64,000 nt of DNA from Cyanophyceae cyanobacterium (GTDB lineage: Bacteria > Cyanobacteriota > Cyanobacteriia > Cyanobacteriales > JBHJGN01), in NCBI GenBank assembly GCA_050331735.1, contig JBHJGN010000044.1:1-64000 (forward strand), read 5' to 3'. The notes below the pieces were generated by a model. That model was not told the DNA's origin, did not search any database, and saw only the letters and a list, made by a program, of their open reading frames with translations. The position numbers were made by a program, and so were the translations under genes. This document shows positions 1-64,000 of the stretch, in pieces. Within the stretch, counting starts at the first letter, position 1. Every line of letters starts with the position of its first letter.

Positions 1-2
1 CC

Positions 3-245
3 GTGCCGATTAGCCGCTTGGAGGTTGCTCCGTACCGTAGCGATCGCCGAGCTTTACAGTTTATCGCTGTTGCTGGGGATGGCCGGGTGCTAGTCGATGC
101 CCGTGACAACACTAAGACTGGCACTATTGTTGCCAACTTTGACCAAAAAAATGTACAGCACGTCCGCGTTCGCGTTACTGGTTGTCATGGAGGCGGTTGT
201 TCTCCATCCAAGTGGTTCGGCATTGAGGAAGTACGGGTGTATTAA
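3..245 (+). CDS. 3' end of a gene with a C-terminal discoidin/F5-8 type C-like beta-sandwich (partial, runs off window start)
   Basis: ORF open from the window edge; ends ...VQHVRVRVTG...WFGIEEVRVY*, typical of discoidin/CBM32 C-termini. Confidence 0.55.
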   Translation: MPISRLEVAPYRSDRRALQFIAVAGDGRVLVDARDNTKTGTIVANFDQKNVQHVRVRVTGCHGGGCSPSKWFGIEEVRVY

Positions 246-328
246 AGAAAAGCTCACGCTTAGCTAGTGGACTACGGAGAAATTAAGCTAATATTTTTTC
301 TCCCCCAATGAGGACTACAACAGACACC

Positions 329-359
329 AAAAGCGAGCGCCGCAGAGCGGTGCTCGCTT
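329..359. terminator. GC-rich hairpin, probable (bidirectional) intrinsic terminator; terminator of leader-element copy 1
   Basis: AAGCGAGCGCCGC-AGA-GCGGTGCTCGCTT inverted repeat; UUUU on the minus strand; lies between convergent units. Confidence 0.65.
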
Positions 360-431
360 GCTGCCTCTCCATCGTGTTTTGATATTTAATGTCATTGCCC
401 TGCGGAAAATTACTTATGAGAAGCAATAATC

Positions 432-501
432 GATGAACGCACCTGTACCCCCATTTCATGGCTGCTTAAGTGCACTCTTGGTGTCTTCTTTAAGCCGCAG
501 C
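432..501 (-). ncRNA. Conserved structured leader/sRNA element, copy 1
   Basis: Minus RNA GCUGCGGCUUAAAG-AAGACACCAAGAGUGCA-CUUAAGCAGC; core 471-487 identical to copy 3; box GUGCGUUCAUC at 432-442. Confidence 0.7.
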
Positions 502-708
502 AATTTGGATTCTTTATTTATGCAAAAAGCTGTATTTTATATAATATTACCATAGATATTTGAGATTTTTACAGAAAAATTAGTCATTTGGGAGGAAATT
601 CTCAATCCTGTCGATGTTAAACGCATCTTTGCTTGACATGCTGATATTTGAGACCCTGTAGGTATAGCAACTTTCCTCAAACGCGACTTGATGATTGTAT
701 TAGTTTCT

Positions 709-1575
709 CTAAAGAGCGAGAACTTGATGTTTGATACAGCCGTTCAAACGCCCTACCCGCCAGCCTAACTTCCAGATCCAGTTGGCACGCTTTCCTTTAC
801 CTAGAAAAATTTTGGGAAAGCTCAAGAGCAACTTTAACCAGGCTTTAATCATGGTCTTTTTTGACGGTTGATTCATTCCGAATGTCCGATACTTCTTGTA
901 GAGAAGAACGTTGTACTCTCCCCACAAACGAGCTTGCCGATAGAGACCTGCTACAGTATGGCGAAAACGATACTGAATTACTGCCTCGGGAACAAAATGG
1001 AGCTTTGTTCCCGCTAGCTGAATCCGCCAGCAATAGTCGGTATCTTGAAGACGAAATAGGGATTCATCAAACCCGCCAACAGCTTCATGGATTGAGCGCT
1101 TTACGCCCAAGTTACAGCCAGCGGCATGTTCTAAAAACGGAGGCTCTCGGTATTTTTGCAAACCGTGTTGCTGAGGGCAAGCATGAGACTGAATTACCCA
1201 AGGCTGATTCAGTTTTTTAAATTCAAGCCGCCCAGCAACAAAATCATACTGTGATAGAGCTTCTCCCATTGCTGCTATCCATCCAGGGGCCACTTCGTCG
1301 TCATCATCACAAAAGGCGATCGCATCTCCCCGAGCGGCTAGTACTCCCCTGTTGCGAGCATAACCTCCCCCGCGTCGGCTTGATGAATCGATGACGCGCA
1401 GATTAGGCAGCCGCTGTTGGTACTGCTCAACAATCAACAGCGTTTCATCCGTTGATCCGTTATCAGAGATAATAATTTCCCACGGTTCGCACCAATGCTG
1501 ATTAGCAAGAGCCTCCAATTGAGTCGCAATTGTTTCAGCAGCATTATAACAGGGAATAATTACGCTAATCTTCAT
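709..1575 (-). CDS. Glycosyltransferase family 2
   Basis: MKISVIIPCYN..., DNGSTD, FCDDDD DXD motif; start taken at MKISV (1575). Confidence 0.9.
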   Translation of the reverse strand: MKISVIIPCYNAAETIATQLEALANQHWCEPWEIIISDNGSTDETLLIVEQYQQRLPNLRVIDSSSRRGGGYARNRGVLAARGDAIAFCDDDDEVAPGWIAAMGEALSQYDFVAGRLEFKKLNQPWVIQSHACPQQHGLQKYREPPFLEHAAGCNLGVKRSIHEAVGGFDESLFRLQDTDYCWRIQLAGTKLHFVPEAVIQYRFRHTVAGLYRQARLWGEYNVLLYKKYRTFGMNQPSKKTMIKAWLKLLLSFPKIFLGKGKRANWIWKLGWRVGRLNGCIKHQVLAL

Positions 1576-1743
1576 GGTTTCTCGACTATAGCCACTACTT
1601 TCAGTATATTTAGAATAATATTTAGCTCCCTCATCACCAAGAAACACTGTTTCATTTTGAAGCGATTCTTGTAATAGTTGACAAAACCTGTTGCCTTAGA
1701 GAGAAGCACAGCTACTGCGAGCAACCTCATGATTGCTGCAGTT

Positions 1744-3081
1744 TTAGGTTGTTTTGAGAGTTAGCGATGAAGTGGCTTCTGGTTGCTTGATGGCGGTTCC
1801 AAAATAGGCGTTTTGTTCAGCCCGGAGCTGATCGCATAGTCTGCCGGCTGGTAACTCCACGTCATCGTAGGTCAGTACTTGGTCTTTATCGATATCTCGC
1901 TTGAGGCGGCATCCTTCTGCTAATCCCATTGGCAATAGATCCTCTGCTTGAACGACAGTTGAATTTTCGCACTGTCCATAAGTCATGTAAAAGCCGATCC
2001 CGTCTAGTACATCTCCGGCTTTAAGATTAATTTTGGCAGTGGTTACGACATCTACTTTCGGTCCGGCTAAAGGAGCCAGGACTGCATCTTGACAGAGAAC
2101 AACCCGCGCTACCGATAGAGGCACCTCAAAGTGACAGAGATGGTAGGGAGTGTAAAAACTATAGAGAGGGCCTTTTCCAAGTTTGTAGAGGTTGAGGTAG
2201 TGCTGTTGCTTCGGGTCGTCATGGGTGGCAAACACAAAAACGCCCGGTCCCGGCTTTGCTCCAACAACATAATCGACGATCCCGCCCCAATCTCGAAGCT
2301 GGGTAACGTCATAAAGTTGAGTCATTTCATCAACATGGCCTGTATGGTTGTATCCCAACATGCCTCGCTGAGCCACTCTCATATTGGTAGCATTGGCAAC
2401 AATAGCCTGCTCAAAAGAAATTTTCGTGCCATCAGCAAAGCTTGTAACCATATGGGGTTTCTGTCCCCAGCGTCTGGCAAAACCCTCCTGAGTGGTTGGA
2501 TTGCGGTAGGGATCCTGTAGGCCTTTAATGTTACCGCACAGGAGCGGAGTCAGTCCAATACTTTTGACGAAGCGGTAGAGATTCATCTGTACTCCCGGCT
2601 GGTCGCCATCACAGGCACTAAGAATCACGCCGGCGCGGTCGGCATAGACTTTCAGAATCGGACCAACGGTACCGTCGAGTTCGGCATTCATTAAGATGAC
2701 GTGCTTGCGGTGAGCGATCGCCTCTAGTACCACTCGGGCAGCATACTCAATCGTGCCCGTAACTTCAACTAGAGCATCAATGCCTGCGGCCTGAGCGAGC
2801 AAAAACGGATTTTCTGTAACAGCGTAGCTACCTTGGGCGATCGCTGTTTCTAGGTCTGACACTGACTCAACAATCTGCACATCACTCAAACCTGCTTCCG
2901 CATAGGCTCGTTGAGCGCCTTCAACACTGCGGTTAGCAATTGCCACTAATTCCATTCCTGGTACAGAGTTGACGATCTGGTTAGTGATTCCTCGTCCCAT
3001 AAAGCCCGCTCCAATCATTCCCACTTTAACGGGATTACCAGCTTCTGCACGAGTTTGTAAAGCTCGGTCGACAATAATCAT
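1744..3081 (-). CDS. NAD(P)-dependent oxidoreductase (homoserine dehydrogenase-like) with C-terminal SAF domain
   Basis: GMIGAGFMG Rossmann motif, DGDQPG, C-terminal LKAGDVLDGIG...LPMGLAEGCRLKRDI SAF-like segment. Confidence 0.85.
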   Translation of the reverse strand: MIIVDRALQTRAEAGNPVKVGMIGAGFMGRGITNQIVNSVPGMELVAIANRSVEGAQRAYAEAGLSDVQIVESVSDLETAIAQGSYAVTENPFLLAQAAGIDALVEVTGTIEYAARVVLEAIAHRKHVILMNAELDGTVGPILKVYADRAGVILSACDGDQPGVQMNLYRFVKSIGLTPLLCGNIKGLQDPYRNPTTQEGFARRWGQKPHMVTSFADGTKISFEQAIVANATNMRVAQRGMLGYNHTGHVDEMTQLYDVTQLRDWGGIVDYVVGAKPGPGVFVFATHDDPKQQHYLNLYKLGKGPLYSFYTPYHLCHFEVPLSVARVVLCQDAVLAPLAGPKVDVVTTAKINLKAGDVLDGIGFYMTYGQCENSTVVQAEDLLPMGLAEGCRLKRDIDKDQVLTYDDVELPAGRLCDQLRAEQNAYFGTAIKQPEATSSLTLKTT

Positions 3082-3333
3082 TGATACAGCTCCTGATTCA
3101 ATAAGTTTTAGGTTGCGTAGTAGTTAACTAGAAATTTTTTGACTGGCGTTATTAAATTTCGCTGCGATAGTTGCATCAACTGCTGAGATGCGGAGCGAGC
3201 CACAATTGCCAATGCTAACAGTCGATGAGATTAATTACTGAACCTTAGAAACACACCGTTTACCAAGGCTCAGTCTATTGCTCATCAGCTAGAGCGTTCA
3301 GGGTTCAAACAATCGTGGTAGCAGCAATGTTGG

Positions 3334-3879
3334 TTAAACTCCCAAAGGAATTCTTTCTAGCAGCGCCCAGGCTGCGTCCTTTGCTGAAATTTCGCTGACG
3401 GGGAGCGGCCAGTCAATTTCTAGCAGTGGATCGTCGTAGCGCAACCCTCTTTCGTATCCTGGAGTATAGAATTGACTGACCTGATAGACGACTTCAGCTC
3501 CGTCCGTTAGAGCTTGATAGCCGTGAGCAAACATTTCTGGAACATAGAGAGCACGTCGGTTAGCGGCGGTTAACTCTACACCAATATGCTCTAAAAACGT
3601 TGGTGAATTCGGGCGCATGTCGACAATGACATCGTAGATAGCGCCTTGCGTACAGCGAACTAATTTAGCCTCTGCTGCTGGCGCTAATTGGTAATGCATT
3701 CCCCGTAGTGTTCCTCGCTTATAGTTGAAAGACAGGTTGCATTGAGCAACGGCTGGCTTTAAACCATGAGCTTTAAACTCTTCTACACAAAAAGTACGAG
3801 CAAAAAAGCCTCTATCGTCGCCTTTCGGCTCTAGATCAATCATGAATGCACCTTTCAGTTTGGTCTCGATGAACTGCAT
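3334..3879 (-). CDS. rfbC: NDP-4-keto-6-deoxyhexose 3,5-epimerase (RmlC/RfbC family)
   Basis: DDRGFFAR, GTLRGMHYQ, KLVRCTQGAIYDVIVD, FAHGYQAL motifs. Confidence 0.92.
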   Translation of the reverse strand: MQFIETKLKGAFMIDLEPKGDDRGFFARTFCVEEFKAHGLKPAVAQCNLSFNYKRGTLRGMHYQLAPAAEAKLVRCTQGAIYDVIVDMRPNSPTFLEHIGVELTAANRRALYVPEMFAHGYQALTDGAEVVYQVSQFYTPGYERGLRYDDPLLEIDWPLPVSEISAKDAAWALLERIPLGV

Positions 3880-4016
3880 AGGAATCTCCTAAAATTTGTT
3901 GAAGTGATGCGAAATTAAATCTGGAAAATTCAAAGAGAGCAGATTGTTTGCCTTGTTACACAAGTAACGGAAACTGTCTCTAGGCAAATCGTCTGCTGAA
4001 GAGTCAAGTGAAATAT

Positions 4017-5045
4017 CTACAATTGACTCCAGAAGAAATTGCTGTCAATCTGCTGAGTACGGAGAAGATACTGTAGCTGCTTCAGGCGGGTAAATCCTCT
4101 AAACGCGAATGTCTCTTTCGACATCTCAATCTGTTGGAAAACCTTGTAGAGCTGTTGTGCCCCAAGTTGAGCATCCCAATCACATTTAAAACCAGGGAGA
4201 TAACGGTTGATTTTATCAAAAGAAACGCGATAACTGCGGTTGTCTCCATCACTGCTGCCAAAGCTAAGTTGACAACCTGGAAACGTCTGAGCAACAATTT
4301 GAGCAATTTCTTTGACCTGATAGTTATGGGCCGTGTCTCCCACATTAAAGATTTGATTGTGAATAATGTCTCGAGGGGCTTCTAAAGTACAAAGAATCGC
4401 TTTGCAGATATCTAAGGCGTGGACTAGAGGACGCCAGGGAGTTCCGTCACTGGTCATCTTAATTTCCTGGGTTGTCCAAGCAAGACCAGACAGATTGTTG
4501 AGCACAATGTCGAAGCGCATTCTCGGCGAAGCTCCGTAAGCCGTAGCGTTTCGCATAAACGTTGGCGAAAAATCATCATCTGCCAAGGGCTTTACATCCT
4601 TTTCAACCAGGGTTTTACAGATAGCATAGGCAGTCTGAGGATGGACAGCAGACTCTTCAGTTACGTAGTCTTCCGTCGCTACGCCATACACGCTACAGGA
4701 TGACATATAAACAAATCGGCGTACTCCTGCTGCCTTAGCCATCTTGGCTAAGCGGACTGAGCCTTGATGATTAATTTCATAGGTGATATGGGGAGCTAGC
4801 TGACCAGCAGGATCGTTAGATAGTTCCGCCATATGCACAACGGCCTCTACTCCCTGAAGGTCTTCAGGAGTAATGTGCCGCAGATCCTTGTTTAGGGTTT
4901 TTGGAGTCAGTTCGGTGGCATTATAGAGCCATCCGGCTTTGTAGTAGCCAGTGTCTACTCCAATAATTTCGTGACCGTGCTGCATAAGCAGGGGAGCCAG
5001 TAAAGAGCCAAGGTACCCTTCGGTTCCGGTAACAAGTACTTTCAT
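4017..5045 (-). CDS. NAD-dependent epimerase/dehydratase (extended SDR)
   Basis: VTGTEGYLG, SSCSVYG, YAICK catalytic motif. Confidence 0.9.
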   Translation of the reverse strand: MKVLVTGTEGYLGSLLAPLLMQHGHEIIGVDTGYYKAGWLYNATELTPKTLNKDLRHITPEDLQGVEAVVHMAELSNDPAGQLAPHITYEINHQGSVRLAKMAKAAGVRRFVYMSSCSVYGVATEDYVTEESAVHPQTAYAICKTLVEKDVKPLADDDFSPTFMRNATAYGASPRMRFDIVLNNLSGLAWTTQEIKMTSDGTPWRPLVHALDICKAILCTLEAPRDIIHNQIFNVGDTAHNYQVKEIAQIVAQTFPGCQLSFGSSDGDNRSYRVSFDKINRYLPGFKCDWDAQLGAQQLYKVFQQIEMSKETFAFRGFTRLKQLQYLLRTQQIDSNFFWSQL

Positions 5046-6265
5046 CGGTTTTGATGTACGCTGAGTGATGGTTGTAAGTTTGTCAGGGGAGGAATCTGCT
5101 CGACAACTGCTTTACCAATCTCAAGAGAAGACGTGGCGGCAGGAGACGGGGCATTGCATATATGCAGTGAGTTGTGTCCTTGAACAATCAAGAAATCGTC
5201 CACAAGTTTGCCGTTCGGCTTTAAGGCTTGAGCGCGAACTCCAGCCGGACTCGGCACTAAATCGTCTGCCTGAACCTCGGGGATCAGTTTCTGGAGGCTA
5301 CGGACAAATGCCGCTTTGCTGAAGGACCGGACAATTTCTTGGAAGCCTTCATCGGCATGTTTGGCGGCTAGCTTCCAAAAACCAGGATAGGAAATTGCTT
5401 CGGTAAAATCGCGGAGGTTAAAGTCTGTCTTTTTGTAGCCTTCACGCTTGAGGCTGAGAACGGCATTGGGTCCGGCGTGTACGTTGCCGTCGATCATCCG
5501 GGTAAAATGAACGCCAAGGAAGGGAAAGTCTGGATTGGGAACCGGGTAGATGAGAGTTTTGACCAAGTAGCGTTTGTCTGGCCTCAGTTCATAGTACTCT
5601 CCTCGGAAAGGAATGATCTTGGCAGGAGGCTGTACTTGTCCTCGTTTAGCGAGGCGATCGCTAAACAGTCCGGCACAGTTGATAATATAACGAGCTGGAA
5701 ACGACCCGTTTGTCGTTTCTAAGACTTGTTCTTTGCCGACAGCAATATGATTGACTTTGGTATTGAGATAAATCTCGCCGCCCTGAAGTCGGATGAGGTC
5801 GGCATACTTAAGGCAAACCTGTTTATAGTCAGCGATGCCCGTTGAAGGAACCAAGATGCCTGCTAAACAGCTAACATAAGGCTCAACTTCTCTAACCTCC
5901 TCCGCCGTAATTTTCTTAATCTGGAGACCGTTTTCTAAACCGCGCCGGTAAAGTTTATCTAGCTGCGGCAGTTCCTTTTCCTGAGTGGCAACAATTACCT
6001 TGCCACAGACTTCGTGAGCAATTCCGTGTTCCTGACAGAACTTGACAATCGATTGACTGCCCGCTTGGCAGAATCTTGCTTTGAAACTGCCAGGCTTATA
6101 ATAGATACCGGAGTGAATGACACCGCTGTTGTGACCCGTCTGATGAAAAGCTAAGGAACTCTCCTTTTCCAAGACAACGATACGGGCGTGAGGATACCGT
6201 TGACCTAATGCCATGCCCGTAGATAGGCCAACGATGCCTCCGCCGATAATGGCAAAGTCATACAT
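5042..6265 (-). CDS. lhgO: L-2-hydroxyglutarate oxidase-like FAD oxidoreductase
   Basis: IIGGGIVG, HQTGHNSGVIHSGIYY, FPFLGVHFT, NAPSPAATSSL. Confidence 0.9.
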   Translation of the reverse strand: MYDFAIIGGGIVGLSTGMALGQRYPHARIVVLEKESSLAFHQTGHNSGVIHSGIYYKPGSFKARFCQAGSQSIVKFCQEHGIAHEVCGKVIVATQEKELPQLDKLYRRGLENGLQIKKITAEEVREVEPYVSCLAGILVPSTGIADYKQVCLKYADLIRLQGGEIYLNTKVNHIAVGKEQVLETTNGSFPARYIINCAGLFSDRLAKRGQVQPPAKIIPFRGEYYELRPDKRYLVKTLIYPVPNPDFPFLGVHFTRMIDGNVHAGPNAVLSLKREGYKKTDFNLRDFTEAISYPGFWKLAAKHADEGFQEIVRSFSKAAFVRSLQKLIPEVQADDLVPSPAGVRAQALKPNGKLVDDFLIVQGHNSLHICNAPSPAATSSLEIGKAVVEQIPPLTNLQPSLSVHQNR

Positions 6266-6291
6266 AAATGTTCTGAACCCTTGAAACAGCT

Positions 6292-6320
6292 AAAAGCAAG
6301 CCTGCGCTAACAAGCTTGCT
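6292..6320 (-). terminator. Intrinsic terminator/attenuator in the leader of lhgO
   Basis: Minus RNA AGCAAGCUUG-UUAGCG-CAGGCUUGCU-UUU, 10-bp stem plus U run, ending ~27 nt before the lhgO start. Confidence 0.65.
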
Positions 6321-6368
6321 GAACCTAAGTGTTGAAAAGCAACTTCGAAAGAAGGCCTTTCGCTAGTA

Positions 6369-6437
6369 GACAAATACATTTAACCCTTTTGAAGAACCGC
6401 TAAAGCGCACTCACCGGTGTCTTCTTTAGCCATTCTT
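6369..6437 (-). ncRNA. Conserved structured leader element, copy 2
   Basis: AAGAAUGGCUAAAG-AAGACACCGGUGAGUGCG-CUUUAGCGGUUCUU; box AUGUAUUUGUC at 6369-6379. Confidence 0.75.
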
Positions 6438-6506
6438 GAAAATTACCTACTGCTTTAAGAGGTAATGGAAAGACTCTGGTTATTCTTTTTTTGCAGCTTT
6501 ATGCAT

Positions 6507-6512
6507 AGTATA
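6507..6512 (-). promoter_or_regulatory. Putative -10 element (TATACT) driving leader copy 2
   Basis: TATACT ~70 nt upstream of the stem; the same hexamer precedes copy 3. Confidence 0.45.
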
Positions 6513-6700
6513 CACGAATATCTAGTTAACGATTGACTTTTTTTATTACAAAATCTTAAGTTTGCTGACGAGCGGTAAAAAGCTTCCAAGACATCAGGAC
6601 TCTCAGAAAGAGTTTTTATTCAGCTACACAGAGCTTCTCGATTATATCTGCTTCTCATCATGATTGACCCCGAGCAATCAGTCTTCTGCCGTACAGAGAA

Positions 6701-7993
6701 TTAGGTTTTATATCTTGCCTGCATCCGGTGAGCAGCAATATCGCTTTTCAACCAATCATAAAGATTATTGAGCTTTTGGCAGAAAGACGTGTAGGTATAC
6801 TGCTGTTGAACAAGCCGTTTTCCTGCTGTACCCAACTTTAGCCTGAGAGAATGGTGATGAACGAGAGTGAGAATCGCTTCGGCAAAGTCTTCAGGGGTGG
6901 GATGAGCTAGCATAGCGACGCGCTCGCTGAGGACTTGAGTATGAGTCGATAGCGCCGTCGCAACGACAGGTTTTCCGCTGTCGAGGTAAGAGTAAATTTT
7001 CATAGGCGTATTCTTTCCCTTGATTCTGGGAGACACGAGAATATCAGCCTGGGCTAGATAAGCACCCAGTTCTCTGGCTGGTTTAGCGCCGAGGAAATGA
7101 ACGCTCCTGTGGATTCCTAATCTACGGGCTTGTTGGTGATAGTGTTGAATATCTGTCTGTTCTCCCCCCACAATCGCTAGATTAACGGGAGCCTGAGGCA
7201 AAACGAGAGCCAGACTTGCCAATAGCAGATCGATTCCCTGATAGCTTTCTAAGTTGCCAACGTACATTAATAGTAAACTGTTGATGCCAAGCTGGTGCTT
7301 GAGATCTTCGCCGATGCTTGCTGACGTTTGTTTCAGCAGCGAAACGTCGGGCAAAATCGCGACTTTTCGAGGTCGATACATGGCAATATCGTCGGCCAGG
7401 GCTTTACAAACTGGAATCACGCATTTGGCATTCCTGATGGCGATTTTCTCAAAGAAGTTAAACACAGGTTGAAGCCAACCTAAGCGAGGATATTTCTCCG
7501 TCATTTGTTGAGCGAGAGAAGAATCCATGTCGTAAACGTACTCAATCTTAAAAATGGCTTTGAGGAGCAAAGCCATAAATACCGATTCCTCAACGGCATG
7601 AACTAAGTCGTACCGCTTAGTCAGCATCAGCCTCAGCGCTTGCATAAATAGCAAAACGTCGTAGACAATTTTTTTCCAGGAGAACCCTGGTCTAACGTTT
7701 TGTACAAACGGAACTTTAATCGTTCTATATAGGGAAACTTGCTGATAGTTTCTGTTGGTTCCTTCATAGTAGGTGACAACATCAACCTGGTCTCCTCGCG
7801 CAGACAAAGCTTGAAGGATGAGATCGTCTGCTATTGGTGAACCCCGATCCTGATAGAAAGGATGAGGAATCAGAAAAAGTATTTTTAATTTTTCTTCAGT
7901 TAAAGCGAGAGGGGAATACCGCTCAATTAGAGTGCGACGAGGTTTTGCTTTTAGTGGAGGTAGCATAGGCAATACAGTTGACCAAATAGCCAA
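6701..7993 (-). CDS. Glycosyltransferase family 4
   Basis: YVGNLESYQG, ADILVSPR...PMKIYSYLDSGKPVVA GT-B C-terminal motif; true start may be downstream (MLPP...). Confidence 0.88.
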   Translation of the reverse strand: MAIWSTVLPMLPPLKAKPRRTLIERYSPLALTEEKLKILFLIPHPFYQDRGSPIADDLILQALSARGDQVDVVTYYEGTNRNYQQVSLYRTIKVPFVQNVRPGFSWKKIVYDVLLFMQALRLMLTKRYDLVHAVEESVFMALLLKAIFKIEYVYDMDSSLAQQMTEKYPRLGWLQPVFNFFEKIAIRNAKCVIPVCKALADDIAMYRPRKVAILPDVSLLKQTSASIGEDLKHQLGINSLLLMYVGNLESYQGIDLLLASLALVLPQAPVNLAIVGGEQTDIQHYHQQARRLGIHRSVHFLGAKPARELGAYLAQADILVSPRIKGKNTPMKIYSYLDSGKPVVATALSTHTQVLSERVAMLAHPTPEDFAEAILTLVHHHSLRLKLGTAGKRLVQQQYTYTSFCQKLNNLYDWLKSDIAAHRMQARYKT

Positions 7994-8017
7994 CGGGAAA
8001 GAGTTTACACATGCAGA

Positions 8018-8049
8018 AAGTCCCGCTAGAGGAGTCTCTAGCGGGACTT
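8018..8049 (-). terminator. Perfect 14-bp hairpin inside the operon (terminator-like)
   Basis: AAGTCCCGCTAGAG-GAGT-CTCTAGCGGGACTT; minus strand ends ...GGGACUUUCU. Confidence 0.6.
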
Positions 8050-8083
8050 CAAGTAAATCTGTTTAGTTCAAATATGGAGCAGC

Positions 8084-9589
8084 CTATTCAATTGCTTTGA
8101 TCCGGCTTAAGGCCGGTTTTGGCTCGACCAAAAAGAGATATACCGGACCAGATAACGTTTTGTAGGACTGAACCTGAAATTGGGGATGACTCTTGACTAT
8201 CTGCTCAATTTCTGAGCGGTCAGAGTTGCGTCCCCAGTAGACCACCAGCCAAAGACGAGAATCAAGGGTCGTTAATCTCTGTAGCCAGCGCTGCCTAAAG
8301 TCTGGCTGCTCTGGAGAAAATGAGTATTCTCCTAAAAGCTCAATCGGTGCTGAGCCGCGATAGTAATGAGCGATCGCCCGATCGGGACGGGCATTGGCAA
8401 CGGCGAGGGCGATCACATCGTCAGGCTGGTCGTTGACGCTGATAATTTGGGCGACGCCGCGCCAGTCTTCTCGATAGTCTGTTGAGTAGTAGTGTGTTAA
8501 TCCGCCACCAGCGGCAATAAGGTAGAGCGCAGCGATAACAATAGCTCCGTTGCGCTGCCGGCACCAAATTTTAACAAAGCTAGCGGCTAGCAAAATTAAC
8601 CAGTAGGGAACTGTTAACAGTAAGTAGCGCGGCAGCCAAAGCGAAGTGGGAGCAATATAGGAAACTGCTAACAGGGTCGCTGGCGGTAAAAAAGCCCATG
8701 CCGCCACCCAAACTTGAGTGGCGCGGGGTTTACCAAACCACACAAACACCAGCAGGCCGACTAAGAGAACCGTAACGAACAAATAAAACCACAAGACGAG
8801 ACGGGGCCCACCGAAAAGATCTTGCAGCGGCCAGAAAACGGTAAAGTTAGTCAGTTTGCCAACAATAGAGGCGACCCCTGGCGGCTGGCGGCTCACCGTA
8901 CTCATATATTCTGGACCGGAACTCGTAGCGATATGAATGGCCACGGGAAGCCACAGAATGCTGATTAAGACAATCCCTGTGCCTAAAGCTAGCCAAAACC
9001 GCCGCTGACGGCGAAATCTCCAGCTAAACAAGGCTACATCCGGCAGTAGAAGAATCGCGTTGAGGGGAGTCGTTAGGATAGCTAGAACGCGAGCGATCGC
9101 CCAACCACCTAAATAGACTAAGCTGAGACGCTCGAGAACCGTGGTTAATGCCAGCGTCCCGCTTAGGCCCAGAAAGGTGCTCAGAGTATACATACGGACC
9201 TCTTGGGCGTGATTGAGGAAGAGCGGTGATAGACACAGCAGGAAGGCAGCGATTAACCCCACCGACTCCCCTAGCAAGCGGCGACCTAAGCGATAGGTGA
9301 GGAAAACACTGCCAATACCAAAGCAGACCCCCAATCCCCGCAGCCAAGCGTCGCCGGTTCCCAAGCGCATCCACACGTGCAGCAGAAAGAAATAGAGCGG
9401 GCGCGTTGAACTTAAACTCGGGTTTTGGGAATCTGTAATGCTGTAGAGTTCGTCAATCCAGAGGCTTTCTGTCCCAAGTTGGTAGAAATACAGCCCAGCA
9501 GCGAGGAGCAGAATAGGAGTAATAGATAGCCAACGTTTGGGAGGATTAGCGTTGGGGGCGATCGCGGGGAAATTCAGTGTCGTTTTCAT
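8084..9589 (-). CDS. GT-C fold membrane glycosyltransferase (GT39/PMT/ArnT-like)
   Basis: SLWIDE luminal motif, PLYF, QEVRMY, many TM helices. Confidence 0.85.
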   Translation of the reverse strand: MKTTLNFPAIAPNANPPKRWLSITPILLLAAGLYFYQLGTESLWIDELYSITDSQNPSLSSTRPLYFFLLHVWMRLGTGDAWLRGLGVCFGIGSVFLTYRLGRRLLGESVGLIAAFLLCLSPLFLNHAQEVRMYTLSTFLGLSGTLALTTVLERLSLVYLGGWAIARVLAILTTPLNAILLLPDVALFSWRFRRQRRFWLALGTGIVLISILWLPVAIHIATSSGPEYMSTVSRQPPGVASIVGKLTNFTVFWPLQDLFGGPRLVLWFYLFVTVLLVGLLVFVWFGKPRATQVWVAAWAFLPPATLLAVSYIAPTSLWLPRYLLLTVPYWLILLAASFVKIWCRQRNGAIVIAALYLIAAGGGLTHYYSTDYREDWRGVAQIISVNDQPDDVIALAVANARPDRAIAHYYRGSAPIELLGEYSFSPEQPDFRQRWLQRLTTLDSRLWLVVYWGRNSDRSEIEQIVKSHPQFQVQSYKTLSGPVYLFLVEPKPALSRIKAIE

Positions 9590-9718
9590 AGCAGTGAGGA
9601 ATTAAAGACGGCAGCCGATGGTAGCTGTTAGCTGCTCGATGAGTGAGAACCCTAGATCTAGACAAGAGCCAATCGCTTTCTTGAAGCTAATAGCTTTCTT
9701 AAAATGAACAGCTTCTGA

Positions 9719-10765
9719 TCAAAACCGGGAATTTGCCATCAACTTGCCGTCAGCGGCCACCTCGCGAATGCGATAGATCGGTCGATTCTGAGACTCGTGA
9801 TAGGTCCGCATCAGAAGTTCTGCGAGCAACCCAAAGCAGAATAGCTGCACTCCCGCTAGGAGTAGAATCACCGTCAAGAAGAGGAAGGGACGATCGGCGA
9901 TGCTTTGATGGAGAGCAAACTTAATAAAGACAAGATAGAGACCGAAAAGCATACCCAGCGTTGTACACACTAAACCAGCGAGTCCGAAAACGTGCATCGG
10001 GCGAGTCAGGAAAGTTTTCATAAAGGCAATAGTAAATAAATCCATTACCACTCGAATCGTCCGGTCCAGTCCGTATTTACTTCTTCCGTAGCGGCGAGCA
10101 TGGTGGCGGACGGGAATCTCTGTAATCCTTGCCCCTTCAATGAAAGCGAGAGCGGGCAAAAAGCGGTGCAGTTCGCCGTAAAGGTTCATATCGGCAATCA
10201 GTTCAGCGCGGTAGGCTTTGAGAGAACAGCCGTAATCGTGAAGTTGGACACCAGTGACTTTGCCGATCACCCAGTTGGCTATTTTAGAGGGCAGCAGACG
10301 GGTTAAAGCAGCATCTTGTCTTTCTCTACGCCAGCCGCTAACTAGATCGTAACCTTCGTTGATTTTCGCAATCAATCGGGGAATATCGGCGGGATCGTTT
10401 TGGAGATCGCCATCGAGGGTAACAATAATGCGTCCCTGAGCCTGTTTAAATCCTGCCGCCATCGCTGCTGTTTGACCGTAGTTGCGGCGCAGAATGACTG
10501 CTTTGAGGTCCGTGCGACCGAGCGCTATTTGCTTGAGCAGTTCCGTCGAGCCATCGGTTGACCCGTCATCAACGCAGATGATTTCATAGTCAAGCTGACT
10601 CACTTTAGCGGCTTTAGCGATAGCCTCCACAAGAAGTGATAAACTTTCTACTTCGTTGTGAATCGGGACAACAACGGATAATTCTGGCTGGCCGGCAGGA
10701 AGCCAGTTCTCGCTCGCTGCTTGTGAAGGATCAAGGTTGCGACGACCGATGGTAGAGAGCTGCAT
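9719..10765 (-). CDS. Polyprenyl-phosphate glycosyltransferase, GT2 (ArnC/DPM-like)
   Basis: VDDGSTD, RNYGQTAA, LDGDLQNDP, HRFLP, two C-terminal TMs. Confidence 0.9.
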   Translation of the reverse strand: MQLSTIGRRNLDPSQAASENWLPAGQPELSVVVPIHNEVESLSLLVEAIAKAAKVSQLDYEIICVDDGSTDGSTELLKQIALGRTDLKAVILRRNYGQTAAMAAGFKQAQGRIIVTLDGDLQNDPADIPRLIAKINEGYDLVSGWRRERQDAALTRLLPSKIANWVIGKVTGVQLHDYGCSLKAYRAELIADMNLYGELHRFLPALAFIEGARITEIPVRHHARRYGRSKYGLDRTIRVVMDLFTIAFMKTFLTRPMHVFGLAGLVCTTLGMLFGLYLVFIKFALHQSIADRPFLFLTVILLLAGVQLFCFGLLAELLMRTYHESQNRPIYRIREVAADGKLMANSRF

Positions 10766-10806
10766 GATGATCTATCCTCTAGAAATAGGGTTGGAATTGG
10801 AAATAG

Positions 10807-11880
10807 TTAAATCAGTTGGTAAATAAGCTGCCAGTAGATGTTAAAAAAGCCATCTAGGAGATTCTTGGAAAAAGCGATCAATCTGTTATTGAGCAAGTCG
10901 CTTCTCATATTGATAGAACCGCTGCGGAGAACTTCGCGATCAGCAACCGTTCTCAGTGACTGAATCGATTTTCTTTTTCGCCACAGCACAGGAAAATTGA
11001 TGATGACTTGGCTAACTGCCGTCAGATATTCTTTGAGCGCACCTTTACTCAATAAAAATAGAATGAGAAAAATTTCATAGAGCAACAGTGCTGGTAGAGA
11101 TAATAATAAAGTCCGCCAGGAATACATGGTTAAGGTGAAGTACCAGCGATTCCTAACTTGATAAAATACTTTGGAGAGTCCACGTCTCTTCACTCGATGA
11201 TACGTGACTGCTTGGGGAACAGTATACAATTTATATCCGGATAATGTCAGCCTAAACGTAAATTCTCCATCCGTTCGTCCAAAGAAATAATCTTCATCAA
11301 ATAGCCCGACTTTTTGGGCTGCTGGCTTAGATATCAGTAAACAGGTGCCGGAGATGACACTGACGGGGGTAATCGTTTGTAAGCCTTCGGTAATGTGCTT
11401 TTCGGCGTTGACGAGGATGGCCTCAGAAACGTAATGAATAAAAACCCCTTCGTGTTGAATCGTATTGCGCTTATCGTTGTAAATCAGCCTGGGTGCCCAA
11501 ATAGCTCCACTGGGGTAGGCTTGATACGCTTTCACAAGTTCTGCTAAACAATCTTTTTCTAGAACCGCATCATCATCTACCAGCAAGACGAGCGCATCAA
11601 AAGATTTTTTAAGCGCTAAATTTCTGGCCGGATTGGGTCCTTTGTTTTCTGGATGGTGCAAGATTTCTACTTGAGGATAATGCTCGCTCACCCAATCAGG
11701 AGTGCCATCAGTCGAGGCATTATTAATTAACAGGACTTTAAACTGCCGATAGGTTTGAGCAAGTATCGAGTCCAGACAGGCTTGAATGACCTTTTTACCG
11801 TTGTAGGAAACTATGGCTACCGTGACATCTGGTTGAGTAGAGCCAGCTTGTTGTGGGAGAAAATCTACGGCGACTTTCAT
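10807..11880 (-). CDS. Glycosyltransferase family 2
   Basis: VAIVSYN, NNASTD, LVDDDA, GLFDEDYFF. Confidence 0.88.
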   Translation of the reverse strand: MKVAVDFLPQQAGSTQPDVTVAIVSYNGKKVIQACLDSILAQTYRQFKVLLINNASTDGTPDWVSEHYPQVEILHHPENKGPNPARNLALKKSFDALVLLVDDDAVLEKDCLAELVKAYQAYPSGAIWAPRLIYNDKRNTIQHEGVFIHYVSEAILVNAEKHITEGLQTITPVSVISGTCLLISKPAAQKVGLFDEDYFFGRTDGEFTFRLTLSGYKLYTVPQAVTYHRVKRRGLSKVFYQVRNRWYFTLTMYSWRTLLLSLPALLLYEIFLILFLLSKGALKEYLTAVSQVIINFPVLWRKRKSIQSLRTVADREVLRSGSINMRSDLLNNRLIAFSKNLLDGFFNIYWQLIYQLI

Positions 11881-11924
11881 TGGGAACTCCTGATAACAGT
11901 TGCAATAATAGTTCTGATAACGCT

Positions 11925-13331
11925 TTATACAGTTCTAGGCTTATCGAGAAGGCGAGCGGGACGCACCAACGCCACAATCATGGCGATGCCAGCAAGCATA
12001 ATGCCCATTCCAATCGCCGGGTTTAAGCCGTTGAGAATCAGAGAGGGCATCGCCACAGTGATAAGGCTTATTGCCGCTACCTGGCGCAGGCGCTGACCCA
12101 AGCGCTGATACTGTATGTTGCTCATCAAGCTCAGACCCGCAACCGCCAGCACCACTTCGCTCAGAAGAGTCGCGAGAGCGGCTCCGGCAGCTCCTAACCA
12201 GGGAATCAACATGAAGTTCGAGGCAACATTGACAATGACGGTTGCGAGCAGCAGCCGAGGCAAATGCTTTTCCCGTCCGGTAGCCTGGAGGAAAGAGCCG
12301 ACCAAATTTCCGAAGATCTTGATACTTAGACTAGGCAACAGAATAGACAAAGAGGCGATCGCCGGAAAAAATTCTGAGCCGTATACCGTTTCTACGAGAG
12401 TAAACTGTAGGAACTCAGCAATCAGCAACACCGGCACCATCACTGCTAGCAGCAGGCGAGTCGTCTGACCCATTTCCTGGGGCAACTGCTCAGGATTTTT
12501 CATGTGGCAGCGGGTGAAGCGAGTAAGCGCAACATAGAAAATTACTCTCGGTAGAGCGGAAAAAATTTCCAGCAAACGATAGGACGCACTGTAAAAGCCT
12601 GCTTCTTCGGGAGTAGCCAGCACTTTAAGCATGAGCACATCGACTTGATAGTAAAGCACCCACAGCACTCCAGACAGGGCAAAAGGGTAAGCTTTTTGAA
12701 GGGCTTGCTTGAGTTGACCGAAGCTGAGCGGCGACCAAATCTGAACCCGACGACTGACAAAGAAGAGGAGTCCAAAGATGTCGAGCAGACGCACCGAGAC
12801 TAGCACCACCACCACCCAAATGAGACTCTCTGTCCACAGTAAAGCCGCTCCTGCTGCCACAACAACTAGGGAGCGTTCTAGGGCAACAGCGACAGTTTCT
12901 GTCCGAAATTGACTTAAACCCCGCAAGACAGAGCGGAGAGTTTGCTTGGCGCTGCGGCACACCTCTGCCAAGACGACTAAATAGCAAACAATGATGCCGT
13001 GGCCCTCAAAACCTAGAGCATAGGCTAGGGGCAATAGCAGCAGCAGCACGGGGAGGGAATTGAGTCCCTCCAAAAGCAGAAACGTAACGGTTGATTTTGG
13101 TCCCTCTTGGGGATAAGCCGCTACTTCCCGAACTAGCAAGTTTGGCAGCCCAAACTGAATAAAAAAGGCCAGAATACCTCCTAACGCAGTCGCCGCCGCA
13201 AACAGTCCGTATTGCTCAGGTCCTAAAGTCCGAGCAATCAAAATATAAAAGACAAAGGTCAGACCGAGAGTGGCTTCGCCCAGGAAAGCATAAATATAGG
13301 ACAGGTCAAGGCGACCCCATAGGGATTTCAT
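11925..13331 (-). CDS. Wzx-type oligosaccharide flippase
   Basis: ARTLGPEQYGLF, multiple TMs, AGFYSASYRL, LIPWLGAAGAALAT. Confidence 0.88.
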   Translation of the reverse strand: MKSLWGRLDLSYIYAFLGEATLGLTFVFYILIARTLGPEQYGLFAAATALGGILAFFIQFGLPNLLVREVAAYPQEGPKSTVTFLLLEGLNSLPVLLLLLPLAYALGFEGHGIIVCYLVVLAEVCRSAKQTLRSVLRGLSQFRTETVAVALERSLVVVAAGAALLWTESLIWVVVVLVSVRLLDIFGLLFFVSRRVQIWSPLSFGQLKQALQKAYPFALSGVLWVLYYQVDVLMLKVLATPEEAGFYSASYRLLEIFSALPRVIFYVALTRFTRCHMKNPEQLPQEMGQTTRLLLAVMVPVLLIAEFLQFTLVETVYGSEFFPAIASLSILLPSLSIKIFGNLVGSFLQATGREKHLPRLLLATVIVNVASNFMLIPWLGAAGAALATLLSEVVLAVAGLSLMSNIQYQRLGQRLRQVAAISLITVAMPSLILNGLNPAIGMGIMLAGIAMIVALVRPARLLDKPRTV

Positions 13332-13378
13332 AGAGTAAATCGATAAGTTGCTTGGCAGAGCTGAGCAGGGGTAATTAG

Positions 13379-14167
13379 TTACTGAGCCGTTGTCGAGTCG
13401 GAGCGCATTTTGATTATCTTTGCCGGAACTCCAACAGCAACGGCATACTCAGGCAAATCTTTGGTAACTAAGGCTCCAGCACCGACAATACATCCTTTGC
13501 CGATTCGCACACCATCGAGAACGGTAGCTCCGGCGCCTAACCAAACATCGTCTCCAATGACAACGGATCCTTTGGAATAAACACCCTGCTCCATCATGGG
13601 AATATCTAAGCGGTTAGATATATATCGTCCACCGCCGATGTAGCAATTCCCGGCAATGAGCACAGAGCGGCCAATCGTAATTCCGCCTCCCGATGAAATA
13701 AGCGTGTTGCAGCCAATATCGGTTTTCTCTCCAATTTCAACAGGTCCAGTTTTTCCCTGGATAACGCAATTTCTGGAGACAATCACTTGCTCATGCAGTG
13801 TGATGCCTAGTTCTCCAGCGCCACTCGCGTCGAGCAGTGTATAATCATCAACCGCTACGCCTGCTCCGAGAGCGATGCGCCCTGGATGTCGCAAAACTAG
13901 CCCTTTGCCTAAAATGGTTCCCTTGCCAATGCTTCTAAAGAGAGAGCGATAGAACTTTTTTCTCAAAATGTATCCCAAAGCACCGGAAAGGTTGCCAAAC
14001 AGCAGAGTGGCTATTTCATACTGCACCAAAGATAAAAGATTGCTATTTCCCAACACCTTGGCCTGATATTTCTGGAGCAGAGAAGATTCTGTCCCGTTAA
14101 GCTGCTCGGTGAGGGGAACTTTGGCAATGAGGGTTTTGTCGGATGCGATCGCCATCTTCGTCACCAT
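13379..14167 (-). CDS. Left-handed beta-helix acyltransferase
   Basis: Hexapeptide repeats, VIGDDVWLGAGATVLDGVRIG, AVGVPAK. Confidence 0.88.
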   Translation of the reverse strand: MVTKMAIASDKTLIAKVPLTEQLNGTESSLLQKYQAKVLGNSNLLSLVQYEIATLLFGNLSGALGYILRKKFYRSLFRSIGKGTILGKGLVLRHPGRIALGAGVAVDDYTLLDASGAGELGITLHEQVIVSRNCVIQGKTGPVEIGEKTDIGCNTLISSGGGITIGRSVLIAGNCYIGGGRYISNRLDIPMMEQGVYSKGSVVIGDDVWLGAGATVLDGVRIGKGCIVGAGALVTKDLPEYAVAVGVPAKIIKMRSDSTTAQ

Positions 14168-15237
14168 TACTTGTAGGCCAACTTAGTTTTGGAGGGGCTT
14201 TTAGAGGAGGAAATCCAGTCATGGTTGAGATACCATTGAGCTAGTTCCTCTAGTCCTTCTCGGTCGGAGTGAGCCGGAACAAACCCCAGCAGGTTTTGCA
14301 TTTTCTGAGTGTTGAAGGAGCGGTCTTTGGTGTAAAAAGCTAATCGTCTGCGATAGATGGGCGGTTCTATCCCAAAATGACGACAGACAGCTTCTAACAA
14401 ATCCCCAAGAGCAAACAGGGGAGCAGCAGGCAGACGGATAAACCGAGCCGTCACTCCGTAATAGTCACTGATGAGTGCCACCATGTGCTTAAACGACATC
14501 GCTTCTTTGCTGCCACAGATGAACACTTCCCCAACAGCACGGGGATGAGTGGCTCCGAGGATGAAGAAGTTGGTGAGATCGTCCACATGAATAAAATGGA
14601 GGAGATTGCTACCGTCACCAATCACTGGCACCCACTGACGAGTCACCATTTTAAAAATTTTTAGCAGCCTCTTTTCCCCCGGTCCATAGATACTAGCCGG
14701 TCGCACGACAGTAACGGGCAAGCCATGCTGTTGACCAAATTCTCGAATCCACAACTCTCCTTCGAGTTTGCTCTCCTGATAAACATCTCCTGGGTGAAGC
14801 GGGCAGTTTTCATCTCCCGGAGGATTAGCAACGTGACCGTGAACTCCGATGGTCGAGACGTGAACAAAACGTCTAAAATCTGGTTGTTTGAGCGCTGCCT
14901 TAGCTAAAAGCTGAGTACTTAAGACGTGGACATTGTAATAGGCAACATCTGGGGATTTAGCTTCCCGAAACGGAGTTACCATATGAAAAATATAGTTGAC
15001 CCCTGCAACGGCTTTGTCAATCAAAGCCTCATCAAAGACATCCCCACGCAGCCACTCAATCGGCATTCCTTGAAAGGGTTCTAGGTTGGAGGTAGGCCGA
15101 GCAATTGCCACGACTTTGATACCTTGATTAACGAGCTTGCGAACTAGCGCTGAGCCAGTATATCCAGTGGCTCCTGTTACCAAGGCGCGACTATCAGCAG
15201 GAAGTTGATATTGATTCATGTTTGTTACGTGTGTCAA
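14167..15237 (-). CDS. NAD-dependent epimerase/dehydratase
   Basis: VTGATGYTG, HVST, YQESK, RPASIYGP. Confidence 0.88.
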   Translation of the reverse strand: MTHVTNMNQYQLPADSRALVTGATGYTGSALVRKLVNQGIKVVAIARPTSNLEPFQGMPIEWLRGDVFDEALIDKAVAGVNYIFHMVTPFREAKSPDVAYYNVHVLSTQLLAKAALKQPDFRRFVHVSTIGVHGHVANPPGDENCPLHPGDVYQESKLEGELWIREFGQQHGLPVTVVRPASIYGPGEKRLLKIFKMVTRQWVPVIGDGSNLLHFIHVDDLTNFFILGATHPRAVGEVFICGSKEAMSFKHMVALISDYYGVTARFIRLPAAPLFALGDLLEAVCRHFGIEPPIYRRRLAFYTKDRSFNTQKMQNLLGFVPAHSDREGLEELAQWYLNHDWISSSKSPSKTKLAYK

Positions 15238-15254
15238 GTAGTGTGTTATTTGTG

Positions 15255-16034
15255 TCAGGTAGAGAGTTGGCTGCTACAAACTGAGCCACCCCTCATTTTT
15301 GTGAATTTAGCGATTACCGGCGAACCCAGTAAGCTGTTCAATCCCGATCGCTGCATTCCTTGTTCTAGCGCGGACGACAGAGATGGAGATTTCAGTAAAC
15401 GATGCAGCACCATGGGAACCACAAATTGCGGACAACGCTTTGTTTGCTTTAAGCCCAAACTTCGGCAAAACTCGACAATTTCAGATTCTCGGTAGCAGGT
15501 AAACGGTCGCGTGTTTCCTTCTACCCTCTTTTTCAGCTTGAATAGAGAGGGGGCAATGACATTAACGCTCCTGAGCGTTGGATAATCAACAATTACAGCG
15601 TGTTTAGCGACTCGGGTGAGCTCGCAGAGAAACACCTGCCATTGAGTCACATGAGCGAGAAAGCGGTAGCTAATTACTACATCAAAAGTCCGGTCTGGAT
15701 AAGGCAGTTTTAAGACATTGCCCACCTTAAACTGACAAAGATTGGCATTGACAAACGCCTGTATGCGAGCCTCACAGATTTCAGCGCTGCCGAGAACGGT
15801 TACTTGATAGTCATGCTCAATTAAAGAACCCGTAAGCTGTCCGTGACCGCCACCCACATCTAATACCTTCGCGTTTGGATACGGAGCCAACATTTTTAAC
15901 GTTGCTTCTTCCTGTCTTTGTAGAAGCCAAGCGCCAATGGTTCCAGCAAAACGGGAGGCATAATCATCAGAAGAGGTATCTATATCGGCTGTTTCTAGAA
16001 AAGCTGTGTTTAACATTGAGCTTGATCTCACCAC
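15255..16034 (-). CDS. Class I SAM-dependent methyltransferase
   Basis: VLDVGGGHG motif I, LPYPDRTFDVV. Confidence 0.85.
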   Translation of the reverse strand: MVRSSSMLNTAFLETADIDTSSDDYASRFAGTIGAWLLQRQEEATLKMLAPYPNAKVLDVGGGHGQLTGSLIEHDYQVTVLGSAEICEARIQAFVNANLCQFKVGNVLKLPYPDRTFDVVISYRFLAHVTQWQVFLCELTRVAKHAVIVDYPTLRSVNVIAPSLFKLKKRVEGNTRPFTCYRESEIVEFCRSLGLKQTKRCPQFVVPMVLHRLLKSPSLSSALEQGMQRSGLNSLLGSPVIAKFTKMRGGSVCSSQLST

Positions 16035-16043
16035 TAAAAGCGA

Positions 16044-16850
16044 TTAATGGGCAAACCGGATTGCTATCTGGTTACGGAGAAAGCGAAGCGGAGATTCTAA
16101 AGAGCCGTAAGGCTGAAGCTGGGTTTCAGGATTCAGCAACATTTGCTTCATCTGCTGTCCTGGTTTCTTAGAACTGAGCGTACCGGTGACGGTAAAACCA
16201 AAACTGCCAGGGCGACTCGCTTCAGAAGCCAAAGGCAAGGGATCAGTGCCGGGCAGAACTCGCCATCCTTTAGCTTGAGCTTGTTTAAAGTGAGGCGGAC
16301 TCCGCCAGAAAATCGGTCGTCCACCGTTGTCTCCTAAGAAAAGCACAGGAAAATGATGTGTGGCCAGAAAATCCTGCAAAAAAGTGCCTCTCTGACCGAT
16401 CCACTTGCCTACTCCCCAGGGAATCACGGGAATGCTGCCTGCTGAGAGAATTTTTTGTACGGTAATTTCTAGAGGCTCACCATCTTCAAATTGTTGCTCA
16501 GTAATAAGTGCTAGTACTTCAAGGTTTTCTTGAGTAACAATTTGACGACCAGCCATCAAGTAAATTCCTTGACGAAGAGAGTTATCGGCATACAGGGAGA
16601 CATTTTCTTGAGTTCTTTGAAAGGACCATTCTTTTGAGAGAAGCTTAGCTTTATCCCTATCGGCGATCAGTTTTTGAAAATAGTTTTTCCCCGTTACTTC
16701 CGTGAAAAACAGGACCGCTGTACTGTTGTGCTGACTAACACAACAATTGAAGTTTTGAACAGCAGCGCTTAATAGGGCATCTAGATTAAAGCAATCGTGA
16801 ACATGAACGTGGGCATCGACAATAATTTGATGGGCGTTCTGACTAGTCAT
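16044..16850 (-). CDS. PHP/amidohydrolase-like metal-binding protein
   Basis: DAHVHVH N-terminal motif, FTE, late GTD motif. Confidence 0.55.
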   Translation of the reverse strand: MTSQNAHQIIVDAHVHVHDCFNLDALLSAAVQNFNCCVSQHNSTAVLFFTEVTGKNYFQKLIADRDKAKLLSKEWSFQRTQENVSLYADNSLRQGIYLMAGRQIVTQENLEVLALITEQQFEDGEPLEITVQKILSAGSIPVIPWGVGKWIGQRGTFLQDFLATHHFPVLFLGDNGGRPIFWRSPPHFKQAQAKGWRVLPGTDPLPLASEASRPGSFGFTVTGTLSSKKPGQQMKQMLLNPETQLQPYGSLESPLRFLRNQIAIRFAH

Positions 16851-16984
16851 TCTGCTTATTAGTAATATATAAAACTTAAAAACCGCAACAAGTAAGGTCA
16901 GAGAAAAAAAGGGCTTTTCAAGCCAGAATGGCTATGCTTGAAGATAACAAGCAACTTTAGCGCTCAGCCGAGATTGCTTGGCTA

Positions 16985-17500
16985 CTAACTTCTTAATGAT
17001 TGAGAGTTTGAACGCCACCAAAGAATGAAGCATAGTAAGATTGAATACCCCAACTCAAAAACGAGCGGCGCAATGTGCCCATAGTCCCACAGTCCTCTTG
17101 AATGATGAATACCAGGAAAAACAGTCACTGGCGAGCGAAAGTAGCGATCTATAAACGGAAAAAAAAGCTTAATTCCTCTCCCGGCGCTGAAAAAGTCTAA
17201 CAGGAGGTGAGAACTATAAAGAATGAAGGTAAAGAGAGATAAGCGACGAGTAGAAAGTTTCTTAAAATTAAGGCATAGACCACAAAGAGTACTAAAAGCG
17301 ACAGCAAAGATGAGGCTGTGGGTCAATCCTCTATGATAGGCAGCTCCAGTGAGCAGCTGAGGAATGAAATCAAGGTCAGCAGCACTCGCGACAAAAACAG
17401 GATAAAAAAACGGCAACCATTTAGAGTGCTGGCGTAAAGACACGGGGAGAAACGTGGAGAGAACATAACCCGAAACGGAGTGGGCTAGGGGAGAAGGCAT
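16985..17500 (-). CDS. Membrane-bound metal-dependent hydrolase (YdjM-like)
   Basis: MPSPLAH, DLD, HRGLTHSL, SHLLLD. Confidence 0.85.
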   Translation of the reverse strand: MPSPLAHSVSGYVLSTFLPVSLRQHSKWLPFFYPVFVASAADLDFIPQLLTGAAYHRGLTHSLIFAVAFSTLCGLCLNFKKLSTRRLSLFTFILYSSHLLLDFFSAGRGIKLFFPFIDRYFRSPVTVFPGIHHSRGLWDYGHIAPLVFELGYSILLCFILWWRSNSQSLRS

Positions 17501-17504
17501 AATT

Positions 17505-19118
17505 TTAAGGAGCTACAGCAGAATAACTGGCAACGTCGATGGTCCGCAATTCCTGTTGAGTCCTTACCGGGCTCCAGCCTAATTCTGTTCCCATGACTTC
17601 AGCACAAAACTGGAGAAGTTCAGGATTTAAGCATCCGGCAGAACCTAGCTCTGTTCTGCGAAATACCACGTCGCTCAATCTTTGAGCCATTTCTTCACGA
17701 ATAGCGTAAATGACTTCAGCTCGCAAGACCGCCAGATCGTTAGGGGGATGAGAAATTAAATACTTCAACACGTTAGGATACGCAGAACCGTAGTTGTAAA
17801 CTAAGCGCCGCACTACTTTCTCTTCTAGCGTGTGAGCAAAGCGAGCGATCGCCTCTTGCAAAAATTCAGCAAACTGCTCGATCTGCCCCCCGTAGACGGG
17901 CGTAAGCGAAGAAATAGACGGTGGCGGCTGTTGTTCCCACGTGTGGAAAATGTAGTCTATTGCCTTTTGCGCGACATCTCTTGCCGTCGTGTATTTGACA
18001 CCGGTTACTGAAATCAGTCCTGGCCAGCCCTGTTGGGCATGATCGTAAATTTGATAATGCTTAGTCAGTATTGGCTCCCCCTGAATCGTCCTCGAGCAAG
18101 GCAGCAAACCGCTATGCACTAAAGCAACATCTTCTCGGCTAAGCTGAGCGGCGGGAAACGTCTGATTGACCTCGTTGAGAAAGTCACGAATATCTCGTTC
18201 GCTAACGCTTAACGCATCTGGCTCTCCCTGCCAAGGAGTATAGGAAGTACCAATGATCGAGCGCTCGCGCCAAGGGACCACAAACAAAAAACGCCCGTTG
18301 CGGTTTGCTAGTCCCACCGCGTAGGTGCTAAATAGCGGACGACGCAAAACGAGATTCATAGCCCTCGCCCAAGGCTGAGCTTGCTGACGGTTGAGTAAGC
18401 CCAATACCTGATTGACCCAAGGTCCGCTCGTATTAACAACGGTTTGAGCGCGAATCTCCAGCGGCGTTCCGGCTAAGGCATCGTTGGCGCGTACTCCGAT
18501 AATGCGGTCGCCCTCCTGGATAAACCCAACTACCTGTACGTAATTTGCCACGTCAGCCCCCGCTTGTTCCGCAGCCCGAACAAAGGCCAAGGTTAGCCGC
18601 TCAGAATTATAGACCTGGGCATCGGTGAAAGTGGCTCCTCCTGTCAGTCTTGCTGTTGGAATAGTTGGCAGGTATTCTAGACATTCTCGCTTAGAGATTA
18701 CTCGTCCTCTGGGAATGTGCTTTTGCCGATCCTGAATCCAGTTGCGATCGCTGCTAATGAGGTCGTTGAGCATCATCGCGACGCCGAGGGCTTTCTTTCC
18801 TTTTAACCCATGACCGTAGGTAGGAATCAAGATAGGGAGAGGGTGAACTAGATGAGGAGCAATGCGCATCAGTGTCGTGCGTTCGCAAATTGATTCCCGC
18901 ATCCGCTTAAAGTCGGCATTTTGCAGATATCTGAGGCCGCCGTGAATAATTTTTAAACTATTGGCTGAAGTGGCTGAACCAAAATCTCCCTTTTCTACTA
19001 AGGCAACAGATAGTCCGCGCAGGCTGGCTTCCCTAGCCATGCAGGCTCCATAAATTCCCCCACCAATGATGAGCAAGTCGTAGACTTTTTCAGTAAGCTT
19101 TGTTAAATTTCTGTGCAT
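17505..19118 (-). CDS. FAD-dependent glycerol-3-phosphate dehydrogenase/oxidase family protein
   Basis: IIGGGIYG, TSANSLKIIHGGLRYL, GVKYTTAR, DVVFRRT. Confidence 0.85.
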   Translation of the reverse strand: MHRNLTKLTEKVYDLLIIGGGIYGACMAREASLRGLSVALVEKGDFGSATSANSLKIIHGGLRYLQNADFKRMRESICERTTLMRIAPHLVHPLPILIPTYGHGLKGKKALGVAMMLNDLISSDRNWIQDRQKHIPRGRVISKRECLEYLPTIPTARLTGGATFTDAQVYNSERLTLAFVRAAEQAGADVANYVQVVGFIQEGDRIIGVRANDALAGTPLEIRAQTVVNTSGPWVNQVLGLLNRQQAQPWARAMNLVLRRPLFSTYAVGLANRNGRFLFVVPWRERSIIGTSYTPWQGEPDALSVSERDIRDFLNEVNQTFPAAQLSREDVALVHSGLLPCSRTIQGEPILTKHYQIYDHAQQGWPGLISVTGVKYTTARDVAQKAIDYIFHTWEQQPPPSISSLTPVYGGQIEQFAEFLQEAIARFAHTLEEKVVRRLVYNYGSAYPNVLKYLISHPPNDLAVLRAEVIYAIREEMAQRLSDVVFRRTELGSAGCLNPELLQFCAEVMGTELGWSPVRTQQELRTIDVASYSAVAP

Positions 19119-19248
19119 TGAATTGATTCTGGTGAAGCGACAGTAGTCTTAAGAGTAATATGTTGCTAGTCATAGTGATCGCTAGCTTCAGCGGGCTGAT
19201 TAAAAGAAACGCTCTTGGCCAATTGTGTTTATCCGTTTCTTTGAGCCG

Positions 19249-20598
19249 TTATTTTTTTGAATCAACCAAGCAATGATTGTAGCTACACCGCTCAAACCGC
19301 GATCGCCTCCACGCCACCCACTGATAAACTTTTGGACCAATTACTGAGGCCATTGGCAGACAACAGATCAGATGTAACGGCCACAATAGGGGAAGATATT
19401 TCAAAACTGCTCGAAAAGCAAAGAAGCCTTTGCGAACAGCTCCGTGAGGCAGGAGTACGTGCATTCTCTGGCGACAGTCTGTTAGAGAAATATGTGGATG
19501 CCTGCTAGATAATCTGTACCACTGAGTTTCTAAGTTACTATACGTAATTCGTTCAAACCAGTCAAAGTATCGCAGCACAATCATTGAGCGGATACAGAGA
19601 GGACACAAGCCGTCATAAAAAACTTCTAGTTTGGGTTCTTTTTTAGCCTGGAAATAGCGACTTAAAGACTGAACAAGCGAGGCCCAAGGAACGAAAACTG
19701 AATAAAGAGCGATGTACTGAAAAAATGGAGCTCTTTGAGTCCAGTAAATTCCAGTATGAAAAGCCGTTCCTGCAGGAATATACAGCCAAGCTAATTTAGG
19801 AAACAGCAACACTACCCAGAAAGTACTTTCGAAGAGAATCGCCACAATCGAAGATAACCACGCAAAAGTATGGTGTTGACCTAACCAAACTCCCAATTCG
19901 CTTCCCCACCTAATGCCGTCCCGAATCAGATAGAACTGCAGCGTGTAACCATTCATCCAGTCAAGAGTCAGCGCTAGAGGCTGCGTTTGCAAAATTTTAC
20001 TCATAGCAGCCGACAAGTAAATCAAGGCAAACAGCCACTGGATGAGCAGCAGTGACCAACCTGCCCAAGGACTTTTCTGAGTCACAATATTGAATTCGCT
20101 CCAGCGTTTCTTCGTCGTGCGGCTCCGCAGGCGACGCTGCAAATTATCGTAGGACAGAACACCGCCTGCCGGACTTAGCGCCAAAACAAACAGCGCGATG
20201 AGCATCAAAGCTTCAGGATGATGGAAGTCTCCAAAAGAGTATAAATAAGCTTGAATCAAAAGATTGCTCATCGCGAAGACGAGCAAACTGACTTTGGTTC
20301 TGATCCCCAGTAGAGAGCACATTCCAGCAATAATTGCCAGCCAATACGTAATTGTGAGAATTTCAGCCGAAGGGCGATAGTTGGCTAATGGTAAGAGAAA
20401 CTGGAGAACTGGCAGTGGCTGGTATAAAGAATCGGGAAGTAGAGAACGCTCTAGTAATTGACCCAAATAATCGTTTTTGACTAGGTAAAAAAGCTGAAAC
20501 GCAATGACGACGATCCGACAAACTGCTAAGTTGAAGAGAGAAGCTGGACGGAACCAATAGGAGTTCCAGTAGCTGAAAGCATGTTGTTGCTTAGTCAT
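19249..20598 (-). CDS. HTTM-like membrane protein fused to DCC1-like thiol-disulfide domain
   Basis: TM region with IYLSAAMSK, FHTGIY; C-terminal FYDGLCPLC (DxxCxxC) and YQWVAWRR. Confidence 0.8.
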   Translation of the reverse strand: MTKQQHAFSYWNSYWFRPASLFNLAVCRIVVIAFQLFYLVKNDYLGQLLERSLLPDSLYQPLPVLQFLLPLANYRPSAEILTITYWLAIIAGMCSLLGIRTKVSLLVFAMSNLLIQAYLYSFGDFHHPEALMLIALFVLALSPAGGVLSYDNLQRRLRSRTTKKRWSEFNIVTQKSPWAGWSLLLIQWLFALIYLSAAMSKILQTQPLALTLDWMNGYTLQFYLIRDGIRWGSELGVWLGQHHTFAWLSSIVAILFESTFWVVLLFPKLAWLYIPAGTAFHTGIYWTQRAPFFQYIALYSVFVPWASLVQSLSRYFQAKKEPKLEVFYDGLCPLCIRSMIVLRYFDWFERITYSNLETQWYRLSSRHPHISLTDCRQRMHVLLPHGAVRKGFFAFRAVLKYLPLLWPLHLICCLPMASVIGPKVYQWVAWRRSRFERCSYNHCLVDSKK

Positions 20599-21104
20599 TA
20601 TTCTTTCTCCAAAGCGTTCAAGCGGATGCTTTTGAGGACTGTTGGCTCTCCTGGAGAGACTGAATCTCTTGAGAGAACTAGAGGATGATTCTCCAGTTGT
20701 AGACCTGTTAAAGTTTTGTTGTGCGTATTTTGGTATTGCTCAACAAATTGAGCAATTTGCTCGGAGTCATTTTCGATAACGGCCTTGATAACATTCTTCT
20801 GAAATAGCCAGAAGCCCATGCCTAAGTCCTCTGGGAGAATTGTCACTTGAGAAGAGTCTGACAGTAATCCCAAGAGCACATATTGCTCAATCTTGTCTCC
20901 TTCGTAATACCGCCGACTGTACATCGGATAAGTCAGAAACGGATAGAAATAAGGATCGGAGCCAAGACGAGAGCACCAGGATTGGGCTTCAGGACAAGCC
21001 TTTTTTAAATCTGCCAGAGCTTGAAAAGAGAGAACAAGCAAAATAACGAGAGATATAGGTAAGCTAACCAGTTTGTTGAAATTGGTCTTGTCGGTATTGG
21101 ACAT
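20598..21104 (-). CDS. Hypothetical membrane-anchored protein (probable HTTM partner)
   Basis: N-terminal TM, YPFLTYPMYS motif, 1-nt overlap with the downstream gene. Confidence 0.65.
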   Translation of the reverse strand: MSNTDKTNFNKLVSLPISLVILLVLSFQALADLKKACPEAQSWCSRLGSDPYFYPFLTYPMYSRRYYEGDKIEQYVLLGLLSDSSQVTILPEDLGMGFWLFQKNVIKAVIENDSEQIAQFVEQYQNTHNKTLTGLQLENHPLVLSRDSVSPGEPTVLKSIRLNALEKE

Positions 21105-21209
21105 AGCTGCTTACTGGGCAGCTTTCGTCTGCTGCCCAGGTCAAATAAATGTGTGCTATGGGTGAGGAGTTTTTGATGAGCCTGGCATCGTGTTGGTTTA
21201 GCCTGAGAA

Positions 21210-21983
21210 TTACCAGATTTTCCAGGGAGCCCGGTCTTGATTCCAGAGGTTTTCCAGGTACCGTTTATCACGCAGCGTGTCCATGGGCTGCCAGAAACCG
21301 TCATGCCTGTAGGCAGAAAGCTGACCTAAATGAGCTAGCTTTTGTAACGGCTCTTGTTCCCAGACAGTGGCATCTTCCTCAATAAAATCGATTACTTCAG
21401 GCTCGAGCACAAAATAGCCTCCATTAATCCAGGCTCCATCTCCTTCCGGCTTTTCCTGAAAACTAGTAATTTTTGTTTGTTCTTGCTCTAAACAGATGGC
21501 GCCAAAGCGTCCTGGCGGCTGAGTTGCAGTCAATGTAGCTAGAGTGTTTTGGGCTTTGTGAAAGGCAATCAGCTCTTGGATGTTGATATTGCTCACCCCG
21601 TCTCCATAGGTAAAGCAAAAGGTTTCGGTGCCAACGTGTTCTCGGACTCGCTTTAGCCGCCCGCCTGTCATTGTATTGGCTCCCGTATCAACGAGAGTTA
21701 CTCGCCAAGGTTCGGCATAGCCGTGATGAACATTCATCTGGTTAAACCGCATATCAAAGGTCACGTCAGACATATGTAAGAAGTAATTCGCAAAATACTC
21801 CTTGATGACGTACCCCTTGTAGCCACAGCAGACGATGAAATCGTTGATGCCGTGGGCAGAGTAAATCTTCATAATGTGCCATAGAATAGGCTTTCCGCCG
21901 ATTTCAACCATTGGCTTTGGTCGAACGGATGTTTCTTCACTGAGACGAGTGCCTAATCCTCCAGCAAGGATGACTGCTTTCAT
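21210..21983 (-). CDS. rfbF: Glucose-1-phosphate cytidylyltransferase
   Basis: [45 protein letters not shown]. Confidence 0.95.
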
Positions 21984-22041
21984 GGGTTTACCTCTTCTTG
22001 ATGTTGACAATGATGAAAAATGCCTTTGTTAAAGATGTCCT

Positions 22042-22992
22042 TTATCCAGGGAGTTGCAGCTTTTCTACTCTGCTTGCTTCAAAATTCAGGAACGGCTTGA
22101 TAAAAGGCCAAGTGACAGCCTTAATGAGATCTTTGACTAGCCAAACCCAATTCCACGCACACCAAGTTGCCATCTGGCGATAGCAATAGATTTTCTCGAA
22201 TCGGCTCATTGAATTGCGCTCTATTGATTTAAGGTATTCAAAGAACCATTTCCATTTTGTAAGTTGAAGCTTACCTTTTTTGGTCGGATCGTACCAAGCA
22301 ATTCTTTCTCGGTAGGTAGGATAAGCTTTGACTGACGTGTTTGGATGCTCTCTTTTAAAAAACAGGTACTCAGGAACTTCAAAAAATTCGCCTTGAAGTA
22401 CCAATTGTCCTAAGAGGACTAAATCAGAGGAGGGATAACTACCGATAAGAGATGTTGACTTGAGTTTGTCTGTTCTAATCAGTCCATGCAGAGGATTACA
22501 TTTATTGCCATGACGGACTAACTGATGATAGTGCTTGAATCGCTGGTGAGGCTTATGCGAACGCAGATTAAAGTTGTCATTGTATTCTTCTAACTGTTCT
22601 CCCTTCTCATTGAGAATCATTGTTTTGGGATAACAGAGAACAACAGCAGGATAATTGTCTAAGATTTCAACACACTTTTCCAGTAATACTGGGGCACAAA
22701 GATCATCGTGGTGCGCCCATTTAAAGTATTTTCCTCTAGATAGCTCAACAACGCGATTCTGATTTTTAGCTGCTCCGAGATTGTGAGAATTTTGATGGTA
22801 ACGGATGCGCTCGTCTTTGGCAGCGTAGGCTTGGCAAATTGCCGGAGTTTTATCGGTTGAGCTGTTGTCTGAAATAACAAGTTCAAAGTCTTGATAGGTT
22901 TGTACCAGGATTGACTCAATAGCCTCTTCAAGAAATCGCTCTCCATTGTATACCGGCAGCCCGATACTAACGTGAGGGGGATAAGTATTCAT
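22042..22992 (-). CDS. Glycosyltransferase family 2
   Basis: VSIGLPVYNGE, SDNSSTD, WAHHDD. Confidence 0.9.
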   Translation of the reverse strand: MNTYPPHVSIGLPVYNGERFLEEAIESILVQTYQDFELVISDNSSTDKTPAICQAYAAKDERIRYHQNSHNLGAAKNQNRVVELSRGKYFKWAHHDDLCAPVLLEKCVEILDNYPAVVLCYPKTMILNEKGEQLEEYNDNFNLRSHKPHQRFKHYHQLVRHGNKCNPLHGLIRTDKLKSTSLIGSYPSSDLVLLGQLVLQGEFFEVPEYLFFKREHPNTSVKAYPTYRERIAWYDPTKKGKLQLTKWKWFFEYLKSIERNSMSRFEKIYCYRQMATWCAWNWVWLVKDLIKAVTWPFIKPFLNFEASRVEKLQLPG

Positions 22993-23010
22993 GTATCAAT
23001 ATAGATATGA

Positions 23011-23754
23011 TCAAGTTAGGTTGTTACGCAGTTTAACGACGCGAGCCGGAACCCCGACAGCGATCGCGCCGTCGGGAATGCTTTTAGTAACAACAGCGCC
23101 AGCTCCAATGGCCGCTCCCTTGCCGATGCGTACGCCTTCTAGGACAATGACGCCAAAACCCAACCAAACATCATCGCCAATCACAATGTCTCCTTTACTT
23201 GTGAGGGGTTGCGTCATAATGGGCTGATTGGGAGCAATGCCGTGATTGTAGGGATAGAACGCGCAGTTGGGCGCAATTTGTACCCGAGAACCAATTTTAA
23301 TGGCTGCTTTATAAGCTGAGAACTGACAGCGAGGCTGAATATGAGTATCTGAACCGATCTTCAGCATTCCGTGTTCTCCAGTCTGAATACAAATATCTCC
23401 GTAAAGATGGACACGGTCTTGTAGGTCAACCTCACCACCGTTTCTGTCCTGGAAAATTGTGACACGATCACCAATAAAAATATTCGCACCGAGCCGCAAA
23501 TTCTGATGATAGAGTGTTGCATTAGGAGCAATATAGCCTCGAGAATTATAACGAGCCAAGCGGCGGCGTTCGTAATACGGCGGAGCCAACCATGTCGCTA
23601 GCCAAGTTGCTATTTGTCCGGTATATCCTCTGCCAGCAAATTGCATCCAAAAAAGCATCCATGCAGTGGAAACAATTCCGCTTGTGCCAGTTAGCTGCCA
23701 AGTTTTACGAAACCGCAACCAAGAATATGAAGAGTTATCCTGTATTGATGCCAT
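23011..23754 (-). CDS. Left-handed beta-helix acyltransferase
   Basis: IGDDVWLGFGVIVLEGVRIG, AVGVPARV. Confidence 0.88.
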   Translation of the reverse strand: MASIQDNSSYSWLRFRKTWQLTGTSGIVSTAWMLFWMQFAGRGYTGQIATWLATWLAPPYYERRRLARYNSRGYIAPNATLYHQNLRLGANIFIGDRVTIFQDRNGGEVDLQDRVHLYGDICIQTGEHGMLKIGSDTHIQPRCQFSAYKAAIKIGSRVQIAPNCAFYPYNHGIAPNQPIMTQPLTSKGDIVIGDDVWLGFGVIVLEGVRIGKGAAIGAGAVVTKSIPDGAIAVGVPARVVKLRNNLT

Positions 23755-23830
23755 AACTATTTATGTACTCACAAAACCTCATTGGTGCTCTTAAAACGCC
23801 GTTTGCTACTTTATGCATCTCAAGAAAATG

Positions 23831-24349
23831 TTAAACTTGAACTTGAATTTGAGTCGAAAGCTCAGTATTACTATACTGACGGACTAAATGATCTACTAGT
23901 AAAGGTGCAGTGAACAGCTCCTTGCTAAAAGGAGTTGGACGGTGCTTGACGTAGTTGGCTAACTGCTCAAATTCGGTGCAGTAGCATACGCCGAATTTTT
24001 CTACGGCGCGAGCAAACAGCAGTTGATGGTCGTCAACGTGTTCTCCGTAACACTTTAATCGAGGTAGTAGAACAAAACTAGTTTTCATTTCTGCCAGTAA
24101 ACGCGTTGAGCCTTGTCCAGCATGGGAAATAATAAATGAAGCTTGTCGAATAGATTGTGTCATTTCACTATTGCTCAAGGAAACAACGCTAGTTAGTAAA
24201 GGATGGCTAAGATTATTGGCAAGAGTTGAACCATGCTGGAATAGAACTGGCTCATCAATAATCTTTTGATTAAGCAGTTTTTGTAGCCAGTCAACTGCTC
24301 GTTCAAAAGGAAATAAACTCGTTCCAAGGGTAACGACAATCATTAACAA
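23831..24349 (-). CDS. PssE/Alg13-like glycosyltransferase catalytic subunit (GT28 C-terminal)
   Basis: IVVTLGT, ISHAGQG, LPRLK..GEHVDDHQ. Confidence 0.88.
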   Translation of the reverse strand: MLMIVVTLGTSLFPFERAVDWLQKLLNQKIIDEPVLFQHGSTLANNLSHPLLTSVVSLSNSEMTQSIRQASFIISHAGQGSTRLLAEMKTSFVLLPRLKCYGEHVDDHQLLFARAVEKFGVCYCTEFEQLANYVKHRPTPFSKELFTAPLLVDHLVRQYSNTELSTQIQVQV

Positions 24350-24430
24350 ATACCTCTGTACTAATTGCTATAGAAAAAATATTTTTGGTAATGCTGTACT
24401 TAAAGCCAGAAGAATTCAAAAAGCCCATCG

Positions 24431-24949
24431 CTAAGAATGACCAACGATTTGTTGATTGTCACTATTTCCACTAGAGAACAGCAATTTTGCCCTTATTAAG
24501 CTGCAATCATCACTCGGCTTATCTGCTAGGTCGGCTATCGGACTCCAATCAGAGAAGAGATGTTCTTGTTCCTTCGACAAGTAACGGGAGTTGACCCGAT
24601 AGTGTTTTCTTCCTACTTCTAAATACCACTTTCCTACTTCTTTGTTGTTTTCTACTCCATAAAAGCTTTCTTTTATATAGTTGCAGTAGAGACATTGACT
24701 ATAAACCTGTAAGTTTTCAAGATTTTGTGTATTTGTTTCAGAAGCATCAACTTTCCAAAAAACTTTGTTCCAGTCTCGTGAACCACAACACGGACAGGCT
24801 TCTGGAAAAATCAATAAATATTCGTGAAGAGACTGAGGACCATCGTTGATGATTCTGCATATAGTTTTTTTTCTTTTGCTTTTGGTAAGTTTTTTGAAAA
24901 TGCCAAAAACTAGCAAAAGAAAAAGTAGCAATAAAACTGCAAAAGGCAT
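24431..24949 (-). CDS. Hypothetical membrane-anchored protein with CxxC...CxxC zinc-ribbon-like motif
   Basis: N-terminal TM, basic stretch, CPCCG...CLYC. Confidence 0.5.
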   Translation of the reverse strand: MPFAVLLLLFLLLVFGIFKKLTKSKRKKTICRIINDGPQSLHEYLLIFPEACPCCGSRDWNKVFWKVDASETNTQNLENLQVYSQCLYCNYIKESFYGVENNKEVGKWYLEVGRKHYRVNSRYLSKEQEHLFSDWSPIADLADKPSDDCSLIRAKLLFSSGNSDNQQIVGHS

Positions 24950-25059
24950 TATTGTTCTTTTCCTGATTCTGACTTATTAGTTGCCGGATAAATACTGCTA
25001 ATGGCTGCTTAGAAAGTAGGCAATTTCAATCCAGCCTAGTTTTCAGCATTGCTCCAGAT

Positions 25060-25512
25060 CTAGGCAACGATTCCTTTATATATAGCTTTTGGATAACGCT
25101 CGAGACACTCCGCCCATTGAACGTAAAATTCATCAACTACATAGTAAACTAGCTTGCCGCTTAGGCTTAAGCTTCTGGAACGAGAAATGCTTTCTACGTA
25201 GATTGTCTTAACACCATAAAGCTTACTTGCAAAAATGAAAGGAACAGCCAAACCAGCTCCGGTTGAAATGACTAGATCTGGCCTGCTTTTACGTAGAATA
25301 AATAAAGCTTTGACAAAATTGACCAAAGCTTTATCTAGCATTCTTGCTTCTTGGAGTAATACCCAATAGACTGTCTCACGATCTCTGATTAATTTACTAG
25401 TATCATACTTTCGATACGTTACCCATTCCCGATCGTGGTCCGACCAAAATCGCTTTAACCCCATCATTGTTGAAAAATGTCCGCCAGGGTTACAAATCAA
25501 TAACAATCTCAT
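25060..25512 (-). CDS. PssD/Alg14-like glycosyltransferase accessory subunit
   Basis: CNPGGH, PDLVISTGAGLAVP, YVESISR, FYVQW. Confidence 0.9.
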   Translation of the reverse strand: MRLLLICNPGGHFSTMMGLKRFWSDHDREWVTYRKYDTSKLIRDRETVYWVLLQEARMLDKALVNFVKALFILRKSRPDLVISTGAGLAVPFIFASKLYGVKTIYVESISRSRSLSLSGKLVYYVVDEFYVQWAECLERYPKAIYKGIVA

Positions 25513-25841
25513 CCTGAATCGTCCCGCTTTAATTTGCAAGCTTTTTGCTGAATCTTTGAAAAAAAAAACACCGGTTTAAACATAGAAAACACAGGAGGAA
25601 ACACGCTTATCTAGAACTTAAGACTGGTGGCAGCTCTAACGCTGTTTGCCAAAGTCAATTAACAAGGCACTACAAGGAGCTGCTAGGGGTTGCCAATGTT
25701 ACTGTGAAAACGTAAAAAAGCATTCCTAGGTCTCTGTGTTTTCTCCTATTATTCTTATGATTGCTAATTTCTACTGCTTATTGACGACTGACAGATGCTT
25801 AAAGCATTATTTGCCAATCGGAGTTAGCTTATGTTAAGCAG

Positions 25842-26762
25842 TTAATTAGTCTTGACGTTATGCTGTGGCGCTACGTCCTGATATTCTGCTTTAGCATTGC
25901 CAATCCGAATTTCGTCAATGTAAAGCGTACGCTTATTGATTGAAGATGTAGTGGAGTCGTCTTTCCAGCTTGGTTTATAAATACCAATTTTGAAATACGG
26001 ACCAATTAAATCATGAAAGGTATTAGGTCCGGTTCTATTCACGACGAGGTTACCATTTTTCCAAACTTTCAGTAAACCATCTGACTCGTGTGACCACTTA
26101 ACATAAAATACCCAATCTGTCCAAACACCTCTCTCATAGGCACCTAAATCGATACTTTCTGTATCGCCTGTTGATACACCAGGTTGAAAGAGACCACCCT
26201 GAGTTACTTTATTAGAGTCCCAGCGACGGTAAATTGACCAGTTTCCATTAGCAGTAATCAAAGCAAGAGGTGGAGTCCTCCAAGTTTCTTGTCGGTAAAA
26301 GTCAGGGACGGAATGCCATTGGGTGACAATTTCTAAGGAATCGTCAGCTATATAGTCGGCTGGTAAGAATATACTAAAGCCATACCAGCGCTCAGTCCCC
26401 ATTCCAAATAGTCCATACCTTTTTATTTCTGAGCGTACGCTGTTTTCAACAAGAGGGTCTTGGCGGTAGAGAGTCACTTTTGCTGCCTGTTCGCCACTGC
26501 GTACTAAAGATGATTCTAGTCTGAGGGAGTGCCGACAACATAAGTCTCTAGCCCATCCAGCAATATTGTTAGCTTCAAAATCTTCACTGAAGAGCAGCGA
26601 GCCGAACTTAAAAGAATCATTAATTTGGTGTTTTAACTTATCCCGATGAGGTACGATAGAGGTGGTAATCGTTGTTGCTATTAAGCCCAACGTCAGTAAA
26701 GCCACAAACTTTAGGAGAGTTTTGTTGAAATAAACTGGGAGAAGTTTCGATTTTTCCATCAT
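25842..26762 (-). CDS. Secreted/periplasmic polysaccharide lyase (jelly-roll, PL20-like)
   Basis: N-terminal TM/signal, RSE, WYGFSIFLP, QWH, YFKIGIYK, YIDEIRIG. Confidence 0.8.
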   Translation of the reverse strand: MMEKSKLLPVYFNKTLLKFVALLTLGLIATTITTSIVPHRDKLKHQINDSFKFGSLLFSEDFEANNIAGWARDLCCRHSLRLESSLVRSGEQAAKVTLYRQDPLVENSVRSEIKRYGLFGMGTERWYGFSIFLPADYIADDSLEIVTQWHSVPDFYRQETWRTPPLALITANGNWSIYRRWDSNKVTQGGLFQPGVSTGDTESIDLGAYERGVWTDWVFYVKWSHESDGLLKVWKNGNLVVNRTGPNTFHDLIGPYFKIGIYKPSWKDDSTTSSINKRTLYIDEIRIGNAKAEYQDVAPQHNVKTN

Positions 26763-26823
26763 AGTCGTAGAGCACTCATGGATAGTGCTGTTAAAAGAGT
26801 TTTTTGTCTCAAGATTTTACTGA

Positions 26824-27867
26824 TTATTTGCTAGCTACCTTCGTTCCTTCGTAAGAAGCAAAAAGCTGCCTGTAAGCTGGCTCTAGGTTGTCACTGTAGA
26901 AATTAATTCCTACTTGACGTACAATATTTAAAATATTGTCAATCTGACAATGATCTAATTTGTTTTTCCAGCCTGACAAAGGATTTATTCCACTTGCAAG
27001 ATTAGAGCTAGTTTCTGTTGAAGAACTCGGGATTTTCAGATGTTGATAAGCTTGTGCAGGAACAGGCTTACCTAAATACTGAAAGAGACGAGCTATTTCT
27101 TGTTCACCTTCTACGACTAATTTTTCGTAGGTTGTTAAGCACCAAGGATGAGGTTTTGGCTGATTGAGAGGCAGGTAGTTTTGCACAGCCCAAACAAATG
27201 CTAATCCTTCTTCCGGCGTTCTTAGCCTTTGCTGAACTTCTTTCAGGTGAGGATACTCCATAAAAAGAGTAGGACATTCCAACAACAGCCCTAACAGACT
27301 GCTGTCATGATCTTCCCAATGTTTCCAATCTAGGGTGTGTGCCCAAGACCAATGAGGACTCCTGAGTTGAGAAGCAACCACAGCACAAGGATGGCGAACC
27401 ATGAAAAGAGTTCGTAGAGGAAATTGCTTGAGTGTAGGATAAAGGCGGAGATTTAGACCAATAAACTTGACGATAAATCCTTTAAAATTAAGATATTGCT
27501 CAGGTTTAAAGTGAGACAACAATACTAAGCGAGCAGACAGATTAGCACCAGTAAAAATCTGTCGCAGATAAGCATTCTGTAGAGAATTGCTCTCTACGTT
27601 TTGTGGATAACTGCTGTAGGAAAAGTATTTGAGACAATCTGGATTGCGTTTTAAGTTGAGCGGCTCATAGAGAATTGGATATCCAGGTAGCGTACCAACA
27701 ATTTCCGCTAGCCATGTAGAACCGCCTCTTCCTGAGCTTGCTACGATCAAAGTGTTGTCAATATCATAGCAGCGAGCATTAATTCGTCCCCAGATTTGCA
27801 AAAACGGATTAGCAGCGGTTCTAATTGCTGCTCTTTTAAACCGTTCAGCTACCTGTGTGTTGTTCAT
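26824..27867 (-). CDS. Sulfotransferase
   Basis: SSGRGGSTWL 5'-PSB, VRHPCAVVAS 3'-PB, YEKLV. Confidence 0.85.
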   Translation of the reverse strand: MNNTQVAERFKRAAIRTAANPFLQIWGRINARCYDIDNTLIVASSGRGGSTWLAEIVGTLPGYPILYEPLNLKRNPDCLKYFSYSSYPQNVESNSLQNAYLRQIFTGANLSARLVLLSHFKPEQYLNFKGFIVKFIGLNLRLYPTLKQFPLRTLFMVRHPCAVVASQLRSPHWSWAHTLDWKHWEDHDSSLLGLLLECPTLFMEYPHLKEVQQRLRTPEEGLAFVWAVQNYLPLNQPKPHPWCLTTYEKLVVEGEQEIARLFQYLGKPVPAQAYQHLKIPSSSTETSSNLASGINPLSGWKNKLDHCQIDNILNIVRQVGINFYSDNLEPAYRQLFASYEGTKVASK

Positions 27868-27967
27868 TACTAAATTAGTATTTTTGAGATTGTTTAGACT
27901 TAATTACTTGATTTGATCGCATTTATGCAATCAAGCTGTGTTGATGGTCCTACCGAATAAAGCAACA

Positions 27968-28885
27968 TTAGCTTGATAGTGAAGATGAGTACCCTACTAA
28001 TTCTTTGTAGACTCTGTGAGTGATGCGGTTGTAGTATGAACGCATAGTGTAGTAAGGTTTAAGCCTACTAGTTTGGTTGGCTTTTTTCAACTCTTCGACT
28101 TCCTGAGCAAAGGAGCTTCCTTGTTGCTGAATCAATTCTCGAAAAAATGCCTGGGCATAACTGTAAAGTTGAATGTCTAAATCATTATATTCTTCTATTA
28201 AGAAGAGAGTTGATTGCGGAATATTACGGAGAGAAGGTCTTTGTTTAGAGACATTACTTCTATAATAGAGAGGAAGTTTCCAACCCAGTATTTTTCTAAG
28301 CAGTACTAAAGTTTCTTCAAACTCTGAAGATATCCCTACAACGCTAAAATGTTCTTTAAGGTTCCTTTTGGCTAGCTCTAGAGTTTGCGAAGTAAGAGAG
28401 TAATCTTTATCTAAATCATCTTCGCTTCTTGTAGAAGCTTGCATTTGAATCTGTAGCTTGATGCCAGAAAAATATTTTGTCATATCATTTTTAGTGAATG
28501 ACACTCTAGACTTAACAAAGTCTTCTAAGTCCACTTCTTTGGCAAATGATGGTCTAGTGCGACAAAGATAATAGTACATGGAAATAACACGCTCGACCGG
28601 ATGACGAAGCATGGTAATGTAGGTGAATTGCCTATCCAAAAATTCGTGCAGCCCAAAACCAAAATGAGCGTTAACAATCTTGATTTTGTTTCTATCGGTC
28701 GTTGAGAGGTTTTTAAGACTTTCTAATCGCTGGCGATGAGTAGAAGATGAACCGTAAGCCTCGTAGACGGCAAGAGGATTTGCTTGATACTGAATGATAT
28801 ACCTTAGGGTAGTTCCCGCCGCCTTTGGTATATGCATAAAGATCACTACTTTTTGCGCCTCTTTGCTTTTGATAAAATTGTTCAT
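27968..28885 (-). CDS. Sulfotransferase family 2
   Basis: FMHIPKAAGTT, LRHPVERVISMYYY, NDLDIQLY. Confidence 0.88.
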   Translation of the reverse strand: MNNFIKSKEAQKVVIFMHIPKAAGTTLRYIIQYQANPLAVYEAYGSSSTHRQRLESLKNLSTTDRNKIKIVNAHFGFGLHEFLDRQFTYITMLRHPVERVISMYYYLCRTRPSFAKEVDLEDFVKSRVSFTKNDMTKYFSGIKLQIQMQASTRSEDDLDKDYSLTSQTLELAKRNLKEHFSVVGISSEFEETLVLLRKILGWKLPLYYRSNVSKQRPSLRNIPQSTLFLIEEYNDLDIQLYSYAQAFFRELIQQQGSSFAQEVEELKKANQTSRLKPYYTMRSYYNRITHRVYKELVGYSSSLSS

Positions 28886-28927
28886 ACGATGTATCAGCCT
28901 GTAATCAATTGAAAAATGAATACGACA

Positions 28928-30370
28928 TCAGCCAATAGGAGAAAAGGAGTTTTTAATCAAAGACAACAACATTTTAGGAATACGACCACCAGAAAAAATG
29001 GCGATCAAAATGCTGTAGCCAACTAAAAGCAGCAAAGGCTGTAGATAAACGTGGCTAGTGGAAAATGGAGTCAGATAAACGACTGCGACCGTTGCAGTCA
29101 TAGCGCTTGTAGGGAGTAATATGGTTTTGAGAGTGCTAACTACCTTCCAGCCTAGCGTACGGCAGGTAACGATCCAGAAACAGGCGGTTGCTCCTAGCCC
29201 CATTACCAGAGCCACGGCAGTTGCCACTCCTTTAGGCCCTGCAAGCCAAGCTCCTAGTAAATAGGCTGGTACCGATACGGGAATCAGAATCCAATTGATC
29301 ATGGCGTTCACGCCGGGTTTATCAGAAGCATTCAAAAGTGTGCCTAGAATGTTCATGAACAGCCGAAAGTAAGCATAAACAATAATAATTTGAAACAGCC
29401 CTACTGCTTCTTCCCACTGAGCACCATAAACGGTCGGAATAATCCAGGGAGCGGCGATAAAGGCAATACCGTAAATGAGAGCAGAGAGGAGGGAATTAAG
29501 TTCTAGCGCCGTAGAAATATATTTTTTCTTCTCAGAGCTATTCTTCTGCGACAGTGCCGAGAAGTTAACAGACTGGCTACGCGACAGGACGAACTGCGGC
29601 AGCATCGCTAGCTGATAGGCAAGATTATATTGACCTAATGCTGCTGTTCCTACCAGCTTGCCAATAATAAAGTTGTCTGTGTTGTTGTTGGTGTACGTCG
29701 CTAAATTAGTTCCTAAAACGCCGCCGATGAAGCTTTTAACTTTCTGCACCACGGACCAGTCTGGGATGAGCTGGTAGGTAAAGCGATAACCGCTCCACGA
29801 CCGAATGATGAAAGCAGTACTGGCAGACGTTAGCAAAGTGCCAGCAACAAACGACCATACCTTAGCGCCGAGAAGGGCGCAAACCAAAGTGCCACCCAAT
29901 CCAAGAATAGTTGATATCGTCTCGCAGATAGTTAGCTCTCTAAATTTCATTTGCCGAATCATCACGGCATGGTGTGTACTAGCGCCAGCTTTAAACAGAA
30001 AAGTCAAACCGACACAAGCCGTCAGTGGCCAAAGAATCGGAGTTGTAAAAAACTTGGAGAGAAAAAAGCCAAGCAGAATCTGGAGAATAAAGAGGAGCAC
30101 CGAGACGTTAACACCGAGGCTATAAACTGTGTTCAGCAGTTTCTTGTCGCTTAAGCCTTTTTGAACCAGTACTTGAGCAATAGAAGATTCACTAAAGCGC
30201 TCTGATAGCTGAATTTGAATCTGGACCATTGCCCAGATGCCAAATTCTTCAGGGGTTAACAGGTGAGCAAGGACGATTTGAGCAATCAGCTTCGTCAAAC
30301 GGTTATTAATATAGCTCGCCGTTGTCCAAAAAACTCCCCGAGCAATTTTGGCTGTATTAATTTGAGACAC
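28928..30370 (-). CDS. Wzx/WzxC-type flippase
   Basis: LAHLLTPEEFG, DNFIIGKLVG, LGQYNLAYQL, multiple TMs. Confidence 0.9.
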   Translation of the reverse strand: MSQINTAKIARGVFWTTASYINNRLTKLIAQIVLAHLLTPEEFGIWAMVQIQIQLSERFSESSIAQVLVQKGLSDKKLLNTVYSLGVNVSVLLFILQILLGFFLSKFFTTPILWPLTACVGLTFLFKAGASTHHAVMIRQMKFRELTICETISTILGLGGTLVCALLGAKVWSFVAGTLLTSASTAFIIRSWSGYRFTYQLIPDWSVVQKVKSFIGGVLGTNLATYTNNNTDNFIIGKLVGTAALGQYNLAYQLAMLPQFVLSRSQSVNFSALSQKNSSEKKKYISTALELNSLLSALIYGIAFIAAPWIIPTVYGAQWEEAVGLFQIIIVYAYFRLFMNILGTLLNASDKPGVNAMINWILIPVSVPAYLLGAWLAGPKGVATAVALVMGLGATACFWIVTCRTLGWKVVSTLKTILLPTSAMTATVAVVYLTPFSTSHVYLQPLLLLVGYSILIAIFSGGRIPKMLLSLIKNSFSPIG

Positions 30371-30397
30371 AGATCAATGCAGAGTGGTTGTGAGTAA

Positions 30398-31567
30398 CTA
30401 CGTCAGCGAGTCGTAAATGGCTTCTAGCTTGGAAGTCTGCTTGCGGATGTCGAATTTTCGACAAACAAACTCTCGACCCTGTTGCCCTAGTTTCTCGGCA
30501 AGAGCGCGATCGCCTAATAAAAGATCGAGTCTGTCTGCCAGAGCCGTCGTGTCTTTCTCTGGGACTAGAAAACCGGTCTCTTGATCTAAGACCGCTTCTG
30601 GAATCCCGCCATGCCAGGTAGAAACCACTGGAACACCACAGGCGGAAGCTTCATTAAACACAATTCCTAAAGCTTCTGAGTCGCCATTTTTAGCCGTCTG
30701 ACTTGGTAGAGCAAAAACTTCTGCTCCCTGCATCAGCGTTCGGATTGTCTGATGAGATTGAGCTCCCAAAAACCGAACGCGCTCTTCAAGGCCAAAAGAT
30801 TTAGCTAAGGAGCGCAGATAGCGAGACATCGACCCAGACCCGACCTGCAGGAGAATGACCTCTTGATGCTTGGCCGCGATTTGTGCAAAGGCTTTCAGCA
30901 GCGTATCAATGCCTTTTTTCTGCGTATGTCTACCAACACAGAGAATGTATCTTTTCTCTTTTCGGGGTATGGGAGTAAACCGTTCTGTATCGACTCCAAT
31001 GTAGTGCTGAACCACTTTCTCGGGAGGATAGCCTTTTTCAAGTAGCTTAGAGCGCACAAACTGCGAGACAGCAATAAATGCTGAGGCATTTTCCTGCAAT
31101 TTCTCTTCATGAAACAGCAGTTGATAGTATAAAAACTTGCCCGTTCGCCAGACAGCTTGACGAGAAAGCGTAATATCAAACCCGTGAAAGGTGACAACCA
31201 GAGGAATCTTCAGTTTCTCTGCTAACGCCATCGCATACACGCCATCTGTGCCAAAGTGAGCATGAATCAAGCTGAGCTGACTCAAAATATCTCGATGACC
31301 GAACCAATGGGGAGAGCGGGTCAATAAGACCAAGGTTTGCTTCAAATCTAACCAGTCACTCTCGCTTAGAGAGACAGTAGAAAAGGGAATCTGTCTTTTT
31401 AGAGTATTGGCAATGATCGTCGGTTGATATCGCCTCATCTGCTGAGCCTGCTCTTGAATAAAGGCTTCTGAAATGAGCGGAAAAACTCGTCGATAAATGC
31501 CAACGGTTCTAGTACATTGAGTTTTTGAGAAGCGATTGCGTGTGCTGATTTTCAGTAAGTTGGTCAC
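30398..31567 (-). CDS. Glycosyltransferase family 4 (WcaL-like)
   Basis: IHAHFG, TFHGFD, VGRHTQKKG, DSEALGIVFNEASACGVPVV. Confidence 0.9.
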   Translation of the reverse strand: MTNLLKISTRNRFSKTQCTRTVGIYRRVFPLISEAFIQEQAQQMRRYQPTIIANTLKRQIPFSTVSLSESDWLDLKQTLVLLTRSPHWFGHRDILSQLSLIHAHFGTDGVYAMALAEKLKIPLVVTFHGFDITLSRQAVWRTGKFLYYQLLFHEEKLQENASAFIAVSQFVRSKLLEKGYPPEKVVQHYIGVDTERFTPIPRKEKRYILCVGRHTQKKGIDTLLKAFAQIAAKHQEVILLQVGSGSMSRYLRSLAKSFGLEERVRFLGAQSHQTIRTLMQGAEVFALPSQTAKNGDSEALGIVFNEASACGVPVVSTWHGGIPEAVLDQETGFLVPEKDTTALADRLDLLLGDRALAEKLGQQGREFVCRKFDIRKQTSKLEAIYDSLT

Positions 31568-32754
31568 CGTTCTGCTGATTTTAAGGTTAGGGGCAAGCTG
31601 ATCTCGTTTAATTCGGTCATGTCGATGATTTTTTTGGCATATTCTACCGGGCTACAGTGTGCCTCAACCCATCGTCTTCCCTGAGAGAGAAGCTGTGGAG
31701 TATGGGGATCTGACGCTACCCGAATAATTGTGTCAGCAACTGCGGTCGGATTTTCCGGATTGACAGTCCATTCGGGGGCAATATTGCGTAAGCTTTCACC
31801 AACGCCACCCGTCTCGCTCCCGACGACCGGAACTCCACAGGCGATCGCCTCAACAACTGTCAATCCAAACGGCTCTCGCGGAGCGAGAGTAACGAGAACA
31901 TCTGTGTAGTTGTAGTAGTCTTTGATAGTAAATGTCGGCGGCAATACCGTAAAGCGGTCTGCGATGCCATAAATTTCTGCCTGCTCTAGTAAAGCACGAG
32001 TCTGACACTTTTCGGGAGAAGTGTCCAATCCAATGACAACTCCGTGGTAGTGATGCCCTTTCGCTTTAAGCTGCGCCAGCACCGGAAATAAAGCGCGGAG
32101 GTTTTTATCGTTGACTCCACCAGGCTTACTAATGCGGGAGGCTGTGAGCATCACCCGCGCTCCAGAGTTCAAAATCGGCTGTAGCTCTGCTGGTGGCGGT
32201 CCCACCGGAAGACGAGGATTAAATCGTTCTTCTAGGTCTACAGCCGGATAAAGAATTCCGCAAACATGAGGAACGAGAGCGCGAATCCGACTGGCCGTGA
32301 ATTCTGAGTTGCAGATCGCTCGCGGAGACAGGCAAGTAAACGTTAGCTTTCTAACCAAATTACCAAGCAGATTGTAAGAACGAGCCTGGTCGTGAAAGCT
32401 ATAGTAAATCGGACGACCGCTGAGCCGGAGCTTAATGGCGGCAAAAGCGAGCGTCGATAGTGCCTGGCTATTGACACAATTTTCTAGCAGCAACGGCCAA
32501 TCTTTGGGCTGTTGACTGACCCAGGATAGCGACTGCTTGACGAACTGAGTCTGGTTAGAAGCGTTAATTGAATGCAGACTAAGACTGCCGACCTCGTGTT
32601 GCAAATATCTTTCGACCAGTGAACCAGCTCGTACCAAAAAGCAGAGCTGCTCGGAGGCCTGACAGCGATGAAATCCTTTGATTAGCATCGAAAAGGAAAC
32701 GATCATGCCCCCGAGGCTATCGCAGGTTCCGGGCAAAACTAAGAGCTTACGCAT
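31564..32754 (-). CDS. Glycosyltransferase family 4
   Basis: EPFGLTVVEAIACGVPVVGS. Confidence 0.88.
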   Translation of the reverse strand: MRKLLVLPGTCDSLGGMIVSFSMLIKGFHRCQASEQLCFLVRAGSLVERYLQHEVGSLSLHSINASNQTQFVKQSLSWVSQQPKDWPLLLENCVNSQALSTLAFAAIKLRLSGRPIYYSFHDQARSYNLLGNLVRKLTFTCLSPRAICNSEFTASRIRALVPHVCGILYPAVDLEERFNPRLPVGPPPAELQPILNSGARVMLTASRISKPGGVNDKNLRALFPVLAQLKAKGHHYHGVVIGLDTSPEKCQTRALLEQAEIYGIADRFTVLPPTFTIKDYYNYTDVLVTLAPREPFGLTVVEAIACGVPVVGSETGGVGESLRNIAPEWTVNPENPTAVADTIIRVASDPHTPQLLSQGRRWVEAHCSPVEYAKKIIDMTELNEISLPLTLKSAER

Positions 32755-34115
32755 ACAAGACTCCTTCTCTTCTGGGATCGTTGTGCGGGCTGACGACTGA
32801 CTAAGCTCAGCAAAACACAGAGTTGAATAGTACTAGACAGCTCTGCGACGGGAAAAATGAGGCTCCACAGCAGGAGAGAGAGGAAGCAGCTTAAAGGTCT
32901 GCCTGAACGAGATTTGTAGAGCCAAGAAAACAACCCTAGCCAATAAGCGAAAAACAGCCCAGTTCCAATCGTTCCTCTTTTATATAACAGGCCGAGGACA
33001 AAGCTATGAGTACCAAGTGACACTCTAGCCTGCTTCATATCAGTCCCGTAACTTCTGACCGAATCTCCTGTAGTTACATGACCAAAAATAGGTTTCTCGG
33101 GGATTTGCTCTAGAGTTTGAGTGTAAATTGCCATTCTTTCCCCAGTGGAATCAGCTCGGTACTCTCCAACTGTATTTGTCGTCTCTAGATAGTTGTCGTG
33201 CAGCTGAGCCGTAATGGGCGGAAAAGAGAGAGCAAGGAAAGAGACTATTGCAAGAAGGCCACAGAGACAAGCTCGCCCCCAAGCTTTAGCAATAGTAATG
33301 AGATACCGCACGAGCAAAACAATCGGCAACATGACCCAGACAGAGCGAGTAGCACTGACAATCACTAAAAGAATGCAGGCACTAAATAAAAGCTGCGACC
33401 AAAGGCGGTTTCTGATATCCAATGCCAGTAGACTCATGAATGCACAGTACTGGGCCATTTCTATCGGCCCAGGAAAGAACAGAGAGAATCGAGGTAAGCT
33501 GCCGAAAACTAGTTGATGATTAATGTAAGGAATTAAATGAGTAAAGCGACTAGCACCTTCTTCATAGGTTCTTGCTCCTCTCAAAATTCCCCAAAGCGTA
33601 TTAGGCGGACTGTAAACAGGTGTCCCGAGAAGCACAAAAACTAGCAGGCAGACTAGCATTTCTACTGCACTAACGGTACAAGCCCAAATCAGAACCACCG
33701 GCCTAACTCTAAAGTTATTACTCTGGATGTACCAAGTTAACGATGGATAGCAGAATCCTATCAGAGATTTCACAAGCGAAAGCGGGTCGAGCGAGTTCGT
33801 CGATGCCAGCTCATTGAATAGTCCGCCTAAGAACACGTATCCCGAGTAAGCAAACAGGGCAGCTGACAAGAAGTCTATTTTTTTGAGCCGGAACTTGCCA
33901 TAGCAGAGCATTTCATAGGCAATAATAGCTGCCATAGCTAGCGGGGTCCAGTATTGATACAGGCCGGAGACCCACCACAGCGGCAGCAGAACAATATTGG
34001 CACAAACGACCTGTTCTGGTCCTGTCAGCGCTTGCCAGTGAATCCAAATTCCAGAAAAAAGCCGCTCACTGTTTGCTTGTTGAGCTGAGGTTTTACGAAG
34101 AGTAAGTTGCGTCAT
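32739..34115 (-). CDS. Wzy polymerase / O-antigen ligase family protein
   Basis: ~10 TMs, SATRS, R...KPIFGH, HSF..GLLYKRGTIG. Confidence 0.8.
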   Translation of the reverse strand: MTQLTLRKTSAQQANSERLFSGIWIHWQALTGPEQVVCANIVLLPLWWVSGLYQYWTPLAMAAIIAYEMLCYGKFRLKKIDFLSAALFAYSGYVFLGGLFNELASTNSLDPLSLVKSLIGFCYPSLTWYIQSNNFRVRPVVLIWACTVSAVEMLVCLLVFVLLGTPVYSPPNTLWGILRGARTYEEGASRFTHLIPYINHQLVFGSLPRFSLFFPGPIEMAQYCAFMSLLALDIRNRLWSQLLFSACILLVIVSATRSVWVMLPIVLLVRYLITIAKAWGRACLCGLLAIVSFLALSFPPITAQLHDNYLETTNTVGEYRADSTGERMAIYTQTLEQIPEKPIFGHVTTGDSVRSYGTDMKQARVSLGTHSFVLGLLYKRGTIGTGLFFAYWLGLFSWLYKSRSGRPLSCFLSLLLWSLIFPVAELSSTIQLCVLLSLVSRQPAQRSQKRRSLVCVSS

Positions 34116-34132
34116 CGGTTGATTCCAAACTT

Positions 34133-36196
34133 TTAGGCTTCTGCTTCGAGGACTTCTTTGTGACCGTAGCGGTAGCCTTCAGTACGGGACTCAACGCCAT
34201 TAACTATTAGTCCTTTAACCTGAGCGCTATGACGCTGGAGCTGATCGAGGCTATCAATTACCGAGTAGCGATCGCTGGTTCCCGGTCGAACTACAAACAG
34301 GACGTTCTGCGCCGCTGCACTCATTAGAGGTGTTTCGCTCACTAGGCTGACTGGAGCGCTGTCTACCAACACATAGTCATAGCGTCCGGTTTGCTGAGCT
34401 GTGCTGAGTCGCTGATTGAATTTCTCGCGGGTAAATTCACAAATTCTGTCAGTCGGCATGATGAGCGCCGGCATCAAGTCTAAACCTGGGTAGACAGACA
34501 CCAAAGAAGTATTATCTTCTGGGTCTATTTTGGTATATCCTAAACGTCGGCTCATTTCTGCCTGCCTGAAATCGCCATCGACCACCAAAACGCGAAATCC
34601 GAGTTTGGCTAGAGCGATCGCAACTCCCAAGGTTACCGTTGTTTTTCCTTCACTAAAGGTGGCGCTTGTCACCATCAGGCGACGGTTTTCAAGCTGAAGA
34701 AAGCTTAAAGCGGAGGCCAGACGCTGAAACTCGGTTTCTGCCTCTGCATCTAGCTCCCAACGAAGATGGGGCTGTTTGAGTCGAGAAACTCGTCCTAGTA
34801 CTGGAAATTCTACCTGCTGCAGGTCTTTAGGACTGAGCAACGGCTTGCGAGATTCTAGGAAGAACAGGATGCTCATGCTGCCAAACGCGGCAGCGAGAAT
34901 CCCGCCAAGAATCACTAGCTTGCGATTTGGTTCAGTCGGTTCAGGATCCAAGGTAGGTCCATCGACAAGCTGAACATTTGGATAACTATCGAAGGTGTTG
35001 ATCTTCGACTGACTAACCTGCGCCGTAATTCCTTTGTAGATTCCTTCGGCAATGTCGTACTTGCGCTGTAGCTCTGTCAGTTGAGCTTTGTTTTTAGACA
35101 CAAAAGCTAGTTCAGACGATAGTTGCTCGACCCGATTTTGAATTTGGCTAGCTTGTTGCTGTAGACCTTGAGCCGTAATCTGAGTTCTGATTAAATCCGT
35201 GATCATGCCAATGCGGCTATCGGCACCGCTCCCGCCTAGGGTGGCGTCTACGCTGGTGACTGCCACTCCTGGAATCGCCTTGGCTACCTGCTGATTGAGC
35301 TGCTCTTGTAGCTCTTGACGCTCTAGCGACAGCGACTGAATCTTAGGATTTTCGTTAGTATACCGGCTACGAGCCTCTGCCAGAGCAATTTCTGTTTGTG
35401 ATAGTTGCTCTCGAACAGCTTGGTACTCGACATTTTCTGCGAGTCGCAGAGAATTCATTGCCTGCTGAGGAGTGATTTGGAGAAAGGCAGCAGCCATTTT
35501 AGCTTCTGTTTCATTGGCTTGAGCATCTGCTAAGATTTGGGCATGCCGAGTTTTAAGTTCATTAATCGACTCAATCAGCTCGCCAGTTTGGACATCAACA
35601 TTGACCAAGCCAGTTGACCGCTGAAACTCGTTTAATTGATTCTGAGCCTGCAGTAGGTTTTGATGAGATTGTTCGAGCTCTCCTTGAGCGAACTGCTCGC
35701 GAACACTAGCATCTTGCTGACGAAGTTCGTTCAAACGCTGCTGATAAGCATCGACCAGATTATTCAGGCGCTCGATAGCAAGTTCCGGACTAGAGCCTTC
35801 AGCGGAGAGGGAAATCATGGTGGTTTGCTCTTGAGGTTCTGCCGAAAATAAGCCGCGATAGCTGGATAATTTTGAATAATCTTCGTTTTCGGGGTCCACT
35901 TCTAAAACGCGTTCTAGGACACTATCGCTCGTAATAATTTCTGACTGGACAACCAGAGGATTAACCGCATTGGAGAAACCAATACTGCTATCTCTAATAC
36001 TTCCTAATGTCCCTAGATCGGCATTGAGATTACCTTCTTTCGCTGGCAGATTAAGCTGTGCCTCAGCTTCCCATACTGGCGGAGAAGATTTTTCTGCATA
36101 GACAGTAGCGGCATAAGCTGTAGCAGCTAAAACAACACAATTCAGTCCTAATAAAGGTTTCCAGTGTCTGCGAACAACAGAAAATGTATGATTCAT
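34133..36196 (-). CDS. wzc: Wzc/GumC polysaccharide co-polymerase with BY-kinase domain
   Basis: N-terminal TM, long coiled-coil, second TM, SATFSEGKTT Walker A, VVDGDFR, YVLVDSAP. Confidence 0.88.
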   Translation of the reverse strand: MNHTFSVVRRHWKPLLGLNCVVLAATAYAATVYAEKSSPPVWEAEAQLNLPAKEGNLNADLGTLGSIRDSSIGFSNAVNPLVVQSEIITSDSVLERVLEVDPENEDYSKLSSYRGLFSAEPQEQTTMISLSAEGSSPELAIERLNNLVDAYQQRLNELRQQDASVREQFAQGELEQSHQNLLQAQNQLNEFQRSTGLVNVDVQTGELIESINELKTRHAQILADAQANETEAKMAAAFLQITPQQAMNSLRLAENVEYQAVREQLSQTEIALAEARSRYTNENPKIQSLSLERQELQEQLNQQVAKAIPGVAVTSVDATLGGSGADSRIGMITDLIRTQITAQGLQQQASQIQNRVEQLSSELAFVSKNKAQLTELQRKYDIAEGIYKGITAQVSQSKINTFDSYPNVQLVDGPTLDPEPTEPNRKLVILGGILAAAFGSMSILFFLESRKPLLSPKDLQQVEFPVLGRVSRLKQPHLRWELDAEAETEFQRLASALSFLQLENRRLMVTSATFSEGKTTVTLGVAIALAKLGFRVLVVDGDFRQAEMSRRLGYTKIDPEDNTSLVSVYPGLDLMPALIMPTDRICEFTREKFNQRLSTAQQTGRYDYVLVDSAPVSLVSETPLMSAAAQNVLFVVRPGTSDRYSVIDSLDQLQRHSAQVKGLIVNGVESRTEGYRYGHKEVLEAEA

Positions 36197-36357
36197 AATA
36201 TTTAGCTATATCTTACTGACGATTAAGGTTTTAACGCTGTTGACCGATCATGCATCCTTGCAAACGGGTGCTGACCAAAATTGTCGGTGGCTTAGAGAGC
36301 TAATATTTCTAGCAAGAGAAAATCATCAACTCGGCAGCGGCTCATTTGTTCGACTAC

Positions 36358-37401
36358 TTACCTCTGAGGTAGAGTAGAAGGAAGTTTACTAATTTTTGTG
36401 AGCTTTAAGCGCAAGTAACCGCGAAGCCCTAAACGCAGAACCGCTTTTCCTTGAGCCGGAAACAGAGCGCAAATACCACGCCGTAGGAACCTTTCCAGCG
36501 TATTTTGCGGGCTATAGCCAATAGCAATACTTTCTTGTAGGGAAAGCCAAAGAATCCGCCACGCTTCAATCCAGGATGACTGTCCTTGCTGAAGAACGGA
36601 AAGACTACGATAATCAACATCCCGACGCAAATCAAATTGCTGATTCAGCCCAGCTTTCAAAGCCGCTTGGTTAATGTAGGCAGCGGTTACTTCACGCTGA
36701 TGAAGGAGATACTTAAGATCGTCGTTGCGAGCCTGCAAATTATTGCCGTGCATGCGGTAGAACATCAACGGTTCATCAATGCAGCCAACCTCCCCGTAGA
36801 AAGGAACAGTAGCAGCCAGATAAGTATCTGCGGCTTCTGAGCGCTGAGTTGGAATTGGCAATACTTTTTGAAGGGTTTGCCGGCGGTAGGCGAGTCCAGA
36901 AGTAATCGACCAGGCATACTTGCCCCACTGCAATAGCAGAGGACGAACGTCTCCTCGACTGTGGGCGAGATATCCCTGACCAATCGGCTTTCCTTCTCGA
37001 TTGACCGAGATTCTACCGTGGGAAATTTGTACCCATTGAGGATGTTCTTGAAAAGCCGCCACGACTTTAGCTAGTTTGTCTTTTCGAAAATAATCATCAG
37101 CATCCAAAAAACAAACAATTTCCCCGGATGAACGAGCAATGCCTAAATTAAATGCCGCTCCCTGGCCAGCGTTTGCTTGAAAAATAGCCGTCATCTTTCC
37201 GCGATAGGATTCAAGGATCTCTCGAGAGCGGTCGGTTGAACCATCATCGACGACTAACAGCTCAAAATTTTGATAAGTTTGTTGTAATACACTTTCAATC
37301 GCTTGTGATAAAAAACAACCATAGTTGTAATTAGCAATAACAACGCTGACGAAGGGATGCTCTTTGCTAGGAGAAGTGGTTTTCGATTGAAGCATTGTCA
37401 T
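36358..37401 (-). CDS. Glycosyltransferase family 2
   Basis: VSVVIANYNYG, VDDGSTD, FLDADD, YRMHGNN. Confidence 0.9.
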   Translation of the reverse strand: MTMLQSKTTSPSKEHPFVSVVIANYNYGCFLSQAIESVLQQTYQNFELLVVDDGSTDRSREILESYRGKMTAIFQANAGQGAAFNLGIARSSGEIVCFLDADDYFRKDKLAKVVAAFQEHPQWVQISHGRISVNREGKPIGQGYLAHSRGDVRPLLLQWGKYAWSITSGLAYRRQTLQKVLPIPTQRSEAADTYLAATVPFYGEVGCIDEPLMFYRMHGNNLQARNDDLKYLLHQREVTAAYINQAALKAGLNQQFDLRRDVDYRSLSVLQQGQSSWIEAWRILWLSLQESIAIGYSPQNTLERFLRRGICALFPAQGKAVLRLGLRGYLRLKLTKISKLPSTLPQR

Positions 37402-37529
37402 GACTGTCCCTCTAGAGCTTCTGACAAAAGTAATAACTGAGTCAAACTGTTTCTAATTGATGTAGTTTAGCGAGAAGATAGGAGCTCGCGGCTAGTCACA
37501 GTTATACAATCCTTGATGTTCGGACAACG

Positions 37530-37560
37530 AAAAAAACGAAGCTTTGTAAAAAGCTTCGCT
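37530..37560 (-). terminator. Strong intrinsic terminator/attenuator upstream of the main EPS operon
   Basis: Minus RNA GCGAAGCUUU-UUAC-AAAGCUUCG followed by U7. Confidence 0.8.
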
Positions 37561-37637
37561 TAGCCTACTATTGCACTTGCCCTATTTTTAACTAGCAAGG
37601 ATAACTAGAAAGCAATCGAGATGATAGAAACAGAAGA

Positions 37638-37704
37638 GTGAAATACATCCTTAATCTAAAACTGCTCAAGTGCACTCTTGGTGTCTTCTTAAACAAGCTT
37701 TCAG
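37638..37704 (-). ncRNA. Conserved structured leader element, copy 3
   Basis: UUGUUUAAG-AAGACACCAAGAGUGCA-CUUGAGCAG; box AUGUAUUUCAC at 37638-37648. Confidence 0.75.
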
Positions 37705-37771
37705 CAAATAGGCTGCTGCAACTCGGGGAATTTAGCCAGCTAGATTAAAGTTTTCTTGTTGTCTTTTCTGA

Positions 37772-37780
37772 AGTATAACA
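37772..37780 (-). promoter_or_regulatory. Putative extended -10 promoter (TGtTATACT)
   Basis: TGnTATACT ~70 nt upstream of the copy 3 stem. Confidence 0.5.
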
Positions 37781-37914
37781 TAACTTCTGAAATTTTTTGC
37801 AGGTTCTACAAAGAAAATTTCTATTTGCCTTAAACCAAACACTTTCTAGCGCAGCAGGAAGAAGCAGAAAAACGAATTTACCGGAATCCAGAGCAATTAC
37901 TGGACAATAGGTTA

Positions 37915-38613
37915 CTAAAAGGCGTTATGCTTACTAAGAAGTGTGAAGATTGTCTCTACAATTAAACTGATGTCGTAGAGCAAAGACCATTTTTCTTGAT
38001 AAGCTAAATCGAGCTGGATTACTTCATCAAAATCTTGAATGCGCGAGCGACCTTTAACTTGCCATTCGCCCGTCAAACCGGGTTTAACGTAGAGTCTTTG
38101 CCAGTGAGAAGGACAATATTGCTGAACTTCGTCAGGCGTTGGCGGTCGAGTTCCAACTAAGCTCATATCACCACACAGAACATTCCAAAACTGAGGAAAC
38201 TCGTCGAGACTAGTACGACGCAACCAGCGTCCTACTTTGGTTGTGCGTGGATCTTGTTTATTTTTGAACAGTGGACCACGGATTTGATTTTCAACTAGAT
38301 GCTTCATCTGTTCGGCATTAACAACCATTGAGCGGAATTTCCAAATTTTGAACGGTTTACCGTATAGACCAACGCGAGTTTGTCTAAAAAAGATTGGCCC
38401 CGGATTATCAATAAATATTAAAAACGAAACAGGAATTAACAGGATTAGCAAAGCCGTTAACCCCACCAAGGCACCACAAATATCAATAATTCTTTTCGCT
38501 CTACTACGGACAGAAGGATGGGTGGAAGTCAGGCTATTAAAAGCACTAGCCGTTCCGGTGGTGTACCGAATCATAATTTTATGAGGAGCAGGCATACTGT
38601 TTTCAGCAACCAA
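37915..38613 (-). CDS. Priming sugar transferase (Bac_transf, WcaJ/CpsE-like)
   Basis: KRIIDI, FKIWKFRSM, DPRTTKVG..LRRTSLDEFPQFWNVL, KPGLTG.WQV. Confidence 0.93.
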   Translation of the reverse strand: MVAENSMPAPHKIMIRYTTGTASAFNSLTSTHPSVRSRAKRIIDICGALVGLTALLILLIPVSFLIFIDNPGPIFFRQTRVGLYGKPFKIWKFRSMVVNAEQMKHLVENQIRGPLFKNKQDPRTTKVGRWLRRTSLDEFPQFWNVLCGDMSLVGTRPPTPDEVQQYCPSHWQRLYVKPGLTGEWQVKGRSRIQDFDEVIQLDLAYQEKWSLLYDISLIVETIFTLLSKHNAF

Positions 38614-38724
38614 AAAAAGTAATGATTAAAAACCGAGTCGTTAGTTTATATTCAAGAATGAAAAATTGCGACCAATCAGTGTTGAGCGGTCGAGCTAGCT
38701 TAAGCATTAGTAAACTGACAGTTT

Positions 38725-39627
38725 CTAAATCGATTGATAAATAACGTAGGTATTATGAAACCATTCAAAGAAAAGATTAAAATCGTAGTCGATTTGCATT
38801 AAATCTAGCCCAACGTCGTGGTCATAACAGCAGGCAATTACTTCGTCTAAAAAGATTTTGGTGGCATGCAGACAGGCGTGGGAGGTATCTCGAATTAGCT
38901 TTAAGTGATTCGCGTAGGAAAAGTGAGTAGTCGAAGACTCTAAATAAAATAGATGTAAATCGAGCAAGCTTGCTGGCTGCACTGCTAGCGTAATTTTTCT
39001 TGAAGAATCTAGTAGAGCTTTAATCCCAACGGTTTCTGCACGTTCAGTTAGAGCTGAACCATCAAAAATCTCCATACTGATACAGCCATCAGCATAGCCT
39101 TCTGTCATTTTACAAGTATCAGTAAACTCCCTAAGCTGCTGCTGCGCTCGCTCAATAAACCGTTGCAACTTTGCTTTGAGAGACTGTAATTTAGCATCTT
39201 TAGGTGACTGTAAGAGCTTTTCCTCAAGTAAAGCATAGAGACAATAAGCCTGCTTGAGTGAGGTCGCTATATAGGGACACAGTGAAGACTCGTCGATTTC
39301 TTCTGCCAAGAACGCCAACATTACAACGGCTTCGCAGAGCTGCTCACTCAAAAACTGAATGGTTTTTAGGTCTTTACTGTGAAGCTCTAGCAACAGGAAT
39401 GAACGATAGCTACGGCTGAGCTTAAGAAACAGTCCTAATGTTATTCGATTGTAAACAGCAGTTAAGAAGGCTTCACCGTTGATGAGCTTGTCTTCAATCT
39501 CTTGAAGATACTCGGCTAGGATTTCGCTGCCGCGGAAGAATTTTTGCTCCAGAGAATCTTTGGTTTCTCCACCAGCATCGACTAAAGGTAATTTTAGGCT
39601 CATAGTCAAATGGCTTTTTGTATTCAT
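38725..39627 (-). CDS. Hypothetical all-helical protein (possibly DUF5677-like)
   Basis: Long ORF; start uncertain (39774/39627/39603); no clear catalytic motif. Confidence 0.6.
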   Translation of the reverse strand: MNTKSHLTMSLKLPLVDAGGETKDSLEQKFFRGSEILAEYLQEIEDKLINGEAFLTAVYNRITLGLFLKLSRSYRSFLLLELHSKDLKTIQFLSEQLCEAVVMLAFLAEEIDESSLCPYIATSLKQAYCLYALLEEKLLQSPKDAKLQSLKAKLQRFIERAQQQLREFTDTCKMTEGYADGCISMEIFDGSALTERAETVGIKALLDSSRKITLAVQPASLLDLHLFYLESSTTHFSYANHLKLIRDTSHACLHATKIFLDEVIACCYDHDVGLDLMQIDYDFNLFFEWFHNTYVIYQSI

Positions 39628-40012
39628 TAGCCAATATCTTATTGCTACGCTAGCAAAAATCAGAACTTGATTTACTAGGATGTTTATTGGGCATTGGACA
39701 AAACAGCAAAGCGGCAACAGATATGCAAAAACCCCAACCAGCTGAAAGCGCTGTAGTGCAGCCAGAGCAAACATCCATCATCGTTAGAATCAGGTAGCTA
39801 CAGGCGGCAAGAACAGCGCTATCTTGTTTTGTCTCAGCGAATGAAACTCTATTCTGAGACCTTTGCTCGGTTGTCCATTTTTTTCTGGAGCTTTTTTGTT
39901 GCTCCACACAAAATCGAGATGAGAAATGCAGTTTCGCATCAGGCAATGCCGTCAGCGTTGATACCTGGTAGGGCTGCCGGTGCCAAGACAGGATAGAAAA
40001 TTATTGAACTGG

Positions 40013-40405
40013 TTAGGAAAGCCTAGCGCCACGACTCATACGATAGCTATACTCGCTAACCGAGGGATTTGGTCGGTCTGGGCTTACGTTGTTTGCCTGT
40101 TTCCAATGCCTGCTGTTGGCCAGAGTCGAATTTAAAGTGCCATCCTCTTGACGAGAAAGCAATAGCCATATCTTGCCGTGTTCACCACAGAAAAACTCTT
40201 CGATCCATTTACTCCGGTCTGTATACGTACCCTGACTCGCTATTAATTTAGCCTTTTTACTAGTGACTTGGCACATTTCCTGGATGGCAGCACTGTCTGT
40301 ATAGCACAAATGATGCCTTGGTCCATTGACTCTCCAGAGTCTTTCTTGGCAGTAGGGGCAAAAAAACTTTTGTGTTTTTTTTCTGCGGCTTCTTTTGTTT
40401 GGCAC
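40013..40405 (-). CDS. Small basic Cys/His (zinc-finger-like) protein with Arg/Lys-rich N-terminus
   Basis: MPNKRSRRKK-...CPYC...FFCGEHG; AAGGAG RBS ~10 nt before GTG start. Confidence 0.8.
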   Translation of the reverse strand: MPNKRSRRKKTQKFFCPYCQERLWRVNGPRHHLCYTDSAAIQEMCQVTSKKAKLIASQGTYTDRSKWIEEFFCGEHGKIWLLLSRQEDGTLNSTLANSRHWKQANNVSPDRPNPSVSEYSYRMSRGARLS

Positions 40406-41363
40406 AGCGTCTTGCTCCTTTAGGAAATAAAAATTCAGTTAACAAACCTTGTCTATTCGTAATACGACTGTCAGGATGCTTTCTGCATTCTTTGGTCGTA
40501 CAAACTTGACCAGAACACTGGAACAGGGAACTTTATAAAAAATTAAGTATTGCTCTCCATCGAGCGCCCCCAGAATAGGCAAAAAAATAAGATTTTTTGA
40601 GCATCTTCTATTGATGCATTTAAAACAAAAGCTTTAAAGAGTATTCGATTCTGACGTTGCTAAATCTGATACAACTGAGGACTTATTTGCTCAATACAAA
40701 ACATATCATAGGTAAACTTAAAACAAACACCAAATTTGAGTAAGTTTTGTAAAAATTTTGGTAAAAATTGTTATTGAGCCTGAAATCTCCTACAGGAAGG
40801 GAGATTAAGAGTAGAGCGAATAAGAGAATTAGCATCAAAAACTGAGGCCTCTTTACAAGAACTTTAAAAAAGTGGCGTTTTTTTAAGGGTAAGTAAACCA
40901 AATAAAAACTACCAGACTTAACTAATGTAATTCAAAATATGAAACATAGAAACAATGCCTACTTATAATGAAAGCAAAACAGAAAATGCATCTAAATGAT
41001 GCATTTTAAAAAATGGCAACGTCTTTGCTTATTGCGTTCAATACACTGCTCCTTTTGAAGATTATTGCTCAAGAGTTACTCTCCTGAGCAATAGCTTTGT
41101 CGGTTCAAAGACTCAGCGCTAGTTCTCTGTTACTCTAAGTACGCAGAAATAGAAATAGCACCAAGCTCTCGCGCATAAAGCTATTTTGCTTTATCGCACC
41201 AAAGAAGAGAGTAAAGTAACCGCAGAGCTAAATTGCTGGAGTAGCAATGGCTTGCTCCTAGCAAGCAGCCCGAAATTACTTTAGTAATAATTGCTTATTA
41301 CTTGATTGCAACACTCGAATGGACTGGTTTTAAACATCAAGGTGGCGCAGTATTACGAACTAG

Positions 41364-41392
41364 AAAACCGACTAGTACGAATACTAGTCGGT
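41364..41392 (-). terminator. Intrinsic terminator with UUCG loop in the long leader
   Basis: Minus RNA ACCGACUAGUA-UUCG-UACUAGUCGGU-UUUCU, perfect 11-bp stem. Confidence 0.75.
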
Positions 41393-41486
41393 AGCGAGAC
41401 AATCTCAACGCCTTTGCAGATAATTACGTAATGTGTTCAGAGCAACTTCGCTGAGGTATATTAGCCTGACTATCTAGCAGACCACT

Positions 41487-41554
41487 GACAAATACATTGC
41501 CTTCATTCCAGAAACTAGCAAATGCACTCATGGATGTCTTTTTGCCTAGTTTTC
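41487..41554 (-). ncRNA. Conserved structured leader element, copy 4
   Basis: GGAAACUAGGCAAA-AAGACAUCCAUGAGUGCA-UUUGCUAGUUUCUGG; box AUGUAUUUGUC at 41487-41497. Confidence 0.75.
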
Positions 41555-41728
41555 CAGTGGAAGTCCACTGCTGACCTTCTTCAGGCGCTGCTTTCCCTAC
41601 AACATTGAGCTTCCTTGCCTATTGCTAAAGCCTTAAACTCTCCTCAAAATTGGAGTTTTATATCTCAGCTTTTTTAGCAGATACCAAAGGAAGTATGTGT
41701 AAAGCTTTTATTGTTGCTACTTATAAAA

Positions 41729-41757
41729 GATATAGCGGAATGTTTTCTTTCTGTCAA
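41729..41757 (-). promoter_or_regulatory. Putative sigma70-type promoter
   Basis: TTGACA-N17-TATATC on the minus strand upstream of copy 4 (-10 imperfect). Confidence 0.45.
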
Positions 41758-41968
41758 GACTTCTCCTCGAAAAAATTTCTTCATCGGATCAGACATTAAC
41801 AATTATTAGCTTAGATACTGGCCCCAGTAAACTGGCAGGTTTTGCAATCGCTAGAGCTTGTTCAAAGCACCAAGCTAACTACAGTATTAGCCAACACTGA
41901 TTCCGTCAAAGCCAAAATCAAGCTGTCTATCGTTTGATCACCTGTGGGTACTATCGCTGAGCAAATTG

Positions 41969-42559
41969 CTATTGTCGATGAGCTTCCTTCCGGTTTGGCA
42001 CGATAAAATGTTCCTCGACGAGGGCAGGAACTTGTGCCGGCTGAACTTTGCTGTAAACAGCCTTATTCGGCATCATAACGACGTTTGGTCCTTTTTTACA
42101 TCGCTTCAGGCAACCTGTTAACTTAATTCTGACCTCATCGGTTAAATGGCGATCGCTCAAACTTTCTGCTAGTGCCTGACAAACTTCTTTCCCGCCTCGT
42201 TTCCAACAGCTTGATTTTTGGCAGACCAATACACTGGCTTTCGGCTTAGGCTTAACGAGTGGCGGTTGGGGAACAGAAGCAGAGGAAGCTTGCGGACTAC
42301 TAGCCAGCTCAGACACTTGAAACGTATCGGCTTTGAGCTTGACTTTCCCTTTCCTCTCTTGCTGGCTTTTGCCGCTTACTTGTAAACAACATCCTGGATA
42401 AACTGCCAGGTATAAATTCTGCCGAATTTCCTTGGAGAGTTTAATGCGATATTCTTTGTCAGCAGTGGCTAGTTTCAGGTACTTAATTTTGTCATCTTTT
42501 GTGACAAAACCTCGAAATTGACCAATAAGGTTGAAGTCTGATTTTTGCTTTTTAGCCAT
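41969..42559 (-). CDS. Thioredoxin-like (2Fe-2S) ferredoxin domain protein
   Basis: VLVCQKSSCWKRGG...TGCLKRCKKGPN; N-terminal OB-like region. Confidence 0.85.
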   Translation of the reverse strand: MAKKQKSDFNLIGQFRGFVTKDDKIKYLKLATADKEYRIKLSKEIRQNLYLAVYPGCCLQVSGKSQQERKGKVKLKADTFQVSELASSPQASSASVPQPPLVKPKPKASVLVCQKSSCWKRGGKEVCQALAESLSDRHLTDEVRIKLTGCLKRCKKGPNVVMMPNKAVYSKVQPAQVPALVEEHFIVPNRKEAHRQ

Positions 42560-42760
42560 AAATTCTCTCCAAGTTGTGAAACCCAACTAGCAACAGGCGT
42601 TGATTTGGTTGAGGCAAGCTCCTTAAATACAGAGTATACAAATAGCTGCAAGGTATTTTCAATAATTGCTCACTAGTTCTAGCAAAATCGAAGTTACTGA
42701 GCGTAGCTACACAACCCGCCAAGACTGCTTACTGGTAAAGTGACCAAAGCGACCCAAAAA

Positions 42761-42960
42761 ATGCCGTTCACTCCAAAGACAGTTCGGTTCATCAACCCAA
42801 TCACTCTCACTCAAATGAAGCGGAGTAGCTATTTAATTAATCCCTGTCGCGGTTCAGTCGTAGACGAACGGGCAATTGTTGAGACTTTGGCTGTAGGGCA
42901 ATTGGCCGGTTATGCCGCTGATGTGTTAGCGATGGAAGATTGGGCTAGAGGCGATTTCCC
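42761..42960 (+). pseudogene. ptxD: Fragment of phosphite dehydrogenase PtxD (D-2-hydroxyacid dehydrogenase family)
   Basis: YLINPCRGSVVDE...GQLAGYAADVLAMEDWARGD matches the PtxD signature NPCRGSVVDE...YAADVFEMEDWAR; both ends missing. Confidence 0.75.
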
Positions 42961-43851
42961 TTACATCACTGCCTCACTAGGAATGCCACCACTAGCAAAG
43001 GGATTGCTGCTGAGGTCAACATCGCTAGGAACATTGGGAAAGACCTGCTCAAAGCTGGTAACGCCCACTTCCGACAAACTTCCCCAAGGAGAGGCTTGAA
43101 ATAGCTGATCGAGGTCGCTACCGCTACCCATGCTGTCGCCAGAACTGCCTAAGTCCCACTGGTAGTTACTATCGTTATTGGGAGCATTACCGACATTACC
43201 CATTGGTATTCCTTCCATCGAAGGGCTTTCCTCACTCCGAGTCATCCAACCATTATCATTACCGAAGGTAGAAATGTTATTCCCCAAGTAATCGTTCGAG
43301 CCAGACTCACTGATGCGAAATTGTTCAAACAGCGTTCCATCGCTATCGGTAAGTTCTAGAGTTTGATTCGTGCCGACGACAAGCGGTCCACTATTAGCAT
43401 CGCTCGAGTTGCTAGGTACTAAGTTTTCTCCTCCGAAAGAAGATGACTCATCACTGGGAACAATTTTAAAAGTAATGTTGGTTCCAACTAGCAAAGGTTC
43501 ACCATCCAGGCTTGGTGGTTCACCGCCGTACATCGGGTTTTCATCCTGACGCTCCATCCAGGAGCTATCATCGCCAGTCGTGATGTTAGAGCCAAGGTAG
43601 TTATTGAAGCCATCGGTAGAAATTCCCAATTGCTCAAGCAAACTGTTACTATCGCTGATTTCTATGGTTAAATTAGTGCCTACTGCTAAGGGAGCATCAC
43701 TGTCAGCACTAGACTGGCTGTTGCTGTTAGAAGAATCTAGTTTAACGGTGGTATTTGTAGCGACAATTAAAGGTTCACCACTGCTCCCAAACTGATTCTC
43801 GTTGAATAAAACGTCATTGTTGCTAGTTTGGTTTATTGCATTATCTTCCAC
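42961..43851 (-). CDS. Acidic Ser/Asn/Gly-rich protein with internal duplication
   Basis: Four PL[IALV]V[GA]TN motifs in two ~100-aa repeats; AGGAG RBS upstream of GTG. Confidence 0.65.
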   Translation of the reverse strand: MEDNAINQTSNNDVLFNENQFGSSGEPLIVATNTTVKLDSSNSNSQSSADSDAPLAVGTNLTIEISDSNSLLEQLGISTDGFNNYLGSNITTGDDSSWMERQDENPMYGGEPPSLDGEPLLVGTNITFKIVPSDESSSFGGENLVPSNSSDANSGPLVVGTNQTLELTDSDGTLFEQFRISESGSNDYLGNNISTFGNDNGWMTRSEESPSMEGIPMGNVGNAPNNDSNYQWDLGSSGDSMGSGSDLDQLFQASPWGSLSEVGVTSFEQVFPNVPSDVDLSSNPFASGGIPSEAVM

Positions 43852-44262
43852 TGGTCATTCTCCTAGCCGCTTTATTGGCTTTTAGTATTAATATTTGAAA
43901 AGTTTAGGTTCAACAATTACCGAATATTGCCGTTATCCCCTCAAGCACAATAGATAAAGAACCCGTTGAAAACTCAGTAAGCGATCAAGAATACAGTTCA
44001 AAATCTTGCTTACAGATGTTTTTGACAGGAAAACAGGGTTGTCTGTTTATCAGCAAAACTAAAGGCCAGAGTACTTAATGCAAATCTTATAAAAGCTCAA
44101 GCTGATTTTTAATGACAAAACCTTTCTATTGACTTGCTGATTTTTTGAAGTTTTCTATTGATGCAAGTTCGACTAGAATATTATTGGCAGCAAGCTTGCG
44201 CAAGAAAAATTGTGAAAGCTGCTAGAGGAGAAGGATTGATCGGTGCTAGAAAGCGATCGCAT

Positions 44263-44655
44263 CTAATCTAACTGCTTCAATGGCAGTGCCACTAAATCCT
44301 CAATCTTTTTAATGTTGGGATCGCCTGCTAAGTAACCGATCCCGCGATGGAGATGGAGGCGGAACTGATGAGCTAACGTTTCACGCTCTGTGCCTAAGCC
44401 ATCGCTGTAGCAGCGCTGCTCAAGCGCAATGGTTAAAATATCGGCTATTTCTCCGCCAAATACCTGCCAGGTTAACTCAACGTTGCTATCAGCAGGAATG
44501 GGAACAGGAGAGGGAATGCTTGGTTCTGCGAGAGAACGACAAAATGCCCAGCGACAAAGAACGTTCCACTGGGAAATTTTGGTGTATCGCTTGAGTTTAA
44601 TTAACTGATCTTTAGCAGTTTGCGAAAGGCGAATGCGGTCTACTGGCGATTCCAT
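44263..44655 (-). CDS. dndE: DNA phosphorothioation protein DndE
   Basis: RIRLSQTAKDQLIKLKRYT, WNVLCRWAFCRSL, FRLHLHRGIGYL. Confidence 0.9.
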   Translation of the reverse strand: MESPVDRIRLSQTAKDQLIKLKRYTKISQWNVLCRWAFCRSLAEPSIPSPVPIPADSNVELTWQVFGGEIADILTIALEQRCYSDGLGTERETLAHQFRLHLHRGIGYLAGDPNIKKIEDLVALPLKQLD

Positions 44656-44724
44656 ACTCGTCCTAATTTTAGGAGCGAAAGAAGATAGCTTAGATATTCT
44701 ATCTTCCCCTACCTAGGTTCTCAA

Positions 44725-46113
44725 CTACGACTGTGCGATTGGTAGCCGCACTTGGAAACAAGTACGTCCTGGCTCAGAATCAACGCGGATGTTGCCGCTG
44801 TGTCTTTTAACGACAATCCGCCGCACAATGTCAAGCCCTAAACCACTGCCGCCGCCGACTCGTTTAGTGGTAAAGAAAGGATCGAAGATACGGGGCTGAA
44901 CGGCTTTAGGAATGCCGGGTCCGTTATCCTCTATTTCTACGAGAATGCAGTCGTTCTCTAGGGCAGTGCGAATGGTAATTTCTCCTTTGCCCTCCATCGC
45001 GTCGATGGCATTATCGAGTAGATTAGTCCACACCTGATTCAGTTCCCCACCGTGAGCGCTAATTCTCGGTAGATCCGGATCGTATTCCCGATGAACAGCG
45101 ACACCGTGTTTGAGCTTGTGATGCAGAATCGTGAGGGTGCTTTCTAACCCTTCGCGAATATCGATTTCCTGCAGAGGAGCGCGATCCATATAAGAATAGC
45201 TTTTGATAGCGCATACCAGTTCAGAAATTCGACCCGTACTCTGCTCAATCTCGTTGATCAGTCCATTCAAATTGAGGCTTCCCTCCAGCCATACCATCGC
45301 CTCAGCAAACGCTTCTGCCTCCATCTGCTGAGCGAGGGGATCTAAGTGAGCCGGCGTTAGCCCAGCAGCGACAAACGTAGGAGCCATATCCCAGCTATTA
45401 GCAACACCTTGCTCCTCTAGCCAGTCTGCCAACTCGTCCTCGCGATCGCTCTGCTCCAGAGGAGACAATGAGGAGGACGATGTCAACTGAGCGATCGCCT
45501 GCTGATAGAGATCCTTGAGCATTTCTCGCTCTGGCGCTGCAAACTGCTTGCCTCTCAAGCTGAGCATGTGAGACTGAAGGGCATCGATGGCGGTACGAAG
45601 CTGTTTGGCGGCTCGGCGTCCGGCAGCGGCAGGGTTGTTAAGTTCGTGGGCGAGTCCTGCCGAGAGTTTCCCGAGAGCCGCCAACTTATCCTGCTGGCGC
45701 ATCTGCCGTTCAATCTCTTTTGTCCGCTCTGCCATCACCGGGATCAGCAGATCGCGCAACTGCGGACAGCGATTGAGGATTTCTTTAAAGTGTTCCACAT
45801 CGAACCGCAACAGGCGACTTCTGCGCACTGCGCGTCCGGCAGCGAGGGTTTCTCCTCCGGTCAGCAGAGACAGTTCGCCAATAAAGTCACCGCGCTCTCC
45901 TTTAATTCCTAGCACCATCTCCTCGTCGTTGACCTTTTTCGTCAACCGAATTGCGCCTTCTAAAATTACGTGGAAGTCATAGGTGGAATCTCCTTCACCG
46001 AAAAGTAAATCCCCCGGTTCTAGAACAATTTCGGTGCCGCATTCGGCTAGTTTCTGAATTTGTTCTTCTGATAACTTGGCTTGAATGGTGGGGCTAGATA
46101 AGGCTTGTGTCAT
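44725..46113 (-). CDS. cNMP-binding-domain sensor histidine kinase
   Basis: LFGEGD...GELSLL cNMP domain; AHELNNP H-box, NLLDNA, DNGPGI, GSGLGL. Confidence 0.92.
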   Translation of the reverse strand: MTQALSSPTIQAKLSEEQIQKLAECGTEIVLEPGDLLFGEGDSTYDFHVILEGAIRLTKKVNDEEMVLGIKGERGDFIGELSLLTGGETLAAGRAVRRSRLLRFDVEHFKEILNRCPQLRDLLIPVMAERTKEIERQMRQQDKLAALGKLSAGLAHELNNPAAAGRRAAKQLRTAIDALQSHMLSLRGKQFAAPEREMLKDLYQQAIAQLTSSSSLSPLEQSDREDELADWLEEQGVANSWDMAPTFVAAGLTPAHLDPLAQQMEAEAFAEAMVWLEGSLNLNGLINEIEQSTGRISELVCAIKSYSYMDRAPLQEIDIREGLESTLTILHHKLKHGVAVHREYDPDLPRISAHGGELNQVWTNLLDNAIDAMEGKGEITIRTALENDCILVEIEDNGPGIPKAVQPRIFDPFFTTKRVGGGSGLGLDIVRRIVVKRHSGNIRVDSEPGRTCFQVRLPIAQS

Positions 46114-47777
46114 GCTTTGACCTCGCTGAGATACTGGTGAACGAACATAATGGCAATCGACCCTTCACCGACACCTGAAGCCACGCGCTTCACGGAATTG
46201 TGGCGGACGTCTCCGGCAACAAAGATTCCGGGAACGCTTGTTTCTAACAAAAACGGTTCGCGCTCTAGATGCCAACCCCGAGAGCGATCGCGCTGGCGCT
46301 TGGTATCCGGTCCAGCCAGAATAAATCCTCTCTTGTCTCGTTCAACAACGCCGTCTAGCCAATCTGTTTCTGGCTTAGCACCAATGAAGATAAATAGAGA
46401 ATTGGCCGCCACCGTTTCTTTCTCCCTAGTATCGTTGCGCAGAATCGTAATCGCCTCTAAGCTGGTGTCGCCCTTCGCTTCGACAACTTCAGAATTAGTT
46501 TGTACCGTGATGTTATCGGTGGCTTCGATCTGGTCGATGAGATACTGAGACATACTTTTGGTTAACGAGTCACCCCGCACCAGCATGGTAACCTGCCGAG
46601 CATACTGGGAAAAATACATTGCGGCTTGTCCGGCAGAATTGGCTCCACCGACGAGGTAAACATCTTCATTGCTACAGGCCACCGCTTCGGTTTTGGCAGC
46701 ACCATAGTAAACACCGCGCCCCGTTAATTCCTCACAGCCAGGAACGTTCAGCCGCCGCCAGTATACGCCTGTGGCAATCAGCACCGCATGGGAGCTAATT
46801 TCGCTGCCGTCAGCAAGAGTGATAATGCGGTAAGGCTCTTCGACTCGGATTTCCTTGGCTTCTTGGGGAGTGAGAATTTCGACCCCAAATCGTCTGGCCT
46901 GGGTGACGGCGCGACGCGCTAAGTCTCCACCGCTTAAACCCACTGGAAACCCTAAATAGTTTTCAATGCGAGAACTAGAGCCAGCCTGTCCGCCAGGGGC
47001 TTCTCGCTCAATCATCACGGTGGTTAATCCTTCTGAAGCCCCGTAGACGGCGGCAGCTAACCCAGCAGGGCCGCCGCCAATAATGACTAAATCGTAGAAG
47101 GGGCACTCTGCTTGAGTTTGTAGCCCAATTTTCTCGGCAATCTCTAGGTTGGAGGGCCTTTCTAGACGTTTTCCATCCGGGAACAGCACGAGGGGCAGTT
47201 GAGGTTTGTGGTCATTCGTGGCCCACTCTAGCAACTGCTGTCCCTCTTCCTGCTCCACATCTAACCATTGATAGGGAATGTGATTGCGGGCCAAAAAGTC
47301 TTTGGCCTGGTGGGAACAGGGGGACCAGCGATCACCGACCACGCGAATCCCTTCAAAGGCAGGACGATAAACGGCGAGCCAGTCATCGAGCAGGTCGTCA
47401 AGGACGGGATAGAGCTGCTCCTCTGGCGGATCCCACGGTTTGAGCAAGTAGTAGTCTAGTCTGGCTGAGTTGATGGCGCGGATGGCGGCTTCGGTGTCTG
47501 CGTAGGCCGTCAGCAGAACGCGCTTCGCTTCTGGAAAGAGCGGAGCGGCTTGTTCAACAAATTCCACTCCCGACATCTGCGGCATGCGCTGATCGACCAA
47601 AAACAGCGACACGGCTTCGTTCCGTAGCTTCAGTTCCTGAATGGCTGCTAACGCTGAGGAACCGGAGTTAGCGCGAATGATGCGAAAGCGATCGCCATAC
47701 TGCCGTCGCAAGTCGCGGGCAACTGCCTGTAAAACTTCTGGATCGTCGTCAACGGTTAGGATTGCAGGTTTAGCCAT
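46110..47777 (-). CDS. Response-regulator receiver fused to thioredoxin-reductase-like FAD oxidoreductase
   Basis: VDDD, DQRMP, KPW receiver; GGGPAG, SSRIENYLGFP, GGANSAG, GIFVAGD. Confidence 0.92.
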   Translation of the reverse strand: MAKPAILTVDDDPEVLQAVARDLRRQYGDRFRIIRANSGSSALAAIQELKLRNEAVSLFLVDQRMPQMSGVEFVEQAAPLFPEAKRVLLTAYADTEAAIRAINSARLDYYLLKPWDPPEEQLYPVLDDLLDDWLAVYRPAFEGIRVVGDRWSPCSHQAKDFLARNHIPYQWLDVEQEEGQQLLEWATNDHKPQLPLVLFPDGKRLERPSNLEIAEKIGLQTQAECPFYDLVIIGGGPAGLAAAVYGASEGLTTVMIEREAPGGQAGSSSRIENYLGFPVGLSGGDLARRAVTQARRFGVEILTPQEAKEIRVEEPYRIITLADGSEISSHAVLIATGVYWRRLNVPGCEELTGRGVYYGAAKTEAVACSNEDVYLVGGANSAGQAAMYFSQYARQVTMLVRGDSLTKSMSQYLIDQIEATDNITVQTNSEVVEAKGDTSLEAITILRNDTREKETVAANSLFIFIGAKPETDWLDGVVERDKRGFILAGPDTKRQRDRSRGWHLEREPFLLETSVPGIFVAGDVRHNSVKRVASGVGEGSIAIMFVHQYLSEVKA

Positions 47778-47864
47778 TGCTTCGATGATTAATAGTACTT
47801 TCGGTTACTAGGTTCGGAGCGTAGTCACGTGCTCCCGCTACTCTTTGATTTTCTACTGGTCAAC

Positions 47865-48491
47865 CTACAAATTGCAGGTCATCAAGCGGTTTAAGAAGAA
47901 GTTGGTCATTTTTGAGCCGTAAGGGGAGTTCCACCACCGAGAAGGATGGCAGCCAAGAGGCGCATTAAGAGAATAATCTAGTTCGTTACAGGGTTTCCAG
48001 CGGTTGTTTTCGCGCCAGCCCACCTTTTCTCCCCATTGTTCAATAATTTTTTGATCCTGAACAATGGTGGCATTAAGATCTCCTCCGACTTCCTGATAAA
48101 GACGTAGCTGCGGTGTAAAGCCAAAGCGACCCTGACTATACTTATTCCACAGTTGATCAATCACTCTCAAGTCGTTGCAGGGAAATCGTTGAATCTCGTT
48201 AGGGCTTAGCTCTTCTTGTGCGAGTCCGGCGATATCTAAAATTAGCCGAATTGTTTCCTTGTCTGCTTCAAACCAGTTTCCGTCTGCTAAATACTGTCGC
48301 AGTCCATCATACCGATGAACATCTGCCACCATCATTAAGTTTTCTTCTAATCGAGAAACTTTGTCAGACAGAGAGGATAGTTGATTAAGCTGGGGCTGAA
48401 TTTGAGATAGTTGGCTACAGAGTTGCTGTAGCTGGTTCTTAATTTCGGATAGGTCTGAATTCACGACGTTATCTTCATTGCTATTTACCAT
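47865..48491 (-). CDS. GUN4 domain protein with N-terminal coiled coil
   Basis: WFEADKET, FPCNDLRVIDQLW..YSQGRFGF, APLGCHP. Confidence 0.88.
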   Translation of the reverse strand: MVNSNEDNVVNSDLSEIKNQLQQLCSQLSQIQPQLNQLSSLSDKVSRLEENLMMVADVHRYDGLRQYLADGNWFEADKETIRLILDIAGLAQEELSPNEIQRFPCNDLRVIDQLWNKYSQGRFGFTPQLRLYQEVGGDLNATIVQDQKIIEQWGEKVGWRENNRWKPCNELDYSLNAPLGCHPSRWWNSPYGSKMTNFFLNRLMTCNL

Positions 48492-49176
48492 AAATCAATG
48501 TCAATCCAATAAAATGTATCGAGCTTTACTTAGAGGACAGTAGGGCTTTTACTTAGTGTAGCGTTTTCAGTGGCTCGTTATTAATTGCTAGTTATCAATT
48601 GGGCTTTGCTAGTTTCTCTTAAAGATTGATGTTAAGCCGTATGAGAACACTCAACAGTTGACCCTACTTGAATAAAAAACAAGGCTAATAACTACTAAAT
48701 GACCTAGACAGCCAACTTATAGTAACAGTTTTTTAAAGGCTTTAGTTGGCTGAGGACAACAAAAAAGACGGCTTTAATATAAATATGGCCGCTATTTATT
48801 TCTCAAAAAACTTTTTTATTTTTTGATTGTCTGTTTAACTATAAGTCTATAAATAAGAAATAGAATTTGAGCGCAGCGTTAAATTAAATAAGCGAGATTT
48901 TATTTGCATTTCCCCTGAATTTATTTGGCTTAATCAAGCGCTAGTTCTAATCTTTAAAACAGGCTCTAAGCATTCCTGATATTTCGAGAACAACGGCCAT
49001 CTTGTCTGTTTTTTAAAGGAGTTAGGGCGGGCAAACGTCTCTTGTCAAGCTTGCTCTTTTTAAAGCTTCTGTAAACTTATCACCAAGAAAAATAAGATTC
49101 TGTAAAAGCTTTCGTTGCAGGATGATGACTAAAAGAAAGCAGGCTATTTTGGGTTTATACACCTAAGACCGCGCCG

Positions 49177-49383
49177 ATGAAAACTATGTTTAAATCTCAA
49201 CAACATTCTTCTAGTCAGCAGGGCTTTACCCAGACACTGAAAGCGCTCTTCTGGTTAGATCTAAAAGCGAGAGCTGGCAGGAGACAACCGCAACAGTCTG
49301 AAGTCAATGATTCTAAATACAGTATGATCGATTTCCTTGAGGAAGTCGCGCTACTACAGGCTCACCAAGACAGCACTCAATAA
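49177..49383 (+). CDS. Small hypothetical protein
   Basis: ATG ORF co-oriented upstream of the ComFB gene. Confidence 0.45.
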   Translation: MKTMFKSQQHSSSQQGFTQTLKALFWLDLKARAGRRQPQQSEVNDSKYSMIDFLEEVALLQAHQDSTQ

Positions 49384-49631
49384 ATCTTTAACAGTTGACG
49401 CCGTTTGTTCCTCAACGTTCAGCCGAAGAAGGTTTAGGCTCCAGGGCAGCCTCAAATTTCGAGGTTCCCTGGGAACCAGGCACTGAGTGCTTTGAGAACC
49501 CCTAATCTATGAAAACGACTTCGCCAACCGGGGGGACGGCTGTGATAAGTAAGCTCCGCTCGTTCGTCAAGGGCAACTCAGGCGATATTACGATGCTTCC
49601 GAAACTAGAAGTTAACAGGGAAAATTCGAGC

Positions 49632-50045
49632 ATGAAAAATAAACATCAAAAACACATTCACTACAACATTATGGAATGGCTGGTCCTTCAGGAAGTAAAT
49701 CAGCAACTGACAGCTTATCCAGCAACGCTGAGGCGGTATATTAACCGAGTAGAAGTTGTGTCCTTTGCTCTTAATCATTTGCCTTCCCTTTATGCTTCAT
49801 CTCAACGAGGTTTCGAGCAGCAGCAGCAACGAGGCTACCAGTTACAATCTCAGATTCAAACAGCCGTACAGCGAGGTTTTGCGGCGGTTCAAAGAGATCC
49901 CCTCAGAAAATCTACTCCTTTAACCACTCAAGCTGTAGCATCGGCAACTCTCCCAGACGGGCGTAATTCACAGGTAGCTACCCATCAAGGATTGAAGGAC
50001 CGCAGGCAAGCATTCGACTGGAACGACGCACGCTACTGCCGATAG
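49632..50045 (+). CDS. ComFB (late competence development) family protein
   Basis: NIMEWLV, EVVSFALNHLPSLYASS..G, AVQRDPLR. Confidence 0.85.
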   Translation: MKNKHQKHIHYNIMEWLVLQEVNQQLTAYPATLRRYINRVEVVSFALNHLPSLYASSQRGFEQQQQRGYQLQSQIQTAVQRGFAAVQRDPLRKSTPLTTQAVASATLPDGRNSQVATHQGLKDRRQAFDWNDARYCR

Positions 50046-50123
50046 AACAGGGGCGTTGCTGAATCAGATCCGACTGGAGTTGATTGTTGGCGGTCGGTAG
50101 CAATCCATCGATTTCGAGCAGAT

Positions 50124-51041
50124 TTAGTTAAGGCAGTATTGCTTATAAACGACTCTTGCTGCCCGATGCAGTAGTGAATGCCGATAGACTAGAGCCTGGA
50201 AGTCTTTAGCATAACCGCCACCAATCACGCTGGCCACTGGATAGCCAGCAGCCAAACAGGTACTTAAAACCTGCATCTCACGACGGTAGATCCCCGTATC
50301 GGTGAGCGCTAGTTTGCCGAGGCGATCGCCAACATGAGTATCAACACCAGCGTCGTAGAGAACTAAATCCGGTTTAACCTGCACGAGCAGATCGCCCAGG
50401 TACTCAGCCAAAATCTGCAAATAGCCATCGTCATCCAGTCCGACTGGCAGCGGCACATCCAGATCACTCGTCTGTTTCTTCCCGGGGAAATTCGCCTCGC
50501 AGTGCATTGAGAAGGTAAATACGCTCTTGTCGTCTTGAAAAATCCAGGCAGTGCCGTCACCTTGATGAACGTCTAAATCCACAATCAGGATTTTTTGCAC
50601 CCAGCCCAGTTTTTGAAGAACGCGGGCGGCGATCGCCAAATCGTTGAAAATGCAAAACCCCGATCCAAAGCTAGGAAAAGCATGGTGGGTTCCTCCTGCC
50701 GTATTGCAGGCACACCCATGCCGCAGCGCTAGCTGACTAGCGAGAATCGTTCCTCCCACAGCCGTACAGGTACGAGTCACCAGTTCCCGACTCCAGGGTA
50801 ACCCAATGCGCCGTTGTGCTTTCGGGTCGAGGGTGCCTTCGCAGTAAGCCTGAACGTACTCTGAGGTGTGAACGAGTTCAATCATTTCTCTAGAGGGTTT
50901 TTCAGGAACGTGAATTTGTGGCGGCTCAATCACACCGTCTCTCAGCAGCAAGTCCCGCAGATGTTTAAACTTAGGCATGGGAAAACGATGACCTTCCGGC
51001 AGAGGGACAACGTAATCTGGGTGGTAAATAATCGGTAACAT
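50124..51041 (-). CDS. Histone deacetylase family protein
   Basis: HRFPMPK, GGTHHA, GFCIFND, DLDVHQGDG, GGGY. Confidence 0.93.
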   Translation of the reverse strand: MLPIIYHPDYVVPLPEGHRFPMPKFKHLRDLLLRDGVIEPPQIHVPEKPSREMIELVHTSEYVQAYCEGTLDPKAQRRIGLPWSRELVTRTCTAVGGTILASQLALRHGCACNTAGGTHHAFPSFGSGFCIFNDLAIAARVLQKLGWVQKILIVDLDVHQGDGTAWIFQDDKSVFTFSMHCEANFPGKKQTSDLDVPLPVGLDDDGYLQILAEYLGDLLVQVKPDLVLYDAGVDTHVGDRLGKLALTDTGIYRREMQVLSTCLAAGYPVASVIGGGYAKDFQALVYRHSLLHRAARVVYKQYCLN

Positions 51042-51192
51042 CTACAAGCTTTGCTGATCAGATAGTCAACTTCTGCACAGGAGCACAATGGAGCCATCGG
51101 AAGCTCAGTAGATTGTGCTTAATGCTTTAGAAACAGTCGTAGACTAGGGATGTGTTCCTTTCCCCCTTCCCCTTTCCCCGTCGCGGAGAGAC

Positions 51193-53829
<2,637 letters not shown>

Positions 53830-53958
53830 GCATCAACCGAAATTAGCCTCATACAAGACAAAGTAAAAGGGCGATTTCACTGCTTCGCTTCATAAACTAA
53901 GATTCACTATAAATTTTACTCGTAAAAACAAACGCTCTGCGTCAATCGCTAATCCCTG

Positions 53959-54426
53959 CTAGGGTTTACCAACGTTGGGGGAACAATTTAGCTGCTGAAA
54001 TTCGCGCTCTAGTAAAGTCACTAAACTATTTTTTTGATTTCTTTTAGCTACCTGTAAACGACGTTCTAAGTTACGTCGAATGGTATCTAAGTGAATTTGA
54101 GCTAGCTCAACGCAGCACTCGGAGCGCCAGTTGTTTCGCGGAGGTTGCCTCTGCGAAAGTTTGGCACAACGATTGCCAAGTGACCGTTGAGTAACTTGTG
54201 AACTCTCTTGCCCTCCTAATACTGGACAGAGTTCCTGCCCAAAGGCACACTCTTTTCGCGTTGATGAGCGGAGGACTCGGTTTTGCCGATGAGACCGAGG
54301 CAAACTGTAGGGAGTATGTCTAGGATATTGATAGGTTCGATCTCCTAGACGAGAGCCAATATCAACTTCGCTCTCAATTCCGAGGTTGAGTGGTTCGGTG
54401 TTGTAGATGCTGTAGTTGGTCTTCAT
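53959..54426 (-). CDS. Hypothetical protein with PirA-like C-terminal helix hairpin
   Basis: HLDTIRRNLERRLQVAKRNQKNSLVTLLERE resembles the PirA/DUF4278-tail motif. Confidence 0.6.
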   Translation of the reverse strand: MKTNYSIYNTEPLNLGIESEVDIGSRLGDRTYQYPRHTPYSLPRSHRQNRVLRSSTRKECAFGQELCPVLGGQESSQVTQRSLGNRCAKLSQRQPPRNNWRSECCVELAQIHLDTIRRNLERRLQVAKRNQKNSLVTLLEREFQQLNCSPNVGKP

Positions 54427-54435
54427 GAATAGTGG

Positions 54436-54618
54436 CTAGCGAGTATAGTGAATACCCCGGTAGGTTAGCTCAACAGGCTGATGGCGATGCTGCTGTCGTT
54501 TGACTACCCGATGAACTCTCCAAGGAGAACCGCGATAAATACCGCCAACTTCACCTTCTATTACTTTAATGTCAGCGGGGTGGTAATTATATTCAGCACC
54601 ATGAAATGACAGTTTCAT
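54436..54618 (-). CDS. DUF4278 domain small protein
   Basis: MKLSFHGAEY...GIYRGSPW...LTYRGIHY; GGAG RBS. Confidence 0.8.
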   Translation of the reverse strand: MKLSFHGAEYNYHPADIKVIEGEVGGIYRGSPWRVHRVVKRQQHRHQPVELTYRGIHYTR

Positions 54619-54711
54619 CTTTAGTCTCCAATCTCAAGTGGGTTTGTCGTTTGAATGGGTATTTACTGTTTTTGTATCAGCAGACCCGATAACATATATT
54701 TTTTTATATTC

Positions 54712-54727
54712 TGTATCAATTGTAACA
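54712..54727. promoter_or_regulatory. NtcA-like binding site
   Basis: TGTA-TCAATTGT-AACA, 1 mismatch to GTA-N8-TAC, upstream of the DUF4278/PirA-like genes. Confidence 0.5.
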
Positions 54728-54913
54728 GTTTTTTGGGTGACGACAACCTTAAAACTTGATTAAGTCTATCTATTGAAAGCAGCCAGCAGGATGATGGGGA
54801 ACCGCGAGAAAGTGACCTAATTAAGCTAAAAGTTGGTGGTGATCGCCCCATGACCGTCAAAACACCAAAGAGGCCCCGACCGCTTACCGCCAACATATTA
54901 CTAAGAGGAGACA

Positions 54914-55303
54914 TTGATGACAGTGAAGTATACCTATACTCGGCTTCAGGTCAATAACTATCAAGCCTGCAAAGAGTTCTATCGAGATGTAATGGGGTTT
55001 GCCGTCACCTTTGAAGGCGATCGCTACGCAGAACTAGAGACTGGACAAACGAAAATTACGCTGCTAGACCGAAAAAAATTGTCAGCAATTGTTGGGAGCG
55101 ATGTCGCCGCCTATGCAGACCAAGATGATCGTATCGCCCTGAGCTTTGACGTAACCAACCTAGATGAAACCTGCCAGCAGCTCAAAGCGAAAGGCGTAGA
55201 GTTCATTAATAATCCCTGGAGTTTTCCTGACTGGGGATACAAATCTACCTTTTTCCGCGATCCAGACCGAAACCTCATTGAGCTGACTCAGATGTTGACC
55301 TAG
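54914..55303 (+). CDS. VOC/glyoxalase family protein
   Basis: FYRDVMGF, PDWGYKSTFFRDPDRNLIEL. Confidence 0.9.
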   Translation: MMTVKYTYTRLQVNNYQACKEFYRDVMGFAVTFEGDRYAELETGQTKITLLDRKKLSAIVGSDVAAYADQDDRIALSFDVTNLDETCQQLKAKGVEFINNPWSFPDWGYKSTFFRDPDRNLIELTQMLT

Positions 55304-55518
55304 GTAACAGAACATTGGTGAGCAATCCATGAGGATAAGGTCGAACATTACGGGCAAGATATGACAGACAATCAGCGACGGGAAAGTTAAACTGTGACTG
55401 AAAAAATATTGCCGGAGACATTCTCTTTCAGCAATGATGCTCTCCTAACTTCGCTGAAGAAGTTATCGAGCTGTCGTAATGGCAATCAGCAAAACTTTTG
55501 AAGATTAAGAGCGCGAGC

Positions 55519-56694
55519 ATGCCTATTTCGTCTACTAACCCTCATCGCGTTGCCCTCTTTCGCCAGAACCTCATGGGCGGTGGAGCAGAAAAAGTAATTG
55601 TGACCCTGGCTCGCCATTTTGCCAAGGATGGTTTTGAGGTTGATCTGGTATTGAGTCGAGCCGAAGGCCCTTTATTAGAGACTGTGCCTCCACAAGTCAG
55701 AATTGTAGACCTGAAGGCTGCTCAAATCGCTCAAAAACGAGCCTTAAAGCTACCCACTAGCTTTCAATCAACCAGCAGCCTTCCTAAGCTGGTGCGCTAT
55801 CTCCAAAAAGAACGACCGACAGCCCTGCTATCGGCTAGTCATTACTCTAATGAAGTGGCTATTCTGGCGAAACAGCTAGCCGGTATTCCGACTCGTGTTG
55901 TGGTCTCTGAACATATTGCTCTTTCAATACAGGCCAAGGGAGTCGAGCAAGTTTCCTCCCGGTTTGCCCCGCTGGCTGCTCGGCTACTCTATTCTCGGGC
56001 AGACGGCATTGTGGCTGTTTCTCAAGGAGTCGCCAAAGATTTGGCTCAGGTGGCCCATTTGAATACCAACCGCATTCAGGTAATTTATAACCCTGTGATT
56101 ACTTCAGAGCTAGCGGAAAAAGCGAAACAGCCTGTAGAACATCCTTGGTTTGCGCCTGACAATCCCCCAGTTGTTTTGGGCGTGGGAAGACTAGTAAAGC
56201 AGAAAGATTTTTCTAACCTCATTAGAGCGTTTGCTCAAGTACGGCAGTTCCGTGAGGCTCGACTCGTTATTTTGGGAAGCGGGCGAGAGCAAAATCGTCT
56301 CAAGGCCTTGGTCAAAGAGCTGAATTTGGAAGATGAGGTTGCTTTGCTAGGCTTTGTTAAAAATCCTTATGCCTATATGGCTCGCGCTGGCGTTTTCGTG
56401 TTGTCTTCAGGCTGGGAAGGCTTACCCACCGTTCTAATCGAAGCCATGGCTGTCGGAACCCCGGTCGTGTCTACTAATTGTCCCAGCGGACCGGAGGAAA
56501 TTCTCAATAACGGACAGTACGGTGAGTTAGTGCCAATAGCGAACAGTCGAGCCCTTGCTGAAGCCATTGTGCAGGTTTTGTCAGGAAAGACAAAGAGTGT
56601 TGACGTCGCTTGGCTTGAGCAGTTTACGCTTGAAACAGCGCTCCAGAAATACCAGCAGGTTTTAAACCTATCGCTTTCTGAATGCGTAAACTAG
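55519..56694 (+). CDS. Glycosyltransferase family 4
   Basis: GGGAEK, VGRLVKQKDF, EGLPTVLIEAMAVGTPVVS. Confidence 0.92.
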   Translation: MPISSTNPHRVALFRQNLMGGGAEKVIVTLARHFAKDGFEVDLVLSRAEGPLLETVPPQVRIVDLKAAQIAQKRALKLPTSFQSTSSLPKLVRYLQKERPTALLSASHYSNEVAILAKQLAGIPTRVVVSEHIALSIQAKGVEQVSSRFAPLAARLLYSRADGIVAVSQGVAKDLAQVAHLNTNRIQVIYNPVITSELAEKAKQPVEHPWFAPDNPPVVLGVGRLVKQKDFSNLIRAFAQVRQFREARLVILGSGREQNRLKALVKELNLEDEVALLGFVKNPYAYMARAGVFVLSSGWEGLPTVLIEAMAVGTPVVSTNCPSGPEEILNNGQYGELVPIANSRALAEAIVQVLSGKTKSVDVAWLEQFTLETALQKYQQVLNLSLSECVN

Positions 56695-56829
56695 AACAAC
56701 ACTTCTATCGGTTTGGTGCCCAGATGGCTTTTAATCTCCACAGTTTTGCTGGTGGCAAAATTAATGTTAACGTCACAAAAGTTTTCTGCCAGCCGAGTGA
56801 CAAGCTGATTCTCTGTGGATAACTAATTT

Positions 56830-57930
56830 ATGACTTCACCCCGCATTGCCTTTTACCTCCGCGCTCTTCTCCAAACGGGAATTGAGAGAAATCAGCTCAA
56901 CCTAGCTCAAAGCTTGGTCCAGAATGGCATCGCAGTTGATTTCGTTCTCAATACTCTTGCCGACAAAGCTCGCCATCGTTTTCCTTCTGGAGTACGCATT
57001 GTCGATCTCAAAGCGCCTAGGTTACCAGCGGGTCTTCCCTTGCTGGTGCGTTATCTGCGCCAAGAACAACCGCTAGCGATGATTTCAGCTCAGCATTTAA
57101 CCAACGAAGCCGCCGTTCTGGCACATCGTTTAGCCGGAGTCTCGACAAAATTGATTGTGTCGGAACATAATCATGTTTCGGCGGAATGGCGCGGTAAACA
57201 GAAACTGACAGAGCGGTTGACTCCCTTGTTTGTGCGGATACTATACCCGTGGGCAGATGGCATTGTGGCGGTTTCTCAAGGTGTGGCTCAAGATTTAGCA
57301 GCAGTGACTCGCCTACCGAGGCAGTCTATTGAGGTTATTTACAATTCTGTCGTCACTCCCAAGGTCTTTGAACAGGCCAAAGAGCCCGTCGAACATACCT
57401 GGTTCGGCGCAGGAGAGCCGCCAGTGATTTTAGGAGTCGGTAGACTACACCCACAGAAAGATTTTCCCACGTTAATCCGCGCTTTTGCTCGAGTGCGACG
57501 CGAACAACCAGCTCGATTAGTCATTCTCGGCGGAGGACCAGAACGGCAAAGATTGCAGGCGTTAGTGCGCGAGTTAGCTCTAGAAGAGGATGTCGCTCTG
57601 CTGGGTTTTGTTCCTAATCCGTTTGCTTATATGGCTCGTGCTGCCGTATTTGTTTTATCTTCTGCGTGGGAGGGATTTGGTAATGTGATTGCCGAAGCGA
57701 TGGCGGTAGGAACTCCAGTCGTTTCAACCGACTGCCCTTCGGGTCCGGCTGAGATTCTCGACAATGGTCAGTACGGACATTTAGTGCCTGTGGGGAATAG
57801 CGAGGCTCTTTCTCAAGCCGTGTTGGCGGTATTAGCTGGCGACTACAAAACGGTTCCTCCTGGTTGGCTAGACCAGTTTACCCCGGAAGTTGTTGTCCAA
57901 AAATATCAACAGCTTCTCGGTCTTGCTTAA
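56830..57930 (+). CDS. Glycosyltransferase family 4 (tandem paralog)
   Basis: VGRLHPQKDF, EGFGNVIAEAMAVGTPVVS. Confidence 0.92.
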   Translation: MTSPRIAFYLRALLQTGIERNQLNLAQSLVQNGIAVDFVLNTLADKARHRFPSGVRIVDLKAPRLPAGLPLLVRYLRQEQPLAMISAQHLTNEAAVLAHRLAGVSTKLIVSEHNHVSAEWRGKQKLTERLTPLFVRILYPWADGIVAVSQGVAQDLAAVTRLPRQSIEVIYNSVVTPKVFEQAKEPVEHTWFGAGEPPVILGVGRLHPQKDFPTLIRAFARVRREQPARLVILGGGPERQRLQALVRELALEEDVALLGFVPNPFAYMARAAVFVLSSAWEGFGNVIAEAMAVGTPVVSTDCPSGPAEILDNGQYGHLVPVGNSEALSQAVLAVLAGDYKTVPPGWLDQFTPEVVVQKYQQLLGLA

Positions 57931-58057
57931 CAAAATTAATTGTGCCGGTTCACTCTGTTGAGAAGTTAAACCCACTCATCTCCAGCAACGAACAAAAATA
58001 GCTTAATTTGGGTATCAAGGAACAACAAATCAGTTTGAGCACTCCAGGAATCAGGAC

Positions 58058-58870
58058 ATGCTAAACAATCACCATACATCTCAAAGCCTGAATATAGAGA
58101 CGGATTTAGCGCTGCTGTTGACGGCAAGCATCGATATTAAGGGCATGCCGAGGGCGACTCCTACCGTTCCTGAACAACGGCAGGAAGATTACTTCAACGC
58201 GTTATCCTACTACGTCAACAATCATCCCCAAGTTCGCAAGATTATCTTTGTGGAAAACTCCGGTTGGAATCTAGACCGAGTGAAGGAGGCCACTCGAGAA
58301 AATCCTCACAATAAGGAAGTCGACTTTGTTTCGCTAGACTGCAACGACTTTCCCCGCGAGTACGGCAAAGGCTATGGAGAATGTTTACTGATCGATAAAG
58401 GTATTGCTGCCTCTGAACTAGCGCAAAGCGTGAACTACATTGCTAAAATTACGGGGCGCATTTATTTACTGAACCTGACGCAGCTCCTGCGCAGCGTCAG
58501 AGACCCCTACGATTGTTACTGTGACTATAAAGACCACGGCTGGCGCATCCGAAGACTATGGGGAGAAACGGGCGTTGGCCCCCACTGCGATACGCGCTTT
58601 TTAGTATTTAGTCTTGACTTTTACCGTCAACATCTGCAAAAGCTTCATCGACAGCATCCAGGAGGAGGTTTTTGTATAGAAGCCGAGGTTTACAACGCGA
58701 TGAAGGAAGCCGAGGCCCAAGAAAAAATTATTTCTCGTTTTCCTCTCGAACCAGACTATCGCGGCGTTGCGGGTCATTTTCAGGGCAAAGACTACGACAG
58801 TCCGAAAGAACGAGCGAAATTTGTTGTGCGCTCCTGGTCTCGCCGCGTCGTTCCTTGGGCACATCTTTAA
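58058..58870 (+). CDS. Hypothetical protein, possible GT-A-like glycan-modifying enzyme
   Basis: LLTASI, IFVENSG, GKGYGE, KITGRIY; follows two GT4 genes. Confidence 0.6.
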   Translation: MLNNHHTSQSLNIETDLALLLTASIDIKGMPRATPTVPEQRQEDYFNALSYYVNNHPQVRKIIFVENSGWNLDRVKEATRENPHNKEVDFVSLDCNDFPREYGKGYGECLLIDKGIAASELAQSVNYIAKITGRIYLLNLTQLLRSVRDPYDCYCDYKDHGWRIRRLWGETGVGPHCDTRFLVFSLDFYRQHLQKLHRQHPGGGFCIEAEVYNAMKEAEAQEKIISRFPLEPDYRGVAGHFQGKDYDSPKERAKFVVRSWSRRVVPWAHL

Positions 58871-58984
58871 CAGTGACTAGTTATTGATGGATCGTGCTGA
58901 GTGTTCAGTGATCATGCTTAGTTGGTGACCAGTTACCAGTCTAGTTAATTAACCGACAGGTTGCTCTGGTCACTGGTCACTGTT
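58871..58984. repeat. Degenerate 7-mer short tandem repeats (CAGTGAC/GTCACTG type, STRR-like)
   Basis: cagtgac, cagtgat, ggtgaccagttaccag, ctggtcactggtcactg; similar units at 60673-60762. Confidence 0.5.
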
Positions 58985-59035
58985 GAATGTGGTAGGCTAT
59001 CTTCTCAAGGAACGAGTGAGGGAGAAAGAGTGGTA

Positions 59036-60097
59036 ATGCGGGTTGGTTTGCTGTTTGGCGGTTGTTCAGGGGAACATGAAGTTTCGCTGAGCTCGGCACG
59101 GGCGATCGCCGATGCTTTAGAGTCAGAGGAGAATCGAGCAAATTATGCAGTTCTGCCTGTCTATATTCAGAAGAACGGGGTTTGGCAAACTGGGGAAGTG
59201 GCCCAGCAGGTTTTAGAATCCGCTCAGGCTCTCAAACCGGGTGCTGAACGCTCCCGTGGCTTTTCGCAGTTGAGCTTAGCTCAGCAGCAAAGCCTGTCGG
59301 AAATCGAAGTCTGGTTTCCGGTCCTTCACGGACCTAATGGCGAGGATGGAACGGTTCAGGGAATGCTAAAGCTAATGCAGATTCCCTTTGTTGGCTCGGG
59401 CGTGTTAGGCTCTGCCCTAGGGATGGATAAGATTGCCATGAAGATGGCTTTTGCTCAGGCCGGACTGCCGCAGGTCCAATACGCAATCGTTCATCGCTCT
59501 CAGGTCTGGTCGAGTCCGTGCGAATTTCCTAAACTCTGCGATCGCCTCGAAGAATTAGGCTATCCTTGCTTTGTTAAACCGGCCAATTTAGGATCGTCGG
59601 TGGGCATTGCTAAAGTGCGCAACCGCCGCGAACTCGAAGCCGCTCTCGACAACGTAGCCAGTTACGACCGCCGTATCATTGTTGAAGCGGGAGTCGAGGC
59701 GCGAGAAGTCGAATGTGCTGTGCTGGGCAACGAGCGGCCAGAAACGTCTGTCGTCGGAGAAATCACCTACAGCAGCGATTTCTACGACTACGAAACCAAA
59801 TATACCCCAGGACAAGCACAGCTTCATATTCCGGCGGAGCTTCCCGATGCCGTTGCTGCTCGAATTCAGTTGATGTCTCTTGAGGCTTTTGCAGCGATTG
59901 ATGCAGCGGGGTTGGCACGGGTAGATTTCTTTTACGTAGAAGCCACCGGAGACGTATTAATCAACGAAATCAATACGTTTCCTGGTTTTACCGCTACCAG
60001 CATGTATCCGCGGCTTTGGAAAGCGAAGGGCGTATCCTTTCCCCAGTTAGTCGATCGGCTTGTGCAGCTAGCCTTGGAGCGTCATCAGGAAGGTTGA
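59036..60097 (+). CDS. ddl: D-alanine--D-alanine ligase
   Basis: [44 protein letters not shown]. Confidence 0.96.
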
Positions 60098-60213
60098 TTG
60101 TGACTCGACTGCCACTACGTCCGTGGCTCCTGCAAGCGCTGCGATCGCCGATAAAGTGGAAGAGAATTTGAGGTAATCTTTACTGTGGTAAACGCCAACA
60201 ACATAAGGAGACA

Positions 60214-60666
60214 ATGGTGGAACGAACATTTATCATGATCAAGCCCGATGGTGTCCAGCGAAGATTAGTGGGCGAAGTGATTCAACGACTCGAAGCTAAG
60301 GGGTTTACGCTGGTAGGACTCAAGCTGATGCAGGTTTCTCGAGAACTGGCCGAGAAACACTACGACGTTCATAAAGATAAACCCTTCTTTTCTGGGCTGG
60401 TCGAATTTATTATTTCTGCGCCCGTTGTCGCTACGGTGTGGGAAGGAGAAGGAGTGATTGCAGCCGCTCGAAAAATTATTGGCGCGACTAATCCCCTTAA
60501 TGCTGAACCCGGAACAATCAGGGGCGATTACGGAGTCAGCATCGGGCGGAATCTCATTCACGGCTCTGATGCTCCTGAAACAGCACAGCAAGAAATTGGA
60601 CTCTGGTTTCAAGAAGAAGAATTAGTTAGTTGGGAGCCAACGCTGAAGTCCTGGCTGTACGAGTAA
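60214..60666 (+). CDS. ndk: Nucleoside diphosphate kinase
   Basis: [26 protein letters not shown]. Confidence 0.97.
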
Positions 60667-60761
60667 CACAGAACAGTAACCAGCGACTCAATAAACTAGA
60701 CTTGAGCGCTGGTTGCTAACTCAGCCCCCATTAGTGCCTGACAACTAGTCACTGGTCGCTG

Positions 60762-61457
60762 TTATCCCTCCTCTTCTTCTAGCGGCTTCGGCGTACGTTC
60801 AGAAAATCCCCAAATGAAGATGGCAACAATGGTGGCAGTCATAAACCATTCGGGTAGGTTCCATTCCGGGTTAACAACTCTGAATAACAAGCGGATGCCT
60901 ACTAGACCAACGGTAATAAAGCCGGCATCTTCTAGGTGAGTATATTCTTTGAGTAAGCGAATGAATAACCCGGCTAAAAATCTGAGCGTAATCACCCCAA
61001 CGGTTCCCCCTACGATAATCAGCCAGGTTTCATCAGCAACGGCAATCGCGGCTGTGACGCTGTCTAAGGAAAAGGCAAAATCGGTCAGGGCAATCATCGG
61101 AATAGCTTGCCATACCGAGGCAAAGGCAAGGCCGTGATGAACCTGCTTTTTTTCTTCTGGAGAGGCAAAGTAGTTAAATACTAACCACAGAAGATAGGCG
61201 GCTCCAATGAGCTCAAACTGCCAAAACTGAATCACCCAGGTAGCCGTCACGATCAGAGTAATCCGCAAGATGTAGGCAAATAAAAGGCCGAGATTGAGGG
61301 CGCGGCGCTGAAGTTTAGCGCTTTCTAATCCTTGAGCAATAGCGGCTAGGGCGATCGCATTGTCTGCTGACAATACTGCTTCTAATGCCACCAAAATTAA
61401 TAATACTCCCAAAGCTTCGGCACTAACGTTGACAGACAAATCAAGATGGTCTAGCAT
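60762..61457 (-). CDS. TerC family membrane protein
   Basis: LEAVLSADNA, DFAFSLDSV. Confidence 0.92.
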   Translation of the reverse strand: MLDHLDLSVNVSAEALGVLLILVALEAVLSADNAIALAAIAQGLESAKLQRRALNLGLLFAYILRITLIVTATWVIQFWQFELIGAAYLLWLVFNYFASPEEKKQVHHGLAFASVWQAIPMIALTDFAFSLDSVTAAIAVADETWLIIVGGTVGVITLRFLAGLFIRLLKEYTHLEDAGFITVGLVGIRLLFRVVNPEWNLPEWFMTATIVAIFIWGFSERTPKPLEEEEG

Positions 61458-61707
61458 TTATCGCGATTCAGAGCTGATACAGAGCGGATGGCAAGATTTT
61501 CCGCTCATCAATGTTTTCATATTCCAGCTTAGCGTTTAGTTGGGGTCGAAAGAACTGTTTTTTGTGTCCTGCTTCGCCTATAAAGGCTTGACGAGAAGAA
61601 ATCAGGAGTTTGAATATGTTGCAACTTGTAACAAGAGGCTTCGCAAACGGTCAGACATAGCGCAAGCTTAAAAATAATTGATATTTAACTTGGAGGAAAC
61701 TGTATTT

Positions 61708-61806
61708 ATGGAACTATCTAATACTCAAGTGTTGGTTGCTTTAGTAGTTGCCTTGATTCCCGGCATTTTAGCATTCCGGCTAGCGACGGAACTTTATAAG
61801 TCCTAA
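61708..61806 (+). CDS. psaM: Photosystem I reaction centre subunit XII (missing from ORF track)
   Basis: MELSNTQVLVALVVALIPGILAFRLATELYKS*, GGAGG RBS. Confidence 0.95.
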   Translation: MELSNTQVLVALVVALIPGILAFRLATELYKS

Positions 61807-61898
61807 TCAATTGGTCTGGCTACTTGCACATTCTGCTTTTTTGTGTTTAGAAAGAAGGCAACGCAAGAACATCGGGGCGTATCGTAATATGCCCCCTC

Positions 61899-62279
61899 TT
61901 GAGCATGACAGAAACCATGAATCAACCATCCTCCCGCCTTTCTAGACAGCGACATGGCTCTCGGCAGCCAGAGTCCTACCGCGCAGTTGCTGTTGAAACA
62001 ACGATCAAGATTTGTATTAATGGAGTGCTCTCAGCGGCAGCAATCTCCGCTCTCATGAAGCTATTGCCGTATCATCAAACTCAACAGGCCAAGCTCCAGG
62101 AAATCCACGGCGAACTAGACCAGGTTGAACAACGAGTCGATGCGCTCCGAAATAACTTTGGTCGTAATTTTGATCCTCACCAAACGAAGACGGTGATGAA
62201 AGAATACAGTCCGAGGATCGATCCCAACCAGCATCGAGTTTTTTTATTAGAAGAAACCCCAGAGGCACAGAGTGATTAA
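61899..62279 (+). CDS. Slr1601-like TM/coiled-coil protein (FtsL/DivIC-like)
   Basis: TM, LLPY, coiled coil, FGRNFDP; position after psaM. Confidence 0.7.
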   Translation: MSMTETMNQPSSRLSRQRHGSRQPESYRAVAVETTIKICINGVLSAAAISALMKLLPYHQTQQAKLQEIHGELDQVEQRVDALRNNFGRNFDPHQTKTVMKEYSPRIDPNQHRVFLLEETPEAQSD

Positions 62280-62450
62280 CGGGGAAAAGGAGAAGGGGGC
62301 AAGAGGAAAGGGCACAAGCGCTCTTCGTTGAGCTGAAATTCTTAAATCGGCCTGAAGTATAGGGACACGGTCGCTAGGGAGTCCACCGCTTCACTTTTTT
62401 CCCCTGCGCCGATTCGTCAGACAGTTAAGAAGATTGGGCAGAGAACGTGA

Positions 62451-64000
62451 ATGCTAGGCAGTGCTGTTGTCATTCTTCTGCTGGGCTTTGTTAGCGGTCA
62501 GCTTGCCCGTCGATTAGGAGCACCTCCCCTGATCGGCATGATTTTAGCCGGGATTGTTATTGGACCGGAGTTAGGACACTTTATTAGTGCAGAATTCTTC
62601 AATCTCGCAGATGACCTGAGAACGATTGCCGTGATGGTCATCCTGATGCGAGCGGGACTGGGACTCGATCGAGACAAGCTAATGCAGCAGGGCAGCGTCG
62701 CTCTGCGTTTGGGGTTTCTACCGGCTACGACAGAGGCCATCGCTGTAGCGGTGGCTGCCACGCTCCTATTTCAGTTTGACTTTCTGACGGGGCTACTGCT
62801 GGGATGTGTTGTCGGGGCAGAGTCTCCGGCGGTAATCGTGCCAGGCATGTTGCGGCTGAAAAGCTTGGGATGGGGCATTGGTAAAGGCATTCCTGACGTG
62901 ATTCTCACAGGCAGCGCTCTATCGGATGTGCTGGTGCTGCTGGTGTTTAGTCTGTTGCTAAACTTCTTGGCAGGAACGGTCGGGGATCAGGCGATCGCTT
63001 TTCTCCCCCTGCAAGTTGGGCTTCAAATTGCCTTGGGGCTTCTCCTTGGCTGTTTCGCTGCCCGACTGCTCGTTTGGCTGGCTCAGTGGCTGCAAAACAC
63101 TGTTCAGGCTACACTTACCGTAGCGGGCATGGCTTTATCTTTAATTCTGCTGGCTCAATCCTTACCTTATTCTGGCTACCTGGCAACGATGGCGCTGGGT
63201 TTTTTTCTGCTTGAATTCGATCCTCCCTTGGCGCGCCAGATGCGCATTGAATTTAATCATCTGTGGGTAGTTGCGGAAATTGTGTTATTTGTCCTGCTGG
63301 GAGCGAGTATTCAGCTAGAGATGTTAGAAAATCTGCTTTTACCAGGGGGACTGATTTTAGCAGTTGGTTTGTTTGTGGGTCGTCCGGTTGGGTGGTATCT
63401 AGCGACGCTTGGAAGTAACTGGACCGGACGAGAACGACTGTTTTTGCTGCCGGGAAATTCGGCTAAAGCCACGGTGCAGGCAGCAATCGGGGCTATTCCT
63501 CTTAGTCGAGGAGTTGAGGGGGGAGAGGTGATTTTGGCGATCGCTGCCCTGTCGATTTTGACAACGGCTCCACTAGGAGCGTGGGCCATTGGGGCTTTTG
63601 CCCCTAAACTCTTAACCCAATCTCCTGTCGATCCGACCAAAGTAACGGTTGACTCTCATACTCTAGTGTTAGCGGCTGTCGATACTTCTCTCCTCGCAAC
63701 TGCCGTGTTGACCAAAGCCGCCGATTTAGCTAGACGCAGTAATGGGGAGGTCATTGTTCTGCATGTTACTAATCATCCGCACACTAGGGAGATTGAGCAG
63801 CTTCGCCAGCATCAGCGCTTGCTTTTGGATATCCGTCATCAATTTATCTTTGTTAATGGTCCCGTTCCAGAAGCCATTGTACAAACTGCCCAGGACTATC
63901 AAGCGACCGACATTGTCATGGGTAAGCGCGGACATCGGTCTTTAGAAGATGTCTTGATTGGTTCTGTATCTCAAAGTGTTATCGAAACTAGTTCAATTCC
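62451..64000 (+). CDS. Cation:proton antiporter (CPA1) with C-terminal universal stress protein domain; partial at window end, missing from ORF track
   Basis: MLGSAVVILLLG...PPLIGMILAG, ILMRAGLGLD, AESPAVIVP, KATVQAAIG; USP LAAVD...DIVMGKRGHR...IGSVS. Confidence 0.9.
   Translation, partial: MLGSAVVILLLGFVSGQLARRLGAPPLIGMILAGIVIGPELGHFISAEFFNLADDLRTIAVMVILMRAGLGLDRDKLMQQGSVALRLGFLPATTEAIAVAVAATLLFQFDFLTGLLLGCVVGAESPAVIVPGMLRLKSLGWGIGKGIPDVILTGSALSDVLVLLVFSLLLNFLAGTVGDQAIAFLPLQVGLQIALGLLLGCFAARLLVWLAQWLQNTVQATLTVAGMALSLILLAQSLPYSGYLATMALGFFLLEFDPPLARQMRIEFNHLWVVAEIVLFVLLGASIQLEMLENLLLPGGLILAVGLFVGRPVGWYLATLGSNWTGRERLFLLPGNSAKATVQAAIGAIPLSRGVEGGEVILAIAALSILTTAPLGAWAIGAFAPKLLTQSPVDPTKVTVDSHTLVLAAVDTSLLATAVLTKAADLARRSNGEVIVLHVTNHPHTREIEQLRQHQRLLLDIRHQFIFVNGPVPEAIVQTAQDYQATDIVMGKRGHRSLEDVLIGSVSQSVIETSSI

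Follow-up and report, generated by a model that had tools for sequence, protein, structure and literature searches.

We describe a family of cis-acting leader RNAs of ~100 nt that is new to Rfam and has four copies in the window, the 64-kb stretch of cyanobacterial DNA analysed here. Together with a small basic protein (class A) encoded beside it, with which it co-occurs through cyanobacteria, this RNA probably makes up a new regulatory pair in polysaccharide production.

Each leader has a small 5' hairpin, P0, abutting a 9-13 bp stem, P1. Within P1 sit an asymmetric internal loop, nearly invariant, and a capped hairpin of 3 bp, the two elements that an earlier note on this DNA had proposed. 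The conserved core AAGACAY-(5-6 nt)-GUGC was found at 472-487, 6407-6423, 37672-37687 and 41524-41540, within all four minus-strand sites claimed in that note (471-487, 6406-6423, 37671-37687 and 41523-41540), and two 17-nt core patterns gave 2 matches apiece versus 0.04 and 0.08 expected. A fifth full copy lies on another contig, at G000:C29:40007-40087(+), and a degenerate one at C6:97319-97348(-) falls outside any polysaccharide locus, for 5 to 6 copies in the 5.6 Mb of the genome. The family was defined by a covariance-model score (model R1) and by a P1 stem enclosing AAGAC-R-Y-C ... GAG-Y-G-M-R. R1 scores the four window copies at 68.9-76.9 bits and yields 67 matches at E<=0.01 among the loci examined; it has no match at the chance pattern matches L208-L210 and L026, and about 110 chance matches to the core in other phyla lack the stem. 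The features of the window are as follows.

329..357, minus strand: copy 1 intrinsic-terminator-like hairpin and U-run (terminator scan, dG -17.8)
438..452, minus strand: copy 1 3' box, GGGGG...GGUGCG, weakly conserved
461..532, minus strand: leader copy 1; P0 532-529/501-498, P1 497-488/470-461, core 487-471; R1 68.9 bits
709..39774, minus strand: polysaccharide cluster, putatively controlled same-strand genes
6292..6320, minus strand: copy 2 terminator-like hairpin (9 bp) and UUUU, read from the sequence
6369..6388, minus strand: copy 2 3' box, AAGGG...AUGUAUUUGUC
6392..6466, minus strand: leader copy 2; P0 6466-6442, P1 6440-6424/6405-6392, core 6423-6406; R1 75 bits
37531..37561, minus strand: copy 3 intrinsic-terminator-like hairpin and U7 (two terminator scans)
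37638..37652, minus strand: copy 3 3' box, AAGG AUGUAUUUCAC
37662..37718, minus strand: leader copy 3; P0 37718-37702, P1 37696-37688/37670-37662, core 37687-37671; R1 76.9 bits
40013..40405, minus strand: class A protein gene, 130-aa basic, CPxC...CxxH, candidate trans-acting partner of the leader RNA
41360..41392, minus strand: copy 4 intrinsic-terminator-like hairpin and U-run (two terminator scans)
41487..41503, minus strand: copy 4 3' box, AAGG..AUGUAUUUGUC
41511..41570, minus strand: leader copy 4; P0 41570-41555, P1 41554-41541/41522-41511, core 41540-41523; R1 73 bits

The cluster encodes a priming transferase, GT2 and GT1 enzymes, Wzc, Wzy and two Wzx, along with a sulfotransferase, a polysaccharide lyase and sugar-nucleotide enzymes. 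The copies seem to head exopolysaccharide transcription units, as the earlier note claimed. Copy 3 precedes GT2-Wzc-Wzy-GT1-GT1-Wzx-sulfotransferase and then more same-strand genes, and copy 4 opens the cluster, with the small-protein gene behind it. The terminator-like hairpin of copy 2 lies 27 nt 5' of the start of an FAD-oxidoreductase gene (5042-6265; Pfam). Copy 1 has only a terminator behind it before the contig ends at base 1.

The fold is conserved and displays real covariation. In the window, the outer stems differ in sequence and all pair over 9-13 bp with bulges, in line with the covariation first claimed for them. When 49 copies (about 35 genomes) are put into an unfitted MAFFT alignment, RNAalifold predicts P0, P1 and the inner stem, with compensatory changes at 13 of the 17 predicted pairs. 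Paired cells amount to 89.3% in these 49 copies versus 20.6-49.3% with partners slid, and the covariation score of 0.458 compares with at most 0.177 in controls and was reached by none of 500 shuffles; 64 distinct model-aligned copies give a like picture. Because G-U exceeds A-C in paired cells (70 versus 12), the leader is a sense-strand RNA rather than a DNA element. The P1 inner consensus reads 5'-AG/AAGACACC-N2-5-GAGUGCA/CU, the almost invariant core spans ~20 nt, and the hairpin loop varies from 2 to 5 nt among copies. On the 3' side of P1 come a purine box and a GUGUCUU-like box. The second downstream box of the earlier note is present, 20-30 nt past the stem (GGG/AAGG, then AUGUAUUUGUC-like), but other genomes keep only part of it; its -10-like hexamers are likewise visible upstream as TATAAA/TATACT, whereas the distances of TANNNT upstream of 47 copies show no sharp peak, which leaves these hexamers putative.

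In having a conserved G-A step and lying between a long and a short stem, the asymmetric internal loop resembles a kink-turn. In canonical kink-turns, tandem sheared G-A / A-G pairs come after a bulge of 3 nt. Over 64 copies, the 5' strand of the loop has G and A, and its 3' strand has C or A followed by A; the canonical form was rejected on two counts, the bulge being a 2-nt AA instead of 3 nt and the position opposite the second A being C in 56/64, A in 8/64 and never G.

Rfam 15 (4227 models, among them EAR/epsC RF01735, JUMPstart RF01707, wcaG RF01761 and the c-di-GMP classes) gave 0 matches in the 64-kb window, only noise in region 300-620 (E of 1.4 or worse) and nothing at E<=5 for five loci from other genomes. 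The earlier view that the element is not ops, EAR or a c-di-GMP aptamer agrees with this check, in which no family reached its gathering threshold. The whole genome holds a single NusG-family gene (PF02357), on contig C4, far from the cluster, and no NusG/KOW domain was found among the 42 cluster ORFs. With only that one gene, and no second in genome or locus, no RfaH-, LoaP- or UpxY-type factor is available, and a NusG paralog was rejected as the partner.

Across cyanobacterial genomes, a survey the earlier note had proposed, the motif recurs 5' of glycosyltransferase, Wzc, Wza and sugar-nucleotide genes. It is intergenic in 46/47 copies, and the next ORF lies on the same strand in 41/47, often 200-870 nt away. 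By raw count, polysaccharide genes or the small protein occur in 27 of the 33 downstream stretches from other genomes, three of the remainder being unrelated and three uninformative. The genes 3' of the motif encode GT2, WecG, GT1, Wza, priming transferases and sugar-nucleotide enzymes; the polysaccharide link extends to other orders (Wza, Bac_transf, NTP_transferase, Wzc), where the core is kept while the flanks diverge. The leader seems to be placed at the 5' end of polysaccharide transcription units. Some copies in genome G167 sit among Uma2/DUF29-type genes. Tandem arrays also occur, four copies preceding a single gene in G455 and G167 having copies at a spacing of 219 nt, which suggests independent small RNA genes and is a point against antitermination.

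Class A proteins are zinc-ribbon-like, of 130-140 aa, with a pI of 9.2-10.1, 4-7 Lys/Arg among the first 20 residues, and an invariant CPxC and third Cys. The protein belongs to no Pfam or NCBIfam family, and structure comparison with solved folds gave no match (best E 0.75 in Foldseek, best Z 4.8 in VIA); from its charge and cysteines only, we infer that it may bind nucleic acid. In a survey of 401 genomes of the host order, it is present in 30 of the 31 genomes with a validated motif, and of the 47 genomes that encode it at E<1e-30, 39 have a detected motif (30 by pattern, plus nine of 15 others examined by model, at <=2.5 kb from the gene), counts that overstate independence because the genomes are related. 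In six protein-encoding genomes, no motif turned up in the 2.5 kb around the gene, and 13 of 19 loci from other orders are without a detected motif. Motif and gene adopt three arrangements, with the neighbourhood kept throughout: in f18 and the host genome the gene lies downstream of the motif, in f2 it stops ~100 nt ahead of the motif, and in other orders the two are divergent. A paralogous clade, class B, is accompanied by a different conserved hairpin in a similar layout at 12 of 13 loci; this hairpin is followed by a conserved CCUUC, with AGGAGG-type ribosome sites downstream. That the paralogous clade comes with a hairpin of its own suggests matched protein-RNA specificities.

As the earlier note claimed, an intrinsic-terminator-like hairpin with a U-run follows each window copy (357-329, 6320-6292, 37561-37531 and 41392-41360); three of the four were called by a first scan and two by a second, 6320-6292 being read by eye and below the U-run thresholds. 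All five copies of the host genome have such a hairpin downstream, and in the window it lies 90-190 nt past the leader stem without overlapping it. Among 67 copies, 27 have a hairpin with a U-run within 350 nt downstream versus eight on the opposite strand, and 40 have no recognisable one within that distance. To our knowledge, cyanobacteria lack Rho. Inside the long operon, terminator-like sites occur at chance level (25 versus 19.8, sd 3.8; 21 versus 16.7, sd 3.7), and therefore no special need for processive antitermination is visible.

The reading that we tentatively put forward, as plausible though short of probable, is read-through control: with the class A protein bound to the leader, RNA polymerase would pass the terminators that lie 3' of it. 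The leader RNA would be made at the 5' end of polysaccharide transcription units, the protein (40013-40405) would bind its hairpin on the nascent transcript, and the bound protein would let the polymerase pass the intrinsic terminator(s) further down the leader, so that the protein's own gene and the long biosynthetic operons would be switched on together. In function, though without homology, the pair would then resemble phage lambda N/nut. A bolder version, which we regard as doubtful, is a two-part cyanobacterial antitermination system in which the zinc-ribbon-like basic protein and a k-turn-like nascent leader hairpin would render RNA polymerase terminator-resistant; it would predate the Gloeobacter-type split and comprise at least two matched classes, A and B, serving different polysaccharide pathways (Wzx/Wzy-Wzc versus ABC-transporter type).

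Binding of the leader by the protein could also have another output, namely mRNA 5'-end protection, translational control, autoregulation, or ~200-nt terminated RNAs that titrate the protein as decoys. This is rather unlikely in our view, even though it accounts equally for the protein linkage and fits the apparent position of the element, by eye, right where the transcript begins, the tandem arrays, copy 1 with only a terminator behind it, the 40/67 copies lacking one, and the ribosome sites beyond the class B hairpin. The excess of terminator-like sites after the motif (27 versus 8 of 67) speaks against it, and the frequent distance of 200-870 nt to the start codon is too great for direct translational control. 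The earlier note had left the choice between a protein-binding leader and a riboswitch; the former is now favoured and the latter less so, because a small protein co-occurs with and adjoins the RNA and because the paralogous clade has its own, different hairpin. As a riboswitch, the leader would use its P1 internal loop, perhaps joined by the 3' box in a pseudoknot, to bind a metabolite (for instance an NDP-sugar, precursor or second messenger) and so set terminator formation. A compact conserved core within a covarying stem, the 5' leader position and the terminators downstream would all suit this, and the 3' box GUGUCUU complements the core AAGACAC (at least 6 nt in 19/67 copies versus 9/67 for the reversed query). 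The complementarity is nevertheless weak on average (4.72 versus 4.49 nt), the downstream genes share a process and not a substrate, and the RNA is tightly tied to one small protein in three arrangements, its paralogue being paired with a different hairpin; we judge a riboswitch improbable.

Two readings without an RNA function fare far worse. The first takes the motif for a site in the DNA (operator or upstream promoter element) to which the class A protein would bind as a transcription factor; it draws on the resemblance of the P1 3' half and the 3' box to -35/-10 hexamers, which some copies space about correctly, and on the basic protein's zinc-ribbon-like motif. This reading is very unlikely, given that the stem sequences vary freely with pairing kept, unlike a DNA half-site, that the G-U excess is strand-specific, that the core centre varies by 3 nt in length and that orientation is fixed relative to the downstream genes (41/47). 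Hardly credible at all is a dispersed repeat or mobile-element remnant without regulatory role: the motif is multi-copy within genomes, with the G167 copies among Uma2/DUF29-type genes and one degenerate copy outside polysaccharide loci, but 5 to 6 copies in 5.6 Mb are few, gene context and orientation are consistent, the core persists across orders while the flanks diverge, and its chance matches in other phyla lack the stem.

The control of cyanobacterial extracellular polysaccharide synthesis is poorly understood, and the pair offers a concrete handle on it. Among these polysaccharides are sheaths, biofilm and mat matrices, bloom-forming slime, and sulfated polymers that are of interest to biotechnology. 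RNA and protein co-occur from deep-branching to crown cyanobacteria, heading Wzc, Wzy, Wza and glycosyltransferase operons. If read-through control holds, the protein would be a new family of transcription elongation regulators acting with a new RNA family, and the pair a portable switch to engineer polysaccharide output; whatever the output, RNA and protein databases each gain a new family.

Several known systems share parts of this layout. RfaH/ops-JUMPstart, UpxY and LoaP represent antitermination of polysaccharide or secondary-metabolite operons by NusG paralogs; there, as with our motif, long polysaccharide operons carry in their 5' leader an element dedicated to their control, which here is a covarying RNA hairpin rather than an ops-type DNA word and has no JUMPstart match. 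EAR promotes terminator read-through and is not known to act with a dedicated protein. Like our motif, EAR/epsC RNA (RF01735) of Bacillales is a structured RNA tied to exopolysaccharide operons (PMC2864571). The cyanobacterial motif differs in phylum and fold, has no Rfam match and is linked to a protein. In BglG/SacY-RAT and ANTAR two-hairpin leaders, the protein-bound structure overlaps the terminator. A protein-bound leader hairpin deciding the action of a downstream terminator is what we propose here too, but the window terminators stand well clear of the leader, and neither CAT/PRD nor ANTAR domains were found among the 42 cluster ORFs. Autoregulatory ribosomal-protein leaders, such as the rpsF leader, resemble the pair in that a protein gene lies beside a structured RNA that its product putatively binds, whereas the cyanobacterial RNA heads many other operons, often hundreds of nt from the start codon.

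Another parallel is phage lambda N/nut (boxB), in which a small basic protein acts with a short RNA hairpin placed early in the transcription units, upstream of terminators; the N gene lies behind one nut site, and several sites coordinate several operons. The likeness is one of layout only: a small basic protein with 4-7 K/R among its first 20 residues, several hairpin sites per locus, upstream of a terminator in 27 of 67 copies, and the protein's own gene behind one of them. The class A protein has no sequence, family or fold similarity to N, and the cyanobacterial RNA is larger, with P0 and a P1 bearing an internal loop. Unlike the phage system, the cyanobacterial pair is chromosomal, widespread in cyanobacteria and dedicated to polysaccharide loci.

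The core AAGACAY-(5-6 nt)-GUGC, which the earlier note had placed in four leaders, was read on the minus strand at 487-471, 6423-6406, 37687-37671 and 41540-41523, enclosed in all four copies by a stem (P1) of differing sequence that retains its pairing. Two 17-nt core patterns were each found twice, where 0.04 and 0.08 occurrences would be expected. The window being the first 64 kb of contig C44, a scan of the whole source genome (5.57-Mb, 99 contigs) identified one further full copy. The five full copies are located as follows.

Near 461-532, minus strand: copy 1, with only its terminator and then the contig end on its 3' side
Near 6392-6466, minus strand: copy 2, 5' of a sugar-modification gene set
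Near 37662-37718, minus strand: copy 3, 5' of GT2-Wzc-Wzy and about 27 successive genes on the same strand
Near 41511-41570, minus strand: copy 4, first element of the polysaccharide cluster
Contig C29, 40007-40087, plus strand: fifth copy, 5' of a GDSL/SGNH hydrolase gene

The minus strand carries every gene from about 42 kb to the contig end, with a large polysaccharide cluster encoding a priming sugar transferase, GT2 and GT1 enzymes, a Wzc-type co-polymerase/kinase, Wzy, two Wzx flippases, a sulfotransferase, a polysaccharide lyase, acetyl- and methyl-transferases and sugar-nucleotide enzymes. Because the sulfotransferase (27968-28885, minus strand) and the lyase (25842-26762, minus strand) lie inside the cluster, its gene content suggests a sulfated extracellular polysaccharide as the product. 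An ORF of 349 aa without a Pfam or NCBIfam family (38725-39774, minus strand) is found between the small-protein gene (40013-40405, see below) and the priming transferase gene. Upstream of the cluster, a solitary homologue of DndE (DNA sulphur modification; 44263-44655, minus strand) adjoins a cNMP-binding histidine kinase and a response-regulator/thioredoxin-reductase fusion.

A G+C-rich hairpin followed by a U-run is present 90-190 nt 3' of each full copy (five of five, including that on C29), which for the four copies of the window the earlier note had described as intrinsic terminators; the -10-like hexamers also described there are visible upstream, but their distance to the motif shows no sharp peak. 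The initial observation is confirmed and extended, and its interpretation of the leader elements is partly supported. A degenerate sixth core copy, with GAGUAC for GAGUGC and 27.2 bits with our covariance model R1, occurs outside polysaccharide loci, with a Ser/Thr kinase-pentapeptide gene on one side and a HAD hydrolase gene on the other (G000:C6:97319-97348, minus strand, equivalent to L248:3020-3049).

R1 was built from the five full copies of the source genome and finds the motif in further families of the order to which that genome belongs. A stricter sequence pattern, run over 401 genomes of the order with the backwards pattern as control, gave 58 matches in 34 genomes versus 8 control matches. 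Three of the 58 lie inside ORFs, fail R1 and were rejected as chance, and the validated motif amounts to 55 copies in 31 of the 401 genomes, often with two to four per genome. A 17-19 nt pattern scanned over all prokaryote species, as a negative control rather than a census, returned at least 120 loci; among the matches listed, most were chance occurrences in other phyla (about 110 cores without an enclosing stem), while the cyanobacterial ones carry the stem. Hyella patelloides LEGE 07179 is among the carriers of the motif. Nine phylum-wide pattern matches outside the order were likewise attributed to chance, since none passes R1, and a single genome of another class (G135) gave one weak R1 match (E 0.009). 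One locus filed under a 'Candidatus Gracilibacteria' MAG (L136, JAAUUT010000036.1) has the complete motif, its stem being 12 bp long (R1 49 bits), and may be a wrongly binned cyanobacterial contig.

The fold was derived with MAFFT and RNAalifold from 49 distinct copies, in an alignment fitted to no model. The predicted structure consists of a 4-bp hairpin (P0) that abuts P1 on its 5' side, P1 itself and a short inner stem, with compensatory changes in 13 of 17 pairs, which bears out the covariation originally reported from four copies. Among these 49 copies, 89.3% of the paired cells are complementary versus 20.6-49.3% with slid partners, and the covariation score is 0.458 versus at most 0.177 when slid, a value reached in none of 500 shuffles; the picture is the same for 64 distinct copies aligned with the model. 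G-U outnumbers A-C in paired cells by 70 to 12, and the pairing is therefore that of a sense-strand RNA. The near-invariant core reads A-G, then A-A-G-A-C-A-C-C, a variable loop of 2-5 nt and G-A-G-U-G-C/A-A, then C-U. A G...C pair proposed in the loop is not kept, as A occurs in 8 of 64 copies, and in the alignment these positions more plausibly belong to a non-canonical internal loop.

On the 3' side of P1, a purine box (AUAGGGA-like) precedes a GUGUCUU-like box, often with U-rich sequence thereafter. Complementarity between the 3' box and the core, as a pseudoknot or alternative pairing, is in weak excess, so that alternative pairing is a possibility in a subset of copies. Many copies have local hairpins (P2), and those of lineage f2 covary (AGGCA/UGCCU versus AGACA/UGUCU) and carry U-runs; RNAalifold recovers no P2 common to the 49 copies. 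A leader peptide was rejected: the AUG/GUG of the 3' box opens short ORFs, whose frames and peptides differ between copies. Rfam 15 contains no matching family at gathering or permissive thresholds, in agreement with the earlier impression of an undescribed element.

Gene context was established by a Pfam scan of 6-9 kb downstream of the motif at 33 non-redundant loci, leaving out the redundant L173-L176 and the chance matches L208-L210. At 27 of the 33, this stretch encodes polysaccharide functions or the small protein treated below, including GT2-Wzc-Wzy, WecG/TagA-type transferases, GT1-GT1-Wzc-priming transferase, Bac_transf and NTP-transferase/epimerase/UDP-glucose dehydrogenase sets; unrelated genes (DAHP synthase, PadR, FG-GAP) follow at three, and three loci are too short for context. 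Copies are intergenic in 46 of 47 cases, and for 41 of 47 the ORF that follows runs in the same direction. Two loci carry tandem arrays of four copies each, one within about 1.9 kb, 5' of one small-protein gene (G455:C115, L187), the other among Uma2/DUF29 genes, with two copies 219 nt apart (G167:C82, L191).

An ORF of 129-138 aa, which we call class A, recurs beside the motif.

40013-40405, minus strand: class A gene of the window, behind copy 4

Class A proteins match neither a Pfam nor an NCBIfam family. They are basic (pI 9.2-10.1), with an N-terminus rich in Lys/Arg, an invariant CPxC and a third Cys, likewise invariant, that in most members precedes His; the C-terminal tail is strongly conserved, though of low confidence. 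Their database relatives are all 'hypothetical protein' and cyanobacterial, with one entry from Gloeobacter violaceus. No solved fold matched the AlphaFold model (pLDDT 76): the best Foldseek hit in the PDB had an E of 0.75, and VIA wide reached at most Z 4.8 (NrdR zinc ribbon, Z 3.6), and the ESM Atlas returned only cyanobacterial clusters without names. Truncated paralogues (about residues 1-90, no conserved C-terminal tail) are encoded at G000:C19:147664-147927 (minus strand) and G000:C54:3865-4128 (plus strand), next to MFS/ShlB and histidine kinase/transposase genes, respectively, with no motif within 3 kb.

At E<1e-30, class A occurs in 47 of the 401 genomes, including 30 of the 31 with the motif, co-occurrence counts that are inflated by kinship; the motif of the exception lies at base 10 of a contig. 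Seventeen class A genomes have no strict-pattern match; the R1 search covered 15 of them and found in nine a variant motif, GAGUGA for GAGUGC, at most 2.5 kb from the class A gene. The arrangement differs between lineages. In f18 and the source genome, the motif lies 300-1100 nt upstream of the class A gene and a second motif 5' of GT2-Wzc-Wzy; in f2, the class A gene ends about 100 nt 5' of the motif; in other orders, the two are divergent, the motif being present at 7 of 19 protein loci (6 of 12 genomes), where it precedes Wza, Bac_transf, NTP-transferase or a class A-Wzc pair. That the two stay neighbours despite such rearrangements speaks for a functional link between protein and motif.

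Weaker matches to the class A profile form a paralogous clade of 140-165 aa (class B), common in other families of the order, whose relatives are all without names. Class B genes lie in polysaccharide loci with GT1, ABC-2/Wzt transporters, APS kinase, GDP-mannose dehydratase, Wzy/Wzx and Wza. R1 has no match there, and 12 of 13 class B loci carry another hairpin, similarly laid out and highly conserved, usually 60-130 nt 5' of the class B gene.

L232, 2901-2997: class B hairpin
L233, 2918-3014: class B hairpin
L234, 3390-3486, minus strand: class B hairpin
L241, 2890-2985: class B hairpin
Eight more loci: class B hairpin (alignment A6)

It comprises an outer stem (GGAG..GGGCU/AGUCCCUCC), an asymmetric loop, a 4-bp inner stem (GGUC/GAUC) and a loop of 3-5 nt, with a conserved CCUUC on its 3' side, and has no Rfam match. 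Pairing holds in 90.4% of cells versus 30-63% when slid; covariation is weak in this alignment, whose sequences number only 12 and are closely similar. At L239:2622-2715 (minus strand), a long hairpin resembling P1, with 38 nt inserted and an AUAGG...U-rich tail, lies 5' of a Wza gene and in divergent orientation to a class B gene; it may be a third variant.

The motif is thus a structured sense-strand RNA in the 5' leaders of polysaccharide units, linked to a small protein. Our tentative first choice is that the class A protein would bind the P1 loop and, once bound, promote read-through of the leader terminators. Terminator-like sites lie downstream of 27 of 67 copies versus 8 of 67 on the opposite strand; against read-through, the other 40 have none, the tandem arrays resemble small RNA genes, and terminators inside operons are at shuffle level, with no excess. 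The sequencing runs matched to 36000-42000 of the window are all DNA metagenomes. The same protein-RNA pair might instead act on stability or translation, or the RNA serve as a decoy, which we consider unlikely though worth keeping in mind.

A metabolite-sensing riboswitch appears rather improbable, as each of the two protein clades comes with an RNA of its own, a pattern that fits protein-RNA recognition better. A DNA operator is very improbable and an inert repeat the least probable of all. A NusG-paralog mechanism was excluded for the source genome because it has one NusG gene.

Text searches of the literature, PMC2864571 and PMC8205485 included, found neither the leader RNA described, nor the protein family, nor the motif strings, and those on cyanobacterial EPS RNA motifs, antitermination and gll0452 likewise yielded nothing relevant. 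The synechan paper (PMC8205485) mentions small proteins without names in the synechan cluster, and its Supplementary file 1 may be relevant to class A/B homologues. With nothing alike in Rfam and no such description found, the leader RNA and the class A protein are both reported as new families. Systems that pair a leader RNA and its own protein are of a known kind. In phage lambda, the N protein acts at nut sites in RNA, and the proposed pair resembles it in layout only.

What the first reader, a model, noticed from the sequence alone, without database searches (positions are those of the whole stretch)
40013..40405. Arg-rich zinc-finger-like protein as candidate trans-acting antiterminator for the leader element
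Seen: this is the first convincing gene downstream of leader copy 4, at the head of the locus. It is 130 aa, has a strong RBS, an N-terminal KRSRRKK, a CPYC...CGEH potential Zn site and a basic aromatic C-terminus (SEYSYRMSR). No NusG/RfaH paralog is encoded in the window. Established: Arg-rich motifs bind RNA hairpins in lambda N-type antiterminators. Inference: it may bind the conserved hairpin and allow read-through, with positive autoregulation because it sits behind its own leader.
Basis: inference. Interest (0 to 1): 0.78.

Follow-up and report, generated by a model that had tools for sequence, protein, structure and literature searches.

The report
Zinc protein paired with EPS-leader hairpin
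A small, arginine-rich, probably zinc-binding cyanobacterial protein of no known family was found together with a particular RNA hairpin that sits ahead of sugar-polymer gene clusters, so the two probably form a new gene-control pair, possibly one that lets transcription run through stop signals.

Summary
The ORF at 40013-40405 (minus strand, 130 aa, GTG start) is real and conserved. It has an N-terminal Arg/Lys-rich stretch, a four-ligand CxxC...CxxH site and a conserved C-terminal NPSVSEYSYRMSR tail. It matches no Pfam or NCBIfam family, no solved structure and no clear known fold.

In one sample of 151 genomes of the same order, all 12 genomes with the hairpin carry an intact close relative of this protein. 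None of the 137 genomes without one has the hairpin. In 10 of 19 genomes the gene lies within 2.5 kb of a hairpin on the same strand, usually at the head of a polysaccharide cluster. Strong intrinsic-terminator-like hairpins follow 15 of 32 hairpins, against 57 of 400 control windows. The genome has one NusG and no Rho match.

The functional link between protein and hairpin is therefore well supported. RNA binding and antitermination remain inference. Exceptions: two genomes have the protein but no hairpin, several copies lie outside polysaccharide loci, and some hairpins abut start codons. Three literature searches found no description.

The parts
40013..40405 (-). Gene for the 130-aa basic protein with a probable Zn ribbon: Arg/Lys-rich residues 1-13, CPYC 16-19, CGEH 73-76, C-terminal tail PNPSVSEYSYRMSR 112-125
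   Evidence: ORF; 52 homologues; conservation; AF2 model with pLDDT 80
40415..40419 (-). Shine-Dalgarno-like AGGAG, 9 nt before the GTG start
41506..41560 (-). Leader hairpin copy 4: variable stem with apical AAGACAUCCAUGAGUGCA, about 1.1 kb upstream of the gene
   Evidence: (46.2 bits)
41367..41392 (-). Intrinsic-terminator-like hairpin plus U-run, about 138 nt after hairpin copy 4
   Evidence: -20.2 kcal/mol
40983..41007 (-). Second, weaker terminator-like hairpin between leader copy 4 and the gene
37654..37707 (-). Leader hairpin copy 3, between the Bac_transf gene and the GT2/Wzc/Wzy genes
   Evidence: 58.2 bits
37534..37561 (-). Intrinsic-terminator-like hairpin about 120 nt after hairpin copy 3
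6389..6442 (-). Leader hairpin copy 2, before the DAO-type oxidoreductase and sugar-nucleotide genes
   Evidence: (51.9 bits)
6288..6320 (-). Terminator-like hairpin plus U-run about 93 nt after hairpin copy 2 (coordinates derived from the offset)
   Evidence: -15.6 kcal/mol
454..506 (-). Leader hairpin copy 1, near the contig end
   Evidence: 48.1 bits
326..358 (-). Terminator-like hairpin plus U-run about 121 nt after hairpin copy 1 (coordinates derived from the offset)
   Evidence: -19.7 kcal/mol
709..38613 (-). About 38-kb polysaccharide cluster, all on the minus strand and downstream of the gene: Bac_transf, GT2, Wzc-like, Wzy, GT1s, two flippases, sulfotransferase, polysaccharide lyase, acyltransferases, sugar-nucleotide enzymes

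Best explanation
The gene encodes the dedicated trans-acting partner of the polysaccharide-cluster leader hairpin. My proposed mechanism is as follows. The basic N-terminal arm and the Zn-ribbon core bind the conserved apical part of the hairpin (AAGACAYC-N-GAGUGCA) on the nascent leader RNA. The family-wide C-terminal peptide (NPSVSE[F/Y]xYRxSR) contacts the transcription machinery. RNA polymerase then reads through the intrinsic terminators that follow many of the hairpins, which switches on the long polysaccharide operon and, in this genome, the regulator's own gene. What is shown: the gene is real, the residues of the proposed Zn site are conserved, the hairpin is a covarying RNA structure, and protein and hairpin co-occur and are often adjacent. 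What is inferred: Zn binding itself, direct RNA binding, the sign of regulation (read-through) and any contact with RNA polymerase.
For: 1. Co-occurrence. The same 151-genome order sample was searched with hairpin model R1 and with the protein profile. Twelve genomes have the hairpin at E<=1e-3, and all 12 have an intact close-subfamily protein (E<=1e-50). None of the 137 genomes without an intact copy has the hairpin. A phylum sample of 151 genomes gave hairpins only in G000, G011, G023, G074 and G122, all of them carriers.
2. Within-genus contrasts. In g8, G023 and G122 have both, while G113 and G146 have only the distant subfamily and no hairpin. In g17, G074, G477 and G489 have both, and G128 and G200 have neither the close protein nor the hairpin.
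3. Linkage. In 10 of 19 genomes with an intact close-subfamily gene, a same-strand hairpin lies within 2.5 kb of the gene.
4. Trans action. Unlinked hairpins occur at C29 in this genome and in G468:C25, G218:C172, G122:C82 and G196:C56. They mostly precede glycosyltransferase or esterase genes.
5. RNA structure. On 30 distinct hairpins, 91.6% of cells are paired, against 12-49% in slid controls, and 8 of 10 pairs show compensatory changes.
6. Terminators. Of 32 distinct hairpins, 15 are followed within 320 nt by a hairpin plus U-run of -12 kcal/mol or stronger. The same holds for 57 of 400 control gene-upstream windows. All 5 strong copies in this genome have one.
7. First downstream genes. 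For 28 hairpins outside the window, 13 are followed first by a glycosyltransferase and 6 by the protein's own gene.
8. Protein features. pI is 9.88. The basic N-terminus is present in all subfamilies, and the four-ligand pattern C/C-or-H/C/H-D-or-C is kept. The C-terminal motif is nearly invariant across subfamilies (N113, P114, V116, E118, R125), although the close and Nostoc-type subfamilies go with different leader RNAs.
9. No alternative factor found. The genome has one NusG match and no match to the Rho RNA-binding domain.
Against: There is no direct evidence of RNA binding. The model's fold matches no known RNA-binding protein: Foldseek gave nothing at E<=1e-3 and the best VIA-align Z was 4.8. 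Seventeen of 32 hairpins lack a strong terminator-like hairpin. Some hairpins end 11-20 nt before a glycosyltransferase start codon (G489, G074), which fits translational or stability control as well. MFE folds show the hairpin and the terminator as independent elements with no alternative antiterminator pairing, so read-through would need an untested contact with the polymerase. G170 (two intact copies) and G464 have no hairpin even at E<=0.1. The genes of G170, G280, G196, G122:C76 and G288:C174 are not in polysaccharide loci. In this window the gene is 1.1 kb from hairpin 4, behind two terminator-like hairpins and a spacer not conserved in relatives, so it may have its own promoter. The Nostoc-type relatives carry a leader in which a conserved CCUUC pairs with the Shine-Dalgarno sequence, which hints at translational control in that branch. 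The genomes compared are related, so the co-occurrence counts overstate independence.
Confidence: 0.45

Rival explanations
1. The protein binds the hairpin RNA but does not act as an antiterminator. It could instead be a translational regulator, an mRNA-stability or processing factor, or a factor that promotes termination (negative feedback).
For: Hairpins end 11-20 nt before glycosyltransferase start codons in G489 and G074, with no terminator between them. Seventeen of 32 hairpins lack a strong terminator. The Nostoc-type subfamily's own 5'UTR pairs a conserved CCUUC with the Shine-Dalgarno sequence. A Zn-finger protein that opens an RNA hairpin to activate translation is known (phage Mu Com; recalled, not checked here).
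Against: The distance from hairpin to the next start codon ranges from 11 to about 640 nt, which is too variable for a fixed translational operator. Strong terminators are about three times enriched after the hairpins, and all five strong copies in this genome have one.
Confidence: 0.25
2. The protein works with the polysaccharide clusters but does not bind the hairpin RNA. It could be a DNA-binding transcription factor that recognises the conserved 17-bp box, an RNA-polymerase-binding factor, or an accessory protein of polysaccharide synthesis. Another factor would then read the hairpin.
For: Zn ribbons with basic tails also bind DNA; NrdR's Zn ribbon is a weak structural match (Z 3.4). Nostoc-type relatives sit inside operons between a GT1 gene and an ABC-2 transporter gene, like a pathway component.
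Against: The stems covary while the apical sequence is fixed, and the element is on the gene strand in nearly all cases. Both point to RNA rather than a duplex operator. The protein has no signal peptide or membrane segment by eye, and its pI is 9.9. Presence of the hairpin tracks the protein even where the two are unlinked.
Confidence: 0.15
3. Co-occurrence comes from common descent or joint horizontal transfer of a gene-cluster head that happens to contain both elements. The two have no functional interaction.
For: Many carriers are related: families f5, f7, f9 and f12 share synteny (hairpin, gene, hairpin, GT2, Wzc, Wzy) in G011, G455, G468, G481 and this window.
Against: The clusters behind the pair differ: Wzy/Wzc type, ABC type, NeuB type, exosortase type. 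Hairpins also occur unlinked to the gene in carrier genomes. Within genera g8 and g17 the hairpin was found only in genomes with the protein. The Nostoc-type subfamily likewise carries a leader RNA of its own, with a different sequence, directly upstream of the gene.
Confidence: 0.08

Closest known systems
Phage lambda N protein with the boxB/nut RNA hairpin (processive antitermination). Recalled from established knowledge; no lambda sequence was used here.
   Same: Both involve a small, very basic protein with an N-terminal arginine-rich stretch. Both have a short conserved RNA hairpin in leaders upstream of terminators, several sites along long transcription units, and the regulator's own gene placed behind one of the sites.
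   Different: There is no sequence or family match. This protein has a folded beta-rich core with a probable Zn site, whereas N is recalled as largely unstructured. The hairpin's apical part is 17-19 nt with an internal 3-bp helix, not a GNRA-like pentaloop. The system is cellular and tied to polysaccharide clusters. A boxA-like element was not looked for.
RfaH/ops (JUMPstart) and LoaP: NusG paralogues that activate long polysaccharide or polyketide operons
   Same: A dedicated regulator together with a leader element at the head of long polysaccharide operons; suppression of termination.
   Different: The protein has no NusG (NGN) match, and the genome has only one NusG match. The ops element is read as DNA, whereas this element behaves as a covarying RNA hairpin. 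The Rfam scans, whose library holds JUMPstart (RF01707), gave no match.
EAR / epsC RNA of Bacillales (RF01735), an antitermination RNA within the eps operon (passages read in PMC2864571)
   Same: An RNA element inside exopolysaccharide operons that is linked to antitermination.
   Different: No Rfam match at the gathering threshold over the whole window, nor at E<=5 around copy 4. The element here is a single short hairpin with several copies per cluster, and it has a co-occurring candidate protein partner. No dedicated protein partner is known to me for EAR (recalled).
Phage Mu Com, a small Zn-finger protein that binds an mRNA hairpin to activate translation (recalled, not checked)
   Same: A small Cys-based Zn protein that may recognise a specific RNA hairpin upstream of its target gene.
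   Different: No sequence match in Pfam or PDB searches. The targets here are often followed by terminators and lie at variable distance from start codons.

Membership tests
Zinc-ribbon proteins (two Cys knuckles binding one Zn) | Four conserved metal ligands arranged as two CxxC/H knuckles | tested here: met
   C16 and C73 are invariant in 61 sequences. Position 19 is C (close subfamily) or H (Nostoc and pico types). Position 76 is H or D (close subfamily) or C (other types).
Zinc-ribbon proteins (two Cys knuckles binding one Zn) | Zn-ribbon fold: knuckles on beta-hairpins | tested here: inconclusive
   The AF2 core has pLDDT of about 88-91, and C73/H76 lie at the turn between strands 61-73 and 77-85. 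The only Zn-ribbon match is NrdR at Z 3.4 over 43 residues. I did not see coordinates and metal binding was not measured.
NusG/RfaH/LoaP specialised paralogues | NGN domain (PF02357), with or without KOW | tested here: not met
   The protein has no Pfam match to NusG. The whole genome has a single PF02357 match, on contig C4.
Lambda-type N antiterminators | Sequence membership in a known N family | tested here: not met
   No Pfam, NCBIfam or PDB sequence match at E<=0.1 to 10, other than two sub-threshold Zn-motif hits. PHROGs was not searched.
Lambda-type N antiterminators | The Arg-rich motif binds a leader RNA hairpin and modifies RNA polymerase | not testable with these tools
   Support is indirect only: a basic N-terminus and co-occurrence and linkage with a covarying hairpin.
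Known RNA-binding antiterminators (ANTAR, CAT/BglG, PyrR, HutP, TRAP) | The corresponding Pfam domain | tested here: not met
   No such family among the Pfam matches at E<=0.1.
Rfam families for polysaccharide leaders (JUMPstart RF01707, epsC/EAR RF01735, wcaG RF01761) | A covariance-model match of the hairpin or leader | tested here: not met
   There were 0 matches at gathering thresholds over the whole window. There were 0 at E<=5 over 40300-42000, which holds copy 4.

The most novel reading that the evidence does not exclude
Cyanobacteria, which in this genome and in the Synechococcus control give no Rho match and no NusG paralogue, may use a previously unrecognised class of cellular, RNA-tethered processive antiterminators for their polysaccharide operons. 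The factor would be modular. A subfamily-specific basic arm and Zn ribbon would read a subfamily-specific leader hairpin. A family-wide C-terminal peptide (NPSVSE[F/Y]xYRxSR) would dock on RNA polymerase or a Nus factor. Truncated paralogues that lack this tail would act as natural competitors.
Probability: 0.3. Interest if true: 0.9.

Novelty: new variant of a known kind. Interest (0 to 1): 0.78.

Why it matters
Cyanobacterial extracellular polysaccharides shape mats, crusts, blooms and biotechnology strains, yet control of their very long gene clusters is poorly understood. This work gives a concrete pair to test at the bench: a 130-aa protein and a roughly 50-nt RNA hairpin. The pair has a clear comparative-genomic signature, and neither part matches a curated family (Pfam, NCBIfam, Rfam). 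If the protein is an RNA-hairpin-dependent antiterminator, it would be a cellular counterpart of phage N/boxB. It would also be a functional replacement for RfaH or LoaP in a genome that gave no Rho match and no NusG paralogue. If it instead acts on translation or stability, it is still a new RNA-binding regulator family specific to cyanobacteria, and a possible handle for engineering polysaccharide output.

Tried and rejected
Family and structure searches:
- Pfam and NCBIfam gave only two sub-threshold Zn-motif hits, CoiA_N (17.3 bits, cut-off 26.3) and Zn_SUZ12.
- A PDB profile search gave nothing below E 0.1.
- Foldseek against the PDB gave no match at E<=1e-3.
- VIA-align wide gave a best Z of 4.8 to unrelated folds, so I do not claim the fold is new.
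- The ESM Atlas returned only unnamed cyanobacterial clusters.

Expression and literature:
- In the one search made for public RNA runs, no RNA holder was listed.
- Three literature searches and passages of PMC2864571 gave no description of this protein or hairpin.
- Earlier scan notes held nothing on it.

RNA checks:
- MFE folds of five leaders showed no alternative antiterminator pairing. In copy 1 only, the fold pairs the hairpin's apical sequence with sequence just after the terminator; I left this as unexplained.
- The spacer between hairpin 4 and the gene was aligned with four relatives. Nothing is conserved apart from the hairpin.
- Upstream regions of six picocyanobacterial relatives showed no shared leader, although their start codons are uncertain.

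Rejected or unused ideas:
- I considered and rejected a REP/RAYT-like mobile repeat. The hairpin has 1-6 copies per genome, has gene-strand orientation and lies in polysaccharide loci. By eye the protein sequence shows no obvious nuclease motif.
- I did not use complex prediction. I had no specific protein partner to claim.

Full report
**1. The observation**

The ORF lies at 40013-40405 on the minus strand. It encodes 130 aa from a GTG start. An AGGAG sits 9 nt upstream of that start.

The gene is real. A search of the 5.8-billion-protein collection gave 52 homologues at E<=1e-3 among 54 candidates. They are 43-59% identical over nearly the full length, and all are unnamed or called 'hypothetical'. 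Where an organism is given it is a cyanobacterium (Halothece, Pleurocapsa, Crocosphaera, Gloeobacter), apart from one MAG labelled Chloroflexaceae. Homologues start at the aligned MPNKRS with ATG, which supports the GTG start. The predicted pI is 9.88, with 7 Lys/Arg in the first 13 residues.

**2. The protein family**

Pfam and NCBIfam give no family. The only hits are two sub-threshold Zn-motif matches. A profile search of whole genomes found the family in 69 of 401 genomes sampled across the phylum. It splits into three groups:
- a close subfamily at E<=1e-47, which includes this gene;
- a Nostoc-type group of about 141 aa;
- a picocyanobacterial group.

In a 61-sequence alignment C16, W67, E69, C73, W80, W101 and P109 are invariant. 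Position 19 is Cys in the close subfamily and His in the others. Position 76 is His or Asp in the close subfamily and Cys in the others. This is the pattern expected of a four-ligand Zn site. The C-terminal motif is nearly invariant family-wide (N113, P114, V116, E118, R125). The N-terminus is basic in all groups but differs in sequence between them.

The exhaustive search of 1.84 billion representatives found only 184 clusters at E<=1e-3, so the family is small. A search with a Nostoc-type member gave 912 clusters, and every name given was 'hypothetical' or 'uncharacterized'.

An AlphaFold2 model has mean pLDDT 80.2. The core (residues 11-105) is confident, while the N-terminal arm and the C-terminal tail are low-confidence. 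Foldseek against the PDB gave nothing at E<=1e-3. VIA-align against 48,161 chains gave a best Z of 4.8 to unrelated folds; NrdR's Zn ribbon scored Z 3.4. This shows no known fold, but it does not prove a new one.

The window's genome holds three more copies of 100, 93 and 77 aa, on contigs C19, C54 and C53. All three lack the C-terminal tail, and none showed polysaccharide-type neighbours by eye (these were not scanned against Pfam).

**3. The leader element**

The window has four copies, all on the minus strand: 454-506, 6389-6442, 37654-37707 and 41506-41560. The rest of the genome has one strong copy (C29) and one weak copy (C6).

It behaves as an RNA structure. On 30 distinct copies from many genomes, 91.6% of cells are paired, against 12-49% when partners are slid. 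Eight of 10 pairs show compensatory changes. That alignment was fitted to the model, which leans towards the structure.

Rfam gives no match, either at gathering thresholds over the whole window or at E<=5 around copy 4. Only the hairpin is conserved. The flanks of copies 1 and 3, and the spacer between copy 4 and the gene, are not.

**4. The key test: co-occurrence**

I built covariance model R1 from 11 hairpins. I searched one 151-genome sample of the order with R1 and with the protein profile.

| | Hairpin at E<=1e-3 | No hairpin |
|---|---|---|
| Intact close-subfamily protein (14 genomes) | 12 | 2 (G464, G448) |
| No intact close-subfamily protein (137 genomes) | 0 | 137 |

The 137 include 28 genomes with only the distant subfamily and one (G101) with a broken copy. 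A laxer search found a weak hairpin (E 0.06) in G448, 320 nt upstream of its gene on the same strand.

A phylum-wide sample of 151 genomes gave hairpins only in five genomes, all of them carriers. Five further carriers were tested separately:
- G218, G392 and G196 have the hairpin at E<=1e-4.
- G280 has two weak hits (E 0.0016).
- G170 has none.

Within-genus contrasts:
- In g8, G023 and G122 have both elements. G113 and G146 have only the distant subfamily and no hairpin.
- In g17, G074, G477 and G489 have both. G464 has the protein only. G128 and G200 have neither the close protein nor the hairpin.

The genomes are related to one another, so these counts overstate statistical independence.

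**5. Physical linkage and context**

Among the 19 genomes with an intact close-subfamily gene, 10 have a same-strand hairpin within 2.5 kb of it: G000, G011, G023, G074, G288, G455, G468, G481, G489, and G448 (weak hit). The hairpin can lie upstream of the gene or immediately downstream. For the rest:
- In G218 the hairpin is 4.2 kb downstream.
- In G392 it is 285 nt away on the opposite strand, ahead of a Bac_transf gene.
- In G122, G422, G477, G196 and G280, gene and hairpin are on different contigs.
- G170 and G464 have no hairpin.

The gene heads same-strand polysaccharide clusters of different types in G074, G011, G023 and G218. These clusters hold GT1/GT2, Wzc, Wzy, Bac_transf, ABC transporters, exosortase and NeuB. 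G288:C98 and G101 are similar.

In this window the gene precedes an all-minus-strand cluster of about 38 kb. A DUF5677-like gene lies between them; in G011 that gene is on the opposite strand.

The copies in G170 (both), G280, G196, G122:C76 and G288:C174 are not in polysaccharide loci.

I scanned the first same-strand ORF after 28 hairpins outside the window:
- 13 are glycosyltransferases.
- 6 are the protein's own gene.
- 9 are other genes: GDSL and BD-FAE esterases, a DAHP/NeuB-like synthase, secreted repeat proteins, DUF29, a Uma2 fragment and two unknowns.

**6. Terminators**

With a simple scanner, 15 of 32 distinct hairpins are followed within 320 nt by a hairpin plus U-run of -12 kcal/mol or stronger. 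One duplicate row was dropped from that count. All five strong copies in this genome have one, 93-138 nt downstream. In 400 random gene-upstream windows of this genome the figure is 57.

MFE folds show the hairpin and the terminator as separate elements, with no competing antiterminator helix. The genome has one NusG match and no match to Rho's RNA-binding domain.

**7. Reading**

The functional link between protein and hairpin is well supported. I think the most likely mechanism is RNA-hairpin-dependent read-through of leader terminators. The basic arm and Zn ribbon would bind the hairpin, and the conserved tail would contact the transcription machinery. I put this at 0.45, because binding, sign and mechanism are all inferred.

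Three observations keep a translational, stability or negative-regulator reading alive (0.25):
- Some hairpins abut start codons.
- About half of the hairpins lack a strong terminator.
- The Nostoc-type leader sequesters the Shine-Dalgarno sequence.

A non-RNA-binding role (0.15) and mere co-inheritance (0.08) are less likely.

**8. Relatives outside the window**

Nostoc-type genes also sit in polysaccharide clusters, with GT1 upstream and ABC-2, epimerase, Wza or Wzy nearby. They have a strongly conserved 5'UTR of about 100 nt: a hairpin, followed by a CCUUC that pairs with the Shine-Dalgarno sequence. That UTR gives no Rfam match.

Model R2 finds it directly upstream of the gene in 5 of 5 genomes tested. 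G390 and G086 have extra same-strand copies a few kb downstream. Those extra copies are followed by remnants of the gene's 5' end with GTG changed to GTA, so they look like partial duplications.

**9. Comparison and novelty**

The system resembles lambda N/boxB in layout and RfaH, LoaP and EAR in biological role. It fails every membership test that I could run for those families. Three literature searches and the passages I read in PMC2864571 gave no description of either element. Supplements were not consulted.

I rate it a new variant of a known kind of system, namely a leader RNA plus a dedicated trans-acting factor for polysaccharide operons. It is built from a protein and an RNA that match no curated family.

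Noticed in passing
L023-L034 (about 100 nt before the Nostoc-type gene starts); G390:C1:1075176-1083606; G086:C1:4908622-4915072: The Nostoc-type relatives have a highly conserved structured 5'UTR with no Rfam match. It is a hairpin (GGAG..GGGCU..GGUC-UUUUU-GAUC..AGUCCCUCC) followed by a CCUUC that pairs with the Shine-Dalgarno sequence. Extra copies lie downstream in the same clusters, but they carry remnants of the gene's 5' end with GTG changed to GTA.
   Followed up: partly
Own genome: G000:C19:147655-147927 (-), C54:3868-4128 (+), C53:27339-27554 (+): There are three truncated paralogues of 100, 93 and 77 aa. They keep the basic arm and the Cys ligands but lack the conserved C-terminal tail. 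One lies next to what looked, by eye, like a transposase-type ORF. Similar short copies occur in G011, G468 and G481. They may be decaying copies or natural competitors.
   Followed up: partly
window 326-506 (-): In leader copy 1 only, the MFE fold pairs the hairpin's apical sequence (AGACACCAA) with a complementary UUGGUGUCU just after the terminator's U-run. The other copies do not show this.
   Followed up: no
window 38725-39774 (-): A 349-aa ORF with a weak DUF5677 match lies between the Zn-protein gene and the Bac_transf gene. Its counterpart in G011 is on the opposite strand, so it is probably not part of the regulatory module.
   Followed up: partly
window 44263-44655 (-): An ORF with a strong DndE (DNA sulphur modification) match, E 8.7e-45. 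I did not look for other dnd genes around it.
   Followed up: no
window 42961-43851 (-): A 296-aa acidic, Ser/Asn/Gly-rich ORF with internal repeats (a 276-nt repeat spacing) and no Pfam match.
   Followed up: no
window 44725-47777 (-): A cNMP-binding histidine kinase lies directly downstream of, and overlaps by 4 nt, a response-regulator receiver fused to a pyridine-nucleotide-disulphide oxidoreductase. This is an unusual output domain for a two-component pair.
   Followed up: no
window 40406-41500 (-): About 1.1 kb of AT-rich sequence lies between leader copy 4 and the gene. It has no convincing ORF and two terminator-like hairpins, and it is not conserved in relatives. What it encodes, if anything, is unknown.
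   Followed up: partly
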